Shown here: positions 1 through 64,000 of the stretch, piece by piece
Position numbering within the stretch: position 1 is the first letter of the stretch
Layout of the letters: every line of letters starts with the position of its first letter
Source: a virus
IMG/VR virus record: IMGVR_UViG_3300032893_000735
Coordinates: 1 to 64,000 of that record
Strand: one strand, 5' to 3'
DNA length: 64,000 nt
Notes under the pieces: generated by a model
What the model was told of the DNA's origin: nothing
The model's database searches: none
Seen by the model: the letters and a program-made list of their open reading frames with translations, nothing else
Program-made: the position numbers and the translations under genes

Positions 1-1
1 C

Positions 2-121
2 GAGAAGGCGTATTCGGAACCTGAAAAGTACGAACCTTGGGGTCATTCTATCGGGGAACTGTACTTGGAAGGGTACGAGGAAGTATCTCCAGGAGTCTTT
101 GAAATTTATGTAGGAAGTTAG
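2..121 (+). CDS. 3' end of a hypothetical protein (runs off the window)
   Basis: Open frame EKAYSEPEKYEPWGH...EIYVGS ends in TAG at 119-121, convergent with phoH. Confidence 0.5.
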   Translation, partial: EKAYSEPEKYEPWGHSIGELYLEGYEEVSPGVFEIYVGS

Positions 122-139
122 TCCATTTTTCGGACATAG

Positions 140-179
140 AAAAGCCCCGCTCATCCGTAACCATCGGAGGCGGGGCTTT
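140..179. terminator. Probable bidirectional intrinsic terminator
   Basis: AAAGCCCCGC...GCGGGGCTTT inverted repeat with A/T flanks between convergent genes. Confidence 0.6.
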
Positions 180-186
180 GTTTGTG

Positions 187-975
187 TCAATCGGAGTACA
201 AATCGTAGGCTTCGACCACCTTTTTAACGACCGGGTGTCTGACCACATCCTTGTCCGTAAAATGGACAACCGCTACCTCTGGAACGTGTCGCAGTATGTT
301 CAACGCTTCAATTAGCCCTGACTTCTGCGGGTTAGGCAAGTCGATCTGGGTAATATCCCCGTTGATAACCATTTTCGACCCTGGACCCAACCGAGTCAGG
401 ACCATCTTTAGCTGAGCCGAAGTGCAGTTCTGCGCCTCGTCAATAATCACGAATGAGTTTTCCAAAGTCCGGCCTCTGAGAAATCCGAGCGCCGCAATCT
501 CGATAGTCTTGGACTCAATCATATCCTTGACCTTCTCGGGCGGAAGCATCTTACCGAGGGCGTCGTACAACGCCATCATGTAAGGGTCTACCTTCTCCTG
601 AAGACTGCCGGGAAGGAAACCTAACTTCTCCCCCGCTTCAACTGCGGGGCGGACAAGGATTATCTTGCTTATTTCCCGGTCGCGGAGGGCTTCTACAGCG
701 GAGAAGACGGCTAGGAACGACTTCCCGGTACCGGCGACTCCGATTCCGAAAGTCATATCGTGGTCGCGGATAGCTTCCAGATACGCCTTCTGGTTTTCGT
801 TGCGAGGGGAAAGTTTGAAGCGGATTGGTTTAGTGGGGGCTTCCGCTGGATCGGCGGGTACGTTGCGCTTTAGTCTCTTGGACAAGTGGGCTCCGTTTGT
901 TAAAGTTTGGTTAATGAGGGTTGTTTTGGGCGACGGTATCACTCTATACAGTATAGGAACCTTGAAATAATCCAA
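187..975 (-). CDS. phoH: PhoH-family ATPase (likely start TTG at 885)
   Basis: GVAGTGKS Walker A, RPAVEAGEKLGFLPG, RGRTL, DEAQN and GDITQIDL motifs; GGAG precedes the TTG at 885. Confidence 0.95.
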   Translation of the reverse strand: MDYFKVPILYRVIPSPKTTLINQTLTNGAHLSKRLKRNVPADPAEAPTKPIRFKLSPRNENQKAYLEAIRDHDMTFGIGVAGTGKSFLAVFSAVEALRDREISKIILVRPAVEAGEKLGFLPGSLQEKVDPYMMALYDALGKMLPPEKVKDMIESKTIEIAALGFLRGRTLENSFVIIDEAQNCTSAQLKMVLTRLGPGSKMVINGDITQIDLPNPQKSGLIEALNILRHVPEVAVVHFTDKDVVRHPVVKKVVEAYDLYSD

Positions 976-996
976 CAGGATACTTGAAGGAGTGAA

Positions 997-2211
997 ATGC
1001 TAGAAATTTACATGATAACTAATCTAGTTACTCGGAAGATTTACGTAGGAAAATCTATACCCGGAAGAGAGAAGAGATTCCGACGACATATTAATGACGC
1101 AAAAAATGGATCGAATCTTCCTCTTCACCGTTCTATGAGAAAACACGGCTTTGATAAATTCACCGTCTGTCTTTTAGATACCGCAAAAACCAAAGAAGAA
1201 CTCAATGAACTTGAGGTGTTCTGGATCAAGAAATTGCGGGCGAGAGACCCCGAAGTGGGGTACAACCTAACTGACGGGGGAGAAGGATGCGCCGGGGTAG
1301 TTCAGAGTGAAGAAACAAGAGCAAAGAGAAGTGAATCCCTGAAAGGGATGCACACCGGAAAATTTGTAGGGGAAAAGAGTTATCGTTTTCGCCACGATCT
1401 GTCTACTGAGCAGATGGTAGAAATGTATCAAAATGGGAAATCTAGCGGAGATATAGCTCGGGAATTAGGTGCTAGTAAAGAAACAATAAACAGTAGGCTG
1501 AAGTCGGCTGGTGTTGTTTTTCGCTCAAATAGTGATGCTCAGAAATTAAAATATTCTTCAGGCCACCATGCTGCGTCCTACCGAGAAGATGTGTCAACTG
1601 ATGATATGGTTTCCATGTTTTCTCAAGGTTTAACCCACCGAGAAATAGCCGATAAACTGGGGGTATCTAAGGCGTGCGTTAAGTCTAGGCTGGTTAAATT
1701 AGGGATACGCCGAACGCCACATAGATGCAATTTGGACAAGGGGAAGGTATCAGAAATGTACCAAGAAGGCTATACTGCTTACGAGATAGCGGATTTGTTC
1801 AACGTATCTCCTGGGGTTATATACAGATCCCTAGAAGAATCTGGGGTTCCAATTCGTCCGAAATCCAGCCAGCCGAAGAAGGCTCTCCGTACTGAGAAAG
1901 TGTGCTATGTGTGCAAAGTTCTTCTTCCTTTGACTTCCTACAATAAAGACAGAACCACCGTAGACGGACATATGGCAATTTGCAGGGAATGTTCAAGGGT
2001 CCTACGAAAGAAGAAATCGGAGGAGATTAAAGAATCTCGAATCTTTCCTCCTCCTTCTTTGGTATCGTATTTCACTGAGGAATCATGTTCAGAAAACGCT
2101 GAAACACAGGATCTTGCTGACGTTCTTGGGGAGTCAAGTCCTTCGACGCCTTACGAAGATATTTCTTCTGGTTCTGGACCAGAAGTGGTTGCAGAGCCTT
2201 CCGTTCTGTGA
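997..2211 (+). CDS. GIY-YIG homing endonuclease with NUMOD3/HTH repeats and a C-terminal Zn finger
   Basis: EIYMITN...IYVGKS, GYNLTDGGEG, repeated HTH segments; antisense to its neighbours. Confidence 0.85.
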   Translation: MLEIYMITNLVTRKIYVGKSIPGREKRFRRHINDAKNGSNLPLHRSMRKHGFDKFTVCLLDTAKTKEELNELEVFWIKKLRARDPEVGYNLTDGGEGCAGVVQSEETRAKRSESLKGMHTGKFVGEKSYRFRHDLSTEQMVEMYQNGKSSGDIARELGASKETINSRLKSAGVVFRSNSDAQKLKYSSGHHAASYREDVSTDDMVSMFSQGLTHREIADKLGVSKACVKSRLVKLGIRRTPHRCNLDKGKVSEMYQEGYTAYEIADLFNVSPGVIYRSLEESGVPIRPKSSQPKKALRTEKVCYVCKVLLPLTSYNKDRTTVDGHMAICRECSRVLRKKKSEEIKESRIFPPPSLVSYFTEESCSENAETQDLADVLGESSPSTPYEDISSGSGPEVVAEPSVL

Positions 2212-5200
2212 TATTTGCTTGATCCCAAACGTTCAAAAACTCTGCCGCCGGAAGTCGCGAGGATCGGGAGTACAGCCTCGCGATGTCCGTGGGCATATTT
2301 TGAGTTGCTTTAAAGTTGTTCTGAATTTTGCGAAGTTCACCTTCATTTAGCTGATTGGTGCTGTATGTTAGTTTCATCAACTCAGAGAACGGCAGGTCAC
2401 CAGAGCGAACTTGGTCCTCAAGATGCTGAATGTATCGGTGTCTAGCTTGTTGTGGCATAGAAACGGGGCCGTCCTCGTTATGGTTCGCGGCAAGTTCCAC
2501 GGCCATCTTCTGGGCAGGTGTTTGGTATTGTCTAGCTGTCCCGCCGACCCCCTTCCAAACTTGCCCGAGATTGCTAACCTCTGGCCCCGTATCGGTCATG
2601 GCTTGGCCTAGCGATTGTACTGGGATTGGTGCCAGTTGACTCAAAGCGTTAACCCAAAGATCATTAGGCTGCATCTTCCTGCCCATCTTGTCCCGCCCTG
2701 TAATTAACTGAGTAGCCAATCCTACTCCGGGTGACAAGCGGCCTTTGATGAAATCTGAGGGCGAACTCATCATATGAAGAATGTCAGTTGGCAGTACGCG
2801 AATACTCCACAATGTCTCCTTACCATCCTTCGACTTGGTAGCCAGAGAGAATGGGGCTTCGGGGTGCATGTTTCCAGTGGTCAGTTGGTTAAGAACACGA
2901 GCCATCAAGTACACACCAGCGGCCATACCGATTACCTGCTTACGACCAATTGCTCCTTCGTCTCGGTTGAATAAACGAGCACCTGAACGCATTTCGGATT
3001 CGAGCCAGTCCGGGGCGAGAAGAAGCGCGCGCGCGAAATCGGACGTGGTGGCATTTCGGCCCATTGCCCTATAATTCACGCCACCAAAAGAATCATTGGC
3101 GTGCTGCGCCGCCGCCCTAGCTACTTTTTCAGTAGACCATTCAGGGTACTTTGCGCGGTAATCGTCGAATAGTTTTTCGGCGGCAGTCATTTTCCAAGCG
3201 GGCATTGCCCTCTTAAATATGAAATCAGTTTGGGCCTGCATCGTATCAGCTAGAATAGGACCGATTCCGGGGATTTTACGGAGTAGATTATGCTCTCCCG
3301 AAGCTAGACCTTCGGTAAATTCCTGCTGACCCTTATAATCAATTCCGGTAGTCAGATTGTTTCTGACCATTGCCTTGATCTTAGTTTCTGAATTAGGATC
3401 GAGCGGGTCTATCTTTGCTCCGTTTTCAATATCGGGAGTGTGCAGTGAGAACGGATTTACTCCCGTCATGATGGATCTTAACCCGAGCTGCACCAAATGG
3501 AAGGGAGACAAACTAAGCAAAGTTTCCTTCGCCGCTTTTCCGGCCTTCAGAACCGCCCGTCCTACCGAACTCTTAGACAACGCCCCCTGTTCCAGTCCAA
3601 GCCGGTTCTTCAGATACTCAGCGTACTCCGGACTAGCCAAGATGTCCGAATTGACCAGAACTTGCGTCCCGTCTGGGGAGTTGGTTACGAAGTTCCACCC
3701 ACGCATCGCTGTGTGGTCCAGAGCGATATACCCTTGCGGATTCCAGGCATACTTCTTCGGAATCGCTTCGTTGAAATCTTTCAGGCCGGAGTAGTCTCCG
3801 GTTCTCTGCATTTCTTTCAACTGGGCAATTTGCTGGCGGAGGATGTTGTTTCCTTCGGAGTCGTATTTTGCTTCCTTCCGCATCGCTTCGTTTTCCATAC
3901 GTTCGATAGCGGCCTTGATGTTGTCTGGATGGACTTTCGGAGTCATGTCCTTGATAGTTCCGTCGTCCAGGAATCTTTGCAGGTCTCCCGAAGCGTCCAT
4001 TTTCTGGACTTCCGCATCCGCAATATTGATCTTCCGAACCCGAGAAGCGTCTACGAAAATCTTCGGGTCTTCCCCGTTTGGTCCGGACACAACGTTGCCT
4101 TCCCCCGACAAATATGCAATCGGGCGACCATACGAGTCTTTCAACCCGCTGGACATGAGGTTGGATATGAACTTCCGATTTGCTGCGGCTTTGATGATGT
4201 CTACGCGGTCCCCCGCCGTAGCTGCTGCGGGGTCAAATTTCATATCCTTGGGTGACTGTAAAAGAGCAGTCATCAACGTATCATACGTGCGGTTTCGGGC
4301 GGAAGTTACGTTGGTGGCAAATTTACCAGCCTTGGCGTTAGCTACGACTACTCTTCCTTCTGGATTATCTTCAAAGAACCTGTGTAGGTGGTTTTCTACA
4401 TACTCTTTGATGAGTGCGTTTTGATGCGCAAGTTCCCAGTTGCGGTCTTCTTCTGGCCGCATGTAGTCATAAGCGGATTTTACGTTATCAGGAATATCGC
4501 CTTGGGCTATTCTCTTCAAAGAGTCTAGTACAAGGTTTTTATACTCGGCAGAACGTCCTGAGAATTTGTTGTTTTCAATGAGTTGTTTGAGGTTAGCAGG
4601 CATTCCATTTTCTGGACGAGTTGCCCTTCCGACATCCCCTCGGGATGTTTCCACCCCCTCCTTTACTCCTGTATCTGATGCCTCAGCACCCAATATTCGG
4701 CCACCTGCTCCTTGCCCAGTACCTTCAATTCTCTCCTCCCTTCCATCTGCCTCCGACAGAACATTGTAGTATGAAGCGGCTTTGTTCTGGTCGTTCCCTA
4801 ACTCGTGCATAAAAGTCAACAGAGCTTTATCCGACCGTTTCTGCGCTTTTACTTCTTCTGAATCTCCCAGAATTCCCGGCTTATCATGGCCTAAACGCTT
4901 GTTGACTTCTTGTGCGACATTTATCCCTTGTGATTCGGCTACAGCATGTTCTGCCTCTCGAACTCCATTCAGATTATTCACCTTCAGAGTTTCGTCGCTT
5001 GGCTTGAGTTTCGTCCCGAGTACGGGCTCGGCCAGCTCCCCCCAAGAATGAAGGGCATGAGAAGCACCTGCAACTCCGAGTACAGAGTTTGCTGCCCATT
5101 CCGTTCCGTATTCCGCCGCCTTATCGTAGTCTCCTTCTTTCAGTGCATCAAAGAATCGGGGGGACATAGCCGCCGCGCCTTCTAATTGCTGGAGGGTAAA

Positions 5201-6208
5201 TCCAGTGTTCAAGAGCGTGTTGGCGGTCTTCGCCATCTTGACCGTAGTTCCGAGAGACATTTCCGGGGCGATATTGTGGATAACATGAAACGCCCCGCGC
5301 TCCAAAGCGTTTCCGCCGAGCAGGTCTTCTACGCCGAGTCCGTGTTGGTCGAGGACATCTTGTCCGCGCCTCCAAAGATCAGGGTCAACTCCGGCTTCTC
5401 GGACAGCATCTTCTACGGGAGTGAAACCTTCCTGGGCCTTCTTGATCGCATCGCCAGTTTGGGCTAGGTCTTTTAGTTCGGCTCGGGTGAACCCACCCTT
5501 CTCAGCGGCGATTGCGTCTCTGGCTTCTGGAGACAGTTCTCCCGCCTTTAGAGCCTCCCGCTCCGCTTTGTTCAGCCCCACATCCATAAGGCTTCTTTGG
5601 AATTCTTCTTCGCCCAGTTCCGCGTCGCGGCTAACTGCACCAAATACGTTCCTCGCCCTCTGGAGGAGTCCGAGGTCGTGCCCTCCAGCTTTAAGGGCTT
5701 CATCAATTACTGGTTTTACGTCGGGCAGACTTCGGGCGGTATCCCGAGCTATCTTAGCACCCTTGGCAATCTGCGCGATTTCGTCTGCGTTAAATGCAGC
5801 TTCGCCTCCCTCGGTTATAGCTTCTTTGAGGGCGGTTTCTCCGGCTGAAGCTAGCGGGGCACCTGTACCGAAAGTAGCGGCGGTAAGAGCTAACGACAAG
5901 GGACTCGTGAGAGACGAAGCTATATGTTCCACGCCCCTTTCGAATCCTGAAGCCCCTTCTCTTTCTTCTGGGAGACCGAATAAACTCTCGGTCAACGGAG
6001 TCTGCATCCAGTCAAAAGCTCTAGAGTACCAAGCAGCATTAGGATCTTGATATAGATGCTTAATAGGTGCTGGAGTTTCGGAGGGCTGTCTAGAAGTAAT
6101 ACTAGAGGGGCCACCGAAAATATCGCTGAGGTCCGGTCCTGAAGTTTGTTTCGGGGCGGTCGTGGCTGGGCTTCCGAAGATGTCACTCAAATCTGGAGTT
6201 TGCGGCAT
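2072..6208 (-). CDS. Large internal virion / DNA ejection protein
   Basis: 1378 aa, helical Ala/Gly-rich, last gene of the virion module. Confidence 0.6.
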   Translation of the reverse strand: MPQTPDLSDIFGSPATTAPKQTSGPDLSDIFGGPSSITSRQPSETPAPIKHLYQDPNAAWYSRAFDWMQTPLTESLFGLPEEREGASGFERGVEHIASSLTSPLSLALTAATFGTGAPLASAGETALKEAITEGGEAAFNADEIAQIAKGAKIARDTARSLPDVKPVIDEALKAGGHDLGLLQRARNVFGAVSRDAELGEEEFQRSLMDVGLNKAEREALKAGELSPEARDAIAAEKGGFTRAELKDLAQTGDAIKKAQEGFTPVEDAVREAGVDPDLWRRGQDVLDQHGLGVEDLLGGNALERGAFHVIHNIAPEMSLGTTVKMAKTANTLLNTGFTLQQLEGAAAMSPRFFDALKEGDYDKAAEYGTEWAANSVLGVAGASHALHSWGELAEPVLGTKLKPSDETLKVNNLNGVREAEHAVAESQGINVAQEVNKRLGHDKPGILGDSEEVKAQKRSDKALLTFMHELGNDQNKAASYYNVLSEADGREERIEGTGQGAGGRILGAEASDTGVKEGVETSRGDVGRATRPENGMPANLKQLIENNKFSGRSAEYKNLVLDSLKRIAQGDIPDNVKSAYDYMRPEEDRNWELAHQNALIKEYVENHLHRFFEDNPEGRVVVANAKAGKFATNVTSARNRTYDTLMTALLQSPKDMKFDPAAATAGDRVDIIKAAANRKFISNLMSSGLKDSYGRPIAYLSGEGNVVSGPNGEDPKIFVDASRVRKINIADAEVQKMDASGDLQRFLDDGTIKDMTPKVHPDNIKAAIERMENEAMRKEAKYDSEGNNILRQQIAQLKEMQRTGDYSGLKDFNEAIPKKYAWNPQGYIALDHTAMRGWNFVTNSPDGTQVLVNSDILASPEYAEYLKNRLGLEQGALSKSSVGRAVLKAGKAAKETLLSLSPFHLVQLGLRSIMTGVNPFSLHTPDIENGAKIDPLDPNSETKIKAMVRNNLTTGIDYKGQQEFTEGLASGEHNLLRKIPGIGPILADTMQAQTDFIFKRAMPAWKMTAAEKLFDDYRAKYPEWSTEKVARAAAQHANDSFGGVNYRAMGRNATTSDFARALLLAPDWLESEMRSGARLFNRDEGAIGRKQVIGMAAGVYLMARVLNQLTTGNMHPEAPFSLATKSKDGKETLWSIRVLPTDILHMMSSPSDFIKGRLSPGVGLATQLITGRDKMGRKMQPNDLWVNALSQLAPIPVQSLGQAMTDTGPEVSNLGQVWKGVGGTARQYQTPAQKMAVELAANHNEDGPVSMPQQARHRYIQHLEDQVRSGDLPFSELMKLTYSTNQLNEGELRKIQNNFKATQNMPTDIARLYSRSSRLPAAEFLNVWDQANITERKALQPLLVQNQKKYLRKASKDLTPQERQQDPVFQRFLNMIPQ

Positions 6209-7134
6209 TATTGTACTCTCGTTTCTCCTCTTTTATTTCTAAGTATAACTCCTTCTTTTAACAGGCGAAGTCTAACCGCCGATGAAGTTATCTCAAACAT
6301 CTTCGCTACTTGGACTAAAGAGTTGCCTTGCTCATACAATTCCACAAGTTTTTTACTATCAACATCGATAAACTCTTCTTTGCCTTCTTTGATTAGTTTT
6401 TTCCTGTGGGCGTCTCTGGTATTTGGTCGGGGAGAAATTCCTAATTCCCTTAGCCTACCCCTTACCAAAGTTTTTTCAACTCCGAAAATACTAGCTATTT
6501 GTCGAGTAGACTTTCCAGATTCGTACAATCTAACAATTTCCTCTGAAGAAACTTCGTGATTGTAATTAGACGAATTAGGCCCCTCTCTTTTTACAATAAC
6601 TTTGTCTTCTTTGGTTTTTCTAATTTTACCGTTACCTCCTCTGCGCACAACTCCGGCCTCTTTTAGACGAGATAAAACGCAACTTCTACTTATCCCAAGT
6701 TCTTCTGAGATGGTGTTGCTTCCCTTATTTTCCAGATATAGCTTGATTATTTCTTCTGTGCTAACATCCCGTCTTCGATTTGAAGACTCTTTCATTTTCT
6801 CTATGGTTTCAAGGGATCGTTTCAGTCCGCTAAACGTATCTCCCCCGTCTCCGCCTTCTGTCATATTGTACCCATAGTCTGGATTATTGGAATCCATGAG
6901 AAAGATCCATACTTTTTCCAAATCGTTAAGCTCTTTCTTACTTGTCGCCGTATCGACAATTTCTATAAGAAAGGCGGATAAACCATATTTTCGCATAGCT
7001 GAGTATAGACGATTGACACGACCATTTTCACAATTGCTTATATGCTTCATCCACCTTACGAAAGGATTTTTCTCAGTCTTACCTATGTAAGACTTACCAT
7101 TGACGAGATTTTTGATTTGATATATGTAGAACAT
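6208..7134 (-). CDS. GIY-YIG homing endonuclease with HTH repeats
   Basis: YIYQIKN...YIGKT, GYNMTEGGDG. Confidence 0.88.
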   Translation of the reverse strand: MFYIYQIKNLVNGKSYIGKTEKNPFVRWMKHISNCENGRVNRLYSAMRKYGLSAFLIEIVDTATSKKELNDLEKVWIFLMDSNNPDYGYNMTEGGDGGDTFSGLKRSLETIEKMKESSNRRRDVSTEEIIKLYLENKGSNTISEELGISRSCVLSRLKEAGVVRRGGNGKIRKTKEDKVIVKREGPNSSNYNHEVSSEEIVRLYESGKSTRQIASIFGVEKTLVRGRLRELGISPRPNTRDAHRKKLIKEGKEEFIDVDSKKLVELYEQGNSLVQVAKMFEITSSAVRLRLLKEGVILRNKRGETRVQ

Positions 7135-7142
7135 TTGAACTC

Positions 7143-7171
7143 ATTATATCACATAACTAGGTGTTTGTCAA
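7143..7171 (-). promoter_or_regulatory. Consensus sigma70 promoter for the GIY-YIG gene (near-leaderless mRNA)
   Basis: TTGACA-N17-TATAAT with extended TG; ATG lies 8 nt after the -10. Confidence 0.8.
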
Positions 7172-7173
7172 TG

Positions 7174-8988
7174 CTAATAGAAAGCCGGAATAGACGCCAT
7201 CCCTTCCTCTGCTTTCTGCTGTTCTGTTTTTGTCGGTACAGTTTCCGTCGCCACCACTTTTAGATAAGGGGCGTCCTGAGGGTGATCTTTTTTCCATTGC
7301 TCCAAAGACGATCTAGTAGTTTGCACGGTGGAGCCGTCCCCCCTCTGAACAGTCACCTTATCGGAGGGATATTGGGGAGTTGGCTCTGGGATGTTGAGAC
7401 CTTTTCGAATAGCACTCTTTTGTTCGGGGGTAATGGGATAGGCCGACAGAGTAGTTTCTACTTGATCCGCAGGCAGTCCTTTTAGCCTAGAAATGGCAGT
7501 GCTTACTGCTGGATCATCTGACCCACTGGAAGACCCAAACCTATGGAACACGCTATGCGATTCCGCGTCGTCGAGTTTCTTCCGAGCATCTGTCCAAGTG
7601 CTTACTGCTTGCTTATACTCAGGTGAATTTTTATCTGCGTCTTTTATAATCGCCACCAAGTCTCTATCATTCAGAACCGCACGGGCATCTGCGATGTCTT
7701 TTTCAACTTTGGGTTGAACAGCAACTATCTCTGCCGGAGTTAAGCCAGCTTTCTCCCAATCTCCACCAGCTTTAGCTAATTTTGCTTGAGCGGAGTTAGC
7801 GGATTTTATTTGGTCCGCTTCGAGTCGGCGAAGCGCCGATTCATCACCAGAGGCACGTGCCGCCGCGTTGGCTTGGTTTATGCGAGCGTCTAGCTCTTTG
7901 AGTTCTTTTTGGTTCTTGGCCAGAGCATCAGTTTTAACTTGTCTATTGTATTTATCGGTTTCAGCATTCTGAACCTTAGTCATTAACCCGACAAACTGGT
8001 CGTAAGGAAGAGATTTTTGTCCAGTTTTCGTATCAGTTTTTAGAGTCTTATCGAGAGCGCCCTCTGGGTAAGAGTCAAGAACTCCTGAATCCTTCATTCG
8101 CTTCATGAGGTCAGGAGTAATAATCATGTCTTTTGTCTTGCTGTATTTGTTCCACACAGTCTGGTAATCAATGCCGTCTGTCCCGTCCGGATTTTTTACA
8201 GCGTATGGAATCACATCGACAGGTTCCCAATCCACGGTGGAATCACCGGGATGTTCCTGTAGCCATTTTGTGTGTTCTGTTTCTGGTACGTTTTGGGCAG
8301 TAGGATCGTTGCCTAGCGCTTTGTATCCTTCTACTATAGGGGAAGCGTCTTTAACCATCTGACGGTGGTCCGTATAGCTCTTCCCGTGAAGTTCGTTTAG
8401 GTACTTTAGTTTCTCGATATTCCACATACCGATTTGCGCATCGGTTTTTAGCTTTTCTTGTTTAGCGGTATCTTCCTCCCGCTGTTCTCTCTTCGCGGAC
8501 AACTGATTCTGCCACTGCTGTTGGGCCTGCTTTGCTTGGAGTGCTTTTTGTTGCGCCAAGTCTTGTCTTTCCGCACCGAATCCTTTAGAAAATGCTTCTG
8601 CTCCACTTTTTGAGTCTGTACTAGCAGCCGCGCCCATCATCGCTCCTGCCAAAATACTACGGAACAATTGTCCCGGCTTATTCGGAACAGACCGAGGTAC
8701 GGGAGGGCTATTCGGATTGGTAGGGTCAGACGGCACGTATTCAGTATGGTTTCCCATCAGAACGTCGTGAATATTTCCAATTACTCGGTGCCACCCTGTT
8801 GGACCTTGTACGGTAGGAGGAGTAGTACGAGGAAAAGAAGGAGTGGATTGAGGTAAGTTAATCGGGGTTTCCAAGTCCGCAGGAGGAGCCGCGTTTTGCG
8901 CAGCAGTTTGCGCGGCAAACTGAGTAGGAGTCGGAAGTTGAGAGACAGCGTTTGCGGCGGCGGGATTTGGTAAAGTAGGACTGGCCAT
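7174..8988 (-). CDS. Putative ejection / internal virion protein
   Basis: 604 aa, Gln/Ala coiled coil with a hydrophobic Gly/Ala patch; position in the ejection module. Confidence 0.5.
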   Translation of the reverse strand: MASPTLPNPAAANAVSQLPTPTQFAAQTAAQNAAPPADLETPINLPQSTPSFPRTTPPTVQGPTGWHRVIGNIHDVLMGNHTEYVPSDPTNPNSPPVPRSVPNKPGQLFRSILAGAMMGAAASTDSKSGAEAFSKGFGAERQDLAQQKALQAKQAQQQWQNQLSAKREQREEDTAKQEKLKTDAQIGMWNIEKLKYLNELHGKSYTDHRQMVKDASPIVEGYKALGNDPTAQNVPETEHTKWLQEHPGDSTVDWEPVDVIPYAVKNPDGTDGIDYQTVWNKYSKTKDMIITPDLMKRMKDSGVLDSYPEGALDKTLKTDTKTGQKSLPYDQFVGLMTKVQNAETDKYNRQVKTDALAKNQKELKELDARINQANAAARASGDESALRRLEADQIKSANSAQAKLAKAGGDWEKAGLTPAEIVAVQPKVEKDIADARAVLNDRDLVAIIKDADKNSPEYKQAVSTWTDARKKLDDAESHSVFHRFGSSSGSDDPAVSTAISRLKGLPADQVETTLSAYPITPEQKSAIRKGLNIPEPTPQYPSDKVTVQRGDGSTVQTTRSSLEQWKKDHPQDAPYLKVVATETVPTKTEQQKAEEGMASIPAFY

Positions 8989-9383
8989 TATTTAGACTCC
9001 TGATAAAAATATGTTAAGGGGGTTTCAACACTAATGTCACCAGTATGCAGTGCCTTCTTCAGAAACATCACTACTTTTTCTTGGTCTGACCGCTTTCCGA
9101 CACCGTATACACGGAGAAGGTTTTCCAACTTGTCTTCTTTCTTCAAACCGGCGCGGGATTCCCCCTTGACTTTTAGTGTCAGGTCATACAGGCAAGAATG
9201 TAGACCACTGATCTCCGTTTTGAAAACGCGATGGCCTTCTGAGTCAATCTCATTCTTTCCGGGCAGGGAGAAGCTCTGTATTAAAAGTGGATTGCGGATT
9301 TGGTATGCTACAGATGAAGGGTCAGACCATCCGCGAAGATTTGCGATTGCGTCAAGTAATGATTCTAGTTTATCAACAGACAT
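8988..9383 (-). CDS. Hypothetical virion protein (RNP-motif, possibly lysozyme-like)
   Basis: 131 aa, translationally coupled to neighbours. Confidence 0.45.
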   Translation of the reverse strand: MSVDKLESLLDAIANLRGWSDPSSVAYQIRNPLLIQSFSLPGKNEIDSEGHRVFKTEISGLHSCLYDLTLKVKGESRAGLKKEDKLENLLRVYGVGKRSDQEKVVMFLKKALHTGDISVETPLTYFYQESK

Positions 9384-9384
9384 T

Positions 9385-10161
9385 CTACCCGCCTATAGCG
9401 CCCAAAGCAAAGTTTCCTAGTTGTTCGAGACCAGTAGAGCCGCCAGTTGTATCTAGGTTTCCTAGCCCAGCGCCCATAATGCCCCCACCACTGCCTAGCA
9501 ACATCTTGCCGAAAGAAGGAGCAGCAGCGTCTAATTCTTGGATTTTGGATGCTTGGTTGAAAGCCTGGGCTCCCGCAGTATTAGCTGCATTTGCGTAGGA
9601 TGAAGGATTATACAACCCGGCTAAACTGCCCATCTGCCCCATCGCATTCATATAATTCTGTCGGCCTTGCGCGTACCCTTGCTCCGTAATCCCGAGTTGC
9701 TGTCCCGATTCTTGCTGCGCTGCGGCTTGAGCCAAACGAGCTTGATTAGCCGCCTGAACTCCTGAACCTATGAATTGGTTTCCCCCGCCTTGCGCCGCTT
9801 GAGCCTCTTGACTAGCAGTCTTGGCGGCTTGGTACGCTCCAGAAGTTCCAGCAGTCGCTTGAGTCCTCATCGCGGCGTCTTCGGCGTTTGTGAATCCATA
9901 CTGTCCGATACCTTGGTTGATGATCGGTTGAAGAGAAGATTTTAATCCGCTGATGATATTATTCATCCCAGAGAAACTCTGCTCGTAGTCGTTCATCAGA
10001 GTGGATGTGAACGCCTGCGATTGGTCCGCTTCTGTCCTCTGTTGCCCAGACGCGCCTTTACAAGAGGCAACTTCTCCCGTCCAGAAAATGGACGAGCGGC
10101 GGAGTAGAATGTACCGATTCTGGCGGTCGCTCCAAACGTATTCTGTTTTTGAGTAGATCAT
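9385..10161 (-). CDS. Putative DNA pilot / ejection protein
   Basis: Gln/Ala/Gly-rich, Gly-rich hydrophobic C-terminus. Confidence 0.5.
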   Translation of the reverse strand: MIYSKTEYVWSDRQNRYILLRRSSIFWTGEVASCKGASGQQRTEADQSQAFTSTLMNDYEQSFSGMNNIISGLKSSLQPIINQGIGQYGFTNAEDAAMRTQATAGTSGAYQAAKTASQEAQAAQGGGNQFIGSGVQAANQARLAQAAAQQESGQQLGITEQGYAQGRQNYMNAMGQMGSLAGLYNPSSYANAANTAGAQAFNQASKIQELDAAAPSFGKMLLGSGGGIMGAGLGNLDTTGGSTGLEQLGNFALGAIGG

Positions 10162-10571
10162 TACTGCCTCTCTAGGTCTTTGATTTTTGCGCGATAAACT
10201 TTGTACGGAAGTTCTTCGAAGGCGTGATTCTTGGTGAGGTTATCCGTTCCCGGTTCGGTGGACAAGTAGTAAATCTCCCCGACACCCTTAACGTGAGCCT
10301 GTGTAACCGTAGTCTGAAACAGAGTCTCAAGTGCCTTTGCGTTCTGGAATTTGGTGGCCCCCGGACGACTAGCGAAGGAGTCCATCATGAACACTTGCTG
10401 TACTGGCTGGTAGGCCAGTGGTCCGTCTTTGTCATACGCGCACAACACAAACGTTGAAGGAGTCCGAGCTACTTCTGGGTCAAACTCATTGCTCGGGTTT
10501 TCCATGCTCCAGTCGTAGAAAGCCTTGGCATCTTCCGGTTTAGCAGGTCTTACGTAAACAAGTCCTCTCAT
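10161..10571 (-). CDS. GNAT-like protein (internal virion protein A-like)
   Basis: YVRPAKPED N-terminus typical of GNAT folds; sits before the ejection genes. Confidence 0.45.
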   Translation of the reverse strand: MRGLVYVRPAKPEDAKAFYDWSMENPSNEFDPEVARTPSTFVLCAYDKDGPLAYQPVQQVFMMDSFASRPGATKFQNAKALETLFQTTVTQAHVKGVGEIYYLSTEPGTDNLTKNHAFEELPYKVYRAKIKDLERQ

Positions 10572-10578
10572 AAATCTC

Positions 10579-10887
10579 CTAGGGCATCCTGGTCAGAACA
10601 AGCCGAATGTCGTCAGACAACCGGCCAATCTCCGTTTTCAAATCTTCCCGAAGCCCAGAAATATTCTCATTAACCTTTTCCAACTCCGCCTGAATATGCG
10701 GAAGATGGTTAGTCATAATCAACCTCGTATCATCCCTGGTGGACTCTATGCCCTCTCCAAAGCTGACTAACTTTCGTAGCCACGTGTAAAATCGGTACAT
10801 AAAGGTTGCGACTGCGGACCAGCCGATTAACTGCGCCCAATGCGCAGCCATCCAATCCATAGGGTTATACGTAGGGGTTGATTGCAT
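10579..10887 (-). CDS. Small membrane protein (holin/haemolysin-like)
   Basis: One TM segment followed by a coiled coil. Confidence 0.4.
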   Translation of the reverse strand: MQSTPTYNPMDWMAAHWAQLIGWSAVATFMYRFYTWLRKLVSFGEGIESTRDDTRLIMTNHLPHIQAELEKVNENISGLREDLKTEIGRLSDDIRLVLTRMP

Positions 10888-12179
10888 TAGCCTAATCTCT
10901 CTAGAATAATTGATTGTGGGATATAGGAGGCCGTTCCGGTCCCCGATTTTGTGAAAACCAAAGTAGGAGTCGCGGAAGCCGATGCATTGTAAAACACCAT
11001 GGACCCGAATCCATACCCTCCGACTACACTTGGTATGATTGATAGATTATTTGTTTGCGCGCCGTAGGTATCCGTGTAGGACCAGACGACCCCGATTTGA
11101 GATGATCCCGACGCGGCGGTGCATACGAAATACGTCGAGATTCTATAGCATCCGACCGGAAGCGCGGGGCTTGTGTAAGTATATGTGCCGGATGTCGGGG
11201 TAGTGCTAAGTACCGAACTAATCAGAGTAGGTACGGCAGAGGTGTTGGAAATTGTTATGTTTTGGCCAGCCGGAGTGATTGTGATATTCGTCCCGCCGAC
11301 CAGATTAACTACTCCAGATTCTCCGTTCAAGTAGTTGACCACCTGCCCGTTATTCTGCGGGGTGACCGTGGAAGGAGCGAATACAACTTCCAGAGAGTTT
11401 CCGGATGTAGGGGCGGCGGCAAAAACAACCATCCAGGCCCCATTCAGATAGTTCAACGTGTATGCGTAAGACGATCCGACCATCTGGAATAATCCAGCTT
11501 TGTACACATCGATATATGGCGTACTCGGGACTCCGTTAATAATCGTAAACGAAGTTGTCGATCCGTCTGCGGCGGGCGTAAGTTGGTACGCCTGTCTTCC
11601 GCTGTTTACCGAAGGATCAAACACCGCGATAACCGGAGTAACTGGAGCGGAGGCAAACACCACTGAGTACGCACCGTTAGTGATGTCCAGATTATACTTG
11701 GTAGAAGGAGCCTGGAAGACACCGTTCCCGTCGTATATATCCGCGTAGATACCCTGCGGAGTGACAGTCGGAAACGTAAACGTGGTCGGGTTTTGCTGGG
11801 CCAGCGTGAACTGCTGGCGGCTGTCTGTAGGGGAAGAGAAAGCTACGAAGACATTCGCCCCCGCAGACGGGGCTGTATTCAGAGACAAGGTGCTGCCGGT
11901 CAGTGTGAAAGCAGACGCCTGCTGTAGATACCCATTGATGTAAACATCCGCGTATGATACGTTTAGTCCAGTCGGAGCGTTTACTATCGTGAAGTTTTGA
12001 ACCGTCCCGTCCGGTGAGGGGGAAACCGTATAGGCATTCCGGATTGAGTTATTGCTTGTGGACAGTCCGAGAGTAACCGTTCCACCCGGTCCGACCTGCC
12101 CGCCCCCTGTGATAGGAGAGTTGGTTACTACGTTTACCGGGAGTCCGGGGGTAGCTTGCGGATAAATTTGCGGCATCAA
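10887..12179 (-). CDS. Tail fibre / baseplate-like structural protein
   Basis: Repeated DG..T.FT / VY.NG..Q modules and LNGESGVVNL fibre motif. Confidence 0.55.
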   Translation of the reverse strand: MMPQIYPQATPGLPVNVVTNSPITGGGQVGPGGTVTLGLSTSNNSIRNAYTVSPSPDGTVQNFTIVNAPTGLNVSYADVYINGYLQQASAFTLTGSTLSLNTAPSAGANVFVAFSSPTDSRQQFTLAQQNPTTFTFPTVTPQGIYADIYDGNGVFQAPSTKYNLDITNGAYSVVFASAPVTPVIAVFDPSVNSGRQAYQLTPAADGSTTSFTIINGVPSTPYIDVYKAGLFQMVGSSYAYTLNYLNGAWMVVFAAAPTSGNSLEVVFAPSTVTPQNNGQVVNYLNGESGVVNLVGGTNITITPAGQNITISNTSAVPTLISSVLSTTPTSGTYTYTSPALPVGCYRISTYFVCTAASGSSQIGVVWSYTDTYGAQTNNLSIIPSVVGGYGFGSMVFYNASASATPTLVFTKSGTGTASYIPQSIILERLG

Positions 12180-12919
12180 TCCCCCAGAGGCAAGTAGAAT
12201 AATGTGACGGTTATAGGAACAGTCGTGGCATTCAGATTAGTTACGGTTATGTAAATCGTAGAGGAAACTGGATTATCACCGTTATACCCAACCGCGACTG
12301 GGGAGCATATCCAAGGAGACTCGGTACTCAGCGCCAAACTAAAATCCCCGATGATTCCGTTTTCTGCCCCAAGAGAGACATATGTACTTGACGGCCTGCC
12401 TTGGTCCATAGTCTGAGATGCCGAAGTAGCATACAATTCGACTCTTGCCGGGGAGCTAACTGCGACCTTGTAAAGCAAGAACAACGGAGACATAGCCACT
12501 GAGGCCAAGTACGGAACTGATCCGCTAATAGCTGGGGTAACAAACCCGATATTAGTCGGAGTAGTTTGTATTGTCGTCGTGTTTGATGTACTTGCCCCCG
12601 AGGAAACAATTGTTGAGGTAGACCCTCCGCCGGAAACTACCGTTGTCGTTGTCGTACTAGACGAGCCTGTTGTTGCTTCTTGAAACAACGGAAGAGTTGC
12701 TATGATACGCGCCTGCGGAGTCAAACCGGAAGCATCATATGTGGACAGCGAATCAGGTGAAATTGAAAATGGCGGAACAGGACAACGTGAGTTCTGCGTG
12801 TTGTTTCCGAACAACGGAGCGGGCGGGGCAGTTGTCCGAAAAATGGACGGCTGTGTAGGAACTCTACGCGCCCCCAATTGCTCAAGAGACAAAGAAGTAG
12901 CTTGAGTAAGTGTGGGCAT
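12176..12919 (-). CDS. Structural protein (Ser/Thr-rich)
   Basis: 247 aa, coupled within the tail operon. Confidence 0.5.
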   Translation of the reverse strand: MPTLTQATSLSLEQLGARRVPTQPSIFRTTAPPAPLFGNNTQNSRCPVPPFSISPDSLSTYDASGLTPQARIIATLPLFQEATTGSSSTTTTTVVSGGGSTSTIVSSGASTSNTTTIQTTPTNIGFVTPAISGSVPYLASVAMSPLFLLYKVAVSSPARVELYATSASQTMDQGRPSSTYVSLGAENGIIGDFSLALSTESPWICSPVAVGYNGDNPVSSTIYITVTNLNATTVPITVTLFYLPLGD

Positions 12920-15900
12920 TAGAGTTCACCTGTGTCGCCGCCGAATATAGTCATAGCCAAAAGTTCGTTGGCATAATTCTCTGCGGGCCAAGAGAACTTC
13001 AACTGAAGGTGTCTGCAAACGGCAGGCTGTTGGGTTTCCGAGAAATAGAAACGGTCGTTGTACAGAGTAGAACTCGCCGGTAGCTGGGTCGGGTCCGGTA
13101 CGAACGTAGAAATCGTCTCGAATGGTCCGGAGATTTCGTCAATCAAAACGCCCACGGTCGGATGCGAACCTACCGCCATGCTGTCCAGAGTCACGAAGAT
13201 CAATTCCGCGAGTTGTCCCGGCTGTGCTAGAACAATGTTTCCAATAGTCCCGTATGCAGAGTAAGGAGTACCATTGTCCGTATGGACAGAATAATCCCTC
13301 TGCAAGATTGGCCCGGAACTAGCGGGTCCGATAAGAAGTTTATGTACGCCCGGAGTTACTTCGACCGATTGAACTGCTTGGCACCCACCCTGGATCGTAG
13401 CAAACGGTGACCAAGTTTCCCCAGATTCAGGAGCTGGAGTGGTCATCAAACGATACCACCCCGTCGCGCCGTCACTTACATAGACAGCTTGATCCTGGGT
13501 TCCGGCGACGTGCCAAGTTACGTAGGCAGAAGCGGGGTTGAAGTTCTGGAGTTTGTCACCGATAGCAACCCCCACTTGATTGACTCCAGCGTGTGGATTC
13601 AACTGTACGAACTGCCCGTCGGAAGTCAGGAAATAGATCAACGTACCGTTCATGTCCAGAGCATTGTATGACAGCAAACCAAGACCCTCGACATACGGAG
13701 TAGCAAAAAATGGACTAGATGCTGTTCCCTTCCCGGCGATAATGTAGATGTCGGACACGGTGAATACCAGCAGTCCGATGCTTGTAGGAACTAGACGCTT
13801 CACCAGAGACGGGAAAGTGAAAGAATTAGTCGGGTCCCATCCTTCATTCCCGTTGCCTGACGGTGTGTCTGGACCAGTGCTCCAATAAACTACATTACCA
13901 ACTGAGGCGAATAAACGGTTCAGGTGGTAAGTGAAATTTATAGCCCCAGACGGAGGCGGAGTGTTTTCGGACGCGAGAGAAGGAGAGATAAGGAAATTCA
14001 GGTCAGCATCTGCTGTGGTATCTGTGTATCCACTTTCCAAATACGTCGAGAGCGGGAGAGTATACGGCGTGTTCTGGTTGTACGTAGAAGGAATGAGATA
14101 GTAGGTAGCCCCGCCGTCCTTTGTCCGGAAAATGGCTACGTAATCTGCTTGTGAGTCGATCACAGAAGGAAGACCACCGCCTAAAGACACGCCAGACGCC
14201 CCGACGAAACTTCCCGTAGATGTTGTAGTAGGACCCGCCACGGATACGGTATCTGTCAGAGTATTGACCAAAGCAATACAGTAGCTCCAACCGCCCGCAG
14301 ACGTAGATATATTTCCGGCGGGAGGAACCAACGCTTTACCGTTGTTAATCCAACTTAGGTTTGGATTATCCGCCGTCAGACCATTAAGAGTCTTCGTAAA
14401 TGTTGGCGCGATTGTAGAAGTCGTGCCGGATTCAAACGGGACTTCCAAATACCCGTTCGCGTCCACGATACCAGCAGATCCGTTTGTGATGTAGTTGGTT
14501 TTGGTGTTCCAGGCAAAGTCAGTTACCGGCCCGATATTTGCCCACACCAATTGCCCAGACGTTTCGGTCGTAAGTGCGTAGCTAGGGGCGAAGGTCGAGC
14601 TGAACGGTTGCCAAGTCGGGGCGGACGCTCCGCTAACACGGGTCGTGGAAATAGTTCCGGGGACCGGGTTGACGCCGTTGACTGTGAGGGTCAGAACCTG
14701 CCCGGAGTGGTACCAATAATCGTAGTCAATTTCCAGTGGGTAAGTTCCAGCAGTCGGGATATTCACTACGAAGTTTTCGCTGAGGGTAGACCCTCCTGCA
14801 TTGGTGTTTGTCCCGCCTAAAACGGGGTACCCTTGAACCGCCGTAACCGTATTGTTGTTAGGATCATTTTTAGGCCCGCTTACATAGGTAGCCCCTCCCC
14901 CCATCCCCCAGAACATTCCGTCTTTGTGGGTGATGTTGATCGTGTAGTTACCAGCTTCGGGGAATACCAGATTTCCGAGGACCACCAAATCGTAAGTGTT
15001 TTTGTACGACGGGAATGGCGTAGTGTACCCAGTGGTATTACCCGACGAGTCCAGTGTCGCCCATTGGACAGGGTTTGCCCCCGCAGCCGACGTGTTCGGA
15101 GGATCGAACAAGAAACTGTTTCCGGTAGCCGAGGCTAAAGCTGACCCGGTAGACAATGGGTAGGAGTGGTTGAACCTAGTTACATTTCCGGTGCTGGTTC
15201 CTGTAAACAGGTACGCAGTCACGTTCCCAGAAATCTGGGTGGCCGCAAACGGTTCGAGTTGGTATACGCTCGGGACTCCGTTGGTCGGGGTAGCGGTAAC
15301 CAGCGCACCATTCGTGTAGCTGGTGTTTGGTTGCCATGTTGTGACGTTAGGAGTCGATGGATTCCACAACCCAACTTGCTTACAGGTCCAGGTTACGGTT
15401 CCGTCCGTGGTGGTAGCGTTTAGCGTGTTGGCCCAGGTAGGATGCCCTCCCGCCCCGTAGTACCCACTCTTTCCGCCAGTAGTTACCTTCTGTAAATTTC
15501 CATTGCTGTCGATGATCGAATCGAGCGGGGAGTAGTATGTAGTATCTGCCCACGAACTAGCGTTGGTGTTTACCTTTACGGACATGGATTGCTGGGTAGG
15601 TCCGGCTATCCCGAAGTTCTCAAGCGGCGAACCGCGATTTACCCACAGGTTCACGTTGTCCGTAGTTGTTCCGCCAACCGTGACGTTCCAAGTTGGTTGA
15701 GTCGCTCCAGAATACGGAGTTCCTCCGTCCACTACATAGCACGTACCGGTGTCAGAAGTTGGTCCATAATCTGGATAGACAAACGGGGCCTGAATCGTAT
15801 TCCCAGAGACGTTACTGATTGTAATGACTTGGTTCTGCGGGTTGTATTGGTTCAGGAAGGTAGCGCCGGTCAACCCACTGAAATTGATATTCAGGCCGGT

Positions 15901-16548
15901 AGTAACGTAGTTAGTTACGGATTCCGAAAACTGGACAGTCAGAACATCGCCTGAAATCTGAATCGATGAAACGGGCATCGCGCATTGGATAAGCTGCTGA
16001 AGATTACCGTTTGAATCGACGACAAACGTGTTCATTCCCGCGACAGTATACTTGGTGTTTGCCTGCCATCCAACAGGGTTCTGTACCCACTTTTTAAGGT
16101 CTACGCCGTTTCCGAAATAAAGGGTGTTGGCAACATATTGCATGTACGTCTGACCCGCGCCAGCAGATTTACTCCAGACAGCGATTTGGTTCGACCCCGT
16201 AGCATCATACAGAGTCGAAGCGGTGTCGGCCATCACCTTGATTGTTTCGGTGTTGGTATTAAACAAACGGAAGGAGTAGAAGTAGTCAATCGCAGAGAAG
16301 GTATTTGAATTGTAGACAGAACTTCCTGGACGCCGGATGCAAGTCAGCTTCTGGCTAATCTCAATGTTGGACCCGTCGATGAAGCAGTCGTTTCGCGCAC
16401 CGATGTACCGCTGCTCCATACGGGTAACTGGACCCTCGCGGAGTGGTGATCGGTTCGACCAAAGTCCCGAGGTAAAAATAGAATTGTACACGGGCACATA
16501 TTTAGTTGGCTTCGAGGATTGGCTCCCCGCCATCTGGAACTGATTCAT
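12919..16548 (-). CDS. Tail nozzle / tubular protein B-like, with inserted W..NT.Y repeats and a PA14-like domain
   Basis: 1209 aa; beta-propeller-like N- and C-terminal parts (HLNRLFASVGNVVYWS) around carbohydrate-binding-like repeats. Confidence 0.55.
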   Translation of the reverse strand: MNQFQMAGSQSSKPTKYVPVYNSIFTSGLWSNRSPLREGPVTRMEQRYIGARNDCFIDGSNIEISQKLTCIRRPGSSVYNSNTFSAIDYFYSFRLFNTNTETIKVMADTASTLYDATGSNQIAVWSKSAGAGQTYMQYVANTLYFGNGVDLKKWVQNPVGWQANTKYTVAGMNTFVVDSNGNLQQLIQCAMPVSSIQISGDVLTVQFSESVTNYVTTGLNINFSGLTGATFLNQYNPQNQVITISNVSGNTIQAPFVYPDYGPTSDTGTCYVVDGGTPYSGATQPTWNVTVGGTTTDNVNLWVNRGSPLENFGIAGPTQQSMSVKVNTNASSWADTTYYSPLDSIIDSNGNLQKVTTGGKSGYYGAGGHPTWANTLNATTTDGTVTWTCKQVGLWNPSTPNVTTWQPNTSYTNGALVTATPTNGVPSVYQLEPFAATQISGNVTAYLFTGTSTGNVTRFNHSYPLSTGSALASATGNSFLFDPPNTSAAGANPVQWATLDSSGNTTGYTTPFPSYKNTYDLVVLGNLVFPEAGNYTINITHKDGMFWGMGGGATYVSGPKNDPNNNTVTAVQGYPVLGGTNTNAGGSTLSENFVVNIPTAGTYPLEIDYDYWYHSGQVLTLTVNGVNPVPGTISTTRVSGASAPTWQPFSSTFAPSYALTTETSGQLVWANIGPVTDFAWNTKTNYITNGSAGIVDANGYLEVPFESGTTSTIAPTFTKTLNGLTADNPNLSWINNGKALVPPAGNISTSAGGWSYCIALVNTLTDTVSVAGPTTTSTGSFVGASGVSLGGGLPSVIDSQADYVAIFRTKDGGATYYLIPSTYNQNTPYTLPLSTYLESGYTDTTADADLNFLISPSLASENTPPPSGAINFTYHLNRLFASVGNVVYWSTGPDTPSGNGNEGWDPTNSFTFPSLVKRLVPTSIGLLVFTVSDIYIIAGKGTASSPFFATPYVEGLGLLSYNALDMNGTLIYFLTSDGQFVQLNPHAGVNQVGVAIGDKLQNFNPASAYVTWHVAGTQDQAVYVSDGATGWYRLMTTPAPESGETWSPFATIQGGCQAVQSVEVTPGVHKLLIGPASSGPILQRDYSVHTDNGTPYSAYGTIGNIVLAQPGQLAELIFVTLDSMAVGSHPTVGVLIDEISGPFETISTFVPDPTQLPASSTLYNDRFYFSETQQPAVCRHLQLKFSWPAENYANELLAMTIFGGDTGEL

Positions 16549-16599
16549 TCTGTACCTATAGGAGGGCCGTCCAGAAAATGGACTTTAGTTTATAAAGCT

Positions 16600-16628
16600 A
16601 TTGTAACACACAGTGTCAAGTCCGTCAA
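16600..16628 (-). promoter_or_regulatory. Promoter for the tail operon
   Basis: TTGACG-N17-TACAAT, plus a nested TTGACA-N8-TACAAT. Confidence 0.6.
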
Positions 16629-16653
16629 TTATGAGTTGACAACTTATGATCTG

Positions 16654-17049
16654 TCAAGACTTCTTGCTAAGTGCTTTCGCGTCGGCTTTAAGCGCGTCGT
16701 CTTTCGTCTTCATAACCTCTTTGTCGGGATGGTTCAGAGGGGAGTACACCGTGTAGAACTTCAGGGCCGAGGTCTTGGACTTGTTAATCACGTTATGCTT
16801 CATTCCAGCGGGCACTACAAAGGCATCCCCGTCCCGCCCGATATACACATTATCCCCGTCAAACACGAATATCCCGACGCCCTGCTCAACCCGGAAGAAC
16901 TGATCGACGGTATGGACCTCTTCGCCGACTTCTTCTCCGGGTTTGAGGGACATCAGAACTAGCTGGGAATGCTTGCCCGTGAAGAGGACTTTTCGGTAGG
17001 AGGAATTTTCACGAGTTAGTGTTTCTATGTCACCGTGGAAGTGTTTCAT
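16654..17049 (-). CDS. Cupin domain protein
   Basis: QLVLMSLKPGEEVGEEVH..DQFF..EQG and VPAG.KHNVIN motifs. Confidence 0.9.
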   Translation of the reverse strand: MKHFHGDIETLTRENSSYRKVLFTGKHSQLVLMSLKPGEEVGEEVHTVDQFFRVEQGVGIFVFDGDNVYIGRDGDAFVVPAGMKHNVINKSKTSALKFYTVYSPLNHPDKEVMKTKDDALKADAKALSKKS

Positions 17050-17075
17050 TGGCGTCCATTTTGTGGATAAAGCGT

Positions 17076-18173
17076 TTAGAATCCTGCACCTGGAGAATAG
17101 AACGCAGGCCCGTACGGCATCGCCGCCGTACCAAGCGCCTGGTATGGTGAGTAACTTCCCCCTAATATGCTCTGCTGGGTGAAAAACGCGAACTCCTCTG
17201 CCTGCCTATCTGCGCCACGTAAGGACTTCTCTAGTTGTTCCTCCCACTCCGCGTACATCGCATTACCCTCTGCTAAGTCGTTTTCACGAGTAAGGGCCGC
17301 TCTGCACCCGGCGCGAAGCAGGTAGTGCATGTAGTCCGGAATTTGTGATATGGGAGTTTGCAGCGTCGGAAGAATCTGAGGTGCGTGCTGCGCCTGAACC
17401 ACAACATACCAACAGAGTCCGTTCAAAGCAGGTAATGGGGAAACTCTCATGCAGTACGCCTCGGGGTCCGCTACCGACCACACAACCGACCCGTCCTGAA
17501 CCATAGTTCCCGGAGTCGCATCAGGCGGCGCGGCTGGCTGCGTGCTTCCAGATACGCCATACGGAAAGAATCCCGGAGGCGTGATGGTAGTTCCGGTATA
17601 CCCAGGTGACTCGATATTCAAACCTAACTGGGTCGAGTCGATGTACAGAATATTTCCGTTGACATCCTTGAACTGCTGGATTGGAGACTTAGGAAGAGTA
17701 GCTACTCCGTATCCGCAACCATAAGCCGTATTCGCCTGCCAAATCCCCATAAACGCCTGATAATTAGGAATATACGAAATACTCATCGGGATATTCTGGA
17801 TGGAGATTTGGGTTAGGTCTCGGACAGTTTGTAACTGCCTGATTGGTTTTGGTGCTCCGTTGGAGTTGGAGGTGGAGTTGTTAATATCCACGATCCAGGC
17901 ATTTTCCAGCCAGCCAATGTCCGTGACCTGGGTGCAATAGTCCTGTTGCAACGAGACGGTCAGGAACGGAGGGATTTGGAACCTGTTCCACTTCCAGGGA
18001 AGAGACTCATCGAGGATGCGTGAGATCGTCTCGTTGAGCAATGTGAGGAACGGCTCAGTTGAGTATCCCGCCGCTCCGCCCAGAAGATTGTAAAACTCTG
18101 GCTGGGCTTTGAGCTGATTGGCCATTGCTTGCCCGGTTATAGTGTTCGTCTGTGCGCCATTCAGGGTAGGCAA
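17076..18173 (-). CDS. Head-tail adaptor / tubular protein A-like
   Basis: PWKWNR...GWLENA...IPDYM shared with 22064-22774. Confidence 0.55.
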   Translation of the reverse strand: MPTLNGAQTNTITGQAMANQLKAQPEFYNLLGGAAGYSTEPFLTLLNETISRILDESLPWKWNRFQIPPFLTVSLQQDYCTQVTDIGWLENAWIVDINNSTSNSNGAPKPIRQLQTVRDLTQISIQNIPMSISYIPNYQAFMGIWQANTAYGCGYGVATLPKSPIQQFKDVNGNILYIDSTQLGLNIESPGYTGTTITPPGFFPYGVSGSTQPAAPPDATPGTMVQDGSVVWSVADPEAYCMRVSPLPALNGLCWYVVVQAQHAPQILPTLQTPISQIPDYMHYLLRAGCRAALTRENDLAEGNAMYAEWEEQLEKSLRGADRQAEEFAFFTQQSILGGSYSPYQALGTAAMPYGPAFYSPGAGF

Positions 18174-18925
18174 GGTATTTCTCCTTCATATTTTGAGCCC
18201 TTTAACTGGTTATCTTCGTACCACAGAGGCTGTAGGTTTTTATAGTTGCAAGCGACTAGGAATTGTTCTCTATTTGTTAAGTCAAACGCAGCTAGAGGTA
18301 TTATGTGGTCGATGTTCCATTTACCACAACCACGACCCCAATTTTCCCCGGTCATTCCATCCTTGAACTTTAATTTAAGATGGGATTTCAACTCGTCGAT
18401 AGAACACCCCAAATCGCGCACGAAAGATCCAACTTTTGTTCTGGTCTTGATAGCGCGTCCTAGACGGGATCTTAGGTATGATTTTATCTTGAAATTAAGG
18501 TCTCTCTTTATCCGTTCTTTTTTACGTATAGTAGCCTTCTCTATTTGTTCTTCTCTGTGCTCCGCGTAGTAGGCTCGTGTCTCTAGAATTGTTTTCTCTC
18601 TGAATTTCTCATCAGTGTGATATTTGTTTCGCTGAGCTTCATTTATTTTATCTCTATTCTCTTCATGATATTTATGAAGTCCGTCTAAGCGTTTTTGTCT
18701 GTCTTCATTTGATTCCGATAGAAGTTTTTCCCTTCTCCTTTTGTTGTGCTTCTCTCGCAGTTCGGGGTTATTTCTACGTCGTTCATTTTGGAGTTCATTC
18801 TTGCATTTCTTGCATCGGGAAGATCTTCCATCCTTTCTGCTGTTGTCGAGACAAAACTCCTCCAACGGTTTTTCTACGCCGCATTTGGTGCAAATTTTCG
18901 TTAGAGGAATTTCGTCTGTCGGCAT
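18161..18925 (-). CDS. HNH-type homing endonuclease
   Basis: CTKCGVEK Zn finger; WNIDHIIPL...NYKNLQPLW..DN..K. Confidence 0.85.
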   Translation of the reverse strand: MPTDEIPLTKICTKCGVEKPLEEFCLDNSRKDGRSSRCKKCKNELQNERRRNNPELREKHNKRRREKLLSESNEDRQKRLDGLHKYHEENRDKINEAQRNKYHTDEKFREKTILETRAYYAEHREEQIEKATIRKKERIKRDLNFKIKSYLRSRLGRAIKTRTKVGSFVRDLGCSIDELKSHLKLKFKDGMTGENWGRGCGKWNIDHIIPLAAFDLTNREQFLVACNYKNLQPLWYEDNQLKGSKYEGEIPCLP

Positions 18926-18998
18926 CTACTCTCCTCGTCCATTTTCTGGATTGCTCCTAGTTAATCCGGCTGGGCCGGGTATCGTCGTGCGAACAACA

Positions 18999-21758
18999 TC
19001 AATTCCAGATTGTGTATCGATACGTGCTTGTGTCCGATGCACCACACTGTTCTTTGAATCCTGAACCACTTGATGGAGTATTCATAAATGGCTGCGCTGG
19101 TGTTCCACCACTTGTCTCCATCGTCACTGTAACGTCTGATCCTGTCACGAAGTTTGAATTAGAGATTGAAATATTGCCGCCTGCCGTGCAGGTGAATGTC
19201 CCCCTGCGCGCTGCAGTTGGAGTTACAGCGCCGTCTGGAGATATGGTGAGGGCTAGGGTCCTGTTCGGTGCGATCAACACAGGAGAGGAATTGATTGTAT
19301 CCAGAACAAGTCCCCCGCCACTCGCGTTGGCTGATTCCACAACTATTGAATGATTTGGCCATGCGCCCACTGGAGACGATCCGCCGATAGCATAGATAGA
19401 TCCCTCTTGGGTGCCGCCATATAGATAGGCGCTCGCACTTGCACCTTCCGCTGGAGACGTAAACGAACTTCCATTGGAGGCCGTCATTGTATAGACGCTT
19501 ACTGCTCCAGCGGGTGTCACATAAAATGGATTGCTTGATGGGGTTGTGCTTGACCCCACACCAAATGATCCGCCAGAAAAAACCGCAGTCTGCATCCTAT
19601 CTGGGGTAAACAATATCGGTACATTGGTTTCTGTACTTAAAACGGTGCCTCCCGTGTTTTGACCTTCGATAACGGCAGAATTGTTCGGCCATACGCTAAC
19701 GGGGGATGAGGGTCCGACTGCAAGGATTGATCCCATCAAATCTGCCGTGATCGCCTGCCCGTAGTAGAGAGGGAGATTCGAGGCTCCTTCTGCCTGCGCG
19801 ACGGTGGCTAGATTTGGCGTTTGATTTATCGGGTTCGTGTTTCCTCCCTGCCCCACGTTGCCGTTAATAAACCCAAGCGATGTTAGACTCACAACGTTGG
19901 CAGGTGAGCAGAACGGCTGATTTGCCGTGGACTCAAACTCGCCGCCGATGATGATTACATTGCCATAGGTGCCGGTACTGCTGAAGTCAAAGGCGCACGT
20001 CGCAACCCCCTCGACCGAGGGATTGATAAATCGGATATTATTTATTGATCCCGTTCCGAACGTGACCTTGGACCCATTATTTGTTTTCAGATTTGTAAAC
20101 TCGGTCGTATCGCTGTTCTGGATGAAAACGCCTGTATTTGTGCCGGAAAGCTCATCATTGTCAAAATGCAAATCACCTCCCGGCGCAGGTACGTTATAGT
20201 AAATTCCGTATCCACCGATTAGGTTATCGATACGTAAATCTTCCACCCAACCTACAATCTCTCCGGTATCCATGTAGACCCCTCCCCAGAGGCCATTCAT
20301 GGCTATGTTTCGATAGCGGAAACCACTCGAACTTGTTGTGTAAATACCATATCCCGCCGTTGGAGTGATACTGCTGGACTGATAAATCTGGAAGTCTTCA
20401 AGAATAGGTCCATTGCTGTACTGTGTTGAGGTTCCGGTAGGAGCCGTATAATTTACGCTGAAAACGTGGTTTGTGGCTGATCGATTCCAAATCGTTGTGG
20501 TCCCGGCTCCTGCTCCGATAATAGAAATCGCGTTCGTTACTGAAAGATCGCTCGTGACATTGTAATTTCCTGGGCGGAGATAGACATTTGACCCTGAGTT
20601 TATCGCCGCTTGGATCGCCAGTGTGTCGTCGTGGTTTACAGTAGCCCCAGAAACCGTGGTAGAGGCCGAGGCGGCCAGTGTGAATGTGTTACCCAAAATA
20701 TTCGATACTGTTGTGATAAGCTCTGCACCGCCCCCTCCCGCACCATGAACTGCAATGCCCATTCCTACCAACCAACCGGATGCACTAACCACTGTAAGGG
20801 CGTTATTACCAGACGAGATGGACCCGGTTGTTGTCGTAATTACTCCTGCCCCGTTATAGATGGATACCGGATCGACCATACCCACCGTTCCAACCACAGA
20901 CCCGTTACTACAAATGCTTCCCGGCAAAGCGCCTAGGGGGCACGACCCTCCAGAGGTTATCCCATTGGTAGCCGCGACGGTACCTGCGTTCACCGTGCCT
21001 GTTGTCGTAATCGATCCCGTAGTATTTGCCGTAGGCAAAGTCCCGCTAGTTCCGCTCGAAATCGGCAAGGTCTGGACGTAGCTATTCGTGTTGCTGGCGA
21101 AATAACTAGATTCACCGCCGGAAGTAGACCCAACCCAAATCTGATACGAAACAGCGTTGGTAACCACAGCCCACGCCCAAGTAATGCTACTGGTAGAACC
21201 AGTAGTCGTGACTAATGCCGATTCGTTGGTAGCTGCCGTGTGATTGCCAGCCGCGTCTATAGCTACAATATAAGCGTAGTTACTTCCCGCCGCGACCGTA
21301 CCGCCGGTTGTAGACGGAGTTCCGGTTGGGGTTCCCGCGTTAGACAAAGCAACCGCAGTAAGCGCCCCAACAGTCAGACTTCCGTTGATCGTTCCGCCGC
21401 CGTTGAAACTGCCATTCGAGCAGACATTCGAAACGGTCTGCGACCCCTGACTGGGCGAGGAGATTGCTTCGTTTACACAGTACCCCAAGGCCATATAGTA
21501 ATCGTAGTTACCGTTCGGGTCGGCAGTCACCGTCGCCCCAGAAATAGGAGACGACAACCCTGGGTCAGAATAAATTGTAGCCGCCGAACCAGTCGAAGCC
21601 GAAGTTACGACAACTGTAGCGTAGGGCACAACCTCCGCCTTTACCCCGCCATTTGAGCGAGCGAGGACTTGGCTTACCCGGTGGTATCCCGTAGTAGCCT
21701 GAGACAGTCCGAAAAATGGACAAACGATAAGTAGTGCCGCGAGAATAAACTTCTTCAT
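18999..21758 (-). CDS. Tailspike/fibre-like protein with a pectate-lyase-like beta helix and a signal-peptide-like N-terminus
   Basis: DDTLAIQAAINSG..VYLRPGNY; N-terminus MKKFILAALLIVCPFFGLSQ. Confidence 0.7.
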   Translation of the reverse strand: MKKFILAALLIVCPFFGLSQATTGYHRVSQVLARSNGGVKAEVVPYATVVVTSASTGSAATIYSDPGLSSPISGATVTADPNGNYDYYMALGYCVNEAISSPSQGSQTVSNVCSNGSFNGGGTINGSLTVGALTAVALSNAGTPTGTPSTTGGTVAAGSNYAYIVAIDAAGNHTAATNESALVTTTGSTSSITWAWAVVTNAVSYQIWVGSTSGGESSYFASNTNSYVQTLPISSGTSGTLPTANTTGSITTTGTVNAGTVAATNGITSGGSCPLGALPGSICSNGSVVGTVGMVDPVSIYNGAGVITTTTGSISSGNNALTVVSASGWLVGMGIAVHGAGGGGAELITTVSNILGNTFTLAASASTTVSGATVNHDDTLAIQAAINSGSNVYLRPGNYNVTSDLSVTNAISIIGAGAGTTTIWNRSATNHVFSVNYTAPTGTSTQYSNGPILEDFQIYQSSSITPTAGYGIYTTSSSGFRYRNIAMNGLWGGVYMDTGEIVGWVEDLRIDNLIGGYGIYYNVPAPGGDLHFDNDELSGTNTGVFIQNSDTTEFTNLKTNNGSKVTFGTGSINNIRFINPSVEGVATCAFDFSSTGTYGNVIIIGGEFESTANQPFCSPANVVSLTSLGFINGNVGQGGNTNPINQTPNLATVAQAEGASNLPLYYGQAITADLMGSILAVGPSSPVSVWPNNSAVIEGQNTGGTVLSTETNVPILFTPDRMQTAVFSGGSFGVGSSTTPSSNPFYVTPAGAVSVYTMTASNGSSFTSPAEGASASAYLYGGTQEGSIYAIGGSSPVGAWPNHSIVVESANASGGGLVLDTINSSPVLIAPNRTLALTISPDGAVTPTAARRGTFTCTAGGNISISNSNFVTGSDVTVTMETSGGTPAQPFMNTPSSGSGFKEQCGASDTSTYRYTIWN

Positions 21759-22064
21759 TTAGCCCTCGGTGGTGTTGATTCCAATATTCGGAATGGTTAT
21801 ACTTGCCCCAGACGGGGTGGATATATTTTCAGTGACCATGTAGTTCAGAGGGATGTAATAGTCATAGTTCCCGTTCTGGTCGGAGGTCACTGTGGAGTTA
21901 GGAATCAGATGCAGCAGCAGAGGGTCGGAGTAGATTTTAGCTTGCGCTCCCGTTGCGGTTTCCGTGCAGTGAATCCTAGCTCCGGGGACGATAAGAAGGC
22001 TGCAATGTTCGCCCCTCGCCGTGACACTGTTTGTTCTGTAGAATCCTTTGGTTGCGTTTGCCAC
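21759..22064 (-). CDS. Stand-alone copy of the fibre N-terminal domain
   Basis: IYSDP...VTSDQNGNYDYYIPLNY matches the N-termini of 18999-21758 and 43248-45953. Confidence 0.65.
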   Translation of the reverse strand: MANATKGFYRTNSVTARGEHCSLLIVPGARIHCTETATGAQAKIYSDPLLLHLIPNSTVTSDQNGNYDYYIPLNYMVTENISTPSGASITIPNIGINTTEG

Positions 22065-22774
22065 TATCGCCTCCCCTGCTGAACTGCCTGCATCTGCCTC
22101 ATACTATCCAGTTTGTCTTTCAGCCATATATTCTTTTGCGATTCTGATAGTCCTTCGGCAACGTCTGTTAGTTGCGTGTAGAACAACTGCATAGCTGGGC
22201 CGAATCGTGGATCATTCATGTATTCGTAACTCTTCGCCTGAAAACCTTGGTTGAAGAGAAAACTTAGATAATCCGGGATGGGTGTCCATGTCTGGCTTGT
22301 AGTTTCGAAAAGTTGGGCTGCGTTTTGATGCTCGACCACAATTTCGTAGACCTTATCCGGCGCGGGAAAGACCCTGAAAGTGATATTACCCAAACCGTCG
22401 TCGGCTACTGCCGAAATACGTGTAGGCTGGTTAGGAAGAGATTCCCCAGCAGTAATCAACTCGATCTTGAGTTCCTGAGCCGAGTATCCATTTTGTGGAT
22501 CATAGCAAGTCGCCTTCTCCATCCACCCGAAATTAGGCAGAGCGATTTTGTAATCCGTCTGTCCGATTACGGTCGTGAACGTAGGATTCTGTGGAGACGC
22601 AGTAGTCCGGTTCCACCTCCACGCGAACGGAGGAGCCAGGATAGTCTGCATCACCCAGTCCGCGTTAGAGAAAGCGGGGTCGTTGGCTGTGTTCGATGTG
22701 AACGTAAGCGGAGACAGCCTGATAAATTGTTGGGCGAGAGCTATCGTCCGTGATAGTTCAATCGTACTAGCCAT
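22064..22774 (-). CDS. Head-tail adaptor-like protein
   Basis: FAWRWNR, GWMEKA, FRVFPAPDKVY, PIPDY motifs. Confidence 0.55.
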   Translation of the reverse strand: MASTIELSRTIALAQQFIRLSPLTFTSNTANDPAFSNADWVMQTILAPPFAWRWNRTTASPQNPTFTTVIGQTDYKIALPNFGWMEKATCYDPQNGYSAQELKIELITAGESLPNQPTRISAVADDGLGNITFRVFPAPDKVYEIVVEHQNAAQLFETTSQTWTPIPDYLSFLFNQGFQAKSYEYMNDPRFGPAMQLFYTQLTDVAEGLSESQKNIWLKDKLDSMRQMQAVQQGRR

Positions 22775-23186
22775 TTGCCGTCCTCGGTGGGAAGAGTTCT
22801 TCGGGGAGGTTCTTGAAAATTACTTGTGTCAGTCTTTGCGTCTGGGTTTCCAACATGTTCATAAAAAACGGAGTAGTAGTTTCGGATAAATGGGGTTGGG
22901 CGAAGACGTGAAACGGATCTAGGAAAAAATGCACAAGTTCGTGCGTCAGGGCGACCGCGAGTTTATCGTAACTGCCTTCCTCGAAATCTCGTTTCGCAGG
23001 CAAGAAAGTTATGATGTCCGCAAAAAGATAAACCGAGTTCAGATGGGTTTCCGCGTAGGTCATCCCGTCGTCCTCGTCCTTATGGCTAATCTTTATGCTC
23101 CAACTTTGCAGGTCGAAATACTCGGCAACGTTCTGCACAAATACTTCGACCCACTTTTCAAATGTAATTTCCGGCTTCTTAGCCAT
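22767..23186 (-). CDS. HExxH metallopeptidase-like protein
   Basis: LTHELVH motif. Confidence 0.55.
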   Translation of the reverse strand: MAKKPEITFEKWVEVFVQNVAEYFDLQSWSIKISHKDEDDGMTYAETHLNSVYLFADIITFLPAKRDFEEGSYDKLAVALTHELVHFFLDPFHVFAQPHLSETTTPFFMNMLETQTQRLTQVIFKNLPEELFPPRTANG

Positions 23187-23201
23187 AAGATCCTTAGAAT
23201 A

Positions 23202-23813
23202 CTAGTTATCGTCGCGCAAAAATGAATCGTGCTGTGCCTTGAGCGGGTCCATAAACTGACGGTCACCCGCGCGAGAAATCTTGTTGAATGAACCCTTGCG
23301 CCGCCAGTAGGTGTAATCGTGGCCCTGTTTATCGACCGGATCTTCTGGGTGGAACTGCCGACCACAAGTCGCGCAAATGCCGATGTCCACCTGAGCGTCT
23401 GTCCGGTGCCATACAATAGAAGTGCGACCGTGGACATCCTTGGTTTCTCCAAGACCACCTGCGATGTGTTCGCACCATTCCTCTTGCAGCTTCCGGGTAG
23501 CACGCTGCCGTCTGCGGGTTTCTGCGGCCTGTTCCAAGAACATCTTTTCGTTCGCTTCTCGGGCAAGTTCTTCTTTGGTCTTGATGACTTCCCGAGGCTC
23601 GGTTGTCTTCAGGATAGCCGCTGCTAGTTTTTCATTGGCTTCTGCTGCGGCCTTCTGAGACTCCAGCAACTGCTGCTTCATGGTTGCAATAAGGGTAAGA
23701 AGACCTTCGGAAGAAATAGGGTTTGCGGAAGTATCTACCGCTTCAGATTCATTATTAGTGGGCCGTGCCATACGCTCTCCAAGTTTAATCCAAACTAACG
23801 GATGTTTGTCCAT
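23202..23813 (-). CDS. Hypothetical protein (coiled coil plus CxxC); likely start 23771
   Basis: GGAG precedes MARPTNN. Confidence 0.6.
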   Translation of the reverse strand: MDKHPLVWIKLGERMARPTNNESEAVDTSANPISSEGLLTLIATMKQQLLESQKAAAEANEKLAAAILKTTEPREVIKTKEELAREANEKMFLEQAAETRRRQRATRKLQEEWCEHIAGGLGETKDVHGRTSIVWHRTDAQVDIGICATCGRQFHPEDPVDKQGHDYTYWRRKGSFNKISRAGDRQFMDPLKAQHDSFLRDDN

Positions 23814-23880
23814 TTTCTGGACGGGTTATTGCGCTCAAATTATTTAGATTGCGCGTAAAATATCGTAGTTGCGCGGAAAC

Positions 23881-24576
23881 TTATAGCTTCTTTGCGTTTC
23901 GGAAATCGTGCAGCTTCTTGTACCACAAGGAGTTAACTCCTCCAGACGGAGAGCCGAACTCGGTATTGCACTGTTCTTCCGTCAGGATCCCACCTTGAAT
24001 AAATCGAAGCAAGGCGGATCTCCACCCCATCTGGGTACAACGCTGTAAAACATCCCTCTCATTAAACTCATACTCCGAGTATTCGGGCATCATCCCGAGG
24101 GTTACGTACCCGCAATACTTGAAGGATTGATTCTGCCATTCTGGTTTGTTAGTTCCAGATGTGGCGTACAGAGCCAGATCGCCTTTGACTCCGCCTTCGG
24201 TTACGTAAAGCTGCGGGTAGACATGGAGTAGCTTCTGGAGGAATACGGAGCAATCCAGGTACTTGCCCGGACGCTTATCATAGAAGAAATCTTGGTCAGG
24301 ATGGCGTTGTCGCCTCGTACCTTCCGAGTTGTAGTTCATCTCTCGGAGGCGAGCAGTGTGCTCCGCCATGCTCAGCCGTGGGGCTTTCTGGCACAAGGAG
24401 CACTGAGGCTCATATCCTGTTTTATAGGAAGAATTTCGGTCAAAGAATTTCCACCGAAGCCAGCGAAAACATGAGACACATTCGGCCCCGAGAACCTCAT
24501 CAGAGACGCCCGCCTCATAGTCCACAATGTCGTAATCACTTTGGATCGTCGGGTTATACATTAGTTCGGCACCCAC
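23881..24576 (-). CDS. Hypothetical protein with a Zn-finger-like N-terminus
   Basis: 231 aa; CVSC...CSLC. Confidence 0.6.
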   Translation of the reverse strand: MGAELMYNPTIQSDYDIVDYEAGVSDEVLGAECVSCFRWLRWKFFDRNSSYKTGYEPQCSLCQKAPRLSMAEHTARLREMNYNSEGTRRQRHPDQDFFYDKRPGKYLDCSVFLQKLLHVYPQLYVTEGGVKGDLALYATSGTNKPEWQNQSFKYCGYVTLGMMPEYSEYEFNERDVLQRCTQMGWRSALLRFIQGGILTEEQCNTEFGSPSGGVNSLWYKKLHDFRNAKKL

Positions 24577-24842
24577 AACTTAGGAGTCTGCGGTTTATTA
24601 GGATCGGGGAAGGCTTCGTTCAGTTTTTCTTCAATAGCCTTTACTGTGGCTTCTGCGAGTTCGTTGTCTTCGGCGTTGTCTGCGCTAACTGCAATGTCTC
24701 GTTCTAGAGTTACAGATCCGTCGCTCTGCCTGACCACCAAAGCGAGAACTCTGCCGATGACATTTTCTTGGGAGAACACGCAGTTTCCGTAGTAATCATC
24801 ATCCGGCTCTTCGTCTTTATATACATCTACCCAAACTGCCAT
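24561..24842 (-). CDS. Hypothetical acidic protein
   Basis: GAGG RBS, 93 aa. Confidence 0.55.
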   Translation of the reverse strand: MAVWVDVYKDEEPDDDYYGNCVFSQENVIGRVLALVVRQSDGSVTLERDIAVSADNAEDNELAEATVKAIEEKLNEAFPDPNKPQTPKLWVPN

Positions 24843-24905
24843 TTGAATCCTCAGTCCATTTTTCGGACAAATCCGGTTTTTTACGAGACCCGGAAACTCG
24901 GTTGA

Positions 24906-25649
24906 TTACAGAGCGCTGAGCGAGAACTCGGTCGGAGTCACGCCGACCACAGACGTAGAGCCAGTGAAGGACATCGTGGCGAAGAAGTTCAAGTCTGAGT
25001 ATGCCGACACTGACAGACCAGTAGTATACGCACGAGTCGTATAAGTCGGGGTCGTATTGTACGCGGGACCGTAATGGATGCCCCAGAATTCTCCGCCCAC
25101 AATGGCCGCAGTAGAATCCCAGAACATAGAAGCGTTGCAGAAGAAATCATAGGTTCCTGTCGCCGCCGTGGTTGTGCCCGGAACAGCGAATACAGACTTA
25201 GCAGCGGATACCAACGCAGCGTTGCCAGACAAACCAGCCGCCATCGCCGTAGCCATCTGGGCTGCGGTAGCCTGATAAACCGTGATAGTGGGGGCAGCAG
25301 TAACCGCCAGAGTACCGATGGTGTATCGACCTTGGATCTGAATCGAGAACGGATGTCCGTCAAACGAAGAAGAGCTAAAGTACGGACGAGCGCCGCGATA
25401 GTCCTGACCAGGACGACCGAGGTTTCCGCCAAGAACTGCGGGGTTCTCGTTCACATCAATAGGTCCGTTGGAGCCGATAACTGCTGTCTGCAACGGAAGC
25501 GAAATGAAAAACGGAAGGTTGGTCCCTGAATCGGTAACGGTCTGGAATACGCCAGACGAAGCAGAACCGCTTGTAATTGCGCTTACGGTTGCGAGATTGT
25601 TCCTCTTTGAGCCGTAGACAGCGGAGGCAAAAGTATCACTATTAGGCAT
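24906..25649 (-). CDS. Putative virion structural/decoration protein (paralogue family)
   Basis: FDGHPF...FWDST...SDLNF...TEFSL motifs shared with three genes at 48.9-51.4 kb. Confidence 0.55.
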   Translation of the reverse strand: MPNSDTFASAVYGSKRNNLATVSAITSGSASSGVFQTVTDSGTNLPFFISLPLQTAVIGSNGPIDVNENPAVLGGNLGRPGQDYRGARPYFSSSSFDGHPFSIQIQGRYTIGTLAVTAAPTITVYQATAAQMATAMAAGLSGNAALVSAAKSVFAVPGTTTAATGTYDFFCNASMFWDSTAAIVGGEFWGIHYGPAYNTTPTYTTRAYTTGLSVSAYSDLNFFATMSFTGSTSVVGVTPTEFSLSAL

Positions 25650-25695
25650 TTAAAGCTCCTTGTTGGTTGTGGGTTGGTCTTTGCCGCTACGGGCA

Positions 25696-26331
25696 TTAGG
25701 AAAGAGTTGTAGCTTTGTTGACTTTTTCAACTATCGGATTGAAGATCGCATCTGCGGCTAGTTTGCCGTTCTTGAGATAAATTGCAGCCATTCCGCCGGG
25801 TTCGACTAGGACGCATTTATGATCCCCGTACAGCCAATTTCCGGCCTCGTGTACGATGCTGCTATGAGCTACCACCATAGTAGGAACTCCGCATTCCATA
25901 GCAATTTCGCAGGCTTCGGCTAAACAGGGTTGGATGCGCCCCCTGAACTGGTTGATTGACTCTCCGCCGGGGATAGGTACATCGGGGTTGTCGGCGTAAG
26001 AAGCGACTTCTGCTTCTGCTTCGGGAGTCTTAGGTTTTCCAGAATAATTACCCACGTTCAGCGCCCGCAGATTTTCTGTCTTATGGATAGGCCGGTCGCC
26101 GTCCATTTTGGATATGATTTCTGCTGTTTGAACGGCCCTCTTTTTATCGGAGCAAAAAATATGGGAGATTTCAATATGCTTTAGAAGTTCTGCTACTTCT
26201 TTTGCTTGTTTGACTCCAGTAGCGTCTAACGGCGGATCGGCAGACCCACGAAATTTTCGGGCGGCGTTCAGCGCGGTTTGGCCGTGCCGGATGAGATAGC
26301 AAAGTATATTAGAGGAATCAGATAGCTGCAT
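25696..26331 (-). CDS. Histidine phosphatase (phosphoglycerate mutase-like)
   Basis: IRHGQT, PGGES and VVAH motifs. Confidence 0.9.
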   Translation of the reverse strand: MQLSDSSNILCYLIRHGQTALNAARKFRGSADPPLDATGVKQAKEVAELLKHIEISHIFCSDKKRAVQTAEIISKMDGDRPIHKTENLRALNVGNYSGKPKTPEAEAEVASYADNPDVPIPGGESINQFRGRIQPCLAEACEIAMECGVPTMVVAHSSIVHEAGNWLYGDHKCVLVEPGGMAAIYLKNGKLAADAIFNPIVEKVNKATTLS

Positions 26332-26728
26332 TTTTCTCTCCGGATTTCTTCCGCTTCTTAGGCTCCGGAGCAGCCTCTACGGGTTCGTCCATTTTCTGGA
26401 CATCGGAGTTGTCGATAACTTCCGGCTCTCCGAACATTGTTTTTGTGGTGACGCCTGCGGTAAGTGGACCCGACGATTCTGTCTCTTCACTCGGAGCCGG
26501 GAACTCGAACTGGATGCCTTCGAATTCGGCCTCCAGCTTTTCCCTGAAATACTTGAAGTCCTCGTGCTGGACATAAGGGGACTTCTTGTTGTAAAGGAGT
26601 TCAAACGCAAAAGACCGATAACCCATATCCGCTGATTCGTTACGGACAAGGTCTCGGAGTACGTGGTCTGGAAATGATTTGAGGTGTTGGTGCTTATCGT
26701 CGAAAGGGTCAGCTAGTTTACGGGGCAT
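26318..26728 (-). CDS. Hypothetical protein
   Basis: GAGG RBS, 136 aa. Confidence 0.6.
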   Translation of the reverse strand: MPRKLADPFDDKHQHLKSFPDHVLRDLVRNESADMGYRSFAFELLYNKKSPYVQHEDFKYFREKLEAEFEGIQFEFPAPSEETESSGPLTAGVTTKTMFGEPEVIDNSDVQKMDEPVEAAPEPKKRKKSGEKNAAI

Positions 26729-26745
26729 AATCCTCTTTATAAATA

Positions 26746-26925
26746 GCAGGTCGTTTTATGTAAAGTTTTGGACGGGCGTTGCCCGGTTTGTTTTCTGGGT
26801 AACTTGGCTAAGAGATCGTCTTTCGCCGCTGTTGGCCCGTTGGAACAAACCTGCCAGAACGGCTTCTTCTCAGACTCAGGGCTAGTGAATCCTTGATTCG
26901 GCCACTTCACGGTACAACGACCTGC
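26746..26925 (-). ncRNA. Putative structured ncRNA (180 nt)
   Basis: Perfect 10-bp closing stem GCAGGTCGTT/AACGACCTGC, nested stems, pseudoknot GGTTTGTT/AACAAACC. Confidence 0.5.
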
Positions 26926-27104
26926 CTAAAGTCCAGAAACTGGACTAAACTTATGGGCCTCCGCAGAGCTTCTAGAAAGCAACTCCTAGCTCGCACGTCT
27001 AAGAGGGGAGAGGCCCAACTTGGGGCCGGGGAAGATGAAAGGAGAGGAAAATCTTCCCCGGCGGACGCGCCTGGATTTATCAAGGAGGCGGCGCGTCAAT
27101 CTAA

Positions 27105-27238
27105 TTGTGCGGGTCGGTTGGTTATCCCATCCCGACTGCCGAGAGTCTTCCGCTGGTTTATTCACCTTCGTCAGTTGACCCCTACTTTATCTCGGCGGTA
27201 GTCATTGTCCCTGCGGGTCTATCCCCGCCGCCGCACAA
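27105..27238 (-). ncRNA. Putative structured ncRNA (134 nt)
   Basis: Closing stem TTGTGCGG/CCGCACAA; internal GCGGG/CCCGC, GCCGAGA/TCTCGGC, GTCGG/CCGAC. Confidence 0.45.
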
Positions 27239-27240
27239 AC

Positions 27241-27456
27241 TTATCTAACTCTAGAGTGTTCAAACTTTCCGCGAATGTGTTCGTTGTAATACTTTCCGTG
27301 GCTAGGTGCGGCTTGCAATTCCAAAGCCTTTTGTACTGGAACTCCATGATGAGCTATCGTACCACCATTAAGCCGAAGAGTCAACCTTTCGGTGTCGGGG
27401 TCGTAGGACGCCTCGTGGACATGGGAGCTGGGCTTGAGTTTAAGTTTCTGGTCCAC
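27241..27456 (-). CDS. KTSC domain protein
   Basis: SSHV..ASYDP....L...NGG.....GVP.......AAPSHGKYYN..IRG. Confidence 0.85.
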   Translation of the reverse strand: MDQKLKLKPSSHVHEASYDPDTERLTLRLNGGTIAHHGVPVQKALELQAAPSHGKYYNEHIRGKFEHSRVR

Positions 27457-27638
27457 TACTTGGCCTTGCCCTTGACTTTCTTGAGCTTCGGATTCTTTGC
27501 TTTCGCCGCCTTACTAGCCCCACGAGTCGCACTCGCAAGAATTGCGCCAGCGGACTCCTTGCTGTATCCACTCTTCTGGATCTTCTTTTGGACCGCTGCA
27601 AAACCCGGATGTTTCTCTGCCATATTTCCTCCGTCCAT
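27456..27638 (-). CDS. Small basic protein (likely start MAEKHPG at 27623)
   Basis: GGAGG RBS; Lys/Ala-rich. Confidence 0.7.
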   Translation of the reverse strand: MDGGNMAEKHPGFAAVQKKIQKSGYSKESAGAILASATRGASKAAKAKNPKLKKVKGKAK

Positions 27639-27649
27639 TCTGAATTAAA

Positions 27650-27954
27650 TTTGCCGGTTTGACTCCCGTCGGAGCAGAGGACCGGCGGCCTCCGACCACG
27701 CGATTTGAGGACTGTTAGTAGCCTTGCGCGGGCAATATGTTAGGTTCAGGAGAGGGATTTTACTCTCATTCCCCACTAAATCGGGGTCTTAGTTAGATGA
27801 TCCTGACCTCTTCGATACGTAGGAAACACAACTACGCTCGGTGAACTATTGCCGCCGAAGCCACATTAGATGCTCCGGTTTCTCCTGCAAGAGCGGATGA
27901 TTTGTGGGCAGAGGTTGCAGCCTTCTGCTTTTTGTCACCCCTTTAATCGGCAAA
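27650..27954 (-). ncRNA. Putative large structured ncRNA (~305 nt) with an internal tRNA-like domain
   Basis: Closing stem TTTGCCGATT/AACCGGCAAA; GGCAATA/TATTGCC, GTGGCTT/AGGCTAC; no credible ORF; downstream of a promoter. Confidence 0.4.
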
Positions 27955-28037
27955 ACTTGGGAGCCTGACATCGTTCCGCTTCGGCTCCCTAAATCGCCGG
28001 GAAACGATAAAAACCGGCGAACTAAACAACTAAAAAC

Positions 28038-28066
28038 AGTGTACCATTACTTTTTCGGTTTGTCAA
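28038..28066 (-). promoter_or_regulatory. sigma70 promoter for the ncRNA/KTSC cluster
   Basis: TTGACA-N17-TACACT with extended TG. Confidence 0.7.
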
Positions 28067-28287
28067 GGGGTTTCATGAAAATTATACTATCAGTCTTGAC
28101 TACGATACCAGAATGTGATGGGCACGGCTTGAAGTCACCGGGAAACTTAACCAACTTGTCCATTATTTGGACTCCTTTGGGGTGATATTCTTGACCCGCC
28201 AGACCAAACCAGTTCGGTTGTTAACTGGGAACGGTGGGATAACAACTCCTTGAGTATAAATCCTCGGAACACCATCTGTCAAGAGCT

Positions 28288-28362
28288 TCACTTCTTTTTC
28301 CTCGGCTTCTTGGCTTTCTTCGGCTTCGGCTTACCATAGTAGGTCGCGGTTGTGTTGGGCAT
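28288..28362 (-). CDS. 24-aa basic micropeptide MPNTTATYYGKPKPKKAKKPRKKK
   Basis: Read directly from the sequence; AGGA before ATG; below the ORF-track cutoff. Confidence 0.4.
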   Translation of the reverse strand: MPNTTATYYGKPKPKKAKKPRKKK

Positions 28363-28534
28363 TCCTGTTGTCACTGATGCGGGGCTGGTAGGCATGTATT
28401 TTATCCTCTTGGTTTTGGGCAAGGAACGGGAAAACATTCTTAATCGCCGCTAGTATTCCGTCACTATACCCGGTCCAGTAGTCCTCGCCTCCGTGTTGTG
28501 TTGGTTTACGGCTCGGCGGTTTCGTTTCGGGCAT
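28331..28534 (-). CDS. Hypothetical protein (MPETKPP...)
   Basis: AAGGA RBS before the ATG at 28534. Confidence 0.4.
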   Translation of the reverse strand: MPETKPPSRKPTQHGGEDYWTGYSDGILAAIKNVFPFLAQNQEDKIHAYQPRISDNRNAQHNRDLLW

Positions 28535-28700
28535 AAGATTCCTTTTCCAGACCTTCGATGAAAGTGAGGAGGTTTCGGGCGAGGACCGTCTGGCCGTCCT
28601 CGTACCCGTCGTAATAATCGGGGGAGGCGTCGGAAATATCATCGACGCAGAAATCGCGGGTGCTAAGTTCGGACATCCAGGTGGTTAGTTTAGAGAGCAT
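28506..28700 (-). CDS. Hypothetical protein
   Basis: Coupled to the upstream HNH gene; GGAGG RBS. Confidence 0.55.
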   Translation of the reverse strand: MLSKLTTWMSELSTRDFCVDDISDASPDYYDGYEDGQTVLARNLLTFIEGLEKESYARNETAEP

Positions 28701-29230
28701 TATGCGGCCTCCTTGAGTTGGGCGTCCATCCAGTCTGCTATGCGTCGGTGTTGTTCGGCTGTGCCTTCGTTCTTAATCCTATTTGCTTTGTATGAAATAA
28801 CTGCAACATTGCCAGGAACATAACCTAGTTCTGGAAGTATTCTGTCAAGGCTCGGGGAACTGTCTCTGTCTTTCATGTCCCCGAACTCTAGCTTAATTCC
28901 CAAGATCGGACAAAATTCCGGAATCACAATGTCCTCTTGTGTTATCGTACATTTGACTCCTGACTTCTTGCAACGTTGTTTGGCCAGTTTCAGAAGACCT
29001 CTTTCGGGGTTTTCTTTCAGAGACTTTTTCATCTGCTCCATGATTCTTAAAGAATGTTCAGCATAATATTGATTCTGAACTTTTCTGACCTCTTCATGGT
29101 TGGCGGCGTATCGTTCTCGATCTCGTTGGCGAGTACATTCTAGGCACAACGCAGTCCTACCACTTAATTTCTTGCCAAACTCTTCTATGGGTTTTTCTAC
29201 CCCACACTTCTTGCAAATCTTAGTTTTCAT
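28700..29230 (-). CDS. HNH-like homing endonuclease
   Basis: CKKCGVEK; CPILG...SPSLDRI.PELGYVPGNV.VIS..AN..K. Confidence 0.85.
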   Translation of the reverse strand: MKTKICKKCGVEKPIEEFGKKLSGRTALCLECTRQRDRERYAANHEEVRKVQNQYYAEHSLRIMEQMKKSLKENPERGLLKLAKQRCKKSGVKCTITQEDIVIPEFCPILGIKLEFGDMKDRDSSPSLDRILPELGYVPGNVAVISYKANRIKNEGTAEQHRRIADWMDAQLKEAA

Positions 29231-29317
29231 TTTGGCTCATCTCCACATGAGGTTTAGGTCTCCGGGGACCGTGGTGGAGCACGATCCCCTTCAACCGTTG
29301 ATTCGAATCTGACTACA

Positions 29318-29346
29318 AGACTATCACGATATTTTGTGTTTGTCAA
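29318..29346 (-). promoter_or_regulatory. sigma70 promoter for the HNH gene
   Basis: TTGACA-N17-TAGTCT with extended TG. Confidence 0.65.
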
Positions 29347-29376
29347 GAGTTATTTTCGAATATGTCAATGACGACC

Positions 29377-32300
29377 CTAGCTGCTGGAAGTCTCTGATTG
29401 CAAACGTCTTAGCGTCATAGTGCTGCCAGGACGTAGCGTATTTGTGTACCTGCTCAGACTCCCTTCGGTCAGAGAGTCTTGTTTGTTACAGTCCATTTTC
29501 TGGACAGGGTAGATCATTTCTGTCTACCTCTCATGCTTCTTATTCGCATGAGGACGGACTATCGCATACTCTTTCGAGTCCCTCTCGCTTAGTCTCTCAC
29601 GGCGCCTTTCGGCTTCCGCCTTGTTCCCATTCACAGGATTCAAGTCGATCAGAGAAGGTTTAGACAACGCCATCAGGAACAACGTTGTAGCTGACCCCTG
29701 TTGCTACATAAGGTTAGACGGTGGACGGGTCATGCTGCTTTAAATCCACCGATTTGACGAGCCGGGTCTGATACTGAACCCTGCTCGGGTGCTGACTGGA
29801 TAAAGAGCTTCGACGTTTGTTACTGTCCATTTTCTGGACGGGCAGATCGTTTCTTGTTCCGTCTGCCTCTCTATGTCGCCATAGAGTTCGGACCATCTCA
29901 TCACCCTCAAAAGAGGGGCGCGGTATATGGCCTCTGCACGTTCCTGATTTCTCAGGCTTCGCTCAGGATTGTCTACGAGAGAGTTTCCCTGAATTAGCCG
30001 CGTGTTCGACAGCAGTTACCCGCTGAAGCTACAAGCAATATAGTTCTTTGATCCGTCATTGGGGTTCTTCCCGCGTATGTTACTCATTCTAAACAACTTA
30101 GAACGGGATGAATCATTTCTGTTCATCTCACTTGGTTACTATTCCCAAGTGTCCAGACTATTGCATCGCCCACAAAATGGACGCCACTTCGCTTAGTCGT
30201 TCACGGTGCTTTTCAGCTTCCGCCTCGTTGGCATTTCAGCGTTCGAGTCAATCAGAAGTGGTTTTCCAACGCAGATTACGCTGCGTGGTCCCCAGAGTTA
30301 AGGAAAACAGAGAAGATCGCGTCATCTCCAAAGATATACGTATTGTACAGTTATGTTACTCATTCTAAATGACTTAGAACGGGCTAGTGTATTTCTACCT
30401 AGCTCTGCATGTCGCCATGCAGCTCGGAGCACATCATCATCCTTTTCAGGAGCGCCGTCTATGCTCTCTACACACTTCCTGCTTCCAGGTTTGGCTCGGT
30501 ATTGTCTCAGAGAGATGTCCACCGAATTAGCGGCGTTATTCAAGAAGGATTACTCCTTCAGGCTACTAGACTTTCAGGTCCATAGGTATTTCCGGAGATC
30601 GTCACTGTAGGCGCAGTGCTGGTTTGTTTGAACGTAACACCCGCGAACGAAATGGTATCTTCGTTCCCAGGGAGGTCCATCAGCATACTGGCCTTGCTCG
30701 GGTCGCGCTTGAGGATATCCGTGAGGCCGTTGAACGAGGTATCGTTCAGGACATCGCGGACCACGTTCGGATGGATGACTCCGCCGAACTTGTTGTCCAC
30801 CAGCGGACGAGCGTTAACGCTAACCAGCGACTGAGCAGCCGACCGGATGTTATTCGCGGTCAGATACGAGCCGTTAGCAAGCTGAGAGTTGACCAAGCTG
30901 TCAACCGCAACTGCCGAGTCAGCGGTAATCTGGACAAGGCTGTTGAGGGTGAGGGCTAGGCGGTAGTTGAGTTCGTTTGCGAGGTTCTGCAAAAGACCCG
31001 GATCATCGATTGCGACATCGAGTGCCAGATCTGAACTGTTGATAAAATCGGCGTATTGGCCGCGTAGATGTTTTGGTTATCGATGTCACCATCGTAACTC
31101 TCTCATAGTCTCCTACGAGTTCGGGCTCTATCATCTTGTCCATTATTCAGACAAGTTCGGCATATTAGTCTCTATGGGTTCTGGTTTCCCAGTCTTCCCT
31201 CGGTATTGCCTCTTGGAGGTGTTCACCGATATAGCCGAATTTTACTACCACCGACGTTGCCGACATGGTAGCAACTATTTTGTTACTAGATTCAGAAATA
31301 GGAGAACCGCATTTGAGTTTAGGAGTCTAGCATCACTGCTAGATCGCGCCCGACATCACTGTCGGGATCGGACTCTATCATGCCCTCTTCTTCAAGAGGT
31401 CTCGGTGTATTAGCCTCTGAGGAGATTCCTCGAAAATTTAATTTCGCCATCTTCTCGAAGTAGTCAAGTTTCTGCTGCTTAGTCATGCTGTGGTTATTTC
31501 TAATCCACTCCAGCAGGAGAATAGCACGTTCTCTTTTAACTATAAGATACGGCAAGATCGCTAGGAGTTTGATTTCTCTCTGTTTTCGACCCGCTAATCC
31601 TCTAGCTTCAGACATCCTCCATGTCCCTTCGTCTCGGTTATCTTCCTTACGTTTTGACGTAGAGAAGGTTCCTCCGAAGCGGGACATTATCCAAGGAAAC
31701 ACAGTGTTGTCTGTGTTAGAGATACGAACATTTGAAGTATAAGCGCCGTTGCCCTTCTTCTTGCGCTTATCTATAGAGAAACTTCCTTCCGCGTCGATCA
31801 TACCGGCTAAATAAGCCCAATCTAATTTTGTAGGCTCAACCGGAATTATAGATTCTCTGACTACTTTTTTAGAAACAGGAACAAATGCGCCATTCGCTGT
31901 CTGCAAAGACCACATCAAATCATTTCGCCCTTCTGGATTCCTTTCGGAAAACATGGACAAGAATTGGTGCGATATATTTGCCTGCTTCTGTTTAAGAACG
32001 ATGTAAGGGAGTAGATTTCGAACAATGTCTCGACTGGACGTATACCAAGCATATTTTTGCTTTCGATTACCTTCTGTGGGTAATTTTCTCCACATGCCCC
32101 CAAACACCTGTACTAACCACTTCATAAGTGGCCTGTGGGAGTTGTAGACGTAAAGGGTGAATTGGTGCCCAGTTCCCTCTACTGATCGTATGCAAAAACT
32201 GCCGTCTCCGTCAATGAGACCCGCCAAATATGCCCATCTCTTTGGGCTGATTTTATCTTTATCCCTCAAGGAATTTTCCTCCGTCTTGTCTAGTCCTGCC

Positions 32301-33003
32301 GCCAGATATTAACGGATTTGACCGAGTTTAAGGACCGCAAGTGGTTTGTTTCCAATAACATGCGGCACGGTCCCTTCCGCGGCCTGATTCAAATTGGCCG
32401 CCAGAAGTGCGTAGGTATAGACAGTTTGTTTTTGGTTGACCGCATCTCTGCGGACTCGCTCTCATGGTTTCCCAAGAGTTCAGGCTGTGTCTTCAGTCCA
32501 TTCTGGACTGCCCGGCATGTCAGTCGTTCGGGAGCCTATTTCTAGGTTTCCTCGGCGTTGCCCTGTTCATTTATCATACTATCACGCCTGATAGTACGCG
32601 TCAACAGGGTTTTCGTCGATATAGTCGGGTTTGAATTCAGCGCTTTACCACTGAATCTGGTTGCCCTGCCGAAGCGGGAGCGGACGTTGCTTTGTCATGC
32701 TCAAGAACGGCGTCTGGGCTTTGAGGTTAGGGACTGCTTCGCGTTCATCAATGTGTTTTGGGTACTAGCATCTCTGCTAGTTCGCTCTGCATATTCCTAT
32801 GCAGTTCAGGCCGTGTCTTCAGTCCATTTTTCGGACTGTCTGGCGTCTCGGTCGTTACGGAGCCTATTTCTAGGTTTCCTCGAAGTTGCCCGGTCTGGGC
32901 CTCCTTCGATATAGCCAGATTTGAATTCACCAAGATTTTAGTGAATAGCTACCAAGTTCGGAAGCGCCCCGGATGTAACAATTGATGCAGGAGAGTAACT
33001 CAT
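29377..33003 (-). CDS. Major capsid protein (N4-gp56-like), 10 exons: 33003-32940, 32748-32650, 32421-32367, 31309-31265, 31062-30582, 30347-30301, 30073-30040, 29810-29744, 29697-29682, 29452-29377; 984 nt, 327 aa
   Basis: Joined exons give one stop-free frame: MSYSPASIVTSGALPNLVAIHYEREAVPNLKAQTPF...AAEGTVGSPISES...IGQYADFINSSDL...GVIHPNV...YIFGDDAIFSVFLGKNP...SDPARQIGGWVSYNVRYTNTLRP...SSS*. Follows portal and scaffold; every junction is U|intron...G|. Confidence 0.9.
29453..29681 (-). ncRNA. Group I intron 9 (229 nt)
   Basis: P1 ACAACGU/GCGUUGU; P10 CCUG/CAGG; canonical P7 GACUA/UAGUC. Confidence 0.88.
29698..29743 (-). ncRNA. Core-less 46-nt mini-intron (intron 8)
   Basis: P1 CGGUGGAU/GUCCACCG, P10 UGACCC/GGGUCA, terminal G; removal gives G-G-W-V-S-Y-N, retention gives an in-frame UGA. 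Confidence 0.75.
29811..30039 (-). ncRNA. Group I intron 7 (229 nt)
   Basis: P1 CUAU/GUAG; P7 GGCCA/UGGUC; ends GUAACAAACGUCG. Confidence 0.85.
30074..30300 (-). ncRNA. Group I intron 6 (227 nt)
   Basis: P1 UUCCU/GGGGA; canonical P7 GACUA/UAGUC; ends GUAACAUACG. Confidence 0.88.
30348..30581 (-). ncRNA. Group I intron 5 (234 nt)
   Basis: P1 CUAU/GUAG; P7 GAGCA/UGCUC; ends GUAACAUAACUG. Confidence 0.85.
31063..31264 (-). ncRNA. Group I intron 4 (202 nt)
   Basis: P1 CUACCAU/GUGGUAG; GAGACUA core; terminal G. Confidence 0.85.
31310..32366 (-). mobile_element. Group I intron 3 (1057 nt) carrying a LAGLIDADG endonuclease
   Basis: P1 GGACCGU/GCGGUCC; P7-like GAGGCUA...GAGUCCG; terminal G restores the V-G-S frame. 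Confidence 0.88.
31319..32269 (-). CDS. Double-motif LAGLIDADG homing endonuclease (intron-encoded)
   Basis: YLAGLIDGDGSF and YLAGMIDAEGSF; GGAGG RBS; C-terminus overlaps the intron core. Confidence 0.92.
   Translation of the reverse strand: MRDKDKISPKRWAYLAGLIDGDGSFCIRSVEGTGHQFTLYVYNSHRPLMKWLVQVFGGMWRKLPTEGNRKQKYAWYTSSRDIVRNLLPYIVLKQKQANISHQFLSMFSERNPEGRNDLMWSLQTANGAFVPVSKKVVRESIIPVEPTKLDWAYLAGMIDAEGSFSIDKRKKKGNGAYTSNVRISNTDNTVFPWIMSRFGGTFSTSKRKEDNRDEGTWRMSEARGLAGRKQREIKLLAILPYLIVKRERAILLLEWIRNNHSMTKQQKLDYFEKMAKLNFRGISSEANTPRPLEEEGMIESDPDSDVGRDLAVMLDS
32422..32649 (-). ncRNA. Group I intron 2 (228 nt)
   Basis: P1 AUUCAGU/GCUGAAU; core very similar to intron 1; terminal G. Confidence 0.85.
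32749..32939 (-). ncRNA. Group I intron 1 of the capsid gene (191 nt)
   Basis: P1 AUUCACU/GGUGAAU with U.G at the splice site; core-like CUAUAUCG...GAGGAAAC...GACCG...CGGCCUG; terminal G. Confidence 0.85.
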
Positions 33004-33021
33004 AGGTTACCTTTGTGTTGG

Positions 33022-34221
33022 TTAGTTAGAGCGCCGACTCTGGGCGCGATGGCGGAGCATTTCAGCCCACAACTTCTGGTGCTGCTCGTCCGACATGTTG
33101 TCCAGGTCCTCGACTGAGGGCGCGTTGGGAGTGTCGGGAGTCCTGACGGGTGTTACGTCATTCCTTCCGATTCCTGTAGCCGCTCTCGGGCGCACCACCT
33201 GACTCACAATCCGTGGATCGGGGCGCGGCGCAGGTGCCGGTTCGACATCTTGAACCTTTACCGGCGGAGGTGTTTTGGGTTGCCGTTTCACAGGAGCTTG
33301 CAGCATAAGTCCATCACTGTTAAGATCCTCGAAGGCTTCCTCAAGATTTTCGACGGTATAAACTCCCGCCGATACAAGCTGGTCGTAGATGCTGTACGCA
33401 TTCTCTAAACTTACTGTCTGACCTAGCTTAAACTTTGCAATCCACCGGATTAGCTGTCGGTGGTTTTGGGCACCTTGATTATCAGGGTAATAATCAGGGG
33501 TGTTAGCCAAAAATGTTTTGTTGACCATTTCCGCCGTCAGTTGGTTGCTGGCGTATTCTGCCTTCTGCGAACCCTGTTGGGCGAGTGATACTAGTTGCTC
33601 AATGGTCAATCCAGTCTTCTTCTGGAATAGCGTATCAAGAGCGAGAGCCGGGTCCGACTCCAACTGCGTCTTGATCTCAAAAACTTCGTCTGCCGTAAGC
33701 TGGCGGTTCTGTGGCGTCGGCACGTCCATTTTCTGGACAGCAGGTGCAGGAGTCTTCGCGAATTTCAACTTCGCGTTCTGCTCGCGGATCTTCTTAGTCG
33801 CGTTAGCCTGAGCCTTGAGCAAATTAGCGATCAATCCGTCCTTCGTCTTACCCCAAAATACCTGCGGACTTCCGCCAGTTGGACTGATGATCGTGCCCTT
33901 CCACTGGCCCTTTTCCTTTTCGGTAATCAACTGTGTGCCGTCTTCGAGTTCGGTTACAGTAGGCTCGTCAGGCTCAGGAGCGGGGGCAGGTTCCGGTTCC
34001 GGCTCGGGCTTATCTTCGAGGTTCGGATGATCTTCAACGACTTCTGGCTTCATGCCGGGATGCGCGTCTAGAGCCGGATCTACGAACTGCTCTTGGTTAT
34101 CCGGTTCGACCAAATCGGGGTCTCGGAGGTCTGCGTAATTCGCGCCCCAGTCTACGTTGTTTGCGAAAGGATCAACCGATCCATCAGGGTTAAGCAACCA
34201 CGGGTCTGTTACGTTTGACAT
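33022..34221 (-). CDS. Capsid scaffolding-like protein
   Basis: Acidic, Pro-rich, directly upstream of the capsid gene. Confidence 0.65.
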   Translation of the reverse strand: MSNVTDPWLLNPDGSVDPFANNVDWGANYADLRDPDLVEPDNQEQFVDPALDAHPGMKPEVVEDHPNLEDKPEPEPEPAPAPEPDEPTVTELEDGTQLITEKEKGQWKGTIISPTGGSPQVFWGKTKDGLIANLLKAQANATKKIREQNAKLKFAKTPAPAVQKMDVPTPQNRQLTADEVFEIKTQLESDPALALDTLFQKKTGLTIEQLVSLAQQGSQKAEYASNQLTAEMVNKTFLANTPDYYPDNQGAQNHRQLIRWIAKFKLGQTVSLENAYSIYDQLVSAGVYTVENLEEAFEDLNSDGLMLQAPVKRQPKTPPPVKVQDVEPAPAPRPDPRIVSQVVRPRAATGIGRNDVTPVRTPDTPNAPSVEDLDNMSDEQHQKLWAEMLRHRAQSRRSN

Positions 34222-34274
34222 TAATCATTCTCCAAATCCTAATCCAGGATTTCGGGGTTTGTCCATTTTATGGA

Positions 34275-34613
34275 TTATTTATCGTATTTAGGGGTAGGTA
34301 TTCTGTTCACCGACCAACGCCACATGATCTCGTGCTGTCGGGCGTGAGCAAACATTTCGTGAACTAAGGGGATCGGAACTCCCGTATCTCCGTAGGGCCA
34401 TTCCGATTCGTCCGCAGAAGATGTTCGAAATATATCGTCTATCTCTCCGCCTGCCGAAGAACAACCCAGACAAACATAGTGATACGTGTCTCTGTCCCAA
34501 TCTTTATTCAAGCCGAATGTTAGGGGGACTTCTGAATCCTCCGAGTTACTTTCTACATACGGCGGTTCCCAAGAACTAGGTTTTGAAAGAAGGACTTCGA
34601 AGTGACTCTGCAT
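34275..34613 (-). CDS. Hypothetical protein
   Basis: 112 aa in the head operon. Confidence 0.5.
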   Translation of the reverse strand: MQSHFEVLLSKPSSWEPPYVESNSEDSEVPLTFGLNKDWDRDTYHYVCLGCSSAGGEIDDIFRTSSADESEWPYGDTGVPIPLVHEMFAHARQHEIMWRWSVNRIPTPKYDK

Positions 34614-34614
34614 G

Positions 34615-34956
34615 TTATGCCCCCTGCGCTTTCAAAACGTCTATAGAATCAATATACCCAGCCATGTACTTCCGAAGTTCCTCCGTCGGGTGGACTGCGA
34701 AGTCCATAGCAGAATTGATATCCGACAAGAAGAATTCCTCAAACTGGGTCATAGCGTATAACGCCGCTTGCGAGGCAATTACGCTCGGGTCGCCCGGTTG
34801 GATATGGCGAACCTGCTTGTCCAAATCTTCGACATACGAGTGAATCGTGGCTTTGATAACTTCCCACGCCTCGGTTGGTACATTTCGTAGGATTCGGCCC
34901 TTCTCGTAGACATCTACTTGCCGGTCGATCTCCTCTTGGTACACAGGATTGTCCAC
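34615..34956 (-). CDS. Hypothetical head-module protein
   Basis: 113 aa helical protein between portal and scaffold. Confidence 0.6.
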   Translation of the reverse strand: MDNPVYQEEIDRQVDVYEKGRILRNVPTEAWEVIKATIHSYVEDLDKQVRHIQPGDPSVIASQAALYAMTQFEEFFLSDINSAMDFAVHPTEELRKYMAGYIDSIDVLKAQGA

Positions 34957-35159
34957 TACAACCCTCCGAAGATGCTAGTCAGGTCTACGTGCTTCTTTTC
35001 GGGTGGCGGGGTAGTTGAGTGAATCCGACCCTCCCGGCCTGTCCTGAGTTTGTGGGCCTGATTGATTAGCTGCTGGAGTTGCTGCGGGGTAAGATTGTCG
35101 TATTCGGAACCGGGGATGGCTTGTTGGTTGCCTACTGTAAAGTTTGGTTGCTGCTGCAT
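34956..35159 (-). CDS. Hypothetical protein
   Basis: GAGGAG RBS; C-terminal DLTSIFGG resembles the DLSDIFG repeats of the 1378-aa protein. Confidence 0.55.
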   Translation of the reverse strand: MQQQPNFTVGNQQAIPGSEYDNLTPQQLQQLINQAHKLRTGREGRIHSTTPPPEKKHVDLTSIFGGL

Positions 35160-35211
35160 ATTCTCCTCTGCTGTAATCCACAGCGACGAAGTTTGTCCAT
35201 TATTTGGATGG

Positions 35212-35406
35212 TTATTTTGCCTCTACAGGAATCACAATGTTGCTCTCATTCGGTGGCGGGATCAAGCACCACTTCCCGCGAACAAGTCCGTCTTCTGTCA
35301 TTTCCCCAGTCGGAGGAATGTACCCGAACAACCTCCCGTCATCTGTAAGAACAACTAAAGTAGTCGTGTTCTCTCTTATCCAAGTAGAAACTTGTACTAT
35401 TTTCAT
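35212..35406 (-). CDS. Hypothetical protein
   Basis: 64 aa downstream of a promoter. Confidence 0.5.
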   Translation of the reverse strand: MKIVQVSTWIRENTTTLVVLTDDGRLFGYIPPTGEMTEDGLVRGKWCLIPPPNESNIVIPVEAK

Positions 35407-35513
35407 TATGCACCCTTGTCCATTATCTGGATGGTGAAGTTAAGCTAGGCGGGAGGTCTTCGGGAAGGCGATAGGGCACTCTCCCTCTGACCGTTAGAAT
35501 CGATTCTTAAAAC

Positions 35514-35542
35514 ATTGTATCACACGTTTTGTAATTTGTCAA
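35514..35542 (-). promoter_or_regulatory. sigma70 promoter for the scaffold/capsid operon
   Basis: TTGACA-N17-TACAAT with extended TG. Confidence 0.75.
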
Positions 35543-35550
35543 GCATTATT

Positions 35551-38500
35551 TTACAGAAGACTACCAAAACCTACTCCGCTAGTGTTCGGTGATCCAGTTA
35601 GTTCTTCTGGTTCGACTGCTCTCTTAAAGGATTCTCTCAACACGTCACGACTCGCACGGGCTATGTTCTCCTGGTCAGCCAACTCCTGCGCTTGCTGGAA
35701 CTTCTGTTGTTGCAACTGTGCTTGAGCTTGTGCCTGCGCTTGTATCTTCTGGTTCATCTGACCACCCTGCGACTGGGCCTGCTGACGGGCCAAATCTTGC
35801 GGGGTCATGTCAGTAATTATGTCGGACATACTCTTGCATTCCGCTGCTTCGAACCAGAGATGGAGAAGTTCAGTAACATCTATTTTCTTACCTTCAAGAG
35901 CCAGAGAGGATATGATTTCCGGATTGGCCAGCGTTTGCGAGAGCATCGGAAGGGCCTGATTCAGGTTTCTCCGAGTTTGCATTTTCGACCCAGCTAGGAT
36001 GTCAAACTTAACTTTCGCGTTCAGAATATCAACAAGATCCCCGCCGTTCTCAACATACTCATGTTTCAGTTCCTCGCTCATGATGAACTGGAGTTGAGAA
36101 AGTGGGAGCATCATTCGGTTCATTTCAGCCATATCATAAAGAAACGGCACAATAATCTGATTCGCCAGCTTGTCCACGCATTCGGAAATCACGTTGGACG
36201 CGCCCTGAGTCAGCGCCTGCGCCCCAGCGGAACTACGGGCCATATTGGAATGTCCGCTGGCCCCCGCGATACCCTGGGAGGTAATCGAGTTGTTCCCCGA
36301 CACTTCGCCCACCCTAGCTTGCGACTGAGTGAACAAATAACTGGCTTCTTGGACAGGCTCCCCGAACTTGAGCGGTTCCAGATCGCCCTTAGCGTCTACT
36401 TCAATAATCCGATTCGGACCAATTCGGATACTCTGCGTCGGTACCGACTTACCGCGAACCCGAAGCATCGGAGCGTTCAGCTTCAGGTTTGCGATGTTCA
36501 TAACCAGATTCGTGATGCCAGTTTGGACACGCTGTTCGGTTCCGATCGTGTTATGGGTGAGAATGCAGTCGTCAGTTACATACAGATGGTCAGGAGAATC
36601 GACCATGATGCACTGACACTGTTTCTGAGATACTAACTCTACTGACTTGATGAAGCGGGCCGGAAGATACTTTGTTCTAGGTACGTGCTTCTCCACTTTC
36701 CTAGTCAATCGGAAAGGATTAAAGGTAACACCTATAGTCAGAATAAACTGTCTGTCAGCAGGTTTTGCGAGACCTGTGTAATTCTTTTCCCAACCTTCTT
36801 TCCATCTCTTGGTGACGACAGTTACAGAACCTCCCAAAGACTGAACCAGAAATTTCACGTCATCCCGAAGTCTTTCTGAAGTTGTATAGAACTGACAGGC
36901 ACCGTTGCTCAGCGCAGAACCGTCTGTATCCATCAGACCAGCAAGAATTGCTTTTCTTTGAGCGACAGATCCGAACTTGTAGACATCGGGAATAAACTTG
37001 TAACGTGATGTGCAATTTACTCCGAGGTCACGAGTAACCCTACGGATTACATTACACTTTCCATCAAGAGAAGTAAACTTATAGTCATATTGACTTTGCG
37101 GAATTTTAGTGATCTTGGTATTTTCGGGCAGGACTTCGTTAATCCGATCTATGAGTTCTGGATCGGCAGTAGTAAATTTGGGAGTTTCGGTAGTCATACC
37201 CCCGTCGCCAAGAAGGAGCCCCATCAGGTACGGATCAAGAGGCTGTACCTTCTCTTCAAATTCTACTGGAGAAACTATAGGTATCCTGTACCGGCATTGG
37301 TGGTGGCCAGATTTTGCTTTTAAATCTCCCCAAATCTCCTGAAGTTCCAGAGTTCTAGTTTTCCACCCACGCTTCTGTTTGATTTTTGTCTTGGTTTGTA
37401 CTGTCCACAAATGTTCTTTGCAGCACTCAGTAGAAGAGCCGTCCGAAAAATGGACACGATAAACATCTTTCTCGCCTTGCGGATATATCCCAGTAACACA
37501 GTATGGCTTTCCATCAGAACCGATAACCTTGGTTCCAACTTCAACTTCTCCCATTGTAGTCCAACCATCTGGGGTCAAAATCTTAGCGTCAAGAGGCTGG
37601 GAGCGACCGAGCCCCAAACTCCAAAAACTTTGCGGAGAATCCCACCACCCAATCGAGTAAAACGGGATCTTGCCGTAGATATTCTTGTCGTTGTAAATTA
37701 CAAGTTTCTTCTGGAGGACTACGATGTACGTGTTGTTATCCCACCGTTCGAGGACTTCAAGCGGCTGCTGGAAAGGATCGATGGTCGTCTTTTCCCACGG
37801 AGAATCTGCCCGAGCGTCCCAAAGAGGATTACGCCCGCCTTCTTGCTGAGGGTTTGATTCGACAGGTTCTACAGGGGGGAGGAACAATTCAAGGAGTTTT
37901 TCACGTGACGGGATGTTGTAGCCTTCCCGTTCGCGGAGTCTGTCCAGGTCTTCCCAAGTCATGTACCGGCGGCGGATAACATACTTCGCTTTTCGAATAT
38001 CAGGAACGTCCAGACCGGGATCGACCAAGATTTCTCGCAGATTGACGATATGCTCGAATGTGGGCCTGTCTACGACCTCTTCTATTTCTTCGACTTCTAA
38101 TTCGTCATCCGTGATACTTGTAGCAGGCGCTCCGGGGATTGAACTGGGGATTACGATAGGAGGATTCTTGCGCTTGATGATTTTACGGGTACGAGTAAAT
38201 TTTTCCCATCCGGCTTGGAAGATGGCCGTGCCGAACAGCAGCATGTTCATGGTTCCCAGACGGATCTCTTCGCGGAAATTTATATCTTCTAATTGGTATC
38301 CGAGAAGTGCGGAAACGGCTCGGGCAGCTTGCGCCGAAGTTCCGCTTCGTTCTTGCGTCATAAAAGGAGGGTTCTCATAAAACAAACCGGCAAGAACTTG
38401 AGGGGTAAGACCGTTTACCGCAGTTGCAACCGTGTAGAAGTTTACAGAGGCCGCTTCCATCTGGGTTCCGGGCCAAAAATTCGGAGTCATGACCGCGTTG

Positions 38501-38697
38501 TAGAGGTCGCGGGCATTGTTCCAACCCATTAAATACTCGCGACGACGTTCTCCGCTGTCGGCCTTTTCCGCGTCCTGTAGTACAAGTTTTAGCGGAGCTG
38601 AATCAGACGAAGCCCAGGATTGATCGTTAAGAAACGAGAGCGCCTCTTCTTTTGTGAGGTCTTGGTAAGCGTTAACCTCTGGCTGATTTAGTATCAT
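35551..38697 (-). CDS. Portal protein containing an intein
   Basis: Podovirus-type portal features (LFGTAIFQAGW, ILVDP, IPFY, Gln-rich tail); lies downstream of terminase. Confidence 0.85.
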   Translation of the reverse strand: MILNQPEVNAYQDLTKEEALSFLNDQSWASSDSAPLKLVLQDAEKADSGERRREYLMGWNNARDLYNAVMTPNFWPGTQMEAASVNFYTVATAVNGLTPQVLAGLFYENPPFMTQERSGTSAQAARAVSALLGYQLEDINFREEIRLGTMNMLLFGTAIFQAGWEKFTRTRKIIKRKNPPIVIPSSIPGAPATSITDDELEVEEIEEVVDRPTFEHIVNLREILVDPGLDVPDIRKAKYVIRRRYMTWEDLDRLREREGYNIPSREKLLELFLPPVEPVESNPQQEGGRNPLWDARADSPWEKTTIDPFQQPLEVLERWDNNTYIVVLQKKLVIYNDKNIYGKIPFYSIGWWDSPQSFWSLGLGRSQPLDAKILTPDGWTTMGEVEVGTKVIGSDGKPYCVTGIYPQGEKDVYRVHFSDGSSTECCKEHLWTVQTKTKIKQKRGWKTRTLELQEIWGDLKAKSGHHQCRYRIPIVSPVEFEEKVQPLDPYLMGLLLGDGGMTTETPKFTTADPELIDRINEVLPENTKITKIPQSQYDYKFTSLDGKCNVIRRVTRDLGVNCTSRYKFIPDVYKFGSVAQRKAILAGLMDTDGSALSNGACQFYTTSERLRDDVKFLVQSLGGSVTVVTKRWKEGWEKNYTGLAKPADRQFILTIGVTFNPFRLTRKVEKHVPRTKYLPARFIKSVELVSQKQCQCIMVDSPDHLYVTDDCILTHNTIGTEQRVQTGITNLVMNIANLKLNAPMLRVRGKSVPTQSIRIGPNRIIEVDAKGDLEPLKFGEPVQEASYLFTQSQARVGEVSGNNSITSQGIAGASGHSNMARSSAGAQALTQGASNVISECVDKLANQIIVPFLYDMAEMNRMMLPLSQLQFIMSEELKHEYVENGGDLVDILNAKVKFDILAGSKMQTRRNLNQALPMLSQTLANPEIISSLALEGKKIDVTELLHLWFEAAECKSMSDIITDMTPQDLARQQAQSQGGQMNQKIQAQAQAQAQLQQQKFQQAQELADQENIARASRDVLRESFKRAVEPEELTGSPNTSGVGFGSLL
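36550..37602 (-). mobile_element. 351-aa intein with a LAGLIDADG domain (Ser1, WCT signature of class 3)
   Basis: GR|SQPLDAKILTPDGW...CCKEHLW...LLGDG...LAGLMDTDG...CQCIMVD...ILTHN|T. Confidence 0.92.
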
Positions 38698-39516
38698 TTA
38701 TACCCTCGTAATCCCTAGCTTTTTCATTTTAGATGAGATTGTGTTATGCGCTACACCCAATCTTCGTCCAATTTCCCGGAGAGATATATCCATTTTCAAT
38801 AGTTCTCTAAGAAGTGTTTCGTCTATTTTTCTGCGTTCCACTTTTTTAGCTTGTTCCGATTTGACTTCCCAAAACGGTCGGAAAGGAAGACCAGATTTCT
38901 TTATTCGTCTTCGAACTGTATCTGTGCTGATCCCGAAACGCTTAGATATATCTGTTGTAGTAACTCCGTTATTCCACAGAAACACAAGTTCCTCTGAACA
39001 AATATTTTTCAAGAAGTTATGAGAGCCTCGGCCTGTCATACGTTTTGACATTTTTTCGCAGGTTTCAGGGGATAACTTTTTACCTCGAACCCCCGTGTGT
39101 CTCCCCTCGGCCCACGCTATTCTGAGGCTTTCAGATGTTTTTCTTTTCGCTTCTTCAGTTCTCTTCGTCCCCAGTTTCTTTTGTCTGGCTTTTTCAATAG
39201 CTTCGGGAGTTGGTTCTCTCCGGTCCCCTCCGGAAGTCATGTTGTACCCGACTTTTGGATTCATAGAATCTAGAAGAATAATCCATATTGACTCTAAATA
39301 GTTAGCCTGCTCGGAAGTTTCGCACGTCATTACCTCTTTGATTACAAACGAGTCTATACCATACTTCCGCATAGCGTTGTACAGGTGCGCCGTGTATCCT
39401 TCGTTTCGCCTTGCTCTGCACTTGTGAAGAGTCCACCGACGTTCCAGAAATTGATTCGTCTGCCCAACGTATATCTTATCGTTTACGAGATTTGTAATCA
39501 GGTATATAGTGAACAT
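38698..39516 (-). CDS. GIY-YIG homing endonuclease (NUMOD3 plus HTH)
   Basis: TIYLITN...IYVGQT, GYNMTSGG. Confidence 0.88.
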   Translation of the reverse strand: MFTIYLITNLVNDKIYVGQTNQFLERRWTLHKCRARRNEGYTAHLYNAMRKYGIDSFVIKEVMTCETSEQANYLESIWIILLDSMNPKVGYNMTSGGDRREPTPEAIEKARQKKLGTKRTEEAKRKTSESLRIAWAEGRHTGVRGKKLSPETCEKMSKRMTGRGSHNFLKNICSEELVFLWNNGVTTTDISKRFGISTDTVRRRIKKSGLPFRPFWEVKSEQAKKVERRKIDETLLRELLKMDISLREIGRRLGVAHNTISSKMKKLGITRV

Positions 39517-39797
39517 TACTTCGCCCCCGAAAGTTCCACGCAGGTGTTTCGGGATTTTTCAAAGTAGTCCGCAGACATCTTTTTAGCGGCGCGATTCTGA
39601 AGTTTGTTGGGTACGGAGGCGTCAATTACCATCTGGATTTCTTTTTCCAGATTGTCGAGGATGGAAACAAAAAGAGGCTGGATAGGTCCTTGATTTACGT
39701 TCATTATATTATTCCTTGAATGAATTTTTTGTCGGTTGATTAAAGTGTTACCGACACCACTTGTTGTCCGAAAAATGGACGGGATTAGTACCCGCAA
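39516..39797 (-). CDS. Hypothetical protein (likely start ~39704)
   Basis: AAGGA RBS before MNVNQG. Confidence 0.5.
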   Translation of the reverse strand: MRVLIPSIFRTTSGVGNTLINRQKIHSRNNIMNVNQGPIQPLFVSILDNLEKEIQMVIDASVPNKLQNRAAKKMSADYFEKSRNTCVELSGAK

Positions 39798-40114
39798 TCC
39801 GGCTCGATGGCATTAGGAATCATCGCCCCGGTAATCAAATCAACCTGATCCCTCTTCGCCTTAACACTAGTACCCGCCTCCGAAGAACTCTTGCCGACCT
39901 TCCAAACATCCTTACTCCAGTTGGAAGGCATCTGGTCCCCATCGTCTTGTACCCTGCGCGGAGATTCCTGTTCATCAGACAACTCTACTAGCTTACCCGC
40001 ACCGCTTGCCATACCAGCAGGGCCGGAGCCGCCAGTCATGGGGAAGTCAGAAGGCTTACACTGCCGAGGGGATTCGAGATTCCCGCCGAGCTTAATCAAA
40101 TCGCCGATTGCCAT
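39785..40114 (-). CDS. Hypothetical protein
   Basis: GAGGA RBS. Confidence 0.6.
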   Translation of the reverse strand: MAIGDLIKLGGNLESPRQCKPSDFPMTGGSGPAGMASGAGKLVELSDEQESPRRVQDDGDQMPSNWSKDVWKVGKSSSEAGTSVKAKRDQVDLITGAMIPNAIEPDCGY

Positions 40115-40115
40115 A

Positions 40116-40496
40116 TTATCCTCTTAATCCGGGCACTCGGCCCGATGTTGGTTTGTTGAAGTTCAGAGCAGACTTGCCCATAGGTTTCATGAAACTAGGT
40201 TGTCCATTTTCTGGACGAGGGGCAGGTTCTTGCCAGCCATTAGGCCGATCTACACGAAGATGTGGCTGGAAAGTGATACCGAAAAGTTCGTATGTTCCGT
40301 TGTTTGGGTTGTCAGAAATTTGTGGCATTTTTCCTTGCAACTTCTGACCCGGAGGAGGCATCCATCTGCTTGGTTGACAGGCGTCTGTGGTATGCTCCGC
40401 GATTACCTTGCCGTCGTCATCTATGATTTTGACTTGGAGTTTCACTAGTATACTACCGTCATCTTTTCTATATTGTGCCCGATGATATTCCAGCAC
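40116..40496 (-). CDS. Hypothetical protein
   Basis: 126 aa in the operon. Confidence 0.5.
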   Translation of the reverse strand: MLEYHRAQYRKDDGSILVKLQVKIIDDDGKVIAEHTTDACQPSRWMPPPGQKLQGKMPQISDNPNNGTYELFGITFQPHLRVDRPNGWQEPAPRPENGQPSFMKPMGKSALNFNKPTSGRVPGLRG

Positions 40497-40690
40497 GTTT
40501 TCGGGAGCCCTTTTTCGTCGTGGTCTTCATATCTTTGTTTCCCGTAGTTGGATAGTATTCTTGTAGTTGTTTCGTAAAGAATATCTTCTGCCCTACGTTT
40601 TGCGGACATCGCTTTGATCAATTCCGAGAACTCCTCGTCCGTAATCCTCTGGACTCCGAGTCTAGGAACGTCTTCATAAGGTGTGTACAT
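40445..40690 (-). CDS. Hypothetical protein
   Basis: 81 aa, directly after terminase. Confidence 0.5.
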   Translation of the reverse strand: MYTPYEDVPRLGVQRITDEEFSELIKAMSAKRRAEDILYETTTRILSNYGKQRYEDHDEKGLPKTCWNIIGHNIEKMTVVY

Positions 40691-40691
40691 T

Positions 40692-42779
40692 TTATCCCCA
40701 CATGCCAGCCCCGAGCACGTTTTGCATACCGTTCGGGGTGTAGCTTGATGCTTCGGGTTCAGGTTGGAACATATCCATCGGACTTGGTTCTGGTTCTGGG
40801 TACAGCGGAACCATCAACCCGTTTTCGTCTAGGGTATAGGCTGGTCCTAGCTTAGAATCGTAGTCCTCTTCGAATACTTCATGCCAGCCGAGACGGTCGA
40901 TACAAGAGAACATGTCACGGTTGTTTTCGATTAGGGCGATTGTGGCGGGCGGGGAGAATTTTCCGGCTTGGTATCCAAGATTGTCAGGTATGTCATCATG
41001 ATTATGATCGAACATACATTTTTCAAATTCGTTGTAGACAATCTCTATCTTGTTGAGCGGCGGAGGATTGTTCTCCATACAGAAATTAGCAAACTTGAAT
41101 CTTCCCTCTGAAATCCATGGATGCAGACTGCCCATTCGAAGTTTCTTGGCGTCTTTCTGCTGGTCTGGGGTGAACCAGTCGATTCCTCGAATAAGTTCTA
41201 TCAGCCAAGGATCTCCAGTTCTAACCGCAGCTTGCTCCAGAGAATCTCTTAGGTATGTAGCACCTTGGGCATTCTCAATAGCAACCACGAACGGATGTTC
41301 TTCCTGAGCTAACTTGATTATGTTCTGGACGATCTGGTGGGGCAGCATCCGATCTCTTACGATGCGGCGGACATAAGCGACGGTCTGCTTTTTATCTGTC
41401 CGTTTTCCGGACTCGTCTATAATTGGTTCTTCGCCCCAGATTACGGATGTTCCTACCGTGTAATCTCTGCCCTTCTTTTGGCTAGAAGCTAGATCCCAAA
41501 CCTGCGAGCACGGACCTTCCCGTGGAAGTTGAGAGTAAGGGACAGTGGCACGGAGAAGCATAGCCCTGTCGAACCCAACTTGACTTGCGTTTCGTGGGTT
41601 CTGGTTGCGTTGGCCTTCGAAAGACTTTTCGTCCTTAGTGAGGTCGCCCATGCACCAAGAGAAAGACATTAGGTGCGGCAGGAGTAAGGTGCATCCTTCC
41701 TCGCCAGCTTCCTGGTAGGTGACGGGACGGCCTTCTCGCTCCAACTTCTCTCGGACTTCCGGCTTGATCTGGATCGCCCGACCGATCAGGATGTTGGTGT
41801 TGGTGGTTTTGTTCTCGTAGAACTCCCAGCCTTGACCGGTTGTTGTGGTGATGTCGCCTACGTTTTTGTCGAGTAGGACACCGTAGTGGTCTTCGTCGGC
41901 ATACCTAGTCCCGATCAGGTCGATATATGAGCCCCCGAGCGCCAGTAGCTTTTCTGACAAGAAGAGGTGGTTAGATACCTTCTCGCAAAGCAGGGTAGTC
42001 TCCGAGTTGGTATCGGACACCGCGTCATCAGCTTTGATTAATTCGTAACGCCATCCTGCCTTACTCTTGCCGACAGATGAAGCGTAAACAGTAGGTTCTT
42101 TTCGACCAGTTTTCTTTGCCGCGTAAACTGGACAAGTAAACTCGTTCGCTGCGCCTGCCTTACCTTCCTCCACACAAAAGCTGGGCCAGAAGACGTTCAT
42201 CCATGTGGGGTCTTCCTTGATGTAGAAGTGGCCGCGAATCTCGTTTAAAAAACCCTCTGCGAGACTCTTTTCTGCGGTGAGGTACAGAATTCTAATATTC
42301 GGAAAGCAAAGAATCCAATTTACAGTATCTATATGGTCGAAACTTGATTTTGCCGCGCCGCGAGGGTACAGAAGAAGTCTAGTCTTGACATCGCTTTGTT
42401 TATTTATCGGCTTCGTAGGATCTTTCTTAATAAACAACTTAGTGAAAGGCCCGTAATACTCGTCACAGAAAATGTTCTCTTCGATTGGACGCGTTCCGTT
42501 GTCGGAGGCTGGGTTCGTCATCCAGCAGAAGAATTGAGCCAGCCACATCAAATCAGTTTGGCAACGGTGCCGAACTTCTTTGCCAAGTCGAGTGTTTGGT
42601 ATATGATCGGTGCCAAGTTGCATCATGTTTAGCAAATCTTGGCGGATACTAACTAGAAAGTCATACAAGGCCCTGTTGGGAATTTTCTCGGCATCTTTGT
42701 AGAACTCGTCGGGGGAATCCTCCAAAAGAGAAGGATTCCCTCCATACTCAATTATCAATTCATCAAAATTCGACGCCAA
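40692..42779 (-). CDS. terL: Terminase large subunit
   Basis: LLLYPRGAAKSS Walker A, LIKADD Walker B, IGTRY, VWDLA RNase H Asp, HDDIPD. Confidence 0.9.
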   Translation of the reverse strand: MASNFDELIIEYGGNPSLLEDSPDEFYKDAEKIPNRALYDFLVSIRQDLLNMMQLGTDHIPNTRLGKEVRHRCQTDLMWLAQFFCWMTNPASDNGTRPIEENIFCDEYYGPFTKLFIKKDPTKPINKQSDVKTRLLLYPRGAAKSSFDHIDTVNWILCFPNIRILYLTAEKSLAEGFLNEIRGHFYIKEDPTWMNVFWPSFCVEEGKAGAANEFTCPVYAAKKTGRKEPTVYASSVGKSKAGWRYELIKADDAVSDTNSETTLLCEKVSNHLFLSEKLLALGGSYIDLIGTRYADEDHYGVLLDKNVGDITTTTGQGWEFYENKTTNTNILIGRAIQIKPEVREKLEREGRPVTYQEAGEEGCTLLLPHLMSFSWCMGDLTKDEKSFEGQRNQNPRNASQVGFDRAMLLRATVPYSQLPREGPCSQVWDLASSQKKGRDYTVGTSVIWGEEPIIDESGKRTDKKQTVAYVRRIVRDRMLPHQIVQNIIKLAQEEHPFVVAIENAQGATYLRDSLEQAAVRTGDPWLIELIRGIDWFTPDQQKDAKKLRMGSLHPWISEGRFKFANFCMENNPPPLNKIEIVYNEFEKCMFDHNHDDIPDNLGYQAGKFSPPATIALIENNRDMFSCIDRLGWHEVFEEDYDSKLGPAYTLDENGLMVPLYPEPEPSPMDMFQPEPEASSYTPNGMQNVLGAGMWG

Positions 42780-42825
42780 GATATATCCTCTAATCTATAA
42801 CTCTATTATACCACACTCTGTCAAG

Positions 42826-42975
42826 TTACTTCTTCTTTGTGGCCTTCTTTGCCTGTTTAGCGGTCATGACTTTTTCGCCCTTTTCAACCTTAGCCATTCC
42901 GCCCTTCTTGACTTTGCCGCCCTTCTTATATGTAGAGGGAGACGCCATACTGCCCGTCTGTTTCATTCCAGTCAT
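42826..42975 (-). CDS. 49-aa Lys-rich basic protein (not in the ORF track)
   Basis: MTGMKQTGSMASPSTYKKGGKVKKGGMAKVEKGEKVMTAKQAKKATKKK, coupled to the upstream gene. Confidence 0.6.
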   Translation of the reverse strand: MTGMKQTGSMASPSTYKKGGKVKKGGMAKVEKGEKVMTAKQAKKATKKK

Positions 42976-42976
42976 A

Positions 42977-43162
42977 TTACCTTCCTTTTGATTTCTTTTT
43001 CTTGCTCACCCCGGCTTCACTGAGGGCGATTGCGATCCCTTGTTTAGGGTTGGTTACTTTCTGGCCAGAGCTAGACTTCAGCTTTCCCGACTTAAACTCG
43101 TGCATCACATCCGATACCGCTTTACGCTTACCGGCTTTGGTGGTTGGTTTTCTTGCTGGCAT
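42977..43162 (-). CDS. Small basic DUF6496-like protein (MPARKPTT...)
   Basis: VMHEFKSGKLKSSSGQKVTNPKQGIAIALSEAG. Confidence 0.75.
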   Translation of the reverse strand: MPARKPTTKAGKRKAVSDVMHEFKSGKLKSSSGQKVTNPKQGIAIALSEAGVSKKKKSKGR

Positions 43163-43247
43163 ATTTCGTCCATTTTCTGGATTGCTTCGTCCTGTTCTCT
43201 CAGTTGATCTGGCTAGGCCGGGTATCGTCGTGCTCACAGCGTCAGCG

Positions 43248-45953
43248 CTACTGGAAGCAGCGCACATTGTACGTTTTTGCTGTAGGCGTGGCGCTTGTTC
43301 CGCCGTAATTCCAAACGAGCACTGCCACTGTGTTTGTGCCGTTTCCATAAGCCTGAACGACGAATGGATAGCCAGGGCCGGCGGATCCATCTGTGGCGGT
43401 CGCAACACAATTCATGCCGGACGTTGCTCCAGTCACTGTGACAGCCGCGCTGGTATTGCTACCCGATGGAACGCTCGATCCGCCGATGCTTGAGCTGGTC
43501 CCCGTAAGAGGGGCGATGTAGTTATTCACGGCCACCCACGAGGATCCGTTGTAAATCCATCCGTAGGTTGTTCCCGCGCTCAAAGCGTCGCGAACAAAGT
43601 CGCCCTGTTGGTATCCGGTTCCCGAACTCGGAATAGATTGCCTAGTCTCAGTGCTGGAGAAAAAGACGCCTGTTCCTCCGCTCACGGTTTGCGCATAGGT
43701 ACGACCGGATATTGGATCAAAAATCGAGGACCCATGCGGAGGATAATTTGGCGATGACATGCTGAGCGTAATCGGGTTGGAGTAGCTGAAATTCGGAACC
43801 TTAACGCTAAAGAACGGCGAGGATGTGGAGAAAACAACATACGGGGTCAAAGATGAAGGGCTTCCCGTATAGCTAATATCATCACCATTGAATCGAAGGC
43901 CGCTCCCTGCGTTGTCTCCACTTGCTCCAAGAAAATATGTTCCATAAACCATCGTCGGCGTCGTTTGTGTGTCCGAAATTACGTTGTTCTCTGCTACCGA
44001 ACCAGACCATGCTGTCACGGTGCTGATCGTAATTCCAGACTGCCAAAGGGAAAAACAAAAGCTGGACGCGCTTCCGTTTCGCTGGCCGGGATTATGAATA
44101 TGGTTCCCCGAGATATCCAAATCAGTGACCGTCGAGAGTGGCTGAATCGTGATGCCTGAACACAGTGGGCTTTCGATGGTGTTTCCGATAATAGACACGT
44201 TCGCCAGCGGGGTCGCATTCGATCCCGACAGAGCGATGCCCGCAGAAAAGCTATTGGTCGCCAGCGTGTCTGCGACGAATCGAATGTTGTTGTTCTCGAT
44301 GTGGACATTCGTCAAACCGTAGGTGCTTGCCGGAAAGAGAGCAACTCCCGATTCGTCATTGGAAACCGACCAGGGATTGGCACCTCGGTTCACGCTGATG
44401 ATGTTTCCGGTTATGTTCAACCCGTCATAACTCCCGTCCGTAGCCCAGATCGAAACTCCTCGATTCACATTCGAGCAGGTGTTTCCGATCACATTGAGGT
44501 CATGAACGACGGATTCATTTGCACTCGTGGCAACGCATGCCCTGTAGTTTTGGATAACATTGCCGCTGACGATCTTCGAATCCTGGTGCACCTCGATTGC
44601 GGTTCGCACCCCAATTCCCGCGGCTTGAAACGTGTTTCCCTCCACGATCCCGCCTGTCCCCGTCAGATAAATCTCCGAGGAGTCATGGTCGTAGGTTCCA
44701 CCGATCCCCATGTTGGACCAATGATTGTTGATGATCGAACAGTTATTGCACAAGTTGAGCGAAACCGTCTGAACGTCGTTCCCATTGATGAACTTTACGT
44801 TTTGAACCGTGACATTATGCGCCGTCCCGCCATTTATCTGAAAGGCGATGTGCTCATTTGCGCCGATTGGGTTGCTGTTCACTGCGTTGTTCGCGGCGTT
44901 CCCATCGATGGTCAGGTTTTCGATGGTCACGTTTGCGGGCGAACCGCTGAAATCGAACAACGCCCGATAGTTGCCGAGTGAATTTCCAATCTTGATTGTT
45001 CCGCTTCCGGTGAAGCCGATATTGTTGTAAGGGATCGTGTAAATATAGCCGCCCGGTGAGGGATTTGAGCCGATGACACACACAGTGGAATCGGGTATGT
45101 AAATTCGCACCGGGACAGTATAGGCTCCCCCCGCCGTGATCGCTGCCCCAATCGCCGCGCGGTCGTCCGTTGAGCCGTCGCACTTCGCTCCATAAGCCGC
45201 GTTGCGAATGTCGATTACCGGCGTCACGGCAGAGATCGCATTCGCAGCCGCGACGGTACTAAAGTTGGCAGGTCCAGGAGTTCCCGTCTGCCCGATGCTG
45301 GAGGGGTTAATCGCGTTTCCATCTACGACGGCGGTAGCCGCGCCTTGAGCATTATTCTGCCCAGTCCCGCCTAAAGGAATCGAAATAGGGTAAGACGGGG
45401 CGGTTGAAGAATTGGCGCAAACATTCGGAATGACCTGGGACCCTTGCCCAGGCGCGGATATAGTCTCAGTTACACAATAGTTCAGAGGGATATAGTACCC
45501 GTAGTTCCCGTTCGAGTCAGTTGTCACTGAGCTAGAGGCGATAGGAACAGACAAAGCTGGGTCAGAATAAATAGTCGCCCCAGACCCCGTACCCGTAACC
45601 GTAACCCTAACCGTAGCATAAGGAGCCACCTGAGCGGTGATAGTATTCGTCCCGCGCATCAGGACTTGGTTAGTCCGATGGTAACCTCCTGTCGCTTGCT
45701 GGGCCAGTCCGAAAAATGGACAAAGTAAAATAAGTAGTAGTAAAAGTTTCTTCACAATCCCTCTGTCTAGTTCCGGAGTTACTTGTTCTGTGGACAAATC
45801 TCGGAGGATAATCTCCGCCAGTCTCGCTTCGTTCTCATGTTCAGCAGCTATTGCTTTGTACCCATTGTGTCGAGCCATCCCAGCTTCCCGTATTGATTTC
45901 TGGCGATGGCCCGAAACGAACAACCTGACTCGCTCCAAAACTTCGAACGTCAT
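43248..45953 (-). CDS. Tailspike-like right-handed beta-helix protein (internal GTG start at 45755 gives a signal-peptide-like N-terminus)
   Basis: YGAKCDGSTDDRAAI; many parallel beta-helix repeats; GAGGG RBS before VKKLLLLLILLCPFFG. Confidence 0.75.
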   Translation of the reverse strand: MTFEVLERVRLFVSGHRQKSIREAGMARHNGYKAIAAEHENEARLAEIILRDLSTEQVTPELDRGIVKKLLLLLILLCPFFGLAQQATGGYHRTNQVLMRGTNTITAQVAPYATVRVTVTGTGSGATIYSDPALSVPIASSSVTTDSNGNYGYYIPLNYCVTETISAPGQGSQVIPNVCANSSTAPSYPISIPLGGTGQNNAQGAATAVVDGNAINPSSIGQTGTPGPANFSTVAAANAISAVTPVIDIRNAAYGAKCDGSTDDRAAIGAAITAGGAYTVPVRIYIPDSTVCVIGSNPSPGGYIYTIPYNNIGFTGSGTIKIGNSLGNYRALFDFSGSPANVTIENLTIDGNAANNAVNSNPIGANEHIAFQINGGTAHNVTVQNVKFINGNDVQTVSLNLCNNCSIINNHWSNMGIGGTYDHDSSEIYLTGTGGIVEGNTFQAAGIGVRTAIEVHQDSKIVSGNVIQNYRACVATSANESVVHDLNVIGNTCSNVNRGVSIWATDGSYDGLNITGNIISVNRGANPWSVSNDESGVALFPASTYGLTNVHIENNNIRFVADTLATNSFSAGIALSGSNATPLANVSIIGNTIESPLCSGITIQPLSTVTDLDISGNHIHNPGQRNGSASSFCFSLWQSGITISTVTAWSGSVAENNVISDTQTTPTMVYGTYFLGASGDNAGSGLRFNGDDISYTGSPSSLTPYVVFSTSSPFFSVKVPNFSYSNPITLSMSSPNYPPHGSSIFDPISGRTYAQTVSGGTGVFFSSTETRQSIPSSGTGYQQGDFVRDALSAGTTYGWIYNGSSWVAVNNYIAPLTGTSSSIGGSSVPSGSNTSAAVTVTGATSGMNCVATATDGSAGPGYPFVVQAYGNGTNTVAVLVWNYGGTSATPTAKTYNVRCFQ

Positions 45954-45965
45954 GCGGCCTCTAAT

Positions 45966-46685
45966 CTAGTGAGTATTATGGTAGAGTTCAGATCCCCATA
46001 CGGCAGGTTCTATAAGCCGAGTTCCCATGCTAACTCCGTTCCAGGTTTTCTTCAGGGCACAGATAGTTCCTGAACAAGGGGCTGGGAACAGATAAGAATG
46101 GAACTTGGTTTGGAAATCCCCAGTGGTCTTCCCGAGATTATATGTAACGGTATTAGTGTTGTGTAGGGTTTGGGTTATGTCAGGCGAGGAGACTAATTTA
46201 TCGAAATCGTATATGGACTTGTGTAGCATGTCCAGGTTGTCGTCTAATCTATTTTCAGTTTGAGGCAGGTTAACCAGAGCCCGGTGGGCATCCCCGCCGA
46301 TAGTATTCATCTGGGTTTGGGTATCTTGGATCAGGCCAGTTGCGGTTTGAATGGTGCTTCGAAGGTCAACTACTCCGCCGTTCAGGTTGTCGAACAAAAC
46401 TTGGCCGTGACCGTCCCAAGTAGACATCTGCTGCTGTTCGTGTCGTGCGACCAAATCGGTATGGACGACCAAAGACCGAGACTCATTAATCAGTTTGTCC
46501 GCGAGAACAATCGTCTCGTCGGCCTTGCTGATCGTCGTGTCCATTTTCTGGACGACAGGCGCGGCTTCGGATACGATAGCCTTGGACCGCTGTCCGACTC
46601 CACCCCACTCCCAAGTGGCCCAGGTAGCCATCGCTACCAAGGCCAGCAAGAAGATTCCAATCGAATTTAAGATATATTTGTTCAT
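45966..46685 (-). CDS. Membrane-anchored coiled-coil protein (spanin- or MlaD-like)
   Basis: N-terminal TM segment then heptad repeats. Confidence 0.45.
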   Translation of the reverse strand: MNKYILNSIGIFLLALVAMATWATWEWGGVGQRSKAIVSEAAPVVQKMDTTISKADETIVLADKLINESRSLVVHTDLVARHEQQQMSTWDGHGQVLFDNLNGGVVDLRSTIQTATGLIQDTQTQMNTIGGDAHRALVNLPQTENRLDDNLDMLHKSIYDFDKLVSSPDITQTLHNTNTVTYNLGKTTGDFQTKFHSYLFPAPCSGTICALKKTWNGVSMGTRLIEPAVWGSELYHNTH

Positions 46686-47023
46686 TACTTCTTAATGAGA
46701 GCCGTATACTGCGGGATGTCCTTAATCAAGGCTTCGACGGCCTGAATAACATTGATATCGAATCCAGTATTTTGCAGTTTGGCGGACGCAGCCGAGTCCC
46801 CAGCGTGCATAATAGCAGCTACATCGCCGAGAATAGCATACGCCAGTTTCTCAATAGGAAGTGCAATCGCACCATACGTAGGCACGGCTGCGGTCACTGC
46901 TTCAACCGTAGACTCAGTGGCCTGAACTTTCTGGATACCAGCCTCGACCTTGGGTTCGTCAGCCTTAACCTTCTCGAAAACTGTTGCGAAAAAATGTCCT
47001 ACTGTTTTAAACGGATTAGTCAC
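46685..47023 (-). CDS. Hypothetical protein
   Basis: GAGGAG RBS, GTG start. Confidence 0.6.
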   Translation of the reverse strand: MTNPFKTVGHFFATVFEKVKADEPKVEAGIQKVQATESTVEAVTAAVPTYGAIALPIEKLAYAILGDVAAIMHAGDSAASAKLQNTGFDINVIQAVEALIKDIPQYTALIKK

Positions 47024-47037
47024 TTGTATCTCCTCTG

Positions 47038-47262
47038 TTACTTTTGTGTAGGGTCCGCTGTAGTCTGGACCTCGTTAGATTTGTTCCCGATAGCTTTGCC
47101 TGTCAATAGCCCGATGCCCGCTCCGATTACTCCAGAGGCGGTTTCCTGCCCGAGACCAAACTGCTTGGACATAAGAGAGAAGGCAATCCCGATAATCAGA
47201 ACGGTAATCGCCACCCAGGCGGTGTCCATCGTATTTAGAGCGTTAATTATTTTCTGTAGCAT
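47038..47262 (-). CDS. Two-TM holin-like protein
   Basis: Two hydrophobic segments, 74 aa. Confidence 0.5.
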   Translation of the reverse strand: MLQKIINALNTMDTAWVAITVLIIGIAFSLMSKQFGLGQETASGVIGAGIGLLTGKAIGNKSNEVQTTADPTQK

Positions 47263-47271
47263 TTGTTTTCC

Positions 47272-47592
47272 TTACATTCCAGGAGCAGCCGTCGGAGTCG
47301 CGGGGGCAGATTGAGGCACGGCGGCTGCGGCGGGAGGACCGGCTGGAGCGGCTTGTGCGGATTGGTCGGGAACATTCTGGTCTATATGAGCCAAAAGAGC
47401 TGCCTTATCTGGTAGAACATGTTCCTCATCTTCAGGAGTAGTACCGTCGTCAGCAGGGGCGAACTTGTGGCGGACAATGTGCCCGCCTGACTTGCCATGC
47501 CTAATGTGGATCTCGTGTGGGTGCTTACCCTTGCTGGACGACTTCTTACCCCCGCCCATTCCCGCCTTGCTGCGGCTTGATTCGTTCTTCAT
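47272..47592 (-). CDS. Small basic/His-rich protein
   Basis: AAGGA RBS; K/H-rich N-terminal half. Confidence 0.6.
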   Translation of the reverse strand: MKNESSRSKAGMGGGKKSSSKGKHPHEIHIRHGKSGGHIVRHKFAPADDGTTPEDEEHVLPDKAALLAHIDQNVPDQSAQAAPAGPPAAAAVPQSAPATPTAAPGM

Positions 47593-47622
47593 TGGTTATC
47601 CTTTGTCCAGAAAATGGACGGG

Positions 47623-47814
47623 TTACTTGATGGCCTTCTTCAGCATGTTTTTCGCAGATTCCGGAGTCGATCCCTTAACTTTGATCTTGATCTTCGTCTC
47701 CCCGAGTTTCTTGGCCTGCTTCTTATCCGACTTAGCATCGGCCTTCATGATCTTCTTTTCCAACTTCTTGTCAGACTTCGCGTCTTTCTTTGCTGCCTTC
47801 ATATCTTTTGCCAT
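47623..47814 (-). CDS. Lys-rich small basic protein
   Basis: KDAKSDKK repeats; AAGGA RBS. Confidence 0.65.
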   Translation of the reverse strand: MAKDMKAAKKDAKSDKKLEKKIMKADAKSDKKQAKKLGETKIKIKVKGSTPESAKNMLKKAIK

Positions 47815-47832
47815 GATAAAATCCTTTGATAG

Positions 47833-48927
47833 TTAGTTACATGTTGAGCAATTCGGCCAAGTTCCGGAAGTACAATCCCCGAGTTGACCCGATGTTTTCC
47901 AACATACTCCGTGTCCAGCCGTGGGTGTTCCAGAGATCCCTGGGACTCCTAAATTCGTCCTCGCACCTGCCGCCGTAGTTGCTCCTGTGCCGCCGTTGTA
48001 AACTGCCGCAGATGTATTGACATTGGAACCTGACACATTAGGGGTGATCGAATCGGGCGAGATGTACGTGTAAGCGGCCCCCGCCGAGAGACCGTAGTTC
48101 ATATCCACGCCATTCAGAAGGTTTGGCGTGCCCGCTGTGTTCGTGTTCGTGAAGGCCACGTTTGCTGTGCCTCCGCCATTCGTCAACAAAGCTCCGGATA
48201 TAATCATCTGGCCGCTTTGATTCGTAAGGTTAGCCGTTGCCGATGCCGTGCTCAGTTCGGTGTTGATAAATACAGCCACGGAGCTAGCACCGTTCTGCGT
48301 GACAAGCGCCGTACCGGTTAGCCCGTTGAAATACGGCTGTCCTCCGGTGATCGTAATCGTGCCCGCTGCTTGAACGCTGATGAACTGCGGCGATCCTCCC
48401 TGGATCGTAAGATTCGTGTTCAGAGCCCCGCCAATCCTCGCCGATTGAACCGCACCGGTGTAGGCGTAAGTAACATTCGTGGCCGTGGTGGTGAAGTTGA
48501 ATAGCGTTGTCGGGCCATTTAGCGTGATGTTCCCTGTTACCGTTACCGCGCACCCATTCCCGTTGATCGTGGCCGCATAAGCAGGAAATGAAATGTTTCC
48601 CGTATACGTGTACGGAGTAGACGTGGGAGTGCAATTTATCACGAATGGTTCTGTCAGTGCCGATACGGCAGGAAGGAGAGTTGTCAGTGACTTGAACGGA
48701 TAGGAGATCGATCCATTTTCAGTGTAACTATCTGCCCTCGTGCCGTCAAGATAAAATGTCGCTACCGGAGTCGTACCAGTCCCTATTCCAGCTCCGTATA
48801 TAACACCACCCACATAAACATTCCCGACAACTCCGAGATTTGTGTATGGATAGTTCGTTGTCTGTCCGAATAATGGACTAGCCGCGAGAATCAGCAAGAA
48901 AAGAATAGATGCGAGAGTCTTTTTCAT
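47833..48927 (-). CDS. Fibre-like protein with a signal-peptide-like N-terminus
   Basis: MKKTLASILFLLILAASPLFGQ; NGSISYPFKS; GGTGATTAAGARTNLG fibre motif. Confidence 0.6.
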   Translation of the reverse strand: MKKTLASILFLLILAASPLFGQTTNYPYTNLGVVGNVYVGGVIYGAGIGTGTTPVATFYLDGTRADSYTENGSISYPFKSLTTLLPAVSALTEPFVINCTPTSTPYTYTGNISFPAYAATINGNGCAVTVTGNITLNGPTTLFNFTTTATNVTYAYTGAVQSARIGGALNTNLTIQGGSPQFISVQAAGTITITGGQPYFNGLTGTALVTQNGASSVAVFINTELSTASATANLTNQSGQMIISGALLTNGGGTANVAFTNTNTAGTPNLLNGVDMNYGLSAGAAYTYISPDSITPNVSGSNVNTSAAVYNGGTGATTAAGARTNLGVPGISGTPTAGHGVCWKTSGQLGDCTSGTWPNCSTCN

Positions 48928-48931
48928 TCCT

Positions 48932-49558
48932 CTACAGCCTCGTAATAGCGAATTCTGTTACGGTGACTGTGTTGCTTCCGCCACCTGAAAAAGTAAATGA
49001 TGGGATGAAGTTAAGGTCAGAGATAGACAAACCGGAAACACTAGCCGTGTTGCTGACGGCCACGACTGACCCGTTCATATACTGAGCAGCGGCTCCGAAA
49101 CTCAGGATCTTGGTTGTCGAGTCCCATAGGAATTGAGCCTTGAGCCAGAAGTTGATACTGGCTGACGACGTAATCCCAGAAGTTGCCGTACCTGTTACAA
49201 TATTTGTGCATCCAGTTCCCAAAGTTCCGATGGTATAGTTCTTAGAGTACGGACCTTCGGACCAAGTTGACTTCTTTGCGTTGTAAAGATTAACCAGACA
49301 GTTTGTAGTAGTGGCCCCCGAGATTGTACCCGCCATCTGGACCTCAAACGGGTGACCGTCGAAAACATCAGGAGAAACATCAGGCGGTACGCTGATAAAA
49401 AGTCCAACAGGGTAGGTAGTTGTAGACAGAGGGAACAATGGAGAAGGAAATCTAGAGTATACCCCGGATGCCGAAGGAGCGAGCAAAGGAGTCTCTGAAG
49501 TTCCCGAGACTACTTGCGTGTAGTTACGAATTCCGTAGGAGGTATCCGAGCGGCTCAT
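48932..49558 (-). CDS. Structural paralogue family member
   Basis: FDGHPF...LWDST...SDLNFIPSFTF...TEFAITRL. Confidence 0.6.
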   Translation of the reverse strand: MSRSDTSYGIRNYTQVVSGTSETPLLAPSASGVYSRFPSPLFPLSTTTYPVGLFISVPPDVSPDVFDGHPFEVQMAGTISGATTTNCLVNLYNAKKSTWSEGPYSKNYTIGTLGTGCTNIVTGTATSGITSSASINFWLKAQFLWDSTTKILSFGAAAQYMNGSVVAVSNTASVSGLSISDLNFIPSFTFSGGGSNTVTVTEFAITRL

Positions 49559-49586
49559 TTATCCTTCAATCTGTCCACAAAATGGA

Positions 49587-49943
49587 CTAAACAGAATACC
49601 AAATAAACAATCTTGTTCCGGTTGCTGTAAGTCCCGTAACCGCAAAATCACGCCAGTTTACCCTGCCCATAACAGCAGGTTCCGAGTCTACAATAAGTTC
49701 CGTGTTGGCGGGGGAAGCAGAAGGAACGACCAACGGAGGATACAAAGTTGAACTGTCAGAGGGGGCGGTGATAGTTACGGTACCTGCGGTAGACGCTCCG
49801 CCGGGACCGACGGCCAGAACGAGCTTGGATACTCGGATTCCACAACCCTGAGTACAGTTGGTCGAAGTCACCGCAGCGGCATTCCGAAATGTCGTTATAT
49901 CTGTATCTATCACAATCGGTGAAGTATTCAGAGAGTTCGCCAA
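49587..49943 (-). CDS. Hypothetical structural protein
   Basis: 118 aa, beta-rich; AGGAG RBS. Confidence 0.55.
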   Translation of the reverse strand: MANSLNTSPIVIDTDITTFRNAAAVTSTNCTQGCGIRVSKLVLAVGPGGASTAGTVTITAPSDSSTLYPPLVVPSASPANTELIVDSEPAVMGRVNWRDFAVTGLTATGTRLFIWYSV

Positions 49944-49952
49944 GGTGACTCC

Positions 49953-50171
49953 TTAGTCGTTTAATTTAAAGTGTTTACGAAGCAGAGTTTTGAGGCTGAA
50001 GACCTGGGCATCGAAGTGAACCTTGAGGTATGAGTCCGACACATCACGTGCGTCCATAACATCGCACAGGTATTTCTTTAGGTCAACTTCAATTTCTTTT
50101 ACCAGCAGGTGCCGATCAGCTCCCCAGATTACTACGAGAACGAATACTATAGCGCAGATAATTGCGATCAT
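49953..50171 (-). CDS. Small membrane protein
   Basis: N-terminal TM segment; GAGGAG RBS. Confidence 0.55.
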   Translation of the reverse strand: MIAIICAIVFVLVVIWGADRHLLVKEIEVDLKKYLCDVMDARDVSDSYLKVHFDAQVFSLKTLLRKHFKLND

Positions 50172-50216
50172 TTCGTCTCCTCTGGGGGCCTTTCGGCCCC
50201 CGTGGGTTTAGTGATA

Positions 50217-50702
50217 TTACACGAGTTCTAGTTTAAACTCAGTAATGGTTAGAGTAGAAGTCGGGTCCCCTCCGCTTCCTTTCGCTCCGCCAACACAAAA
50301 AACCAAATCGGACTGCGAGGGGATGGAGTATAGAGTAGTGTTGTTCCCTGACTGGATAACTTGTTGAGAAACAGAGTCCCATACCAGATTCACTTCAGAA
50401 ACAAAATTACTTACCAGCGAACCGCTCCCCGAAGTTGTCCCTAGAGCTACGCCGGGTAAGTTAACCAAGATAGGGGATGAAGTCGAGGTTCCCAAGTATA
50501 TAGTAGCGTTCGGGTTCGCTCCTCCAGAAGAAATTTCAACCCGACCAGTTACGATCAGTCTTAAAAGTTTTCCAGAAAGAAGAGGCGCAGAAGGGGCGGA
50601 CAATACAGCGGTTCCTCCCGAAGCCAGTTGTACCAAAGAAGTAGTTGTGGATGTCTCGGACAAAACTGACAGTTGAGAGGGCTCTATTTTTGCTAAGAAC
50701 AA
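50217..50702 (-). CDS. Structural paralogue family member (divergent)
   Basis: LVWDS...SDLVF...TEFKLE. Confidence 0.55.
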   Translation of the reverse strand: MFLAKIEPSQLSVLSETSTTTSLVQLASGGTAVLSAPSAPLLSGKLLRLIVTGRVEISSGGANPNATIYLGTSTSSPILVNLPGVALGTTSGSGSLVSNFVSEVNLVWDSVSQQVIQSGNNTTLYSIPSQSDLVFCVGGAKGSGGDPTSTLTITEFKLELV

Positions 50703-50726
50703 TTTTATCTCCTGTTTTGTGGTGAT

Positions 50727-51359
50727 TTACAGCCGATTGATGCAGAATTCCTTGATGTTCACGGTTGTCGTTGCTGCCGATGCGAAGGTGAACGAAGGAA
50801 TAAAGTTCAAGTCGGTAATAGCGACCGACGTTGCGTTGGCATTGGCGGCATTGGCTACGACCGCGCCGTTGATGTACTGGGTGGTTCCGCACCACGATAG
50901 GATCTTGGTGAGGCTGTCCCACATGAACGTGGTCTTCAGCAAACAGTTGATGGTCACGCTCGAAGTCAAACCAGCGGTTGCGGTTCCAGTAAGAACCTTG
51001 GTACAACCTGTGCCGAGAGTAGCCAATGTGTAGCTAGATGAAGCCGAACCACCAGAGAATGTTGAAGCCTTGGCATTGTACAGATTGACCAAAGTGTTCG
51101 TGGTTGCGGTGCTCGAAGCGGTGAAGGACAGGCTGACTTCGAAAGGATGCCCGTCAAACTGACTACCAGCAATATCTGCCGGAACGCCAATAAACACGCC
51201 AACAGGATAGGTGGTGGTTGAAAGCGGGAACTCCGGCGAAGGGAAATATGGAGAAACGCCAGAGGCGGTGGGAGCGAGCAGGGCGGTTTCAGAGGTTACG
51301 GATACGACCTGCGAATAGTTGAAATTGGGGTAGCCAAAGCTAGAGTCTTGACGCGCCAT
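50727..51359 (-). CDS. Structural paralogue family member
   Basis: FDGHPF...MWDSL...TDLNFIPSFTF...KEFCINRL. Confidence 0.6.
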   Translation of the reverse strand: MARQDSSFGYPNFNYSQVVSVTSETALLAPTASGVSPYFPSPEFPLSTTTYPVGVFIGVPADIAGSQFDGHPFEVSLSFTASSTATTNTLVNLYNAKASTFSGGSASSSYTLATLGTGCTKVLTGTATAGLTSSVTINCLLKTTFMWDSLTKILSWCGTTQYINGAVVANAANANATSVAITDLNFIPSFTFASAATTTVNIKEFCINRL

Positions 51360-51467
51360 TTATTGATTCCTTTATAGTTGTGGGGTGATTTGTCTGGGGC
51401 CTAGAATCAGCCCCACGTTGCGCAGGCCCGAACCGGGTCTCGATTAGTGTCCAGAAAACGGACAAGA

Positions 51468-51549
51468 TGGAGCGGAAGACGAGATTCGAACTCGCATGTC
51501 TAAGACGGTTGCTTGGAAGGCAACGGCTCTACCACTGAGCGACTTCCGC
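51468..51549 (-). tRNA. tRNA-Gly(TCC) with an extended variable arm
   Basis: Cloverleaf, loop CTTCCAA, TTCGAAT, CCA. Confidence 0.85.
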
Positions 51550-51554
51550 GAACT

Positions 51555-51632
51555 TGGTCCCCGAAGACGGACTTGAACCGCCCACCTAGCGGTTATCGAC
51601 CGCTTGCTCTTGTCAAGATGAGCTATTCGGGG
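51555..51632 (-). tRNA. tRNA-Ile(GAT), C33
   Basis: AGCGG-TCGATAA-CCGCT; CCA. Confidence 0.8.
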
Positions 51633-51633
51633 A

Positions 51634-51707
51634 TGGTGCCGAATAAGAGATTCGAACTCCTGTCTTCTGGGTGTAGACCAGAGGCCCTGCCTTTAGGCGA
51701 ACTCGGC
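51634..51707 (-). tRNA. tRNA-Val(TAC), C33
   Basis: TCTGG-TCTACAC-CCAGA; CCA. Confidence 0.8.
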
Positions 51708-51712
51708 AAAAC

Positions 51713-51787
51713 TGGTGATCGCAGACAGAATCAAACTGTCATATCAGGCTTCGGAGACCTGCGCTCTGTTCTTTGAGCTATGCGACC
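51713..51787 (-). tRNA. tRNA-Arg(CCG)
   Basis: Loop CTCCGAA; CCA. Confidence 0.8.
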
Positions 51788-51791
51788 AAAC

Positions 51792-51867
51792 TGGAGATCC
51801 CGCCGAGACTCAAACTCGGGTCTGAAGTTTAGGAAACTACTGCTCTATTCTCCTGAGCTACGGGACC
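51792..51867 (-). tRNA. tRNA-Arg(CCT)
   Basis: Loop TTCCTAA; CCA. Confidence 0.8.
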
Positions 51868-51873
51868 GAAACT

Positions 51874-51949
51874 TGGAACTCCTGGAGGGAGTCGAACCCC
51901 CGACCTAGACTTTAGAAAAATCCCGCTCTTCCGTCTGAGCTACAGGAGC
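51874..51949 (-). tRNA. tRNA-Arg(TCT)
   Basis: Loop TTTCTAA; CCA. Confidence 0.85.
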
Positions 51950-51953
51950 AAAC

Positions 51954-52028
51954 TGGTAGACCGCCAGAGACTCGAACTCTGTCCAAGACGCGGTAAAAGC
52001 ACGTTATGCACCCTCACACTCACGGTCC
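51954..52028 (-). tRNA. tRNA-Lys(TTT)
   Basis: Loop CTTTTAC; CCA. Confidence 0.75.
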
Positions 52029-52034
52029 AAAACT

Positions 52035-52110
52035 TGGTGCGTCCAGAGGGAAACGATCCCCCGACCTTCTCATTAAGAGTGAGTTGCTCTACCAACTGAG
52101 CTATGGACGC
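52035..52110 (-). tRNA. tRNA-Lys(CTT)
   Basis: Loop CTCTTAA; CCA. Confidence 0.85.
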
Positions 52111-52111
52111 A

Positions 52112-52204
52112 TGGTAGGCGATGAGTGAGTTGAACACTCCCGTTGCGCTAATCTGGCGCTTTCCCGAGTCTATAAGTCTCAGCCGCACACCGATGCTATC
52201 GCCC
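52112..52204 (-). tRNA. Atypical tRNA, anticodon TAT (Ile), with a long variable arm
   Basis: Loop CTTATAG; V-arm GCGC-CAGATTA-GCGC; CCA. Confidence 0.7.
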
Positions 52205-52211
52205 GTAAACT

Positions 52212-52282
52212 TGGTGCCAAAGCGGGGAATCAAACCCCTCATTCCGCTTTATGAGGGCAGATGCCGAATCATCGGCCTTGGC
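52212..52282 (-). tRNA. tRNA with CAT anticodon (Met/Ile2), degenerate
   Basis: Loop CTCATAA; short D region; CCA. Confidence 0.6.
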
Positions 52283-52287
52283 AAAAC

Positions 52288-52362
52288 TGGCGGGAGATGT
52301 AGGATTTTAACCCACAAGTTCCGGGTTGGAGCCGGACAGTTTGACATTGAGCTTAATCTCCC
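52288..52362 (-). tRNA. tRNA-Trp(CCA)
   Basis: TCCGG-CTCCAAC-CCGGA; CCA. Confidence 0.75.
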
Positions 52363-52363
52363 G

Positions 52364-52438
52364 TGGAACCCGGTAGCGGAGTTCAACCGCTGTTTCGAAG
52401 TTCGTAGCTTCGCGCCTTATGCGTTAGACGAACCGGGC
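52364..52438 (-). tRNA. tRNA-Arg(ACG)
   Basis: CGAAG-CTACGAA-CTTCG; CCA. Confidence 0.8.
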
Positions 52439-52447
52439 ATTTTAAAA

Positions 52448-52521
52448 TGGTCGGGGTAGAGGTAATCGAAACCTCGTCTTATGATCCCAAATCATAGGCT
52501 TGACCTTCCAGCTATACCCCG
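52448..52521 (-). tRNA. tRNA-Pro(TGG)
   Basis: TATGA-TTTGGGA-TCATA; CCA. Confidence 0.85.
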
Positions 52522-52522
52522 A

Positions 52523-52598
52523 TGGTGGGCAGTCGCAGAATCGAACTGCGCCGTGAGGCTTTTCAGACCTCCGTTCCAACCATGCAAACTCACTACCC
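52523..52598 (-). tRNA. tRNA-Phe(GAA)
   Basis: Loop CTGAAAA; CCA. Confidence 0.8.
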
Positions 52599-52710
52599 AA
52601 AACTTATTCGGTTTTATCTGCATCATCATTCTCGGGCATATAAGAGGTTAGTCAAGCTAACGTAGGATGCTTGCAATGGCAGAGCGGGAAACCGAAAAAC
52701 ACCTTTGTAT

Positions 52711-52786
52711 TGGTGGAGCATGTCGGATCTGCCCCGACTGCCTCCGCGTTGCAGGCGCGGCGCTCTCCTAATTGAGCTAATGCCCC
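52711..52786 (-). tRNA. tRNA-Ala(TGC), C33
   Basis: G3.U70 pair; loop CCTGCAA; CCA. Confidence 0.85.
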
Positions 52787-53367
52787 TACTCGGGGTGCCT
52801 CCATTTGTAAGGCCCGTCCCGATTATTATAGTGGTCCAAATCATGACAATTAGGGCATAAGAGTTCCAAATTGTCTATCGTATTATTTGTTCGATCTCTA
52901 TCCTTATGGTGAACTTGCAAAATTTCCGGATGAAGATCATACCCACATCTGTTACAAATCTTATCGTAAGTTCGAAGTGCTATCGCTCTGTAGCTGTATC
53001 TTCCATCGCCATAATGACTTGGTCTGAGAATTTCATTATGCTTTCCCATTCTTTGGGCGTCATCTTTGCAGATTCTAGAACAAAATCGGAGTCCGCTCTT
53101 CGATTTCTTGAGATTAGATTGACTTCTGTAAAAGATCAACCCACAGTTGTCACACTTTAGTTCATGTATTTTAGACGGATTGGATGCTCGGAAACATTCA
53201 GGGCTACAGTATCTCCTACCTGCATGTTTTGGGGCATAGAAACTTTTTCCGCAAAAAGTACAGAACTGCAAAAACAACTTACGCTGCTTTCCATCATAGA
53301 TAGTTGAAACAATTACCTCTTCCACGTTTAGTCCTCTTCTGGGGGCGGGACCTACGCGAATCATCAA
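52786..53367 (-). CDS. HNH endonuclease with Zn fingers, inserted in the tRNA array
   Basis: Multiple CxxC; QVHHKDRDRTNNTIDNLELLCPNCH. Confidence 0.85.
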   Translation of the reverse strand: MMIRVGPAPRRGLNVEEVIVSTIYDGKQRKLFLQFCTFCGKSFYAPKHAGRRYCSPECFRASNPSKIHELKCDNCGLIFYRSQSNLKKSKSGLRFCSRICKDDAQRMGKHNEILRPSHYGDGRYSYRAIALRTYDKICNRCGYDLHPEILQVHHKDRDRTNNTIDNLELLCPNCHDLDHYNNRDGPYKWRHPE

Positions 53368-53440
53368 TCCACCACCTGTAGAATTTCTATGCTACAGGAC
53401 ATTTACCACGCTTGAGTTTAGCATCCTCAAACACTTATTT

Positions 53441-53520
53441 TGGGGTGGCCGGAGGAAGTTGAATCCTCAAGAAGCAAATTCCACAGACTTGTCCGACATA
53501 CCCGTAGTCGGCACGGCCAC
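53441..53520 (-). tRNA. tRNA-His(GTG), no encoded G-1
   Basis: Loop CTGTGGA; C73; CCA. Confidence 0.75.
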
Positions 53521-53547
53521 ACTTGTTGTCCATTATCTGGACGAAAC

Positions 53548-53629
53548 TGGAGCCTAGTGAGGGACTCGAACCCTCGCGTTGGAATGGCAGTTTACAAAAC
53601 TGCTGCTGTCGCCGCTGAGCCAACTAGGC
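53548..53629 (-). tRNA. tRNA-Thr(TGT), enlarged variable loop
   Basis: GCAGT-TTTGTAA-ACTGC; CCA. Confidence 0.85.
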
Positions 53630-53675
53630 ATTTCACGTCCGCACTTAGGGAGGCGGAACTCCAACTTACAAAGAA

Positions 53676-53704
53676 ATACTACCACAACATTTCTTAATTG
53701 TCAA
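53676..53704 (-). promoter_or_regulatory. Internal sigma70 promoter of the tRNA array
   Basis: TTGACA-N17-TAGTAT with extended TG. Confidence 0.7.
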
Positions 53705-53712
53705 GCGAAATC

Positions 53713-53787
53713 TGGAGCCGAATAGCGGCCTCAAACCGCTGTCTCATGCGTACCAAGCATGTGCTCTTTCTGTTGAGCTAATTCGGC
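53713..53787 (-). tRNA. tRNA-Thr(GGT)
   Basis: Loop TTGGTAC; CCA. Confidence 0.8.
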
Positions 53788-53788
53788 T

Positions 53789-53862
53789 TGGAGCCCAATT
53801 GGGGAATTCAACCCCAGTCTTCTCTGTACGAAGGAGATGTACTGGCACTGTACTAATCGGGC
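53789..53862 (-). tRNA. tRNA-Thr(CGT)
   Basis: Loop TTCGTAC; CCA. Confidence 0.75.
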
Positions 53863-53868
53863 ATTAGT

Positions 53869-53943
53869 TGGCTCCGCCGCGAGGTTACGATCCCCGTTTC
53901 CCGAGTTCAAAGCCCGGTGCCTTACCGATTAGACGACGGCGGA
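53869..53943 (-). tRNA. tRNA-Gln(TTG)
   Basis: Loop CTTTGAA; U1-A72; CCA. Confidence 0.8.
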
Positions 53944-53949
53944 ATAACT

Positions 53950-54028
53950 TGGGGAGGTAGACGGGAATTGAACCCGCGTAACACGGTGTGAAAGACCGTG
54001 GACAAAAACCAGCGTTGTCGGCTACCTC
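53950..54028 (-). tRNA. tRNA-Glu(TTC)
   Basis: ACGGT-CTTTCAC-ACCGT; CCA. Confidence 0.75.
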
Positions 54029-54045
54029 AAACTTTTTATCTAAAA

Positions 54046-54132
54046 TGGCGGAAGTCGGAGGTAACGATCCCCCATCCCTTTCGGGAGCCACGGTTTTCAA
54101 AACCGTTTGTCTCACCATCGACGGCGACTTCC
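54046..54132 (-). tRNA. tRNA-Ser(TGA)
   Basis: Loop TTTGAAA; long V-arm; G73. Confidence 0.85.
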
Positions 54133-54136
54133 AAAC

Positions 54137-54224
54137 TGGCGGTTGGTTGAGAAATCGAATCCCCGTGCCTTACGACACTCCGACTGCTTTCGAAACAGTT
54201 TGCGAACCTTTCGCGGAACCAACC
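54137..54224 (-). tRNA. tRNA-Ser(CGA)
   Basis: Loop TTCGAAA; long V-arm; G73. Confidence 0.75.
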
Positions 54225-54374
54225 TTAAACTAATTCGCGGAGAGAATTTCGGCGTCAGTACAATGTTTCTTTCGCTGGGCAGTTTCTCTCTGCCTCGGAT
54301 CGGGTTCTAGACCCCGTTAGCTAGTACCTGAAAAGCATCCCTCGTCTGCACACGACCTATTTCTAGCGCGAAAC

Positions 54375-54460
54375 TGGCGGAAAGCACAGGAGTTTAACCT
54401 GATACCTTTCAGTACGCATCCGCTTCCAACGGAGCCTCGGAACGTCCGAGTTTACTTTCC
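54375..54460 (-). tRNA. tRNA-Ser(GGA)
   Basis: Loop TTGGAAG; long V-arm; G73. Confidence 0.75.
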
Positions 54461-54461
54461 A

Positions 54462-54550
54462 TGGCGGAGAAGGTGGGTGCTGACCCCACGCGGCTCTTTC
54501 AAGTCCACTGGTTTAGCAAACCAGCCCGTTTACCGTTCCGGCACTTCTCC
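54462..54550 (-). tRNA. tRNA-Ser(GCT)
   Basis: Loop TTGCTAA; long V-arm; G73. Confidence 0.85.
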
Positions 54551-54628
54551 GTAAAACTTGGTTGAGAACGTGTGCTCTGGTCGGGTTGATTAAGCACGTT
54601 TACCGCAGCCGACCAGCGTTCTCAAACT

Positions 54629-54706
54629 TGGTGCGGATGGTCGGATTTGAGCCGACAGACCGAAAGGTTTGAGCTTTCGAGGTATTCCAATTCCCATCAC
54701 ATCCGC
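54629..54706 (-). tRNA. tRNA-Leu(CAA) with a short variable loop
   Basis: GAAAG-CTCAAAC-CTTTC; CCA. Confidence 0.75.
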
Positions 54707-54711
54707 AAACT

Positions 54712-54793
54712 TGGTACCCGCAGAGGGACTTGAACCCCCACCCCTAGAGAATGCATCCTAAGTGCATCGTGTCTGCCATTCCACCATGCGGGC
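54712..54793 (-). tRNA. tRNA-Leu(TAG)
   Basis: Loop CTTAGGA; CCA. Confidence 0.85.
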
Positions 54794-54803
54794 AAAATTA
54801 AAC

Positions 54804-54890
54804 TGGTACTCGGGAAGGGACTCGAACCCTCATCCCCTTTCGAGGATTAGCACCTCAAGCTAACGCGGCTTCCAATTTCGCCACCCGAGT
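54804..54890 (-). tRNA. tRNA-Leu(GAG)
   Basis: Loop TTGAGGT; long V-arm; CCA. Confidence 0.85.
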
Positions 54891-54965
54891 AAAACTTTGT
54901 CGGATTTGTCCAGGCGGGGTCCGACTGGCCTCGATACGTTTAAAGTGGTGTTTGTCATCCACTAA

Positions 54966-55040
54966 TGGAGTACCGTGCTGGACTTCAACCAGCTAAAGAG
55001 GTTTTGCAGACCTCTGATTCGAGCCTTTATCTTACGGTAC
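54966..55040 (-). tRNA. tRNA-Cys(GCA)
   Basis: Loop CTGCAAA; U73; CCA. Confidence 0.75.
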
Positions 55041-55041
55041 A

Positions 55042-55117
55042 TGGTAGGCGGCCCGAGATTCGAACTCGGATATCAACGATCTTAAATCGTTTGCCTTTGC
55101 CGTTAGGCTAGCCGCCC
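55042..55117 (-). tRNA. tRNA-Leu(TAA) with a short variable loop
   Basis: AACGA-TTTAAGA-TCGTT; CCA. Confidence 0.8.
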
Positions 55118-55126
55118 ACTAAAAAC

Positions 55127-55155
55127 ATCCTACCACGGACAATTGGGTTTGTCAA
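55127..55155 (-). promoter_or_regulatory. sigma70 promoter heading the tRNA array
   Basis: TTGACA-N17-TAGGAT with extended TG. Confidence 0.75.
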
Positions 55156-55700
55156 GCGAAAAGATAGGGCCTCCACCGTTCATCTTCTTCCAACCCAACA
55201 AGTCTCAGCAAAGCACGAGACGTATGAACAGTCAATCGACCAGGAGGATTTAGCAACTTCATGTCCGCCTCTTCGGGCGTCCTATCAGCCTTCTTGAGGT
55301 TGCAAAATTTGCAAGCGGAAGTCAGGTTCTCCCAAATAAATCCGCCGCCTCGACTCTCAGGCAGGATATGATCCAGCGTCAGTACAACCTTCTGTGGCTT
55401 CCCGTTAACGAGGATCGTCGAGCCTTCCTTAGCCCCGCAATACTGGCATCTATAACGATCCCTAGCGTAAATGTTCGACCGAGTAAGGATCGATATCCGA
55501 ACAGGAATCCGCTTGTAGTTCCTCAGCCGGATAACGCAGGGGAGCATGATGCCGGGATAGACCTCAACACCGTAGTCTTCTTCCGCAACCGCTGAACCCT
55601 TGACTAGCAACTTCAGGGCGTTCTTAGCCCGCGTGATGCTGACGGGCTCATACGAGGCGTTAAGAACAAGAACTGCTTTATTTACGAGTGATCCGCTCAT
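55152..55700 (-). CDS. HNH endonuclease (McrA-like, VLVLNASYEP family)
   Basis: VLVLNASYEP...RDRYRCQYCG...TLDHILPESRGG...WENL..AC..CN.KK. Confidence 0.9.
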   Translation of the reverse strand: MSGSLVNKAVLVLNASYEPVSITRAKNALKLLVKGSAVAEEDYGVEVYPGIMLPCVIRLRNYKRIPVRISILTRSNIYARDRYRCQYCGAKEGSTILVNGKPQKVVLTLDHILPESRGGGFIWENLTSACKFCNLKKADRTPEEADMKLLNPPGRLTVHTSRALLRLVGLEEDERWRPYLFA

Positions 55701-55733
55701 GAGTCTATTATAGCATACCCAGTCAAACCGTAC

Positions 55734-56078
55734 TCACCATAGCCCGTTGAACGCACCTTTGTTAGCAAGTTGCTTCATCCGTTTATTGAACAAACGACCG
55801 TGGCAGGACTTCTGTGTGACTCTATCCCATGTTTCCACATGTACGCATTCATGAAGGACCGTAAGGATCGTGATCGCCTTGAATTTCTTTATCTCTTCCG
55901 AAATCCAGATTTCGAACTTCCGCTCGTCTTTAGGAACCTTTCCATGTTTGGACAAGGTGTTCCCGATGGAGTGCGGTGGCATCTTTGACTTCTTCTGCCA
56001 CTTGATTTTCACATTCTTTAGTTTGTTCCGGAAGTACCGTGAGTTGGCCAGATGGAATATCTCTTCAAGTCTAGTCAT
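55734..56078 (-). CDS. SprT-like metalloprotease domain protein
   Basis: N..YF.N.L; LHECVH...HG..F. Confidence 0.75.
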   Translation of the reverse strand: MTRLEEIFHLANSRYFRNKLKNVKIKWQKKSKMPPHSIGNTLSKHGKVPKDERKFEIWISEEIKKFKAITILTVLHECVHVETWDRVTQKSCHGRLFNKRMKQLANKGAFNGLW

Positions 56079-56101
56079 TTAATATATTATATCACGCAGA
56101 G

Positions 56102-56449
56102 TCAACCATTAAGATAAGCCAACAGATCTGGATTGTCCCTGAGAACCTGGAGCAGAACCGGAGCCACACAGTTCACGAAATCTTCCGCGTCCAGTTTTGG
56201 ATCAGTTTCATACGCTCCGGTAAACGACGGGTAAGTGCAACAATGCAGGGCCTCGTGCAATAAAACTTCTTTGGCTTTAGTCGCCCTGAGATTTTTCCGG
56301 ATACGTATCTCCGTCAGATCGAAGTCCGTTGAACCGAGTTCGTCAGGAAGTTCTTCAAGTGTCTTCCGGACAATCTTGTACGTATGAGGTCCGATCTTGA
56401 TTGTCCGTGGCATCTTCATGTTCGCGCCTTGAATAATTCCGATTCCCAC
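56102..56449 (-). CDS. HExxH (ImmA/IrrE-like) protein; likely start 56419
   Basis: MP..IKIG...YKI; LLHEALH. Confidence 0.65.
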   Translation of the reverse strand: MGIGIIQGANMKMPRTIKIGPHTYKIVRKTLEELPDELGSTDFDLTEIRIRKNLRATKAKEVLLHEALHCCTYPSFTGAYETDPKLDAEDFVNCVAPVLLQVLRDNPDLLAYLNG

Positions 56450-56877
56450 TGCCTACGTCTGGTCAGTCCATCAACCGGGGCCAGAACTCCCTTAACCCGA
56501 GACTTGTTATATTTCAGGATCTCAGAGGGAACAGCATCGTACTTCCCGTCATTAAGTCCAGTTTCGGACACTAGGGTTTTAAGGGTTCCGCAACCTAGAT
56601 TGTAACAGAAGCTGGACAGCGCGTCGAACTGGTTCTGGTTCAGAGGGGTTTTAATGAAAGCTACAATATATTTTTCTGAGCGATTCTTCAAGTCCTCCGC
56701 AAAGTCGGACATGGCTTTGTCCATAGTCTCGGGAACCTTCTCATTGTCCAGCAGCGGACCCTTGTGCATCAAGTGCCCGACGCCTTCCGTGGCATTCCCT
56801 GACAGGTCATTATATGGAACAAGTTTGACGCCTTCAAATCCGGCGATCTTCTTGACAGCTTCTGGGGAGGTGTTCAT
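56416..56877 (-). CDS. Endolysin, GH24 lysozyme
   Basis: IAGFEG...Y.D..G..T.G.GH, LNQNQFDALSSFCYNLG, GLTRRR..E..LF. Confidence 0.92.
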   Translation of the reverse strand: MNTSPEAVKKIAGFEGVKLVPYNDLSGNATEGVGHLMHKGPLLDNEKVPETMDKAMSDFAEDLKNRSEKYIVAFIKTPLNQNQFDALSSFCYNLGCGTLKTLVSETGLNDGKYDAVPSEILKYNKSRVKGVLAPVDGLTRRRQWESELFKART

Positions 56878-57422
56878 AGGGGCCAGTGATAAACCTGGGG
56901 GTCAGTTTGTCTAGCAAATTTTCGCAAAAGATGGATAGGTACTTTATCTGCATCGGGGCGGAAGTCAATTATCTTGTAAGCACCCTTCCACAGATTGCAC
57001 CTGACGCACAGAGGCTGAATGTTATAGATCTGATTACTTCCTCCTAAAAAAAGAGAAAGGATGTGGTCTGGGACAAGACGATACTCGGATGATCCGCACC
57101 TCAGACATTCGTGATTATATTTTTCTTTAAGGGATTCCCATTCTTCGGGGAGAAATTTACCGTCAGCCTCTGCTTCTCTTTGAAGCCTGTGACGTTTCTT
57201 CCTCGCAGCGTAACTCTCTGTTCCGTCTTCGCTGTGTACTCTTCGAACTCTTTCTTTTCTGAAAGTCGAACGAGTCTCTCTAGGCTCTATTCTATCTGGG
57301 TCTTCGTCCCAGCGACTACTCCTACACCCAGCACATCTGACTGGAATCGAATAGGCAGACCATGCGTACCCACATAGGTTGCACTCACATTCATACATTG
57401 TTACTATGATTTTTTCAATCAT
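56874..57422 (-). CDS. HNH endonuclease with an N-terminal Zn ribbon
   Basis: CLRCG...DHIL....GGSN...NIQPLC..CN..KG. Confidence 0.85.
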   Translation of the reverse strand: MIEKIIVTMYECECNLCGYAWSAYSIPVRCAGCRSSRWDEDPDRIEPRETRSTFRKERVRRVHSEDGTESYAARKKRHRLQREAEADGKFLPEEWESLKEKYNHECLRCGSSEYRLVPDHILSLFLGGSNQIYNIQPLCVRCNLWKGAYKIIDFRPDADKVPIHLLRKFARQTDPQVYHWPL

Positions 57423-57445
57423 TCGTTTCCTCTTCCGAACAGTAA

Positions 57446-57793
57446 CTACTGCTTCGGCGGTTTACAGATATAGCAAGTGCAGGTAGCAGAATGTTTAGGT
57501 CTTCCAAGTTTTAAGGCCATCTGCGCCAAAATAGATTCAGCTACAGAAGATCCAGGTGGCTTTGGTTTCTCTGTTTGAGTCTCGTTCTTCAAAACTTCTA
57601 CACAGGAGAATTGGTCTAACTCCGAAGAGGAAAGTATTCGACTAACTTCTTGTTCTATCGGTACTGTTTTAGAATCCCTAGAATTCCAGTCTCGATGCTT
57701 CCCTTTTCCAGCACAACGCTTAGGAATGCTTTCGGATAGCCAAGTATGCCCGCACCAGCAAATACATTCGTTTACTTCTTTTCGTCTTATCAT
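57446..57793 (-). CDS. Zn-ribbon hypothetical protein (likely start MIRRKE)
   Basis: CWCGHTW...PKRCA...W resembles the N-terminus of the adjacent HNH. Confidence 0.5.
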   Translation of the reverse strand: MIRRKEVNECICWCGHTWLSESIPKRCAGKGKHRDWNSRDSKTVPIEQEVSRILSSSELDQFSCVEVLKNETQTEKPKPPGSSVAESILAQMALKLGRPKHSATCTCYICKPPKQ

Positions 57794-58258
57794 CTGGTTC
57801 CATAGTACCAAGTTATTTGTCGTCCCATAGAACCCGATCTTTATCTTTTGGTTCCATAGTACCAAAACTTTTAAGGGAGGGTCGGGGTCGCTAGGTGAAG
57901 TCTCAGTCCTACGGCACAACGCGGGGGTCAGGCCCCCGGTGGGTGGGCCGCGTTTCGTAGGGTCCCCCGCAAGTCGCACATATCAAACGACTTAGCGCCA
58001 CCGTAGACAAGTCTCTTGGAGAATCTCCGCCGGACCGATACTGCATCTATTGCCACACTGTAGTCACAGCTTACCTGTAACCTATTGATTCTAAAGGGGC
58101 GATGCAAAACTAATGTTATCGGTCGATGGGTTTGGCCGATTCGGTGGCCGATGCCCGGTGAAAACTGTATGTTGATTCTAAACGACTTAGGCCATGTAAC
58201 CCCGCCGCTGTGTCCTGTTCTATGGCCGATAGCCTAAGGTAAACGTCTCAGTACTGAG

Positions 58259-58462
58259 TCATTTAGATCCTAATACAGACGTGCTACTTGCCTTGGACAC
58301 GTCTTTGCCTCTACCCTTGCGCTTTGCTCTAGTCTTTGGCTTAAGTCTTTTAAAGCCTTGCAGTTGCCTAGTCGCATCCAAGACTTGTTTAATGCTGGCC
58401 TTGGGGTCCTGGATAATACGGATTAGGGCTAGCTCTGCTATTTGAGATTGAGTCTTGGGCAT
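58259..58462 (-). CDS. Basic hypothetical protein (MPKTQSQ...)
   Basis: First gene of the leftward block; helical, with a basic tail. Confidence 0.45.
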   Translation of the reverse strand: MPKTQSQIAELALIRIIQDPKASIKQVLDATRQLQGFKRLKPKTRAKRKGRGKDVSKASSTSVLGSK

Positions 58463-58677
58463 TAGGTAAGCGATACTACGTAAGCGTATGGGTTGGTACG
58501 GGCCCGTGTGATCCATTGCGAATCTAGCAATAATTGACCGCGACTGAGGATAGCGCTTGCTGTGTGCGGGCCCGTCTATAGTGTATAGAGTGATTCGGGG
58601 CGCGAAAACGTGCATTCCGTCCGTAAAATGGATTTTCGCAATGTTTTTCGGCCTTCATTATCAATCGTTTAGGGTAG

Positions 58678-58735
58678 TTTTCCACATTTTCCACAGACAG
58701 GGGAGATTGACACAAATTCGGGATAGTGGGAATCT
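58678..58735 (+). promoter_or_regulatory. Early promoter with two tandem TTTTCCACA boxes
   Basis: TTGACA-N17-GAATCT preceded by DnaA-box-like 9-mers. Confidence 0.55.
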
Positions 58736-58764
58736 AGGAATGTCAACGCAACAAAGGAGACGAG

Positions 58765-59256
58765 ATGGCACAGCAACCAAATTGGAAGAGCATCGGCACG
58801 GTCGGAGATGTTAACCCGTTGGACTATGACGGCGGATACGTATATGAGGATACGACTGGCGTCTATCCTGCCGAATTGGAATATGTCCGGAATGTATCGG
58901 GCACAGAAGACGAAAACGGACCGTGGGAAGTCTATCGCTGGCCATTGGACCGCTACGAAATGGTCGACGCGGGCGGTGATACGCTGCTAGTGCCGTTTGG
59001 GTTTGGCTCTCGTTCAGATCTTCCTCATCCGCTGGCCAATTACGACGCGTGGTTTAATGACGACATTTCGCAAGTAGCATCCTATGTTGGATCCAACGTT
59101 GCGGAGATGCGTGCTTCGCTGTGCTCCGACAATCCGATGGAGCGGGCCTGGGTATATTTGGACCTTGCGACCTGCCACGGTTTCGAGAATTTCGACTCTT
59201 ACCCTCTTGACTACTCGGACCGCGAAGAACTGGAGAAGCGGTACGCAACGTTATAG
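58765..59256 (+). CDS. Early hypothetical protein
   Basis: AAGGAG RBS; acidic, 163 aa. Confidence 0.75.
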   Translation: MAQQPNWKSIGTVGDVNPLDYDGGYVYEDTTGVYPAELEYVRNVSGTEDENGPWEVYRWPLDRYEMVDAGGDTLLVPFGFGSRSDLPHPLANYDAWFNDDISQVASYVGSNVAEMRASLCSDNPMERAWVYLDLATCHGFENFDSYPLDYSDREELEKRYATL

Positions 59257-59515
59257 AATCCGTCCAGATAATGGACAACTTACAGCGTAACCCATCCGCT
59301 ATATGATGGGCGGGGAGTTGAGACAATGCCTGATTTTTCTATCGGATGTTTGCTGGTTATTCTCGGCGTAGTGTTGTGTTTAGTGGCGCAGTTTCTCGCC
59401 GAATGGATCAATGATTAGCGTCCATTTTTCAGACAACACCCTAGGGTAAAATCGCCAGTACTGCGCTGTTTTGCCCTACTGATCTGTACTCACGGCGCAA
59501 TGGAGGAGCTAGAAA

Positions 59516-59719
59516 ATGAATTCCTATGTGGTAATCTGCGGAAACATTGGAATGGTGTATTCCGGCGGAGTGTATCAATCCGCATTGGACGCGTTCACAG
59601 TCTACAAAAACAAGTCTATTCGGGGCGAGGGGCGCGCAAGCGGCGAAAGTGTTACCATGTTCCGGAATGGCGAAGTAATCAAGGAATTCATCGGAAGCAC
59701 GGACGAAAACGAAGACTAA
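59516..59719 (+). CDS. Early hypothetical protein
   Basis: GGAGG RBS. Confidence 0.7.
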   Translation: MNSYVVICGNIGMVYSGGVYQSALDAFTVYKNKSIRGEGRASGESVTMFRNGEVIKEFIGSTDENED

Positions 59720-59822
59720 TCGCAGAGTGGCCGTCCGGAAAATGGACGGTTAATGCGGCGGTCCCGTCACAAGCCGGGACAATCCAAACCGTATTCCGTG
59801 AAACTCACGGCGAAAGGGAAAC

Positions 59823-60341
59823 ATGTACGTCCCGAAGAATCTCAAGCTATGGACATTGCCGGATTCATACTTCGGCGAGCGCTGGACGGATTATTACGTG
59901 GTAATCGGTGCTCACCGGGACAGCGACACAATTTCTCGGTGCAACTTCGATTGCATCCTTGCCGACTTGGAAAAACTGGAATCTGAAACGTGCAAGGAAT
60001 GGGACAATGGGACGGATGACGAATCCGCCTTGCAGCACGTCACAGAGAATCATTGGGCCGTTGGATGGGTCGAATGGATCGGAATTCACAAGAATGCGCC
60101 CGATGAATTGTTGCGGCGAGCCGATGAAATAATTGGCGAGCTGGAAGATTATCCGGTGTACAACGATGACAAGCTGTCAGAATTCGAAGATGAACAGGCT
60201 TGTGAAGCTTGGAAGTCTTACAGCTTGCGGGACCGAATCGAACTATGTGCGGAGTATGGAGTCTCGATTTTCGCCGCGCGGCGCGACTATCCGCCGTATG
60301 ACGATCAAGGCGGAATTCAGCAAACCTTACTAGGCTACTAA
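59823..60341 (+). CDS. Early hypothetical acidic protein
   Basis: HWAVGWVEWI motif, 172 aa. Confidence 0.7.
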   Translation: MYVPKNLKLWTLPDSYFGERWTDYYVVIGAHRDSDTISRCNFDCILADLEKLESETCKEWDNGTDDESALQHVTENHWAVGWVEWIGIHKNAPDELLRRADEIIGELEDYPVYNDDKLSEFEDEQACEAWKSYSLRDRIELCAEYGVSIFAARRDYPPYDDQGGIQQTLLGY

Positions 60342-60362
60342 TCCCATTTTCCGGACAAAACA

Positions 60363-60545
60363 ATGAAACCAAATAATTGGATCAATCCTCGGGACGATTA
60401 CGCGATCTGTAGAGCAAAACAGGTCGTCGGGTACCGGACCGGCTCCGCCCTGCAATCACACATTAACACTTGTCACGGCGGGCAAGTTTCCGATACTTGC
60501 CCCGCGTGCAAAGAGATTCAGCGCAAGATGGAGGCAGCAAAGTGA
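60363..60545 (+). CDS. Small Cys/His protein
   Basis: H...CH....CPAC. Confidence 0.55.
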   Translation: MKPNNWINPRDDYAICRAKQVVGYRTGSALQSHINTCHGGQVSDTCPACKEIQRKMEAAK

Positions 60546-60766
60546 CCATTCAGCAAGCCGCATGGCAAAAAAGAAGCGACGTTGTCGATGTAGACTGGAA
60601 GGAATTGTGGGAGCGGTACGACTACCCGCATGCTACGATTCTCGGAGGCTGCCAGAACGTCTCGCACCGCACGGCGCAACCGTTCTGGAGCACACTCAAA
60701 CGGGCGGCGGTTTTGACCGTGCTGTTTACGGCAGTGTTCGCCATTTTCACCGCAATTGTGTTTTAG
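60542..60766 (+). CDS. Small membrane protein (GTG start)
   Basis: GGAGG RBS; C-terminal TM segment. Confidence 0.5.
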   Translation: MTIQQAAWQKRSDVVDVDWKELWERYDYPHATILGGCQNVSHRTAQPFWSTLKRAAVLTVLFTAVFAIFTAIVF

Positions 60767-60782
60767 TCCATTTTCTGGAAAG

Positions 60783-60830
60783 TTTTCCACAATTTTCAGG
60801 CTTGACACGGAAAACAATAACAACTAATCT
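60783..60830 (+). promoter_or_regulatory. Early promoter with a TTTTCCACA box
   Basis: TTGACA-N17-TAATCT. Confidence 0.65.
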
Positions 60831-60851
60831 TGAATCATTGGAGGGCAAGAC

Positions 60852-61166
60852 ATGGTCCTCGACCCGCGTTACAAAGCAATGGAGAACCCTACTATCCTAC
60901 TCATGCACGCTATTGGATGGCAGGGCGGAACGGTTCACCAAGTGGCGGAACATACAGGCTTGCCCGTGCCCGATATTCTTTCCTTACACAAGCATGAGCC
61001 GTATTCCGGCTTGAATTCTTCGGCGTGCTCCGGGTGGACCAGTGTAAGAACGTGTTCTCTCGAATGGAACCAGGAACGGATCTTCCCGAAGTACCACGGC
61101 AACATTGACTTTTGGTCCGGGGTTTTACAGGCTCAGTTCAGCATCGAGGTAATGGGCCTATCCTAA
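60852..61166 (+). CDS. Early hypothetical protein
   Basis: GGAGG RBS; GWQGGTVHQV. Confidence 0.65.
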   Translation: MVLDPRYKAMENPTILLMHAIGWQGGTVHQVAEHTGLPVPDILSLHKHEPYSGLNSSACSGWTSVRTCSLEWNQERIFPKYHGNIDFWSGVLQAQFSIEVMGLS

Positions 61167-61360
61167 CGGCACAATCCGAAAAATGGACAACTCACGGGGG
61201 GAAGGTGTACCATGAAAACAATTTTCTGGGATGTGTTTCATAATGGGCGCAAGATTGACAGCGTACCATATTCGGCGGACTGTGATAAGGAATATGTGCG
61301 CCGCTCACTGATTGAACACGACGGGTATAACCCCGACATCCTTGTCCGCAAGGCGCGATA

Positions 61361-61696
61361 ATGCGAATGTGGATGGTCGAACCCCGGCTAATGTGTCGCA
61401 AGCATCTGTTAGGTGAGCACGTAGAGCTGCACATGCTAGTCGGGAGCCTTCAGCGCGGAAAGTCAATAGCAGGTTTCTTGTCTAGGGGCCTGCTAGAACC
61501 TCAACACATACGAGAGCGTCACGCGATTTTAGTTGCGGAAATGGAACGGCGGGGATACTCTCATAACAGTGCACTCGCGGAATACGAAACCGATATAACC
61601 GGCAAGGTGGACAGACAAAAGTCATTGCAGGATCTTTCGGGAAGGTGTATCGAGTGTGCGGAACGGATCAAAGAACAAGGAGGCGCGGAAAAATGA
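61361..61696 (+). CDS. Pyrimidine-dimer DNA glycosylase (DenV-like)
   Basis: MRMW.V.P..MCRKHLLGEH.ELH...RH..LV.EM..RGY.H.S. Confidence 0.8.
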   Translation: MRMWMVEPRLMCRKHLLGEHVELHMLVGSLQRGKSIAGFLSRGLLEPQHIRERHAILVAEMERRGYSHNSALAEYETDITGKVDRQKSLQDLSGRCIECAERIKEQGGAEK

Positions 61697-61863
61697 TTTT
61701 CAGGACAAGGAAAGACGCGAAGTCGTGGGCGAAAGCGAATCTCCGAGGAAAATACTATCGCCTTGTGACATCTTACGTAAACGCAGAGCGCGGCTATGAG
61801 ACGAAAATCGCTCTCCAGTCCCGCCCATTTAGCCGAATGAATGATCCGAAAGTTTACGCCTAA
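61693..61863 (+). CDS. Small basic hypothetical protein
   Basis: ATGA overlap with the upstream gene; GGAGG RBS. Confidence 0.5.
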   Translation: MIFRTRKDAKSWAKANLRGKYYRLVTSYVNAERGYETKIALQSRPFSRMNDPKVYA

Positions 61864-61919
61864 CCGCTTAGCCGGAGCGTTATCCGGCCCCTCTACCGGG
61901 TTTAACGGTCCCGGCACTG

Positions 61920-62786
61920 ATGAGCGCGAAAGGCGCGAAAGGGAGAATCCAAAAAAAAATGGACAGAACGACGAATCGAGTGGACGTACCGAAACGGGTT
62001 TTAGATCGCGTCTACGCATCGAAACCTGAAGACTGGAAACAGCACGAAAACGGCGGCGGATGGGTGCATAAAACCGCTTATGTTGAAAAATCGGCTTATT
62101 TGCATCCTACGTCGATTGTGTCCGGCGATGCTCGGGTGTACGGCAATGCTCGGGTGTACGGCGATGCTTGGGTGTCCGGCAATGCTTGGGTGTACGGCAA
62201 TGCTCGGGTGTACGGCGATGCTTGGGTGTCCGGCAATGCTCGGGTGTCCGGCAATGCTTGGGTGTCCGGCGATGCTCGGGTGTCCGGCGATGCTCGGGTG
62301 TCCGGCGATGCTTGGGTGTCCGGCAATGCTCGGGTGTCCGGCAATGCTCAGGTGTCCGGCGATGCTTGGGTGTCCGGCAATGCTCGGGTGTACGGCAATG
62401 CTCAGGTGTCCGGCAATGCTCAGGTGTCCGGCGATGCTTGGGTGTCCGGCAATGCTCGGGTGTACGGCAATGCTCAGGTGTCCGGCGATGCTCGGGTGTA
62501 CGGCAATGCTCGGGTGTCCGGCGATGCTCGGGTGTCCGGCGATGCTTGGGTATTTTCGCCCCTCTACATCCAAGGCACAATGCACTCGCTCACCTTGTGC
62601 AGTTTTACGCAAATTGCTGTAGGGTGCCACGTCCATGATATAACCTATTGGATGAAGCATTACAAGGCAATAGGGCGGACCGAGGGGTACACGAAAGAAC
62701 AGGTAAGCGAGTACAAACGACATTTGGATTATTTGGCCGCAGAGTCTGAGCGGCTACTGGCTGCAAAAATCGAAACGAAGGAATAA
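61920..62786 (+). CDS. Hexapeptide-repeat (left-handed beta-helix) protein
   Basis: 24 x V[SY]G[DN]A[RWQ]; HENGGGWV N-terminus and IAVGCH C-terminus. Confidence 0.8.
   Translation: MSAKGAKGRIQKKMDRTTNRVDVPKRVLDRVYASKPEDWKQHENGGGWVHKTAYVEKSAYLHPTSIVSGDARVYGNARVYGDAWVSGNAWVYGNARVYGDAWVSGNARVSGNAWVSGDARVSGDARVSGDAWVSGNARVSGNAQVSGDAWVSGNARVYGNAQVSGNAQVSGDAWVSGNARVYGNAQVSGDARVYGNARVSGDARVSGDAWVFSPLYIQGTMHSLTLCSFTQIAVGCHVHDITYWMKHYKAIGRTEGYTKEQVSEYKRHLDYLAAESERLLAAKIETKE
62118..62549 (+). repeat. 24 tandem 18-bp units GTGT(A/C)CGGC(A/G)ATGCT(C/T)(G/A)G
   Basis: Read directly; coding repeat. Confidence 0.95.
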
Positions 62787-62877
62787 CCAACCGCCCGCCG
62801 GAGCGTATCCGGTAGGCTCTACAGGCAAGCCGTCACGGGGCAGAGCTGAGCATCTACTAATTGCCTAAAGGAGAACC

Positions 62878-63405
62878 ATGAGTAAGTACACGGAACAGGC
62901 GGAAAAGTTTCTCAAGGACCACGGCCTGACATTCACGGCGCAGCTTATCGGGTCTGATTGCCCGAAGTTTTGCGAAGATGCAGCCAAAATGCGGGAAATG
63001 GACAACCACGAATTCCTATCAGAAGTAAACGAAGCGGGCGAAAGTTTTGCAGAATCCGCCCAAGAAATGTTAGACGCACTCCGCGCGGCGCAAGAATCCG
63101 AGGACAATGAGGCTGAGGATGAAGCGCGGCGGACAATTGACGCGCACCCGCTTTCGGTCCAGGTTCGTGGCGGATGGCATACTCCGGGTTGCGGCGGCAG
63201 AGTGGCGGAGGAATTCGAGATTCTGCTAGGCACCGGTGGCCCCGCATCCAGGATCATCGGGGAACTGAACGAATACGCCGAACCCGATTCGGCGCGGTTT
63301 GAATATCAGGATTGGTTTAAGCCGTGGACTCCAGCGCTCAACTTGTCTGAAGATCAGAATGAAGCGATCCTAGAATTTGCCCGCCAGTTCTATTACGGCG
63401 AATAA
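62878..63405 (+). CDS. Early hypothetical protein
   Basis: AAGGAG RBS; EILLGTGGPASRI.G....A.FEYQDWF.PW. Confidence 0.75.
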   Translation: MSKYTEQAEKFLKDHGLTFTAQLIGSDCPKFCEDAAKMREMDNHEFLSEVNEAGESFAESAQEMLDALRAAQESEDNEAEDEARRTIDAHPLSVQVRGGWHTPGCGGRVAEEFEILLGTGGPASRIIGELNEYAEPDSARFEYQDWFKPWTPALNLSEDQNEAILEFARQFYYGE

Positions 63406-63604
63406 CTCACGGCGCAACCGGCCCGCCCATCGGCCTAAAGGTGGGGCAGAGAATCAGGAAAGGGGAGTAAAAAAAAAGATGGCATACCCAACTCTTGAGC
63501 AATTTGAGCAAGCCCGCCGCGAACTAAGGCGTGCGGATAACACCGAACTGGAACAGAAAAAGCCAAAGAGCAACGAGTAACAGTCCAGAAAATGGACGAC
63601 AGAG

Positions 63605-63651
63605 TTTTCCACAGCTTTCGGCTTGACAAAAACAACCAAACGAAGTAGTTT
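63605..63651 (+). promoter_or_regulatory. Early promoter with a TTTTCCACA box
   Basis: TTGACA-N17-TAGTTT. Confidence 0.55.
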
Positions 63652-63670
63652 TGATTGAAAAGGAGAAACT

Positions 63671-63823
63671 ATGTCACCAGCAACGAAAGGCCAGATCACC
63701 AAGGCGCGGAAGATCGAGGACAGCCGCGCACGTTTTAACGCCGTCCGGGCGGTGTTTGCCAAGTCGATGCCCGCCGAACAAGCAAAGCACGCGGCGCGAA
63801 AGGCACTCGTAACGTCCAAGTAA
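63671..63823 (+). CDS. Small basic protein MSPATKGQITKARK...
   Basis: AAGGAG RBS; not in the ORF track. Confidence 0.55.
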   Translation: MSPATKGQITKARKIEDSRARFNAVRAVFAKSMPAEQAKHAARKALVTSK

Positions 63824-64000
63824 TGGACACGGCAGACTTGCTCTGCCCAGATAGCTAACCCCGATTATCTGGAGAGGGCAAGAACCGAAATAGGGAGAAT
63901 TTGTGATTGAAACCACAATCAAGTGTGACGTGTGCGGGGCTGTCAAGGGCCAAACCAACCATTGGTTCGACTTGTGGCGGAGCGACGAAGGTTGTATCAT

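Follow-up and report, generated by a model that had tools for sequence, protein, structure and literature searches.

A 15-base palindrome dispersed through a phage genome and its relatives, a putative double-stranded DNA site for a dimeric protein

The window, the whole 64-kb stretch of viral DNA analysed here, comes from the 105,825-bp genome of a wetland phage and includes a split capsid gene, a portal gene with an intein, two tail-fibre-like genes, a tRNA cluster and a Twister-P5 ribozyme, among which copies of a 15-base palindrome are scattered. In its perfect-arm form the motif reads GTCCA-N5-TGGAC, and its spacer is T/A-rich. The copies in the window are as follows (strand in brackets; CDS, within a coding sequence).

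121-135 (+), variant GTCCATTTTTCGGAC, intergenic, adjoining a terminator-like hairpin
253-267 (-), 2 mismatches, CDS, peptide VHFTD
2501-2515 (+), weak 3-mismatch match, CDS, possibly chance
3995-4009 (+), perfect, CDS, peptide VQKMD
4603-4617 (+), 1 mismatch, CDS, peptide RPENG
10079-10093 (-), perfect, CDS, at the identical aligned position in the G002 and G004 orthologues
12834-12848 (-), variant GTCCATTTTTCGGAC, CDS
14123-14137 (-), weak 3-mismatch match, CDS
15762-15776 (+), weak 3-mismatch match, CDS
16569-16583 (-), perfect, directly 3' of a TTGACA/TACAAT promoter; a 1209-aa gene starts 20 nt on
17054-17068 (+), copy filling a gap, stop 7 nt and next start 4 nt away
18937-18951 (+), copy directly followed by an SD, start codon 11 nt past the motif
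21707-21721 (-), variant, CDS, peptide CPFFG, kept in G004
22486-22500 (+), weak 3-mismatch match, CDS
23808-23822 (+), perfect, intergenic; its own ATG opens a 203-aa frame
24854-24868 (+), variant directly followed by an SD, start 11 nt on; the G004 orthologue also has an upstream motif
26387-26401 (+), perfect, CDS, peptide VQKMD
26931-26945 (-), 1 mismatch, intergenic
28158-28172 (+), spacer variant; its TAA is the upstream stop and its ATG the next start
29491-29505 (+), perfect, capsid locus, peptide VQKMD
29825-29839 (+), perfect, capsid locus, 30 nt from an Rfam group I intron match
30168-30182 (-), 2 mismatches, intron, flanked by two capsid exon pieces
31138, weak copy between mapped capsid exon pieces
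32822-32836 (+), variant, capsid locus, 5' part
33724-33738 (+), perfect, CDS, peptide VQKMD
34261-34275 (+), copy whose base 1 is the final base of a stop codon
35195-35209 (+), 3 mismatches, 2 nt past a stop
35418-35432 (+), copy directly followed by an SD, start 11 nt on, promoter ~75 nt upstream
37441-37455 (-), variant, portal intein, peptide VHFSD
39766-39780 (-), variant, 4 nt past a stop
40202-40216 (+), perfect, intergenic by the gene calls of this analysis
41398-41412 (+), 2 mismatches, CDS
43168-43182 (+), 1 mismatch, in a repeated element 3' of the two tail-fibre-like genes
45707-45721 (-), variant, CDS, peptide CPFFG
46539-46553 (+), perfect, CDS, peptide VQKMD
47605-47619 (-), perfect, 3 nt past a stop; a conserved 106-aa Lys-rich protein starts 12 nt on
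48864-48878 (-), 3 mismatches, CDS
49573-49587 (-), 1 mismatch, overlapping a stop, next start 14 nt on
51449-51463 (-), 1 mismatch, right behind the last gene of the tRNA cluster
53528-53542 (+), 1 mismatch, flanked by tRNA genes
58619-58633 (-), 3 mismatches, divergent region separating two arms
59262-59276 (-), 1 mismatch, 5 nt past a stop
59420-59434 (+), 3 mismatches, intergenic
59733-59747 (-), copy at the top of a stem-loop in the Twister-P5 ribozyme (59721-59778)
60342-60356 (+), 3 mismatches, abutting a stop
60766-60780 (+), 1 mismatch, overlapping a stop, TTGACA promoter ~20 nt downstream
61174-61188 (-), 3 mismatches, stop 7 nt and start 23 nt away on either side
63583-63597 (-), perfect, TTGACA promoter ~24 nt downstream
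63814-63828 (-), 3 mismatches with perfect arms, stop codon in the spacer

At three or fewer mismatches to GTCCATTTTCTGGAC the window holds 48 copies, in line with the original prediction of about 40, against 2.2 expected by shuffling (best shuffle, 6), so that about 2 of the 11 three-mismatch matches in the window are probably due to chance. Perfect-arm matches to GTCCANNNNNTGGAC number 18, a count reached by no dinucleotide shuffle (0.04 expected); overall, the excess over shuffles is ~20- to 400-fold. The whole genome has 90 copies (≤3 mismatches), or 0.85 per kb. The single invariant half described originally is borne out by GTCCATT, which occurs 81 times genome-wide and is followed by GGAC at the correct distance in about 67 cases, and the half-site GTCCATTT is steadily better conserved than the opposite half. 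Copies are spaced more evenly than random (CV 0.78 vs 0.98, P = 0.016) and oriented 59:31, a 2:1 bias found in all five genomes that could reflect an excess of A over T on the sense strand, as observed in the window.

Coding copies in the genome number 43, 21 and 16 (≤3 mismatches, ≤1 mismatch and perfect arms, respectively), as compared with 21, 3.6 and 3.1 after synonymous-codon shuffles that keep the protein, and 3.5, 0.01 and 0.09 after codon-order shuffles, which indicates that both codon choice and protein sequence have been bent to the motif. The recurring peptides reported from the first inspection are found again: VQKMD is encoded at 3995, 26387, 29491, 33724 and 46539, CPFFG at 21707 and 45707, and RPENG, VHFSD and VHFTD at 4603, 37441 and 253. 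The motif, which exceeds dinucleotide, codon-order and synonymous-codon shuffles alike and is kept across a deep clade, is thus under strong selection at the nucleotide level.

With respect to genes, 47 of the 90 copies lie between genes or across the end of one in a genome of which 13% is non-coding, in keeping with the gene-boundary preference first proposed. A start codon lies -6 to +14 nt past the motif in 27 copies, and a stop codon -10 to +13 nt from it in 27. In long intergenic regions copies hug either the stop (≤5 nt) or the SD (start 10-12 nt off), the slot before the SD being filled in either orientation, and some provide the stop (TAA within the spacer) or the start (ATG within the motif) themselves. 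The suggested proximity to promoters holds only for a few copies (16569, 60766 and 63583), and the motif is neither a promoter nor a terminator.

The presence of copies in mobile elements, also part of the original prediction, extends to a ribozyme stem as well as to the intein and introns. The portal protein has 1048 aa, and the copy at 37441-37455 falls at about residue 415, inside the Hint and LAGLIDADG matches (residues 381-636) of an insert that is missing from relatives. For the capsid introns the prediction is borne out in part. The capsid gene is split, and its exon pieces match an orthologue in G004 that has no interruption (87-100% identity); the copy at 30168 and the weak one at 31138 lie between these pieces, and those at 29491, 29825 and 32822 fall outside the homology-mapped span.

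The motif is also abundant in at least nine related phage contigs (G001-G004 and G006-G010) with ~30-60% protein identity, the first four of which span 39.5-52% G+C. Five relatives were analysed whole, and in four of them its density is ~0.5-0.9 per kb; it is absent from the more distant Tunturi_3. The GTCC and GGAC arms are fixed, while the dominant spacer differs by genome (TTTTC; TTTTC with C at position 11; TTTTA or TTTAA; TTATC; TTAAC), and such lineage dialects fit co-evolution with a lineage-encoded reader. In L261 (~65-70% nucleotide identity), five of the six alignable sites occupy identical positions, their arms being better conserved than background and their spacers different; in distant relatives, site positions turn over. 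The G002 and G004 orthologues of the 106-aa Lys-rich protein also have an upstream copy.

The same palindrome occurs in unrelated elements as arrays phased at ~22 bp inside lambda-O-like (Phage_rep_O or HTH_36) initiator genes, which marks it as a typical winged-helix-dimer site. These origin iterons share the 5-bp arms and A/T-rich 5-bp spacer, are often the identical 15-mer and yield the same VQKMD and PENG peptides on translation; however, they form 2-15 phased copies in one place within the initiator gene, whereas the present genome (G000) has dispersed single copies and no O-like protein.

Altogether, we consider it about an even chance (roughly 0.5) that the 15-mers are double-stranded DNA sites for a clade-encoded, sequence-specific, two-fold symmetric (dimeric) protein. 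A DNA site is favoured over an RNA hairpin because variants that break pairing are common, flanks are symmetric without covarying, and phased iteron arrays exist elsewhere. In G000, 29% of sites have an A-C mismatch at pair 5/11, a share that rises to 67% in G001, and variants at this pair are not enriched in the transcript orientation that would give G-U (9 G-U vs 13 A-C). Flanks prefer pyrimidines 5' and purines 3', and pairwise flank covariation is absent in four of the five genomes tested, the exception being G001 (-3/+3, p = 0.002; -1/+1, p = 0.03). The dimeric site of the original prediction is supported in part, by nucleotide-level selection and a favoured duplex symmetry, and none of the roles listed there is singled out. 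Several features count against a DNA site: the 15-mer is predicted to fold into a hairpin (-3.4 to -5.5 kcal/mol; mean pair probability 0.79 in mRNA context), one copy forms a working stem of the Twister ribozyme, the hugging of stops and SDs in long intergenic regions is what one would expect of an element acting in RNA or translation, and the better conservation of GTCCATTT is not predicted by a perfectly symmetric dimer.

An RNA-level function is possible but rather unlikely, in which a 5-bp hairpin at gene junctions would be the target of an endoribonuclease or RNA-binding protein, or an insulator beside the ribosome-binding site, and would punctuate polycistronic mRNAs as the early-region ribozymes do. 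Besides the predicted hairpin, it would accommodate the 27 copies that have a start codon 10-12 nt (or -6) past their end and the SD between, the 27 at -10 to +13 nt from a stop, long intergenic regions included, and the ribozyme stem-loop that uses a copy in the same kind of slot; on the sense strand the motif also has the architecture of lambda boxB, a 5-bp stem with a GAAAA loop. Yet, apart from the broken 5/11 pairs and the lack of covarying flanks, one third of the copies are reversed, and so present another loop, at the same positions, the loop sequence varies by lineage, and 43 copies lie deep within ORFs. Moreover, a purely structural hairpin would lose its stem sequence across 30-60% protein identity, and Pfam scans showed no Cas6-, RegB- or coat-like protein.

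It is improbable that the copies serve replication or recombination, whether as dispersed single iterons, as priming or nicking sites of the phage replisome (primase-helicase, clamp, clamp loader, SSB, RecT and endonuclease VII), or as boundaries of cassette exchange between co-infecting relatives. The iteron identity, the even spacing and the 2:1 orientation bias would fit, as would the hugging of both ORF ends predicted by a cassette-boundary model and the occurrence of clamp, clamp loader and SSB in the motif-bearing clade and not in Tunturi_3. However, G000 has neither an O-like or HTH_36 protein nor a phased array, 90 origins are implausible, genes with an upstream motif are not more often accessory than others (it precedes 14% of genes that have a G004 orthologue vs 19% of those that have none), and in alignments most coding copies are matched by residues and are not inserts of five codons. 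Recruitment or titration by the phage of a protein of its wetland host, e.g., a nucleoid protein or global regulator, is very improbable, for although many bacteria have GTCCA-N5-TGGAC pairs in tandem (a conserved pair in >25 Nocardia species), the motif is common to phages of 39.5% to 52% G+C with probably different hosts and their own dialects, is lacking in Tunturi_3, and showed a genome-wide excess in no bacterial genome in one scan not designed for that.

For the putative dimeric DNA site, the GTCCA and TGGAC half-sites would present their centres one helical turn apart over the A/T-rich spacer, and sites would be placed wherever a compact genome allows, i.e., in stop-to-RBS gaps, start/stop overlaps and tolerant protein positions, with inserted selfish DNA (introns, intein, ribozyme) carrying them as well. 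Since most sites are far from promoters, the bound protein would not control initiation; most likely it would act along the chromosome, either by blocking or punctuating read-through from one gene into the next in the same direction, or as a chromosome-organising or self-marking coat, in a manner resembling KorB operators or stoperators but symmetric. A packaging signal is unlikely, given 90 dispersed sites.

A lead for the putative reader is a 234-aa helical protein encoded beyond the window (genome positions 96998-97702), whose family is present in all five genomes, always adjoining an ECF-like phage sigma gene, and absent from Tunturi_3, a clade distribution common to many other genes. By fold and by language model, its nearest neighbours are DNA-binding domains of the ParB, KorB and DUF3102 type, all non-significant (Foldseek E-values ≥0.18; VIA Z ≤6.6); no DNA-binding family was matched significantly in sequence or fold, and Pfam HTH_ParB and DUF3102 gave no match at all.

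Among known systems, the DUS/USS of Neisseriaceae and Pasteurellaceae likewise show about one copy per kb, both orientations, a coding imprint and lineage dialects; the resemblance is population-genetic only, as they belong to cellular genomes with an uptake receptor, whereas the present phage gives no sign of DNA uptake. KorB operators (plasmid RK2) and ParB-parS are also palindromes (13-16 bp) bound by an HTH dimer, and those of KorB are dispersed across the replicon, many of them at a distance from promoters. These sites, however, number a dozen or fewer, and the 234-aa candidate, whose best fold neighbours are the DNA-binding domains of these proteins, below significance, shows neither a ParB N-terminal domain nor a Pfam match.

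Stoperators of Cluster A mycobacteriophages (L5, Bxb1) also comprise tens of genome-wide sites, mostly in short intergenic gaps away from promoters, and overlap start or stop codons. Each is an asymmetric 13-mer to which an immunity repressor binds as a monomer (PMC9283540), and they have a single orientation relative to transcription (PMC4351075). The comparison with a stoperator-like role breaks down on symmetry and orientation, as the present sites are symmetric, oriented 59:31 and accompanied by no repressor that we could find. Start-associated sequences (SAS) of Cluster K mycobacteriophages include the ribosome-binding site. They too are short conserved motifs at a fixed distance before many starts, closely linked to translation initiation sites (PMC3203893), whereas the present motif is separate from the SD, and starts account for only 27 of its 90 copies, stops or gene interiors for as many.

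Of the published systems, the nearest counterpart is a 17-bp palindrome, TGTTCGG-NNN-CCGAACA, found in Cluster O mycobacteriophages, for which a dimeric DNA-binding protein of unexplained role was inferred by its authors (PMC4351075). Similarities are that each genome has >30 copies, dispersed and with dyad symmetry around a TTT/AAA centre; that many of them are intergenic and roughly a third coding, mostly off promoters and in no strict orientation; and that the phage is apparently lytic, with SigA-type promoters, a clamp and a protein like ParB (PMC4351075). Its sequence and phage lineage are unrelated to ours. In the present phage the motif is about twice as dense (0.85 vs ~0.5 per kb), is fused to start and stop codons, is found in introns, intein and ribozyme, and persists, with lineage dialects, over a much deeper divergence.

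The palindrome GTCCA-N5-TGGAC and its variants occur far above background in the window, with 18 perfect copies against 0.04 expected and 48 copies of the consensus GTCCATTTTCTGGAC at up to three mismatches against 2.2 expected (90 genome-wide), which bears out the original prediction of about 40 copies. Among 81 copies aligned on GTCCATT, about 67 have GGAC at positions 12-15, the spacer is T-rich, and information ends about 3 nt outside the motif on both sides; GTCCATTTTTCGGAC is the second frequent form. The spacing is fairly even, more so than random (CV 0.78 versus 0.98, P = 0.016), the closest pair being 132 bp apart. The exact 15-mer was not found in the literature searched.

Forty-three copies lie within ORFs, often encoding VQKMD, xPENG, VHFSD or CPFFG, as anticipated from the idea that coding copies impose recurring peptides. 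At three stringencies (at most three mismatches, at most one, and perfect arms) 43, 21 and 16 coding copies are present, against 21, 3.6 and 3.1 in synonymous-codon shuffles that keep the proteins, and 3.5, 0.01 and 0.09 in codon-order shuffles; protein sequences and codon choices have therefore both been bent to the motif. Where an orthologue lacks a site, the peptide that aligns there is unrelated. The nucleotide sequence itself is under selection.

The window is the initial 64 kb of a single 105,825-bp viral contig of wetland metagenome origin, with 158 genes (codon-model gene calls) in two divergent arms: a minus-strand arm (187-57979) of virion genes and a 22-tRNA cluster, and a plus-strand arm (58765 to the end) of early and replication genes. 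The phage collection holds a single relative, the Acidobacteriota phage Tunturi_3 (a Tunturiibacter phage), at about 35-47% protein identity. Features of general interest in the window are:

51468-55117 (-), tRNA cluster, 22 genes
997-2211 (+), GIY-YIG endonuclease with repeated HTH modules
6208-7134 (-), paralogous GIY-YIG endonuclease with repeated HTH modules
38698-39516 (-), third paralogue of the same kind

The gene at 997-2211, absent from the codon-model gene calls, runs against the direction of its arm. Window positions 114-287 and 856-986 re-occur at genome positions 105530-105702 and in the last 130 nt, with 91% and 99% identity, and these contig-end repeats may reflect either terminal redundancy or an assembly artefact caused by population variants.

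The predicted concentration of copies at gene boundaries holds, since 47 of the 90 lie between genes or across a gene end in a genome that is only 13% non-coding. In 27 copies the start codon lies between -6 and +14 nt past the motif, most of these having the Shine-Dalgarno (SD) site directly after the motif and the start 10-12 nt beyond the motif end; in about five, an ATG within the motif is the actual start codon. A stop codon lies between -10 and +13 nt away in another count of 27, the TAA being supplied by the spacer variant AATAA or GATAA in eight and the last base of the stop by motif base 1 in seven. Fifteen copies are near both a stop and a start, and 39 sites in total are at a gene boundary. 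The slot before the SD site is used by both orientations (17 versus 5), and in long intergenic regions the copy-by-copy positions place the motif close to the stop or the SD site, not mid-region. The motif is a practical annotation landmark for gene boundaries in this clade.

Copies are also present in inserted elements, namely the portal intein, the capsid introns and a ribozyme:

59721-59778 (+), Twister-P5 ribozyme (Rfam RF02684, 57.3 bits; gathering score 37.6), after a stop codon and ahead of the following gene, with one stem-loop formed by a motif copy
35551-38697 (-), portal protein of 1048 aa with a Hint and LAGLIDADG intein at residues ~381-640
29377-33003 (-), split major capsid gene
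32698-32648 (-), capsid exon piece
32419-32366 (-), capsid exon piece
31308-31264 (-), capsid exon piece
31061-30582 (-), capsid exon piece
30347-30300 (-), capsid exon piece
30072-30040 (-), capsid exon piece
29869-30050, group I intron match (Rfam) at the capsid locus
31319-32269, LAGLIDADG endonuclease ORF at the capsid locus

The portal intein is specific to this genome, the portals of relatives having about 670-690 aa and no insert, and the capsid exon pieces are 87-100% identical to an uninterrupted orthologue in the relative G004. The capsid gene of another relative, G002, likewise looks split. That mobile elements carry the motif is confirmed for the intein and in part for the capsid introns, and two readings fit: selection on local density, or exchange of these inserts among motif-bearing relatives.

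An exact-match scan of IMG/VR returned several contigs with many copies, and tblastn identified these as relatives at about 30-65% protein identity, four of which (G001-G004; three whole, one nearly whole) were compared with the present genome (G000).

Motif content of the phage and its relatives (length; G+C; number of GTCC-N7-GGAC sites; dominant form)
G000; 105.8 kb; 49.7%; 61; TTTTCT
G001; 109 kb; 39.5%; 46; GTCCATTTTCCGGAC, flanks AT...AT
G002; 106.5 kb with terminal repeats; 44.9%; 21; TTTTCC and TTTTCT
G003; 60 kb; 52.0%; 27; as in G000
G004; 104.7 kb; 47.7%; 60; GTCCATTTTATGGAC and the fully symmetric GTCCATTTAATGGAC
Tunturi_3; 97.6 kb; 51.3%; 2; none

Conservation in related phages, on which the original prediction also turned, is clear in these four and in five further motif-rich contigs (one dominated by a TTATC spacer), against the two sites of the more distant Tunturi_3, and in many uncultured wetland and soil phages of about 100 kb each genome has 20 to 90 sites. 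Across genomes GTCC, GGAC and a T-run beside one of these arms do not vary, and positions 9-11 form a lineage dialect, through which the proposed reader protein should be findable by covariation. In a closer relative, represented by one 5.4-kb contig (L261; ~70% protein and ~65-70% nucleotide identity), site positions are largely kept: of the six sites that can be aligned, five recur, with unaltered arms and different spacers. Site positions turn over in the distant relatives: upstream sites are common with G004 in 3 of 17 cases, and coding sites are shared in 11 of 55 comparisons.

Such sites may be read in DNA or in the transcript. The transcribed motif is predicted to fold at -3.4 to -5.5 kcal/mol, with a pair probability of 0.79 in context, and one copy tops the stem of the Twister-P5 ribozyme. 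A functional hairpin of the boxB or REP kind is not supported, as pairing is not preserved through G-U or compensatory changes: the inner arm pair 5/11 is A-C in 29% of sites in this genome and 67% in G001, and with the common T11-to-C change the transcript would have G-U at 9 sites and A-C at 13. Overlapping codons account for the other orientation-specific variants, such as A for G at position 1 yielding a TAA stop. Flanking bases show a symmetric preference (pyrimidines 5' of the motif, purines 3' of it), with no pairwise covariation in four of the five genomes tested, the exception being G001 at -3/+3 (p = 0.002) and -1/+1 (p = 0.03). The orientation ratio of 59:31, part of an approximately 2:1 excess of the GAAAA sense in all five genomes (154:81), could result from the sense-strand A-over-T skew seen in the window and is no evidence for RNA function. 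The pairing, orientation and flank tests argue against a conserved RNA stem; an RNA-level role is unlikely overall, and is rated no lower because of the tight association of the motif with stop codons and ribosome-binding sites. Half-site centres are 10 bp apart across the A/T-rich spacer, and half-sites one such step apart over A/T-rich DNA are the classic geometry of a helix-turn-helix dimer.

Among DNA-level readings, the proposed stoperator-like network agrees with the 90 dispersed sites and fails on their symmetry and use of both orientations. Cluster A stoperators are likewise dispersed, mostly in short intergenic gaps (here 47 of 90 are intergenic or at a gene edge), but are asymmetric and oriented, unlike the symmetric arms found here with an orientation ratio near 2:1 also in the four relatives. 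They also belong to temperate phages with an immunity repressor that binds the sites; in this genome a tyrosine recombinase domain is present, and Pfam scans of 92 non-structural products gave no classical repressor or repressor-like HTH. The start-associated sequences of Cluster K are tied to starts, in contrast to the present motif, with 27 of 90 near starts and the SD site between motif and start. The closest published case is that of the Cluster O mycobacteriophages, whose 17-bp palindrome, centred on TTT, occurs in more than 30 copies, a third of them within coding sequence and most away from promoters; the authors inferred a dimeric binding protein and left the function unexplained (PMC4351075). 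Dyad symmetry, an A/T centre, and a partly intergenic, partly coding and mostly off-promoter placement are shared with it, but the sequence (TGTTCGG-NNN-CCGAACA) differs, so it is an analogue and not a homologue. The present clade is a richer instance of this phenomenon, dispersed palindromes that are neither promoter nor terminator having been described without explanation in a few phage groups.

A promoter, of sigma-70 or phage sigma type, is rejected on position: canonical TTGACA-N17-TAtAAT promoters stand separately in intergenic regions of both arms, the motif holds no fixed place relative to them, and SD-adjacent copies leave no leader. The claim that many copies adjoin promoters survives for three, one with the motif just downstream (16569) and two early ones with it 20-24 nt upstream (60766, 63583), but not for the other visible promoters, from which the motif is far away. 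The two early promoters (60781-60830 and 63598-63650, +) share an upstream element, AGTTTTCCACA, flanked by the motif copy on one side and the -35 box on the other. Over the -15 to +30 range examined, no partner element turned up farther than about ±3 nt from the motif. An intrinsic terminator, which needs a G+C-rich stem of at least 7 bp and a U tract, is excluded by the weak 5-bp stem, and no U tract or conserved T run was found downstream.

Outside the clade, the same palindrome serves as an iteron for O-like initiators. Unrelated IMG/VR contigs hold tight clusters of the identical 15-mer (six in 150 bp in L039; also L089, L098 and L110), and a scan of 185,579 species genomes turned up tandem arrays in many phyla, with 2-15 copies at a usual spacing of 22 bp; the tandem-pair pattern is loose, with many unrelated operators among its matches, and is not informative on genome-wide excess in any host. 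In L039 the array lies inside an ORF matching Pfam Phage_rep_O (2e-9) and in an HTH_36 protein family within 15 of 17 ORFs, the arrangement of the lambda origin inside the O gene. Winged-helix initiators thus genuinely use this palindrome as a type of iteron; translated arrays give VQKMD and PENG peptides as in this phage. Lambda-O-type origin iterons do not fit here: neither an O-like initiator (no Phage_rep_O match, a best HTH_36 score of 13.6 bits, below the cut-off, and nothing with an HMM of the array proteins) nor a phased array of at least three copies was found in the genome. Its copies represent a different element based on a site of this type. More than 25 Nocardia species (within loci L147-L221, from Nocardia and others) conserve a pair of GTCCA(C/T)TTTCTGGAC sites with a spacing of exactly 22 bp, and Saprospiraceae MAGs carry palindrome arrays of up to 15 copies. 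Two further ideas are rejected, since motif-bearing genes are not enriched for accessory genes (cassette boundaries) and most coding copies align to residues in orthologues (15-nt insertions).

We favour a symmetric dsDNA-binding protein, encoded by the phage, as the reader of the motif, with sites kept at roughly even density in whatever positions the compact genome tolerates. Once bound, it would either block read-through at gene junctions in the manner of stoperators or KorB, or organise or mark the chromosome. A more far-reaching and unlikely reading, at a probability of roughly 0.15, makes the motif a 'self' signature on the phage chromosome that is selected for its density, the phage equivalent of the dialects of DNA uptake sequences; a clade-encoded ParB/KorB-like protein would read it and so coat, organise or protect phage DNA, and selection on local density would force the mark into coding sequence and into each intron, intein or ribozyme that invades. 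Were the reader identified, together with what it does, the way in which a lytic phage marks or punctuates an entire chromosome would become clear, as would the reason why selfish inserts carry the mark.

One lead, not a finding, for this reader is a 234-aa helical protein (genome 96998-97702) that adjoins, in every motif genome, the gene of an ECF-like sigma factor (172 aa, 98279-98797; Pfam region 4 at 8e-7, region 2 at 1e-3); all five motif genomes have both and Tunturi_3 has neither, a distribution shared by the clamp, clamp loader, SSB and other genes. The 234-aa protein has approximately 105 homologues, all unnamed and all on phage-sized contigs, among them contigs of 96-113 kb in ENA, Logan and NCBI. 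The AlphaFold model is confident (pLDDT 89.6), and its nearest neighbours are ParB-parS and KorB-operator DNA-binding domains and DUF3102/ParB-HTH clusters, none of them significant: the top Foldseek rows are ParB-parS complexes at E-values of 0.18-2.5, VIA gives Z = 6.5 for ParB (rmsd 5.1, 113 aligned) and 5.3 for KorB, with all Z at most 6.6, and Atlas neighbours reach at most 0.91. There is no hit to Pfam HTH_ParB or DUF3102, Pfam and PDB sequence searches were empty, and a site at the gene start that might be autoregulatory occurs in L261 only. Other candidates were discarded: a Ser/Thr-rich paralogous family (24906, 48932, 50217, 50727) looks structural and not DNA-binding, and the HTH-metallophosphoesterase (genome 100807-101952) and the GIY-YIG multi-HTH endonucleases are not in all motif-bearing genomes.

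Further Pfam matches in the 58-104 kb region, mostly outside the window, comprise a Tad2-like anti-Thoeris protein, NAMPT/NAPRTase with PRPP synthetase, RecT, PhoH, the tyrosine recombinase, a primase-helicase and an intein (Hint/Intein_splicing); a C5 cytosine methylase at 87353-89197 has its match split in two. In the window, one and the same ~60-nt element, with a motif copy at its end, lies 3' of two large tail-fibre-like genes (18926-18998 and 42976-43247, -), whose N-termini also share a CPFFG motif copy and which are probably paralogues. Also outside the window, a 387-aa gene contains a 27-bp unit repeated 22 times in tandem (65017-65610), and a long (GGTCAG)n tract occupies 76437-76650.

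What the first reader, a model, noticed from the sequence alone, without database searches (positions are those of the whole stretch)
29698..29743. A 46-nt group I-type mini-intron with no catalytic core in an essential capsid gene: candidate helper-dependent (non-autonomous) intron
Seen: the insert UUAAAGCAGCAUGACCCGUCCACCGUCUAACCUUAUGUAGCAACAG lies between ...AUC GGU GGA U and GG GUC AGC UAC AAC. Retained, it gives an in-frame UGA and a frameshift. Removed, it gives IGGWVSYNV and a complete 327-aa capsid protein. It contains a contiguous internal guide UGACCC-GUCCACCG that pairs 8 bp with the 5' exon (U.G exactly at the cut) and 6 bp with the 3' exon (P10). It ends in G after a GUAGCA motif like the GUAACA near the 3' ends of introns 5, 6, 7 and 9. 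The bases after the guide (GUCUAACCUU) nearly match those after the guide of intron 9 (GUCUAAACCUU). There is no room for P3-P9. Established: group I splicing needs the P3-P8 core, and cores can act on separate P1 substrates in vitro. Inference: this is a core-deleted intron kept only as a substrate and excised by a neighbouring intron core (7 or 9) or by an excised intron in trans, analogous to a MITE among transposons.
Basis: partly seen in the sequence, partly recalled or inferred. Interest (0 to 1): 0.95.

Follow-up and report, generated by a model that had tools for sequence, protein, structure and literature searches.

The report
Core-less mini-intron in phage capsid gene
A 46-base insert that breaks this wetland phage's only capsid gene keeps the splice-site helices of a self-splicing (group I) intron but has no catalytic part; related phages show it is kept by selection and always lies just upstream of a complete intron, which probably cuts it out, although no RNA data show the splicing.

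Summary
On the minus strand, 29743-29698 is a 46-nt insert between exon 8 (ends in U) and a 16-nt exon 9. Only its exact removal rebuilds the invariant Trp codon and a 327-aa N4-gp56-type capsid protein.

It is not an assembly artefact. I found 22 distinct inserts of 38-59 nt at four capsid codon sites (29, 185, 297, 310) in related phage contigs from many samples. All follow an exon U, end in G and carry a guide with G opposite that U. P1 and P10 are kept by compensatory changes. There is no room for a P3-P9 core or a P7 G-site.

Two further points emerged:
- The intron tail pairs with the downstream mini-exon (helix H3), up to the P1 of the next intron.
- Every mini-intron has a full-length group I intron 16-52 nt downstream.

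All detectable group I cores of this 106-kb genome lie in this gene.

Best reading (about 0.6): a core-deleted group I intron excised by the downstream intron's ribozyme (intron 9), to which it is base-pair tethered. Splicing is inferred; no RNA data were available. I found no published description, although earlier notes of this scan report the same class on other genomes. The nearest published analogues are small degenerate fungal rDNA group I introns.

The parts
29744..29810 (-). Exon 8 (67 nt, KLFIQSAPEQGSVSDPARQIGG plus the first base of Trp). Its last 8 nt, CGGUGGAU (29751-29744), are the 5' strand of P1.
29698..29743 (-). The 46-nt core-less mini-intron (intron 8).
   Evidence: No Rfam core hit.
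29733..29743 (-). Leader / P1 loop, UUAAAGCAGCA. The motif AGCAGCA is shared with mini-introns of L008, L100, L111 and with L070 at site 185.
29727..29732 (-). P10 guide UGACCC, which pairs with the first 6 nt of exon 9.
29719..29726 (-). Internal guide GUCCACCG (P1 3' strand). Its first G lies opposite the exon U at the cut.
29709..29718 (-). Joiner UCUAACCUUA. It resembles J1/3 plus the first 4 nt of P3 of intron 9.
29703..29708 (-). H3 5' strand UGUAGC, which pairs with exon 9 GCUACA.
29698..29702 (-). Linker AACA plus the terminal G (omega-G, 29698).
29682..29697 (-). Exon 9 (16 nt), fully covered by three helices: GGGUCA (29697-29692, P10), GCUACA (29691-29686, H3) and ACAACGU (29688-29682, P1 of intron 9).
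29453..29681 (-). Intron 9 (229 nt), a full-length 'Z-family' group I intron and the presumed helper. Guide GCGUUGU at 29670-29664, P10 guide CCUG at 29677-29674, P3 5' strand CCUUCUC at 29658-29652.
29811..30039 (-). Intron 7 (229 nt, Rfam RF00028, 61 bits), the upstream full-length neighbour and a possible but unnecessary helper.

Best explanation
Intron 8 is a group I intron that has lost its whole catalytic core. It keeps only the substrate parts:
- a P1 helix with the U.G wobble at the 5' splice site;
- a contiguous P10 guide for the 3' exon;
- a terminal G;
- a tail that pairs with the 16-nt exon 9 (helix H3).

In the pre-mRNA, exon 9 is held in three consecutive helices: P10 with the mini-intron guide, H3 with the mini-intron tail, and P1 with the guide of intron 9. 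The mini-intron is therefore base-pair tethered to the 5' end of the complete intron 9.

Proposed steps:
1. The core of intron 9 (P3-P9, with the G site in P7) docks the mini-intron's P1.
2. Guanosine cuts after U29744.
3. G29698 enters the G site.
4. Exon 8 is joined to exon 9.
5. Intron 9 then splices itself.

Shown here: the anatomy, selection on all three helices, the invariant U and G, the need for exact excision, and the strict association with a downstream full-length intron.

Inferred: that excision happens at the RNA level by group I chemistry, that intron 9 is the catalyst, and the order of events.
For: - Exact removal is needed for the invariant Trp and for a 327-aa capsid protein. 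This is the only capsid gene in a genome estimated 98% complete.
- I found 22 distinct mini-introns of 38-59 nt at sites 29.2, 185.0, 297.0/297.1 and 310.0 in related contigs from many samples. All have exon-last U, intron-last G and G opposite that U.
- Compensatory changes at site 297.1 (12 sequences): P1 position -2 is A-U, G-C, C-G or U.G. Position -5 is U-A, A-U or C-G. P10 position +5 is C-G, U-A or A-U, with one U.U.
- H3 covaries: UGUAGC/GCUACA, UGUAAC/GUUACA, GUUAUAG/CUAUAAC, GUAAG/CUUAC, ACAACGA/UCGUUGU and AACGACG/CGUCGUU.
- Tail-exon helices are longer in mini-introns than in full-length introns, mean 7.1 against 5.0 bp, Mann-Whitney p = 8e-9.
- The tail-exon duplex is stronger than for shuffled tails, mean z -2.1, and 12 of 18 reach 5%. 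It extends to the partner's P1.
- A full-length intron follows every mini-intron within 16-52 nt. The base rate for full-length introns is 13 of 119 within 40 nt.
- L008 has only the mini-intron and the downstream intron in its whole capsid gene.
- Intron 9 belongs to a family whose P3-P9.1 core has compensatory changes in 31 of 38 predicted pairs.
- All group I cores detectable in this genome lie inside this gene.
- Full-length and mini forms with the same guide occur at sites 185.0 and 310.0.
Against: - There is no RNA evidence of any kind.
- For the window's own insert, H3 taken alone is weak: 6 bp, z -1.5, and 7.7% of shuffles do as well.
- H3 overlaps intron 9's P1 by 2-3 nt, so both cannot be fully formed at once.
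- Partners belong to two different intron families, X and Z, so no specific tertiary match to one core can be claimed.
- In some relatives the exon between mini-intron and partner is 38-52 nt.
- The mini-introns share ancestry, so the association statistics overstate independence.
- Docking of a P1 whose guide is not part of the ribozyme is known to me only from in vitro work.
Confidence: 0.6

Rival explanations
1. Same core-less substrate, but excised in trans by any free group I intron RNA of the gene (for example intron 7, or excised introns). The downstream neighbour would play no special role. On this view H3 only shapes the 3' splice site.
For: - Eight full-length introns are made from the same pre-mRNA.
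- Partners come from two families.
- In some relatives the gap to the partner is 38-52 nt.
Against: - A downstream intron is present in every case, while an upstream one is absent in L008, L063, L070 and L101.
- The tail-exon pairing runs right up to the partner's P1.
- L008 has only one possible helper, and it is the downstream one.
Confidence: 0.15
2. The insert is an autonomous minimal ribozyme that splices itself with help from exon structure, as reported for the 67-nt PaSSU intron of Phialophora rDNA.
For: [quoted passage not shown] That is the same layout as P1, P10 and H3 here. The paper states that PaSSU splices in vitro when long exon flanks are present.
Against: - The fungal introns keep a P7 hairpin with a G-binding site. 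The phage mini-introns (38-59 nt) have no internal hairpin or P7-like element: after the guide, the window's insert has only 21 nt, of which 6 pair with the exon.
- Strict co-occurrence with a full-length intron would be unexplained.
Confidence: 0.08
3. The insert is removed by proteins. An endonuclease would cut at both ends, and a nick-sealing RNA ligase would join the exons, which the insert's own guide holds together like a splint.
For: - The guide plus H3 are a permuted complement of about 20 nt of the joined exons.
- The phage encodes an Rnl2-family RNA ligase (PF09414, 48 bits) outside the window.
Against: - The invariant U.G wobble at the cut and the invariant terminal G in all 22 mini-introns are hallmarks of group I chemistry. 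A splint has no need of them.
- No candidate endonuclease is known. No RtcB was found.
- The mini-introns derive from group I introns at the same sites.
Confidence: 0.07
4. The insert is not removed from the RNA. Either the ribosome hops over it (bypass from GGA to GGG), or the gene is dead.
For: - GGA precedes the insert and GGG follows it.
- A stop codon lies 5 codons into the insert.
Against: - A hop would lose the Trp that is invariant in 102 of 102 homologues.
- In the 297.0 type the exon ends GGU and the next exon starts UGG, with no matching landing codon.
- Covariation is with both exons, not with codons.
- This is the only capsid gene, and the other eight junctions are perfectly kept.
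Confidence: 0.04
5. Assembly artefact: a full-length intron collapsed to 46 nt.
For: The introns of this gene share repeats.
Against: - Mini-introns of 38-59 nt at the same site occur in dozens of independently assembled contigs from many samples.
- A contig from a soil metagenome of another study spans 29639-29768 without a gap.
- The insert shares no long repeat with the other introns.
Confidence: 0.01

Closest known systems
Self-splicing group I introns of phages (Rfam RF00028; T4 td/nrdB/sunY and the three introns of Staphylococcus phage Twort orf142, from my own knowledge)
   Same: P1 with a U.G wobble at the 5' splice site, an internal guide that also forms P10, a terminal G, a location in an essential phage gene, and clustering of several introns in one gene.
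   Different: No P3-P9 core and no P7 guanosine site. Length is 46 nt, against about 190 nt or more for the complete introns in this gene. It cannot be a ribozyme by itself. It also has an extra helix between the intron tail and the 3' exon.
Small 'degenerate' group I introns of fungal nuclear SSU rDNA (Phialophora PaSSU 63-75 nt, Arthonia lapidicola 63 nt, Porpidia 78 nt; PMC3160393)
   Same: [quoted passage not shown] An origin by internal deletion is proposed in both cases.
   Different: The fungal introns keep a P7 hairpin with a G site, end in U, sit in rRNA, are not next to a full-length intron, and are reported to self-splice in vitro. The phage mini-introns are shorter (38-59 nt), lack P7, end in G, sit in mRNA, and are always followed by a complete intron.
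Engineered trans-excision-splicing ribozymes and 'spliceozymes' (PMC2532722, PMC4094466)
   Same: A group I core removes an internal segment from another RNA stretch and joins the flanks. The excised segment follows a U and ends in G.
   Different: Those are man-made, and the guide sequences belong to the ribozyme. Here the guide sits inside the excised segment, and the arrangement is natural and in cis on the same transcript.
Non-autonomous relatives of autonomous elements: Euglena plastid group III introns (degenerate group II) and MITEs among transposons (own knowledge)
   Same: A stripped-down element keeps only the ends that the machinery recognises and relies on a full-size relative.
   Different: The chemistry and machinery differ. 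Neither involves a group I ribozyme or a base-paired tether to the helper.
Programmed translational bypassing (T4 gene 60; mitochondrial byps of Magnusiomyces; own knowledge)
   Same: A stop-containing gap of about 50 nt inside an essential coding sequence, next to a Gly codon.
   Different: Bypassing needs matched take-off and landing codons and would not rebuild the split Trp codon. Here the pairing is with both exon ends and covaries as RNA helices.

Membership tests
Group I intron (RF00028) | P1 helix formed by the 5' exon end and an internal guide, with a U.G wobble at the cleavage site | tested here: met
   8 bp, CGGUGGAU/GUCCACCG with U.G at the cut. U.G is present in all 22 relatives.
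Group I intron (RF00028) | Terminal guanosine (omega-G) and P10 pairing of the guide with the 3' exon | tested here: met
   G29698. UGACCC/GGGUCA, 6 bp, contiguous with P1. The terminal G is present in 22 of 22, and P10 covaries.
Group I intron (RF00028) | Conserved catalytic core P3-P8 with the guanosine-binding site in P7 | tested here: not met
   46 nt in all. After the guide only 21 nt remain, with no internal hairpin. Rfam gives no hit on the insert even at E up to 1, while the neighbouring introns do hit.
Group I intron (RF00028) | Self-splicing with guanosine and Mg in vitro | not testable with these tools
   Needs a bench experiment.
Fungal small degenerate group I introns (PaSSU type, PMC3160393) | [quoted passage not shown] | tested here: met
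   P1 and P10 as above. H3 is UGUAGC/GCUACA, covaries in relatives and is enriched over full-length introns.
Fungal small degenerate group I introns (PaSSU type, PMC3160393) | A retained P7 hairpin with a bulged nucleotide next to a G-C pair (G site), and omega-U | tested here: not met
   No hairpin within the insert. The last nucleotide is G, not U.
Translational bypass element (T4 gene 60 type) | Matched take-off and landing codons, with a product that lacks the residues of the gap | tested here: not met
   A hop from GGA to GGG would delete the invariant Trp. The 297.0-type relatives have no landing Gly codon before UGG.
Helper-dependent (non-autonomous) group I intron, a proposed class | Never found without a complete group I intron nearby on the same transcript | tested here: met
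   Every mini-intron with readable downstream sequence has a full-length intron 16-52 nt downstream. For L081 the contig ends first, and its relative L097 has the partner. The base rate is 13 of 119.
Helper-dependent (non-autonomous) group I intron, a proposed class | Excision requires the neighbour's catalytic core | not testable with these tools
   Needs splicing assays with core or G-site mutants of intron 9.

The most novel reading that the evidence does not exclude
Phage capsid genes carry a natural class of non-autonomous group I introns ('one ribozyme, two introns'). These are 38-59-nt elements made only of a guide, an antisense tail and a terminal G. They are base-pair docked onto the 5' exon of a complete intron and use its ribozyme. 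They would arise repeatedly by core deletion. The leader motif shared between sites 297 and 185 suggests they may also be able to move or be retargeted between sites.
Probability: 0.5. Interest if true: 0.9.

Novelty: new variant of a known kind. Interest (0 to 1): 0.85.

Why it matters
- **A ribozyme serving a second substrate.** If the mini-intron is really excised by its neighbour's core, a natural group I ribozyme would be acting on a P1/P10 that it does not carry. So far that has been shown only with engineered RNAs. It would give group I introns their first non-autonomous members, comparable to MITEs or to Euglena group III introns.
- **Intron evolution.** It would show a route by which introns can shrink to a few dozen bases and still be removed precisely.
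- **Annotation.** Inserts like this break gene calls in phage genomes, giving truncated capsid proteins in databases, and they can be mistaken for frameshifts, pseudogenes or ribosome-hopping sites.
- **RNA engineering.** The layout (guide + antisense tail + terminal G, docked beside a ribozyme) suggests a compact design for removable RNA segments.

Tried and rejected
- **RNA evidence:** no RNA holder was listed by the look-up of sequencing runs.
- **Source reads:** Read laying laid only short or related contigs for the probable source run X1, and no contig covered the insert there. Only X6 bridged it.
- **Exact search:** a search for a 21-mer of the insert in viral contigs gave no hit. Relatives differ in sequence and were found through the protein and a degenerate pattern instead.
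- **Plain folding:** RNAfold of the region predicts P1, but the fold is not more stable than shuffles (z +0.4). The helices form a pseudoknot that this tool cannot score.
- **P3 swap:** I tested the idea that the mini-intron's CCUU replaces intron 9's P3 5' strand. It fails as a general rule. L098's partner has a different P3, and the site-185 mini-introns have no such segment.
- **Leader pairing:** I looked for a partner of the leader AGCAGC. The only hit is a wobble-rich match at the exon 9/intron 9 border, seen in one lineage.
- **Spliced transcripts:** no intron-less contig matches the joined exons of any split gene above 85%. No listed member of P0001's cluster equals the window's product.
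- **Alignment:** MAFFT alignment A2 of the mini-introns misplaces the exon ends. I therefore counted pairs with an anchored script rather than with the count of structure pairs.
- **H3 by shuffling:** H3 judged one sequence at a time is not significant. Its support comes from covariation and the family-level tests.
- **Other candidates:** L051 308.2:38, L077 187.1:96 and L078 280.0:78 were not confirmed and are left out.
- **Literature:** five searches found no description of core-less group I introns in phages.
Full report
**What is there**

The window is the first 64 kb of a 105.8-kb IMG/VR virus record, estimated 98% complete, from a wetland metagenome. On the minus strand, 33003..29377 encodes an N4-gp56-family major capsid protein. 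More than 100 intron-less homologues of 326-330 aa exist. The only hit among isolated phages is Tunturiibacter phage Tunturi_3, at 44% identity.

A tblastn with the closest homologue P0001, an enumeration of all boundaries and a spliced protein-to-DNA aligner that I wrote all give the same structure of 10 exons and 9 introns:

| Intron | Coordinates | Length (nt) |
|---|---|---|
| I1 | 32939-32749 | 191 |
| I2 | 32649-32422 | 228 |
| I3 | 32366-31310 | 1057 (with a LAGLIDADG ORF) |
| I4 | 31264-31063 | 202 |
| I5 | 30581-30348 | 234 |
| I6 | 30300-30074 | 227 |
| I7 | 30039-29811 | 229 |
| I8 | 29743-29698 | 46 |
| I9 | 29681-29453 | 229 |

At all nine junctions the exon ends in U and the intron ends in G. 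The joined CDS is 984 nt and gives a 327-aa protein 96% identical to P0123/P0127. It is the only capsid gene in the genome.

**The observation**

- The boundary of I8 is unique. Only U29744|G29697 rebuilds the Trp codon, and Trp is present in all 102 homologues that cover the motif.
- The guide UGACCC-GUCCACCG pairs 6 bp with exon 9 and 8 bp with exon 8, with G opposite the U at the cut.
- Only 0.05% of shuffled inserts do as well.
- Rfam sees cores in I7, I1, I4, I2 and I3 but nothing in I8.

**It is a family, not an accident**

Searching IMG/VR with P0001 gave 80 loci. A degenerate DNA pattern over metagenome contigs gave 11 more capsid contigs.

Spliced alignment of all of them shows group I introns at more than 30 codon positions of this capsid gene. 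It also shows 22 distinct mini-introns of 38-59 nt:

| Site | Distinct mini-introns | Loci |
|---|---|---|
| 297.1 | 12 | window, L008, L041, L054, L081, L097, L098, L099, L100, L101, L111 |
| 297.0 | 4 | L043-48, L059-62, L065/71, L095 |
| 185.0 | 3 | L063, L070, L101 |
| 29.2 | 2 | L074, L098 |
| 310.0 | 1 | L098 |

- All 22 follow an exon U, end in G and place a G opposite that U.
- At site 297.1, P1 position -2 occurs as A-U, G-C, C-G or U.G. Position -5 occurs as U-A, A-U or C-G. P10 position +5 occurs as C-G, U-A or A-U.
- A contig from a soil metagenome of another study spans the window's insert without a gap.

An assembly artefact, a dead gene and chance are therefore excluded. The guide is under selection as RNA helices. 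Bypassing is excluded because it would lose Trp, and because the 297.0 type has no landing codon.

**Origin**

Sites 185.0 and 310.0 carry full-length introns in some contigs and mini-introns with the same guide in others.
- Full-length at 185.0: L072, L077, L100.
- Full-length at 310.0: L041, L044, L059, L065.
- The shared guides are UUAGGG-GUGGAUG at 185.0 and GCGCAG at 310.0.

The window's insert keeps intron 9-like J1/3 plus four bases of P3 (UCUAA-CCUU), and a 3' end resembling the GUAACA..G end of the Y and Z intron families. These are internal-deletion derivatives of complete introns.

**A third helix and a tether**

- In the window this is UGUAGC with GCUACA.
- It covaries: UGUAAC/GUUACA in L054, GUUAUAG/CUAUAAC in L081, GUAAG/CUUAC in L065, and ACAACGA/UCGUUGU against AACGACG/CGUCGUU at site 185.
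- Such helices are longer in mini-introns than in 130 full-length introns (7.1 against 5.0 bp, p = 8e-9).
- With RNAduplex, the tail pairs with nearly the whole downstream mini-exon, up to the 5' strand of the next intron's P1. Examples are L098-310 (+2..+24, with P1 at +23..+29), L041 (+10..+32, with P1 at +32..+38) and L097 (+2..+48, with P1 at +46..+52).
- The mean z against shuffled tails is -2.1, and 12 of 18 reach 5%.
- In L044 the tail matches the exon just before the 310.0 intron, beyond a 302.2 intron that seems to have been inserted later.

In the window the 16-nt exon 9 is completely covered by P10, H3 and intron 9's P1. H3 and that P1 overlap by 2-3 nt. For the window alone H3 is statistically weak (z -1.5).

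**The neighbour rule**

A full-length intron follows every mini-intron whose downstream sequence is readable, at 16-52 nt. For L081 the contig ends first, and its relative L097 has the partner. Only 13 of 119 full-length introns have another intron within 40 nt downstream.

- L008, L063, L070 and L101 (site 185) have no upstream intron. L008 has only the mini-intron and its downstream partner in the whole gene.
- Full-length 302.2 introns occur without a mini-intron (L034, L058, L063, L069), but never the reverse.
- Partners are mostly of the 'Z' family, to which I9 belongs, and sometimes the 'X' family.
- The Z core P3-P9.1 is supported by compensatory changes in 31 of 38 predicted pairs.
- Profile searches with the X, Y and Z families hit this genome only inside the capsid gene. 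Any phage-encoded helper core is therefore on the same pre-mRNA.

**Mechanism**

The best-supported reading is a core-less group I substrate excised by the ribozyme of the downstream intron, to which it is tethered through the mini-exon.

Shown: the anatomy, the selection, the need for exact excision, and the association with a partner.

Inferred: RNA-level excision by guanosine attack at the U.G pair, use of G29698 in the partner's G site, and the order of events.

Rivals:
- Trans action by any excised intron.
- Autonomous splicing, as reported for the fungal PaSSU intron. That intron keeps a P7 that is absent here (PMC3160393).
- Protein cutting followed by nick sealing. The phage has an Rnl2-type ligase and no RtcB, but U.G and omega-G would be unexplained.

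**Comparison and novelty**

The insert works like a group I intron's substrate half. It fails the defining core test, so it is not a group I ribozyme.

- The closest natural analogues are the 56-81-nt degenerate rDNA introns of Phialophora, Arthonia and Porpidia. These share P1, P10 and an intron-3' exon pairing, but keep P7, end in U and stand alone (PMC3160393).
- The closest functional analogues are engineered trans-excision-splicing ribozymes and spliceozymes (PMC2532722, PMC4094466).
- Dense introns in crAss-like capsid genes are published (PMC7886860), but mini-introns are not mentioned there.
- Five literature searches found no description of this class.
- Earlier notes of this scan report the same kind of element on other genomes. 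They are unchecked leads. My evidence is from this window and the loci fetched here.

**Verdict**

The mechanism is unproven for lack of RNA data.

Noticed in passing
window 29377-33003 (-) and loci L003-L111: The capsid gene of this phage group carries group I introns at more than 30 different codon positions, with up to 9 in one gene. They fall into at least three sequence families (X, Y, Z). About 73% of the window's capsid locus is intron.
   Followed up: partly
L098 (Ga0172380_10004182), L063, L070, L074, L101: Mini-introns also occur at capsid sites 29.2, 185.0 and 310.0. L098 has three in one gene, each followed by a full-length intron 16-31 nt downstream.
   Followed up: yes
window 29733-29743 (-); L008 3681-3700; L070 4559-4577: The leader motif A(A/U)AGCAGCAU(AAUUA) is shared by mini-introns at two different sites (297 and 185). 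This hints at recombination or retargeting between mini-introns and remains unexplained.
   Followed up: partly
L063, L070, L101 (site 191.0): The same codon site holds a 204-nt Z-type intron in one contig and a 635-642-nt X-type intron in others. The same 185.0 mini-intron lies upstream in each case.
   Followed up: no
window 59721-59778 (+): Type-P5 twister ribozyme (RF02684, 57 bits against a gathering score of 37.6).
   Followed up: no
window 51471-55117 (-): Cluster of 18 tRNA genes.
   Followed up: no
window 35551-38697 (-): 1048-aa portal-like ORF that appears to contain an inserted intein/LAGLIDADG block (LGLLLGDGG ... THN-T). Seen by eye in the translation only.
   Followed up: no
window 31319-32308 (-): LAGLIDADG homing endonuclease ORF (PF00961, E 2e-11) inside intron 3.
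   Followed up: partly
genome G000:C1 about 89555-90622 (outside the window; L083 1309-2376): Rnl2-family RNA ligase (PF09414). It lies next to a dCMP deaminase and a C5 DNA methylase ORF that also hits a LAGLIDADG domain.
   Followed up: partly
window 29810-30041: Contigs of a soil metagenome (run X6) join 29810 to 30041. Related phages therefore exist with an intron-less allele at the intron 7 site.
   Followed up: no

What the first reader, a model, noticed from the sequence alone, without database searches (positions are those of the whole stretch)
29377..33003. Major capsid gene split into 10 exons by 9 introns, with exons as short as 16 nt
Seen: exon sizes are 64, 99, 55, 45, 481, 47, 34, 67, 16 and 76 nt (984 total), and about 73% of the locus is intron. 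All nine 5' sites end in U with a P1 U.G pair, all 3' sites end in G, and the frame is preserved throughout. Established: phage group I introns usually occur singly or in small numbers, mostly in nucleotide-metabolism, polymerase, lysin or terminase genes. Inference: nine sequential splicing events on the most abundant late mRNA is an unusual load and may act as a timer or a Mg2+/GTP-sensitive gate. Gene callers will miss this capsid gene.
Basis: partly seen in the sequence, partly recalled or inferred. Interest (0 to 1): 0.88.

Follow-up and report, generated by a model that had tools for sequence, protein, structure and literature searches.

The report
Phage capsid gene with nine introns
The only major capsid gene of this ~106-kb wetland phage is cut into ten pieces by eight genuine self-splicing (group I) introns and one 46-base mini-intron that keeps the splice-site guides but has no catalytic core; this is the heaviest intron load I could find for a phage gene, and selfish mobile introns explain it better than a timer.

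Summary
Observation confirmed. On the minus strand, 33003..29377, ten exons (64, 99, 55, 45, 481, 47, 34, 67, 16, 76 nt) join into a 327-aa protein. It aligns without gaps and is 96% identical to uninterrupted homologues. Those homologues have an HK97/N4-type capsid fold. No second capsid gene exists in the 105.8-kb genome.

Eight interruptions are true group I introns of three sequence families. Evidence is Rfam hits, my own covariance models, and strong compensatory covariation for P3-P8 with the P3/P7 pseudoknot. One carries a LAGLIDADG endonuclease gene. All eight ribozyme cores detected in the genome lie in this gene.

The ninth interruption (46 nt) has P1, P10 and a terminal G but no core. 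It recurs in 11 other variants from related phage contigs, and its guide covaries with the exon codons. Wherever the downstream DNA is on the contig, a full-size intron follows 16-53 nt downstream, so it probably borrows that ribozyme.

The timer/gate idea has no support. Close relatives encode near-identical capsids from intron-free genes, and introns come and go at about 20 sites, many with homing endonucleases.

No RNA data were available, so splicing itself is inferred. This scan has already reported core-less mini-introns in capsid genes of at least eight other phage genomes.

The parts
32940..33003 (-). Exon 1 (64 nt; Met1 to first base of codon 22)
   Evidence: tblastn aa 1-21; junctions and joined translation
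32749..32939 (-). Intron 1, 191 nt, group I, family A, no ORF
   Evidence: Rfam Intron_gpI 44.5 bits, E 3.5e-9. Own model R3 115.7 bits. P1 AUUCACU/GGUGAAU, 7 bp. Core covariation.
32650..32748 (-). Exon 2 (99 nt)
32422..32649 (-). Intron 2, 228 nt, group I, family A, sister of intron 1
   Evidence: Rfam 34.7 bits, E 3e-6. R3 96.6 bits. blastn to intron 1 E 2e-27. P1 8 bp.
32367..32421 (-). Exon 3 (55 nt)
31310..32366 (-). Intron 3, 1057 nt, group I carrying a homing-endonuclease gene
   Evidence: P1 9 bp. The core at 31366-31472 is hit by model R3, which was not trained on it (43 bits, E 3.6e-8). Rfam gives 19.4 bits. Homologous introns sit at the same site in L060, L064, L071, L074 and L075.
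31319..32269 (-). LAGLIDADG endonuclease ORF (316 aa, TTG start behind GGAGG). Its last ~50 codons overlap the 3' half of the intron-3 ribozyme.
   Evidence: Pfam LAGLIDADG_1 1.5e-11 with two stretches; ORF list; sequence
31265..31309 (-). Exon 4 (45 nt)
   Evidence: The 5' end of the Rfam hit for intron 4 wrongly ran over this exon.
31063..31264 (-). Intron 4, 202 nt, group I, family A
   Evidence: Rfam 43 bits, E 1e-8. R3 131.5 bits, R2 64.8 bits. P1 10 bp, P10 4 bp.
30582..31062 (-). Exon 5 (481 nt), the only piece visible as an ORF
   Evidence: 144-aa ORF; tblastn aa 89-248, 94% identity
30348..30581 (-). Intron 5, 234 nt, group I, family C
   Evidence: No Rfam hit. blastn to intron 7 E 2e-14. 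Core covariation with 24 relatives. R3, not trained on it, 52.7 bits.
30301..30347 (-). Exon 6 (47 nt)
30074..30300 (-). Intron 6, 227 nt, group I, family B
   Evidence: No Rfam hit. Core P3-P8 with P3/P7 pseudoknot is supported by covariation: 99.3% of cells paired, 21/29 pairs with double changes. R1 114.6 bits.
30040..30073 (-). Exon 7 (34 nt)
29811..30039 (-). Intron 7, 229 nt, group I, family C
   Evidence: Rfam Intron_gpI 61 bits, above the gathering score of 50; covariation
29744..29810 (-). Exon 8 (67 nt; ends with the U of the Trp298 codon)
29698..29743 (-). Intron 8: 46-nt core-less mini-intron. Its parts are a P1 loop, a contiguous guide at 29732-29719 (UGACCC pairing with exon 9, GUCCACCG pairing with exon 8), a 21-nt tail and terminal G 29698.
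   Evidence: P1 8 bp with U.G, P10 6 bp. No match to any core model. 11 further variants with covarying guide.
29682..29697 (-). Exon 9 (16 nt, GG-V-S-Y-N-GU). Every base lies in a guide pairing: bases 1-6 in P10 of intron 8, bases 7-12 in a stem with the mini-intron tail, bases 10-16 in P1 of intron 9.
   Evidence: tblastn VSYNV; pairings; 6 synonymous changes versus L009
29453..29681 (-). Intron 9, 229 nt, group I, family B; the proposed helper core for intron 8
   Evidence: R1 113.3 bits; covariation; P1 ACAACGU/GCGUUGU 7 bp
29377..29452 (-). Exon 10 (76 nt including the TAG stop)
   Evidence: tblastn aa 304-327, 100% identity
28700..29230 (-). Free-standing endonuclease VII/HNH-type gene just downstream of the capsid gene. 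It is a possible trans-acting mobility factor; that role is inferred only.
   Evidence: phrog_3322 endonuclease 6.4e-35, phrog_1035 endonuclease VII 4e-26

Best explanation
This is the phage's single major capsid gene (N4-gp56/HK97 type). It is colonised by nine intervening sequences that must be removed from the mRNA to give the 327-aa protein.

Eight are autonomous group I introns of three related sequence families:
- Family A: introns 1, 2, 3 and 4.
- Family B: introns 6 and 9.
- Family C: introns 5 and 7.

Each has a P1 guide with a U.G pair at the 5' splice site, a P3-P8 core with the P3/P7 pseudoknot and a bulged P7, P9 hairpins and a terminal G. Intron 3 carries a LAGLIDADG homing endonuclease gene.

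They most likely accumulated by homing, and by copying within the gene, among co-infecting relatives. The capsid gene offers many conserved target sites. They are selfish passengers, not a regulatory device.

The ninth element is a 46-nt internal-deletion derivative of a family-B-like intron. It kept only the substrate side of the reaction:
- P1.
- A contiguous P10 guide.
- A tail that pairs with the next exon.
- The terminal G.

I infer that it is excised by ordinary group I chemistry using the catalytic core of intron 9, which begins 16 nt downstream on the same transcript. In that case one ribozyme serves two introns.

Shown: the exon map, the coding constraint, the group I cores, the guide covariation and the constant neighbour. 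Inferred: that splicing happens, who catalyses mini-intron removal, and the order of events.
For: Exon map and product:
- Gapless, 313/327 identical to an uninterrupted homologue.
- 187/206 differences to an intron-free relative's gene are synonymous, and all 108 in the eight small exons are.
- No other capsid gene in the genome.
- Capsid identity: PHROG major head 1.2e-15; TIGR04387 E 3e-10; the model of the 96%-identical homologue matches phage N4 capsid 9e99_A at E 4e-8 and many other HK97-fold capsids.

Group I cores:
- Rfam RF00028 hits: intron 7 at 61 bits, above the gathering score; introns 1, 4 and 2 at 44.5, 43 and 34.7 bits (E 3.5e-9 to 3e-6); intron 3 at 19.4 bits.
- Covariation on alignments with relatives: family B 99.3% of cells paired and 21/29 pairs with double changes; family C 96.5% and 13/23; family A 97.4% and 14/27. 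In each, 0 of 500 shuffles reach the observed value and slid controls pair only 26-48%.
- Models cross-detect introns they were not trained on: intron 3 core 43 bits; introns 5 and 7 by the family-A model.

Mobility:
- Intron-free relatives; about 20 insertion sites.
- LAGLIDADG ORFs in the long introns at five of the sites sampled and in intron 3.
- Sister copies within the gene.

Mini-intron:
- P1 8 bp and P10 6 bp, the best guide of all nine.
- 12 distinct variants of 40-59 nt in independent contigs. The guide follows synonymous changes in the Gly296/Gly297/Val299 codons: pair 10-36 is AU 6, UG 4, GC 2; pair 30-90 is GC 5, AU 3, UA 2. There are 14 double-change cells against 4.7 expected.
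- In all 11 variants with downstream sequence (the twelfth, L089, stops at its contig end), a family-B core starts after a 16-53-nt exon, at three different partner sites: 303, 310 and about 316.
- Directly after the guide it keeps UCUAA(A)CCUU, the same as intron 9's joiner plus the start of P3. It ends GUAGCAACAG, like the family's GUAACA..G ends.
Against: - No RNA evidence. No RNA run holds the locus, so splicing of any of the nine is inferred.
- Introns 5-7 have short P1 helices of 4-5 bp that are not significant on their own.
- Four of the five Rfam hits are below the gathering score.
- The window is a metagenome assembly. An independent Logan contig confirms only 30787-33100 (introns 1-4) as one piece. 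The array of introns 5-9 rests on the IMG/VR contig and on similar arrays in other contigs (L061, L064, L072).
- For the mini-intron, the always-present neighbour could partly reflect shared descent. The association is 11/11 versus 8 of at least 22 alleles without it.
- Small fungal rDNA introns with only P1, P7 and P10 are reported to self-splice (PMC3160393), so a helper may not be strictly required.
Confidence: 0.75

Rival explanations
1. The nine introns are an evolved timer or Mg2+/GTP-sensitive gate on late capsid synthesis.
For: All eight ribozyme cores detected in the genome sit in this one late gene. Full-length mRNA yield is the product of nine splicing efficiencies, and group I splicing needs guanosine and Mg2+ (established knowledge).
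Against: - Relatives with capsids 91-97% identical to P0001 have no introns.
- Intron number and position vary freely among relatives.
- Homing-endonuclease genes ride in many of the introns.
- No conserved set of introns is shared by the family, as a regulatory device would need.
Confidence: 0.07
2. The 46-nt mini-intron is removed in trans by any free group I ribozyme in the infected cell (excised introns of the same or other transcripts), not specifically in cis by intron 9.
For: - Engineered group I ribozymes can excise internal segments from other RNAs in trans: trans-excision-splicing (PMC2532722) and spliceozymes (PMC4094466).
- Up to eight excised ribozymes per capsid transcript would be abundant late in infection.
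Against: - In all 11 variants with downstream context, a full-size intron lies 16-53 nt downstream.
- In L118 the only other intron is about 0.9 kb upstream.
- The mini-intron tail pairs with the short exon right up to the partner's P1, which places the two substrate helices side by side.
Confidence: 0.15
3. The mini-intron is a self-sufficient minimal ribozyme, like the 56-81-nt 'degenerate' group I introns of fungal SSU rDNA.
For: The fungal elements have P1, P10 and a pairing between the intron and the 3' exon, as here. One of them (PaSSU) is reported to self-splice in vitro (PMC3160393).
Against: - No P7-like guanosine-binding helix can be drawn in the 21-nt tail once P1, P10 and the exon-pairing stem are formed.
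- The strict company of a full-size intron would be unexplained.
Confidence: 0.08
4. The locus is partly an assembly mosaic of strain variants or a decaying pseudogene, so not all nine interruptions coexist in a working gene.
For: - Introns share repeats: 32 nt at 94% between introns 5 and 6, and 41 nt at 90% between introns 7 and 9.
- These repeats break de Bruijn assemblies. Logan contigs of the source run are fragmented over 29300-30787.
Against: - Exon order, frame and junction rules are perfect.
- The coding constraint extends over every exon.
- It is the only capsid gene in a 98%-complete genome.
- Arrays of 4-6 introns occur in independent contigs (L072, L064, L061, L050).
- The mini-intron plus intron 9 unit recurs in L166, L014 and L060.
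Confidence: 0.05
5. The 46 nt are skipped by the ribosome (programmed translational bypass, as in T4 gene 60) rather than spliced.
For: The gap is about 50 nt and follows a GGA codon, with a stop codon a few codons into the gap.
Against: - The invariant Trp298 codon is split U|GG across the gap in nine of the 12 variants (window type), so a hop cannot decode it.
- There is no matching landing codon.
- Variant lengths of 40-59 nt, and guide covariation with both exons, are features of RNA splicing.
Confidence: 0.01

Closest known systems
Staphylococcus phage Twort orf142 (three group I introns in one gene, exon skipping; Landthaler & Shub 1999, cited in PMC11878797) and Bastillevirinae DNA polymerase/terminase genes with two or three introns (PMC11878797)
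   Same: Several self-splicing group I introns sit in a single phage protein-coding gene, some with homing endonucleases, separated by short exons.
   Different: Nine interruptions instead of two or three; a structural (capsid) gene; exons down to 16 nt; and one interruption lacks a ribozyme core.
crAss-like phages of the Zeta/Delta groups: the MCP gene is split into five fragments, with up to 14 introns per genome (PMC7886860). Jug phages average 18.5 introns per genome (PMC12880540).
   Same: Phage major capsid genes can be intron targets, gene callers fragment them, and the introns are read as rampant mobile elements.
   Different: There the introns are spread over many genes and the MCP has four insertions. 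Here all eight cores of the genome are in the MCP gene, about one interruption per 109 coding nt, and the phage is an unrelated soil/wetland lineage (nearest isolate: Tunturiibacter phage Tunturi_3).
Small 'degenerate' group I introns (56-81 nt) of fungal nuclear SSU rDNA: Phialophora PaSSU, Porpidia, Arthonia (PMC3160393)
   Same: Tiny inserts that retain P1, P10, a terminal G and a pairing between the intron and the 3' exon while lacking most of the core.
   Different: The fungal ones are drawn with a P7 and are reported to self-splice. They sit in rRNA, not in a protein-coding phage gene. The phage mini-intron has no P7 and always has a full-size intron 16-53 nt downstream.
Engineered trans-excision-splicing ribozymes and 'spliceozymes' (PMC2532722, PMC4094466)
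   Same: A group I core removes an internal segment from an RNA that does not itself contain the core. This is the chemistry proposed here.
   Different: Those are laboratory constructs in which the guide belongs to the ribozyme. Here the guide belongs to the mini-intron and the arrangement is natural and in cis.
Fungal mitochondrial cox1 genes packed with group I introns (for example Agaricus bisporus; from my own knowledge, not checked here)
   Same: A comparable density of group I introns in one conserved gene, many with LAGLIDADG genes, and micro-exons.
   Different: An organellar genome with protein splicing factors, not a virulent-type phage genome whose late mRNA must be made fast and in bulk.

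Membership tests
Group I intron (introns 1-7 and 9) | P1 helix between the 5' exon end and an internal guide, with U.G at the splice site | tested here: met
   All eight have it. It is 7-10 bp for introns 1-4 and 9 (p <= 0.013 by shuffling) and only 4-5 bp for introns 5-7.
Group I intron (introns 1-7 and 9) | Conserved core P3-P4-P5-P6 and P7-P3'-P8-P7' with the P3/P7 pseudoknot and a bulged P7 | tested here: met
   Covariation counts on three family alignments give 96.5-99.3% of cells paired and 13-21 pairs with double changes, with 0/500 shuffles reaching this. The intron 3 core is found by model R3 at E 3.6e-8.
Group I intron (introns 1-7 and 9) | Terminal guanosine at the 3' splice site | tested here: met
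   All end in G. The junction is unambiguous for 7 of the 9 interruptions.
Group I intron (introns 1-7 and 9) | Score at or above the Rfam RF00028 gathering threshold | tested here: inconclusive
   Met by intron 7 only (61 bits against 50). Introns 1, 4, 2 and 3 score 44.5, 43, 34.7 and 19.4. Introns 5, 6 and 9 are not found. The Rfam model is known to miss subgroups.
Group I intron (introns 1-7 and 9) | Guanosine-dependent self-splicing | not testable with these tools
   No RNA run holds the locus.
Group I intron (46-nt intron 8) | P1 with U.G, P10, terminal G | tested here: met
   P1 CGGUGGAU/GUCCACCG and P10 GGGUCA/UGACCC are contiguous on one guide. The guide covaries with the exons in 12 variants.
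Group I intron (46-nt intron 8) | Own catalytic core (P3-P9, guanosine-binding P7) | tested here: not met
   Only 21 nt follow the guide. There is no hit with Rfam or with models R1-R3. It works like a group I substrate but is not an autonomous member.
HK97-fold major capsid protein, N4 gp56 type | Family profile match | tested here: inconclusive
   TIGR04387 gives 39.9 bits, E 3e-10, below the curated cutoff of 60. PHROG 1357 major head protein gives 1.2e-15. There is no Pfam hit. All were tested on P0001, which is 96% identical to the joined product.
HK97-fold major capsid protein, N4 gp56 type | HK97 fold | tested here: met
   The AlphaFold2 model of P0001 (pLDDT 62, pTM 0.64, core residues 110-260 above 77) matches phage N4 capsid 9e99_A at E 4e-8, probability 1.0. 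164 matches reach E <= 0.001; nearly all of those listed are HK97-fold capsids or encapsulins.
HK97-fold major capsid protein, N4 gp56 type | Position in the head module | tested here: met
   The portal gene (SU10_portal) lies at 38697-35551 on the same strand. A 399-aa Pro/Glu-rich ORF ends 19 nt before the capsid start.
LAGLIDADG homing endonuclease (intron 3 ORF) | Two LAGLIDADG domains above the Pfam threshold | tested here: met
   PF00961 gives 45.5 bits (cutoff 23.1) with two stretches, plus PF14528.
T4 gene 60-type translational bypass (for the 46 nt) | Matched take-off and landing codons, with the coding sequence intact without the gap's flanks being rejoined | tested here: not met
   The Trp298 codon is split across the gap and there is no matching landing codon.

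The most novel reading that the evidence does not exclude
The 46-nt insert is a natural helper-dependent group I intron. It is a deletion derivative that kept only the substrate helices (P1, P10, terminal G). It survives in an essential gene because the ribozyme of the next intron, 16-53 nt downstream on the same transcript, excises it as well as itself. In that case one catalytic core serves two introns. This would be a group I counterpart of non-autonomous transposons, and of the step from self-splicing to trans-assisted splicing.
Probability: 0.5. Interest if true: 0.9.

Novelty: new variant of a known kind. Interest (0 to 1): 0.8.

Why it matters
- **Scale.** Multiple group I introns in phage genes are known, but the published cases I could find top out at three or four per gene. 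Nine interruptions in 984 coding nucleotides show how far an essential, highly expressed phage gene can be colonised and still be kept under purifying selection.
- **Annotation.** Pipelines will call only a 144-aa fragment and will miss the capsid gene of a whole family of soil and wetland phages.
- **Model system.** The family offers many intron sites, both intron-free and intron-rich alleles, and homing endonucleases. That makes it a natural system for studying intron spread and phage-phage competition.
- **The mini-intron.** If it is excised by its neighbour's ribozyme, it would be, as far as I could find, the first natural non-autonomous group I intron. It would also be directly testable with short in vitro transcripts.

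Tried and rejected
- **RNA evidence.** No RNA holder was listed for the locus. Laying the three DNA runs gave only fragmentary contigs. One contig confirms 30787-33100, and one relative's contig lacks intron 5.
- **Homology searches that found nothing.** megablast of the locus against phage records gave no match. A profile search of the capsid family against PDB sequences gave no hit. Pfam on the capsid protein gave no hit.
- **Single-sequence folding around the mini-intron.** It recovers P1, the tail-exon stems and the partner's P1, but z-scores of -0.8 to -2.3 are not significant alone. I rely on covariation instead.
- **L097.** This pattern hit has no capsid homology and was dropped as chance. 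45 of the 66 metagenome pattern hits were likewise chance.
- **A retracted claim.** I first read L118 as having the downstream intron as its only full-size intron. The family-A model then showed another intron after codon 2, about 0.9 kb upstream, so I withdrew that claim.
- **Translational bypass and an in-frame insertion** were considered and rejected. The Trp codon is split, there is an in-frame UGA, and the variant lengths are not multiples of three.
- **HSP chaining undercounts introns in relatives.** For example, L032 carries one inside a single HSP. Counts for relatives therefore come from the covariance-model hits.

Full report
**What is there**

The finding lies on the minus strand.
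- ORF listing shows only one sizeable capsid-like ORF in the stretch (144 aa, 30992-30558), plus a 316-aa ORF at 32269-31319.
- A search with the 144-aa piece among longer proteins returned more than a hundred full-length relatives of 326-330 aa. Several are named 'N4-gp56 family major capsid protein'. The best is P0001, 327 aa.
- tblastn of P0001 against the window found ten collinear pieces on the minus strand covering residues 1-327.
- After setting the junctions, the ten exons (64, 99, 55, 45, 481, 47, 34, 67, 16, 76 nt; coordinates in 'parts') join to 984 nt with a single terminal stop.
- The product aligns to P0001 without a gap and is 313/327 identical. 72.9% of the 3627-nt locus is intervening sequence.

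**Is it more than chance, and is the gene alive?**
- The genome record is 105,825 bp and is estimated 98% complete. It has no other match to the capsid protein.
- Compared codon by codon with the intron-free gene of a relative (L009), 187 of 206 nucleotide differences fall in synonymous codons.
- In the eight small exons all 108 differences are synonymous, including 6 of the 16 bases of exon 9. The joined frame, micro-exons included, has been under purifying selection.
- All nine upstream exons end in U and all nine inserts end in G. For seven junctions no shifted boundary gives the same mRNA, so this was not built in by my choice of boundaries.

**Capsid identity**
- P0001 matches PHROG 1357 'major head protein' at 1.2e-15.
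- It matches TIGR04387 at E 3e-10, which is below the curated cutoff. It has no Pfam family and no PDB sequence relative.
- An AlphaFold2 model built from 55 homologues has pLDDT 62 and pTM 0.64, with a confident core at residues 110-260.
- The model matches the phage N4 capsid protein (9e99_A, E 4e-8, probability 1.0). HK97-fold capsids and encapsulins make up nearly all of the other listed matches.
- The gene follows the portal gene and a 399-aa ORF on the same strand.

**The eight full-size introns**
- Rfam finds Intron_gpI at 29869-30050 (intron 7) with 61 bits, above the gathering score.
- With permissive thresholds Rfam also finds introns 1, 4 and 2 (44.5, 43 and 34.7 bits; E 3.5e-9 to 3e-6) and weakly the 3' part of intron 3 (19.4 bits). 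It finds nothing for introns 5, 6 and 9.
- blastn links intron 5 to 7, intron 6 to 9 and intron 1 to 2, so there are three families.
- For each family I collected homologous introns from related phage contigs, aligned the core and counted pairs for a hand-drawn group I core. The core was P3, P4, P5, P6, bulged P7 and P8, with P7 crossing P3.

| Family | Introns | Relatives | Cells paired | Pairs with changes on both sides |
|---|---|---|---|---|
| B | 6, 9 | 22 | 99.3% | 21 of 29 |
| C | 5, 7 | 23 | 96.5% | 13 of 23 |
| A | 1, 2, 4 | 7 | 97.4% | 14 of 27 |

- In each family no shuffle of 500 reaches the observed covariation. Sliding the partners by 1-3 columns drops pairing to 26-48%.
- Covariance models built from these alignments detect introns they were not trained on. 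The family-A model finds the intron-3 core at 31366-31472 (43 bits, E 3.6e-8), intron 7 (73.7 bits) and intron 5 (52.7 bits).
- Every intron has a P1 with U.G. It is statistically clear for introns 1-4 and 9, and short for introns 5-7.
- Intron 3 carries a two-domain LAGLIDADG gene (Pfam 1.5e-11). The tail of that ORF runs through the 3' half of the ribozyme and stops 9 nt before the splice site.
- None of the three models, nor Rfam, finds a group I core anywhere else in the 105.8-kb genome.

**The ninth interruption is different**

Between exon 8 (ending ...AUC GGU GGA U) and exon 9 (GG GUC AGC UAC AAC GU) lie only 46 nt (29743-29698).
- If retained, they give an in-frame UGA and a frameshift.
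- They hold one contiguous guide, UGACCC-GUCCACCG. Its 3' part pairs 8 bp with the end of exon 8, with U.G at the junction. Its 5' part pairs 6 bp with the start of exon 9. The insert ends in G.
- This is the best P1/P10 of the nine, yet only 21 nt follow the guide and no core model matches.

The same insert occurs at this site in related phages.
- I found it in viral contigs and in a pattern scan of metagenome contigs.
- There are 12 distinct variants of 40-59 nt.
- The guide tracks synonymous changes in the flanking codons: GGUGGAU/GUCCACC, GGUGGUU/GGCCACC, GGAGGGU/GCCCUCC, and GGGUC/GACCC, GGGUA/UACCC, GGGUU/AACCC.
- On an alignment, 91.6% of cells pair. There are 14 double-change cells against 4.7 in shuffles, and 0-3 when slid.
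- A further stem joins the tail of the insert to the next exon and also covaries: GUAGC/GCUAC, GUAAC/GUUAC, AUAGC/GCUAU. Where the Ser codon changes to UCU, the stem is moved wholly into the insert.
- Minimum-energy folds recover P1, these stems and the P1 of the next intron side by side.
- In the window all 16 bases of exon 9 are engaged: bases 1-6 in P10, bases 7-12 in the tail stem, bases 10-16 in P1 of intron 9.

**Who cuts it out**
- In every variant with downstream sequence (11 of 11), a full-size family-B intron begins 16-17, 38-39 or 53 nt after the insert. These are three different insertion sites: codons 303, 310 and about 316.
- Among alleles without the insert, only 8 of at least 22 distinct ones have an intron there. 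Relatedness inflates this contrast, so I treat it as suggestive.
- In L118 the only other intron is about 0.9 kb upstream.
- In four variants the bases right after the guide (UCUAA(A)CCUU) equal the joiner and first P3 bases of the neighbouring intron type. The 3' end resembles that family's GUAACA..G end.
- The simplest reading is an internally deleted copy of such an intron that lost its core and is tolerated because the neighbour's core can dock its P1 and terminal G.
- That a group I core can excise a segment from an RNA lacking a core is shown by engineered trans-excision-splicing and 'spliceozyme' ribozymes (PMC2532722, PMC4094466).
- The closest natural precedent is the set of 56-81-nt degenerate introns of fungal SSU rDNA. 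These keep P1, P7, P10 and an intron-3' exon pairing, and are reported to self-splice (PMC3160393). Here no P7 can be drawn.
- Translational bypass is excluded because the invariant Trp298 codon is split across the gap.

**Why so many introns**
- Among 80 related viral loci, some are intron-free over all 327 codons (L009-L012, 91-97% identical to P0001).
- Others carry one to six interruptions at recurrent sites: after codons about 2, 21, 30-39, 55, 73-76, 88, 99-107, 185, 230, 248, 264, 275-278, 285, 295, 298, 303, 310 and 316.
- By covariance-model hits, the richest relatives have six full-size cores (L072) or five plus a mini-intron (L050 type). The window's eight plus one is the maximum seen.
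- Long introns at several sites encode LAGLIDADG enzymes.
- A free-standing endonuclease VII/HNH-type gene sits just downstream of the capsid gene.
- This pattern fits homing and intragenic copying of selfish elements in a conserved target gene. It does not fit a conserved regulatory device, so the timer/gate idea is unsupported.

**Comparison with the literature**
- Phage genes with two or three group I introns are known: Twort orf142 and Bastillevirinae polymerase and terminase genes (PMC11878797).
- A crAss-like MCP gene is split into five fragments, with up to 14 introns per genome (PMC7886860).
- Jug phages average 18.5 introns per genome (PMC12880540).
- I found no phage gene with nine, and no description of a core-less group I mini-intron beside a helper.

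**Earlier findings of this scan**
- The scan has reported the same kind of mini-intron in capsid genes of at least eight other phage genomes.
I could not test that.

**Limits**
- There is no RNA evidence for any of the nine splicing events.
- The contig is a metagenome assembly. An independent assembly confirms only the part with introns 1-4 as one piece.
- The capsid fold was tested on a 96%-identical homologue, because the joined protein cannot be handed to the folding tool.
- The helper mechanism is an inference from anatomy, covariation and constant neighbourhood.

Noticed in passing
window 35551-38697 (-): The portal gene (SU10_portal) carries an in-frame insert with Hint and LAGLIDADG_3 domains, so it is an intein. 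The head module therefore holds both protein-level and RNA-level selfish elements.
   Followed up: partly
window 29491-29505, 29825-29839, 32822-32836 and about 25 other places: The 15-nt palindrome GTCCR-N5-YGGAC gives 40 strand-wise matches in the window against 0.08 expected. Three of the sites are hairpins inside introns: P8 of intron 1, and the last hairpin before the 3' splice site of introns 7 and 9. Relatives' introns have it too. Its function is unknown.
   Followed up: partly
window 31310-31472 (-): The last ~50 codons of the LAGLIDADG ORF of intron 3 are the same bases as P7, P8, P9 and P9.1 of its ribozyme. The stop codon lies 9 nt before the 3' splice site.
   Followed up: partly
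window 28700-29230 (-): A free-standing endonuclease VII/HNH-like gene sits directly after the capsid gene (phrog_3322, 6e-35). Similar genes follow the capsid gene in several relatives. It may mobilise the ORF-less introns in trans; I did not test this.
   Followed up: no
window 59721-59778 (+): A Twister-P5 ribozyme scores 57.3 bits against a gathering score of 37.6.
   Followed up: no
window 51471-55117 (-): An array of about 21 tRNA genes.
   Followed up: no
window 27950-28027 (-): A match to Rfam CyVA-1 RNA scores 39.6 bits, just under its gathering score of 41.4.
   Followed up: no
L118 1-285: A relative has a family-A group I intron after only 7 nt of the capsid coding sequence (AUGGCGU | intron, guide GCGCCAU). 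The first exon is the start codon plus four bases.
   Followed up: partly
alignment A5, pair 118-164 (window introns 1, 2, 4): Half of the family-A introns have an A.C opposition inside P7 where the others have G.U. This is possibly a protonated wobble next to the guanosine-binding pair.
   Followed up: no
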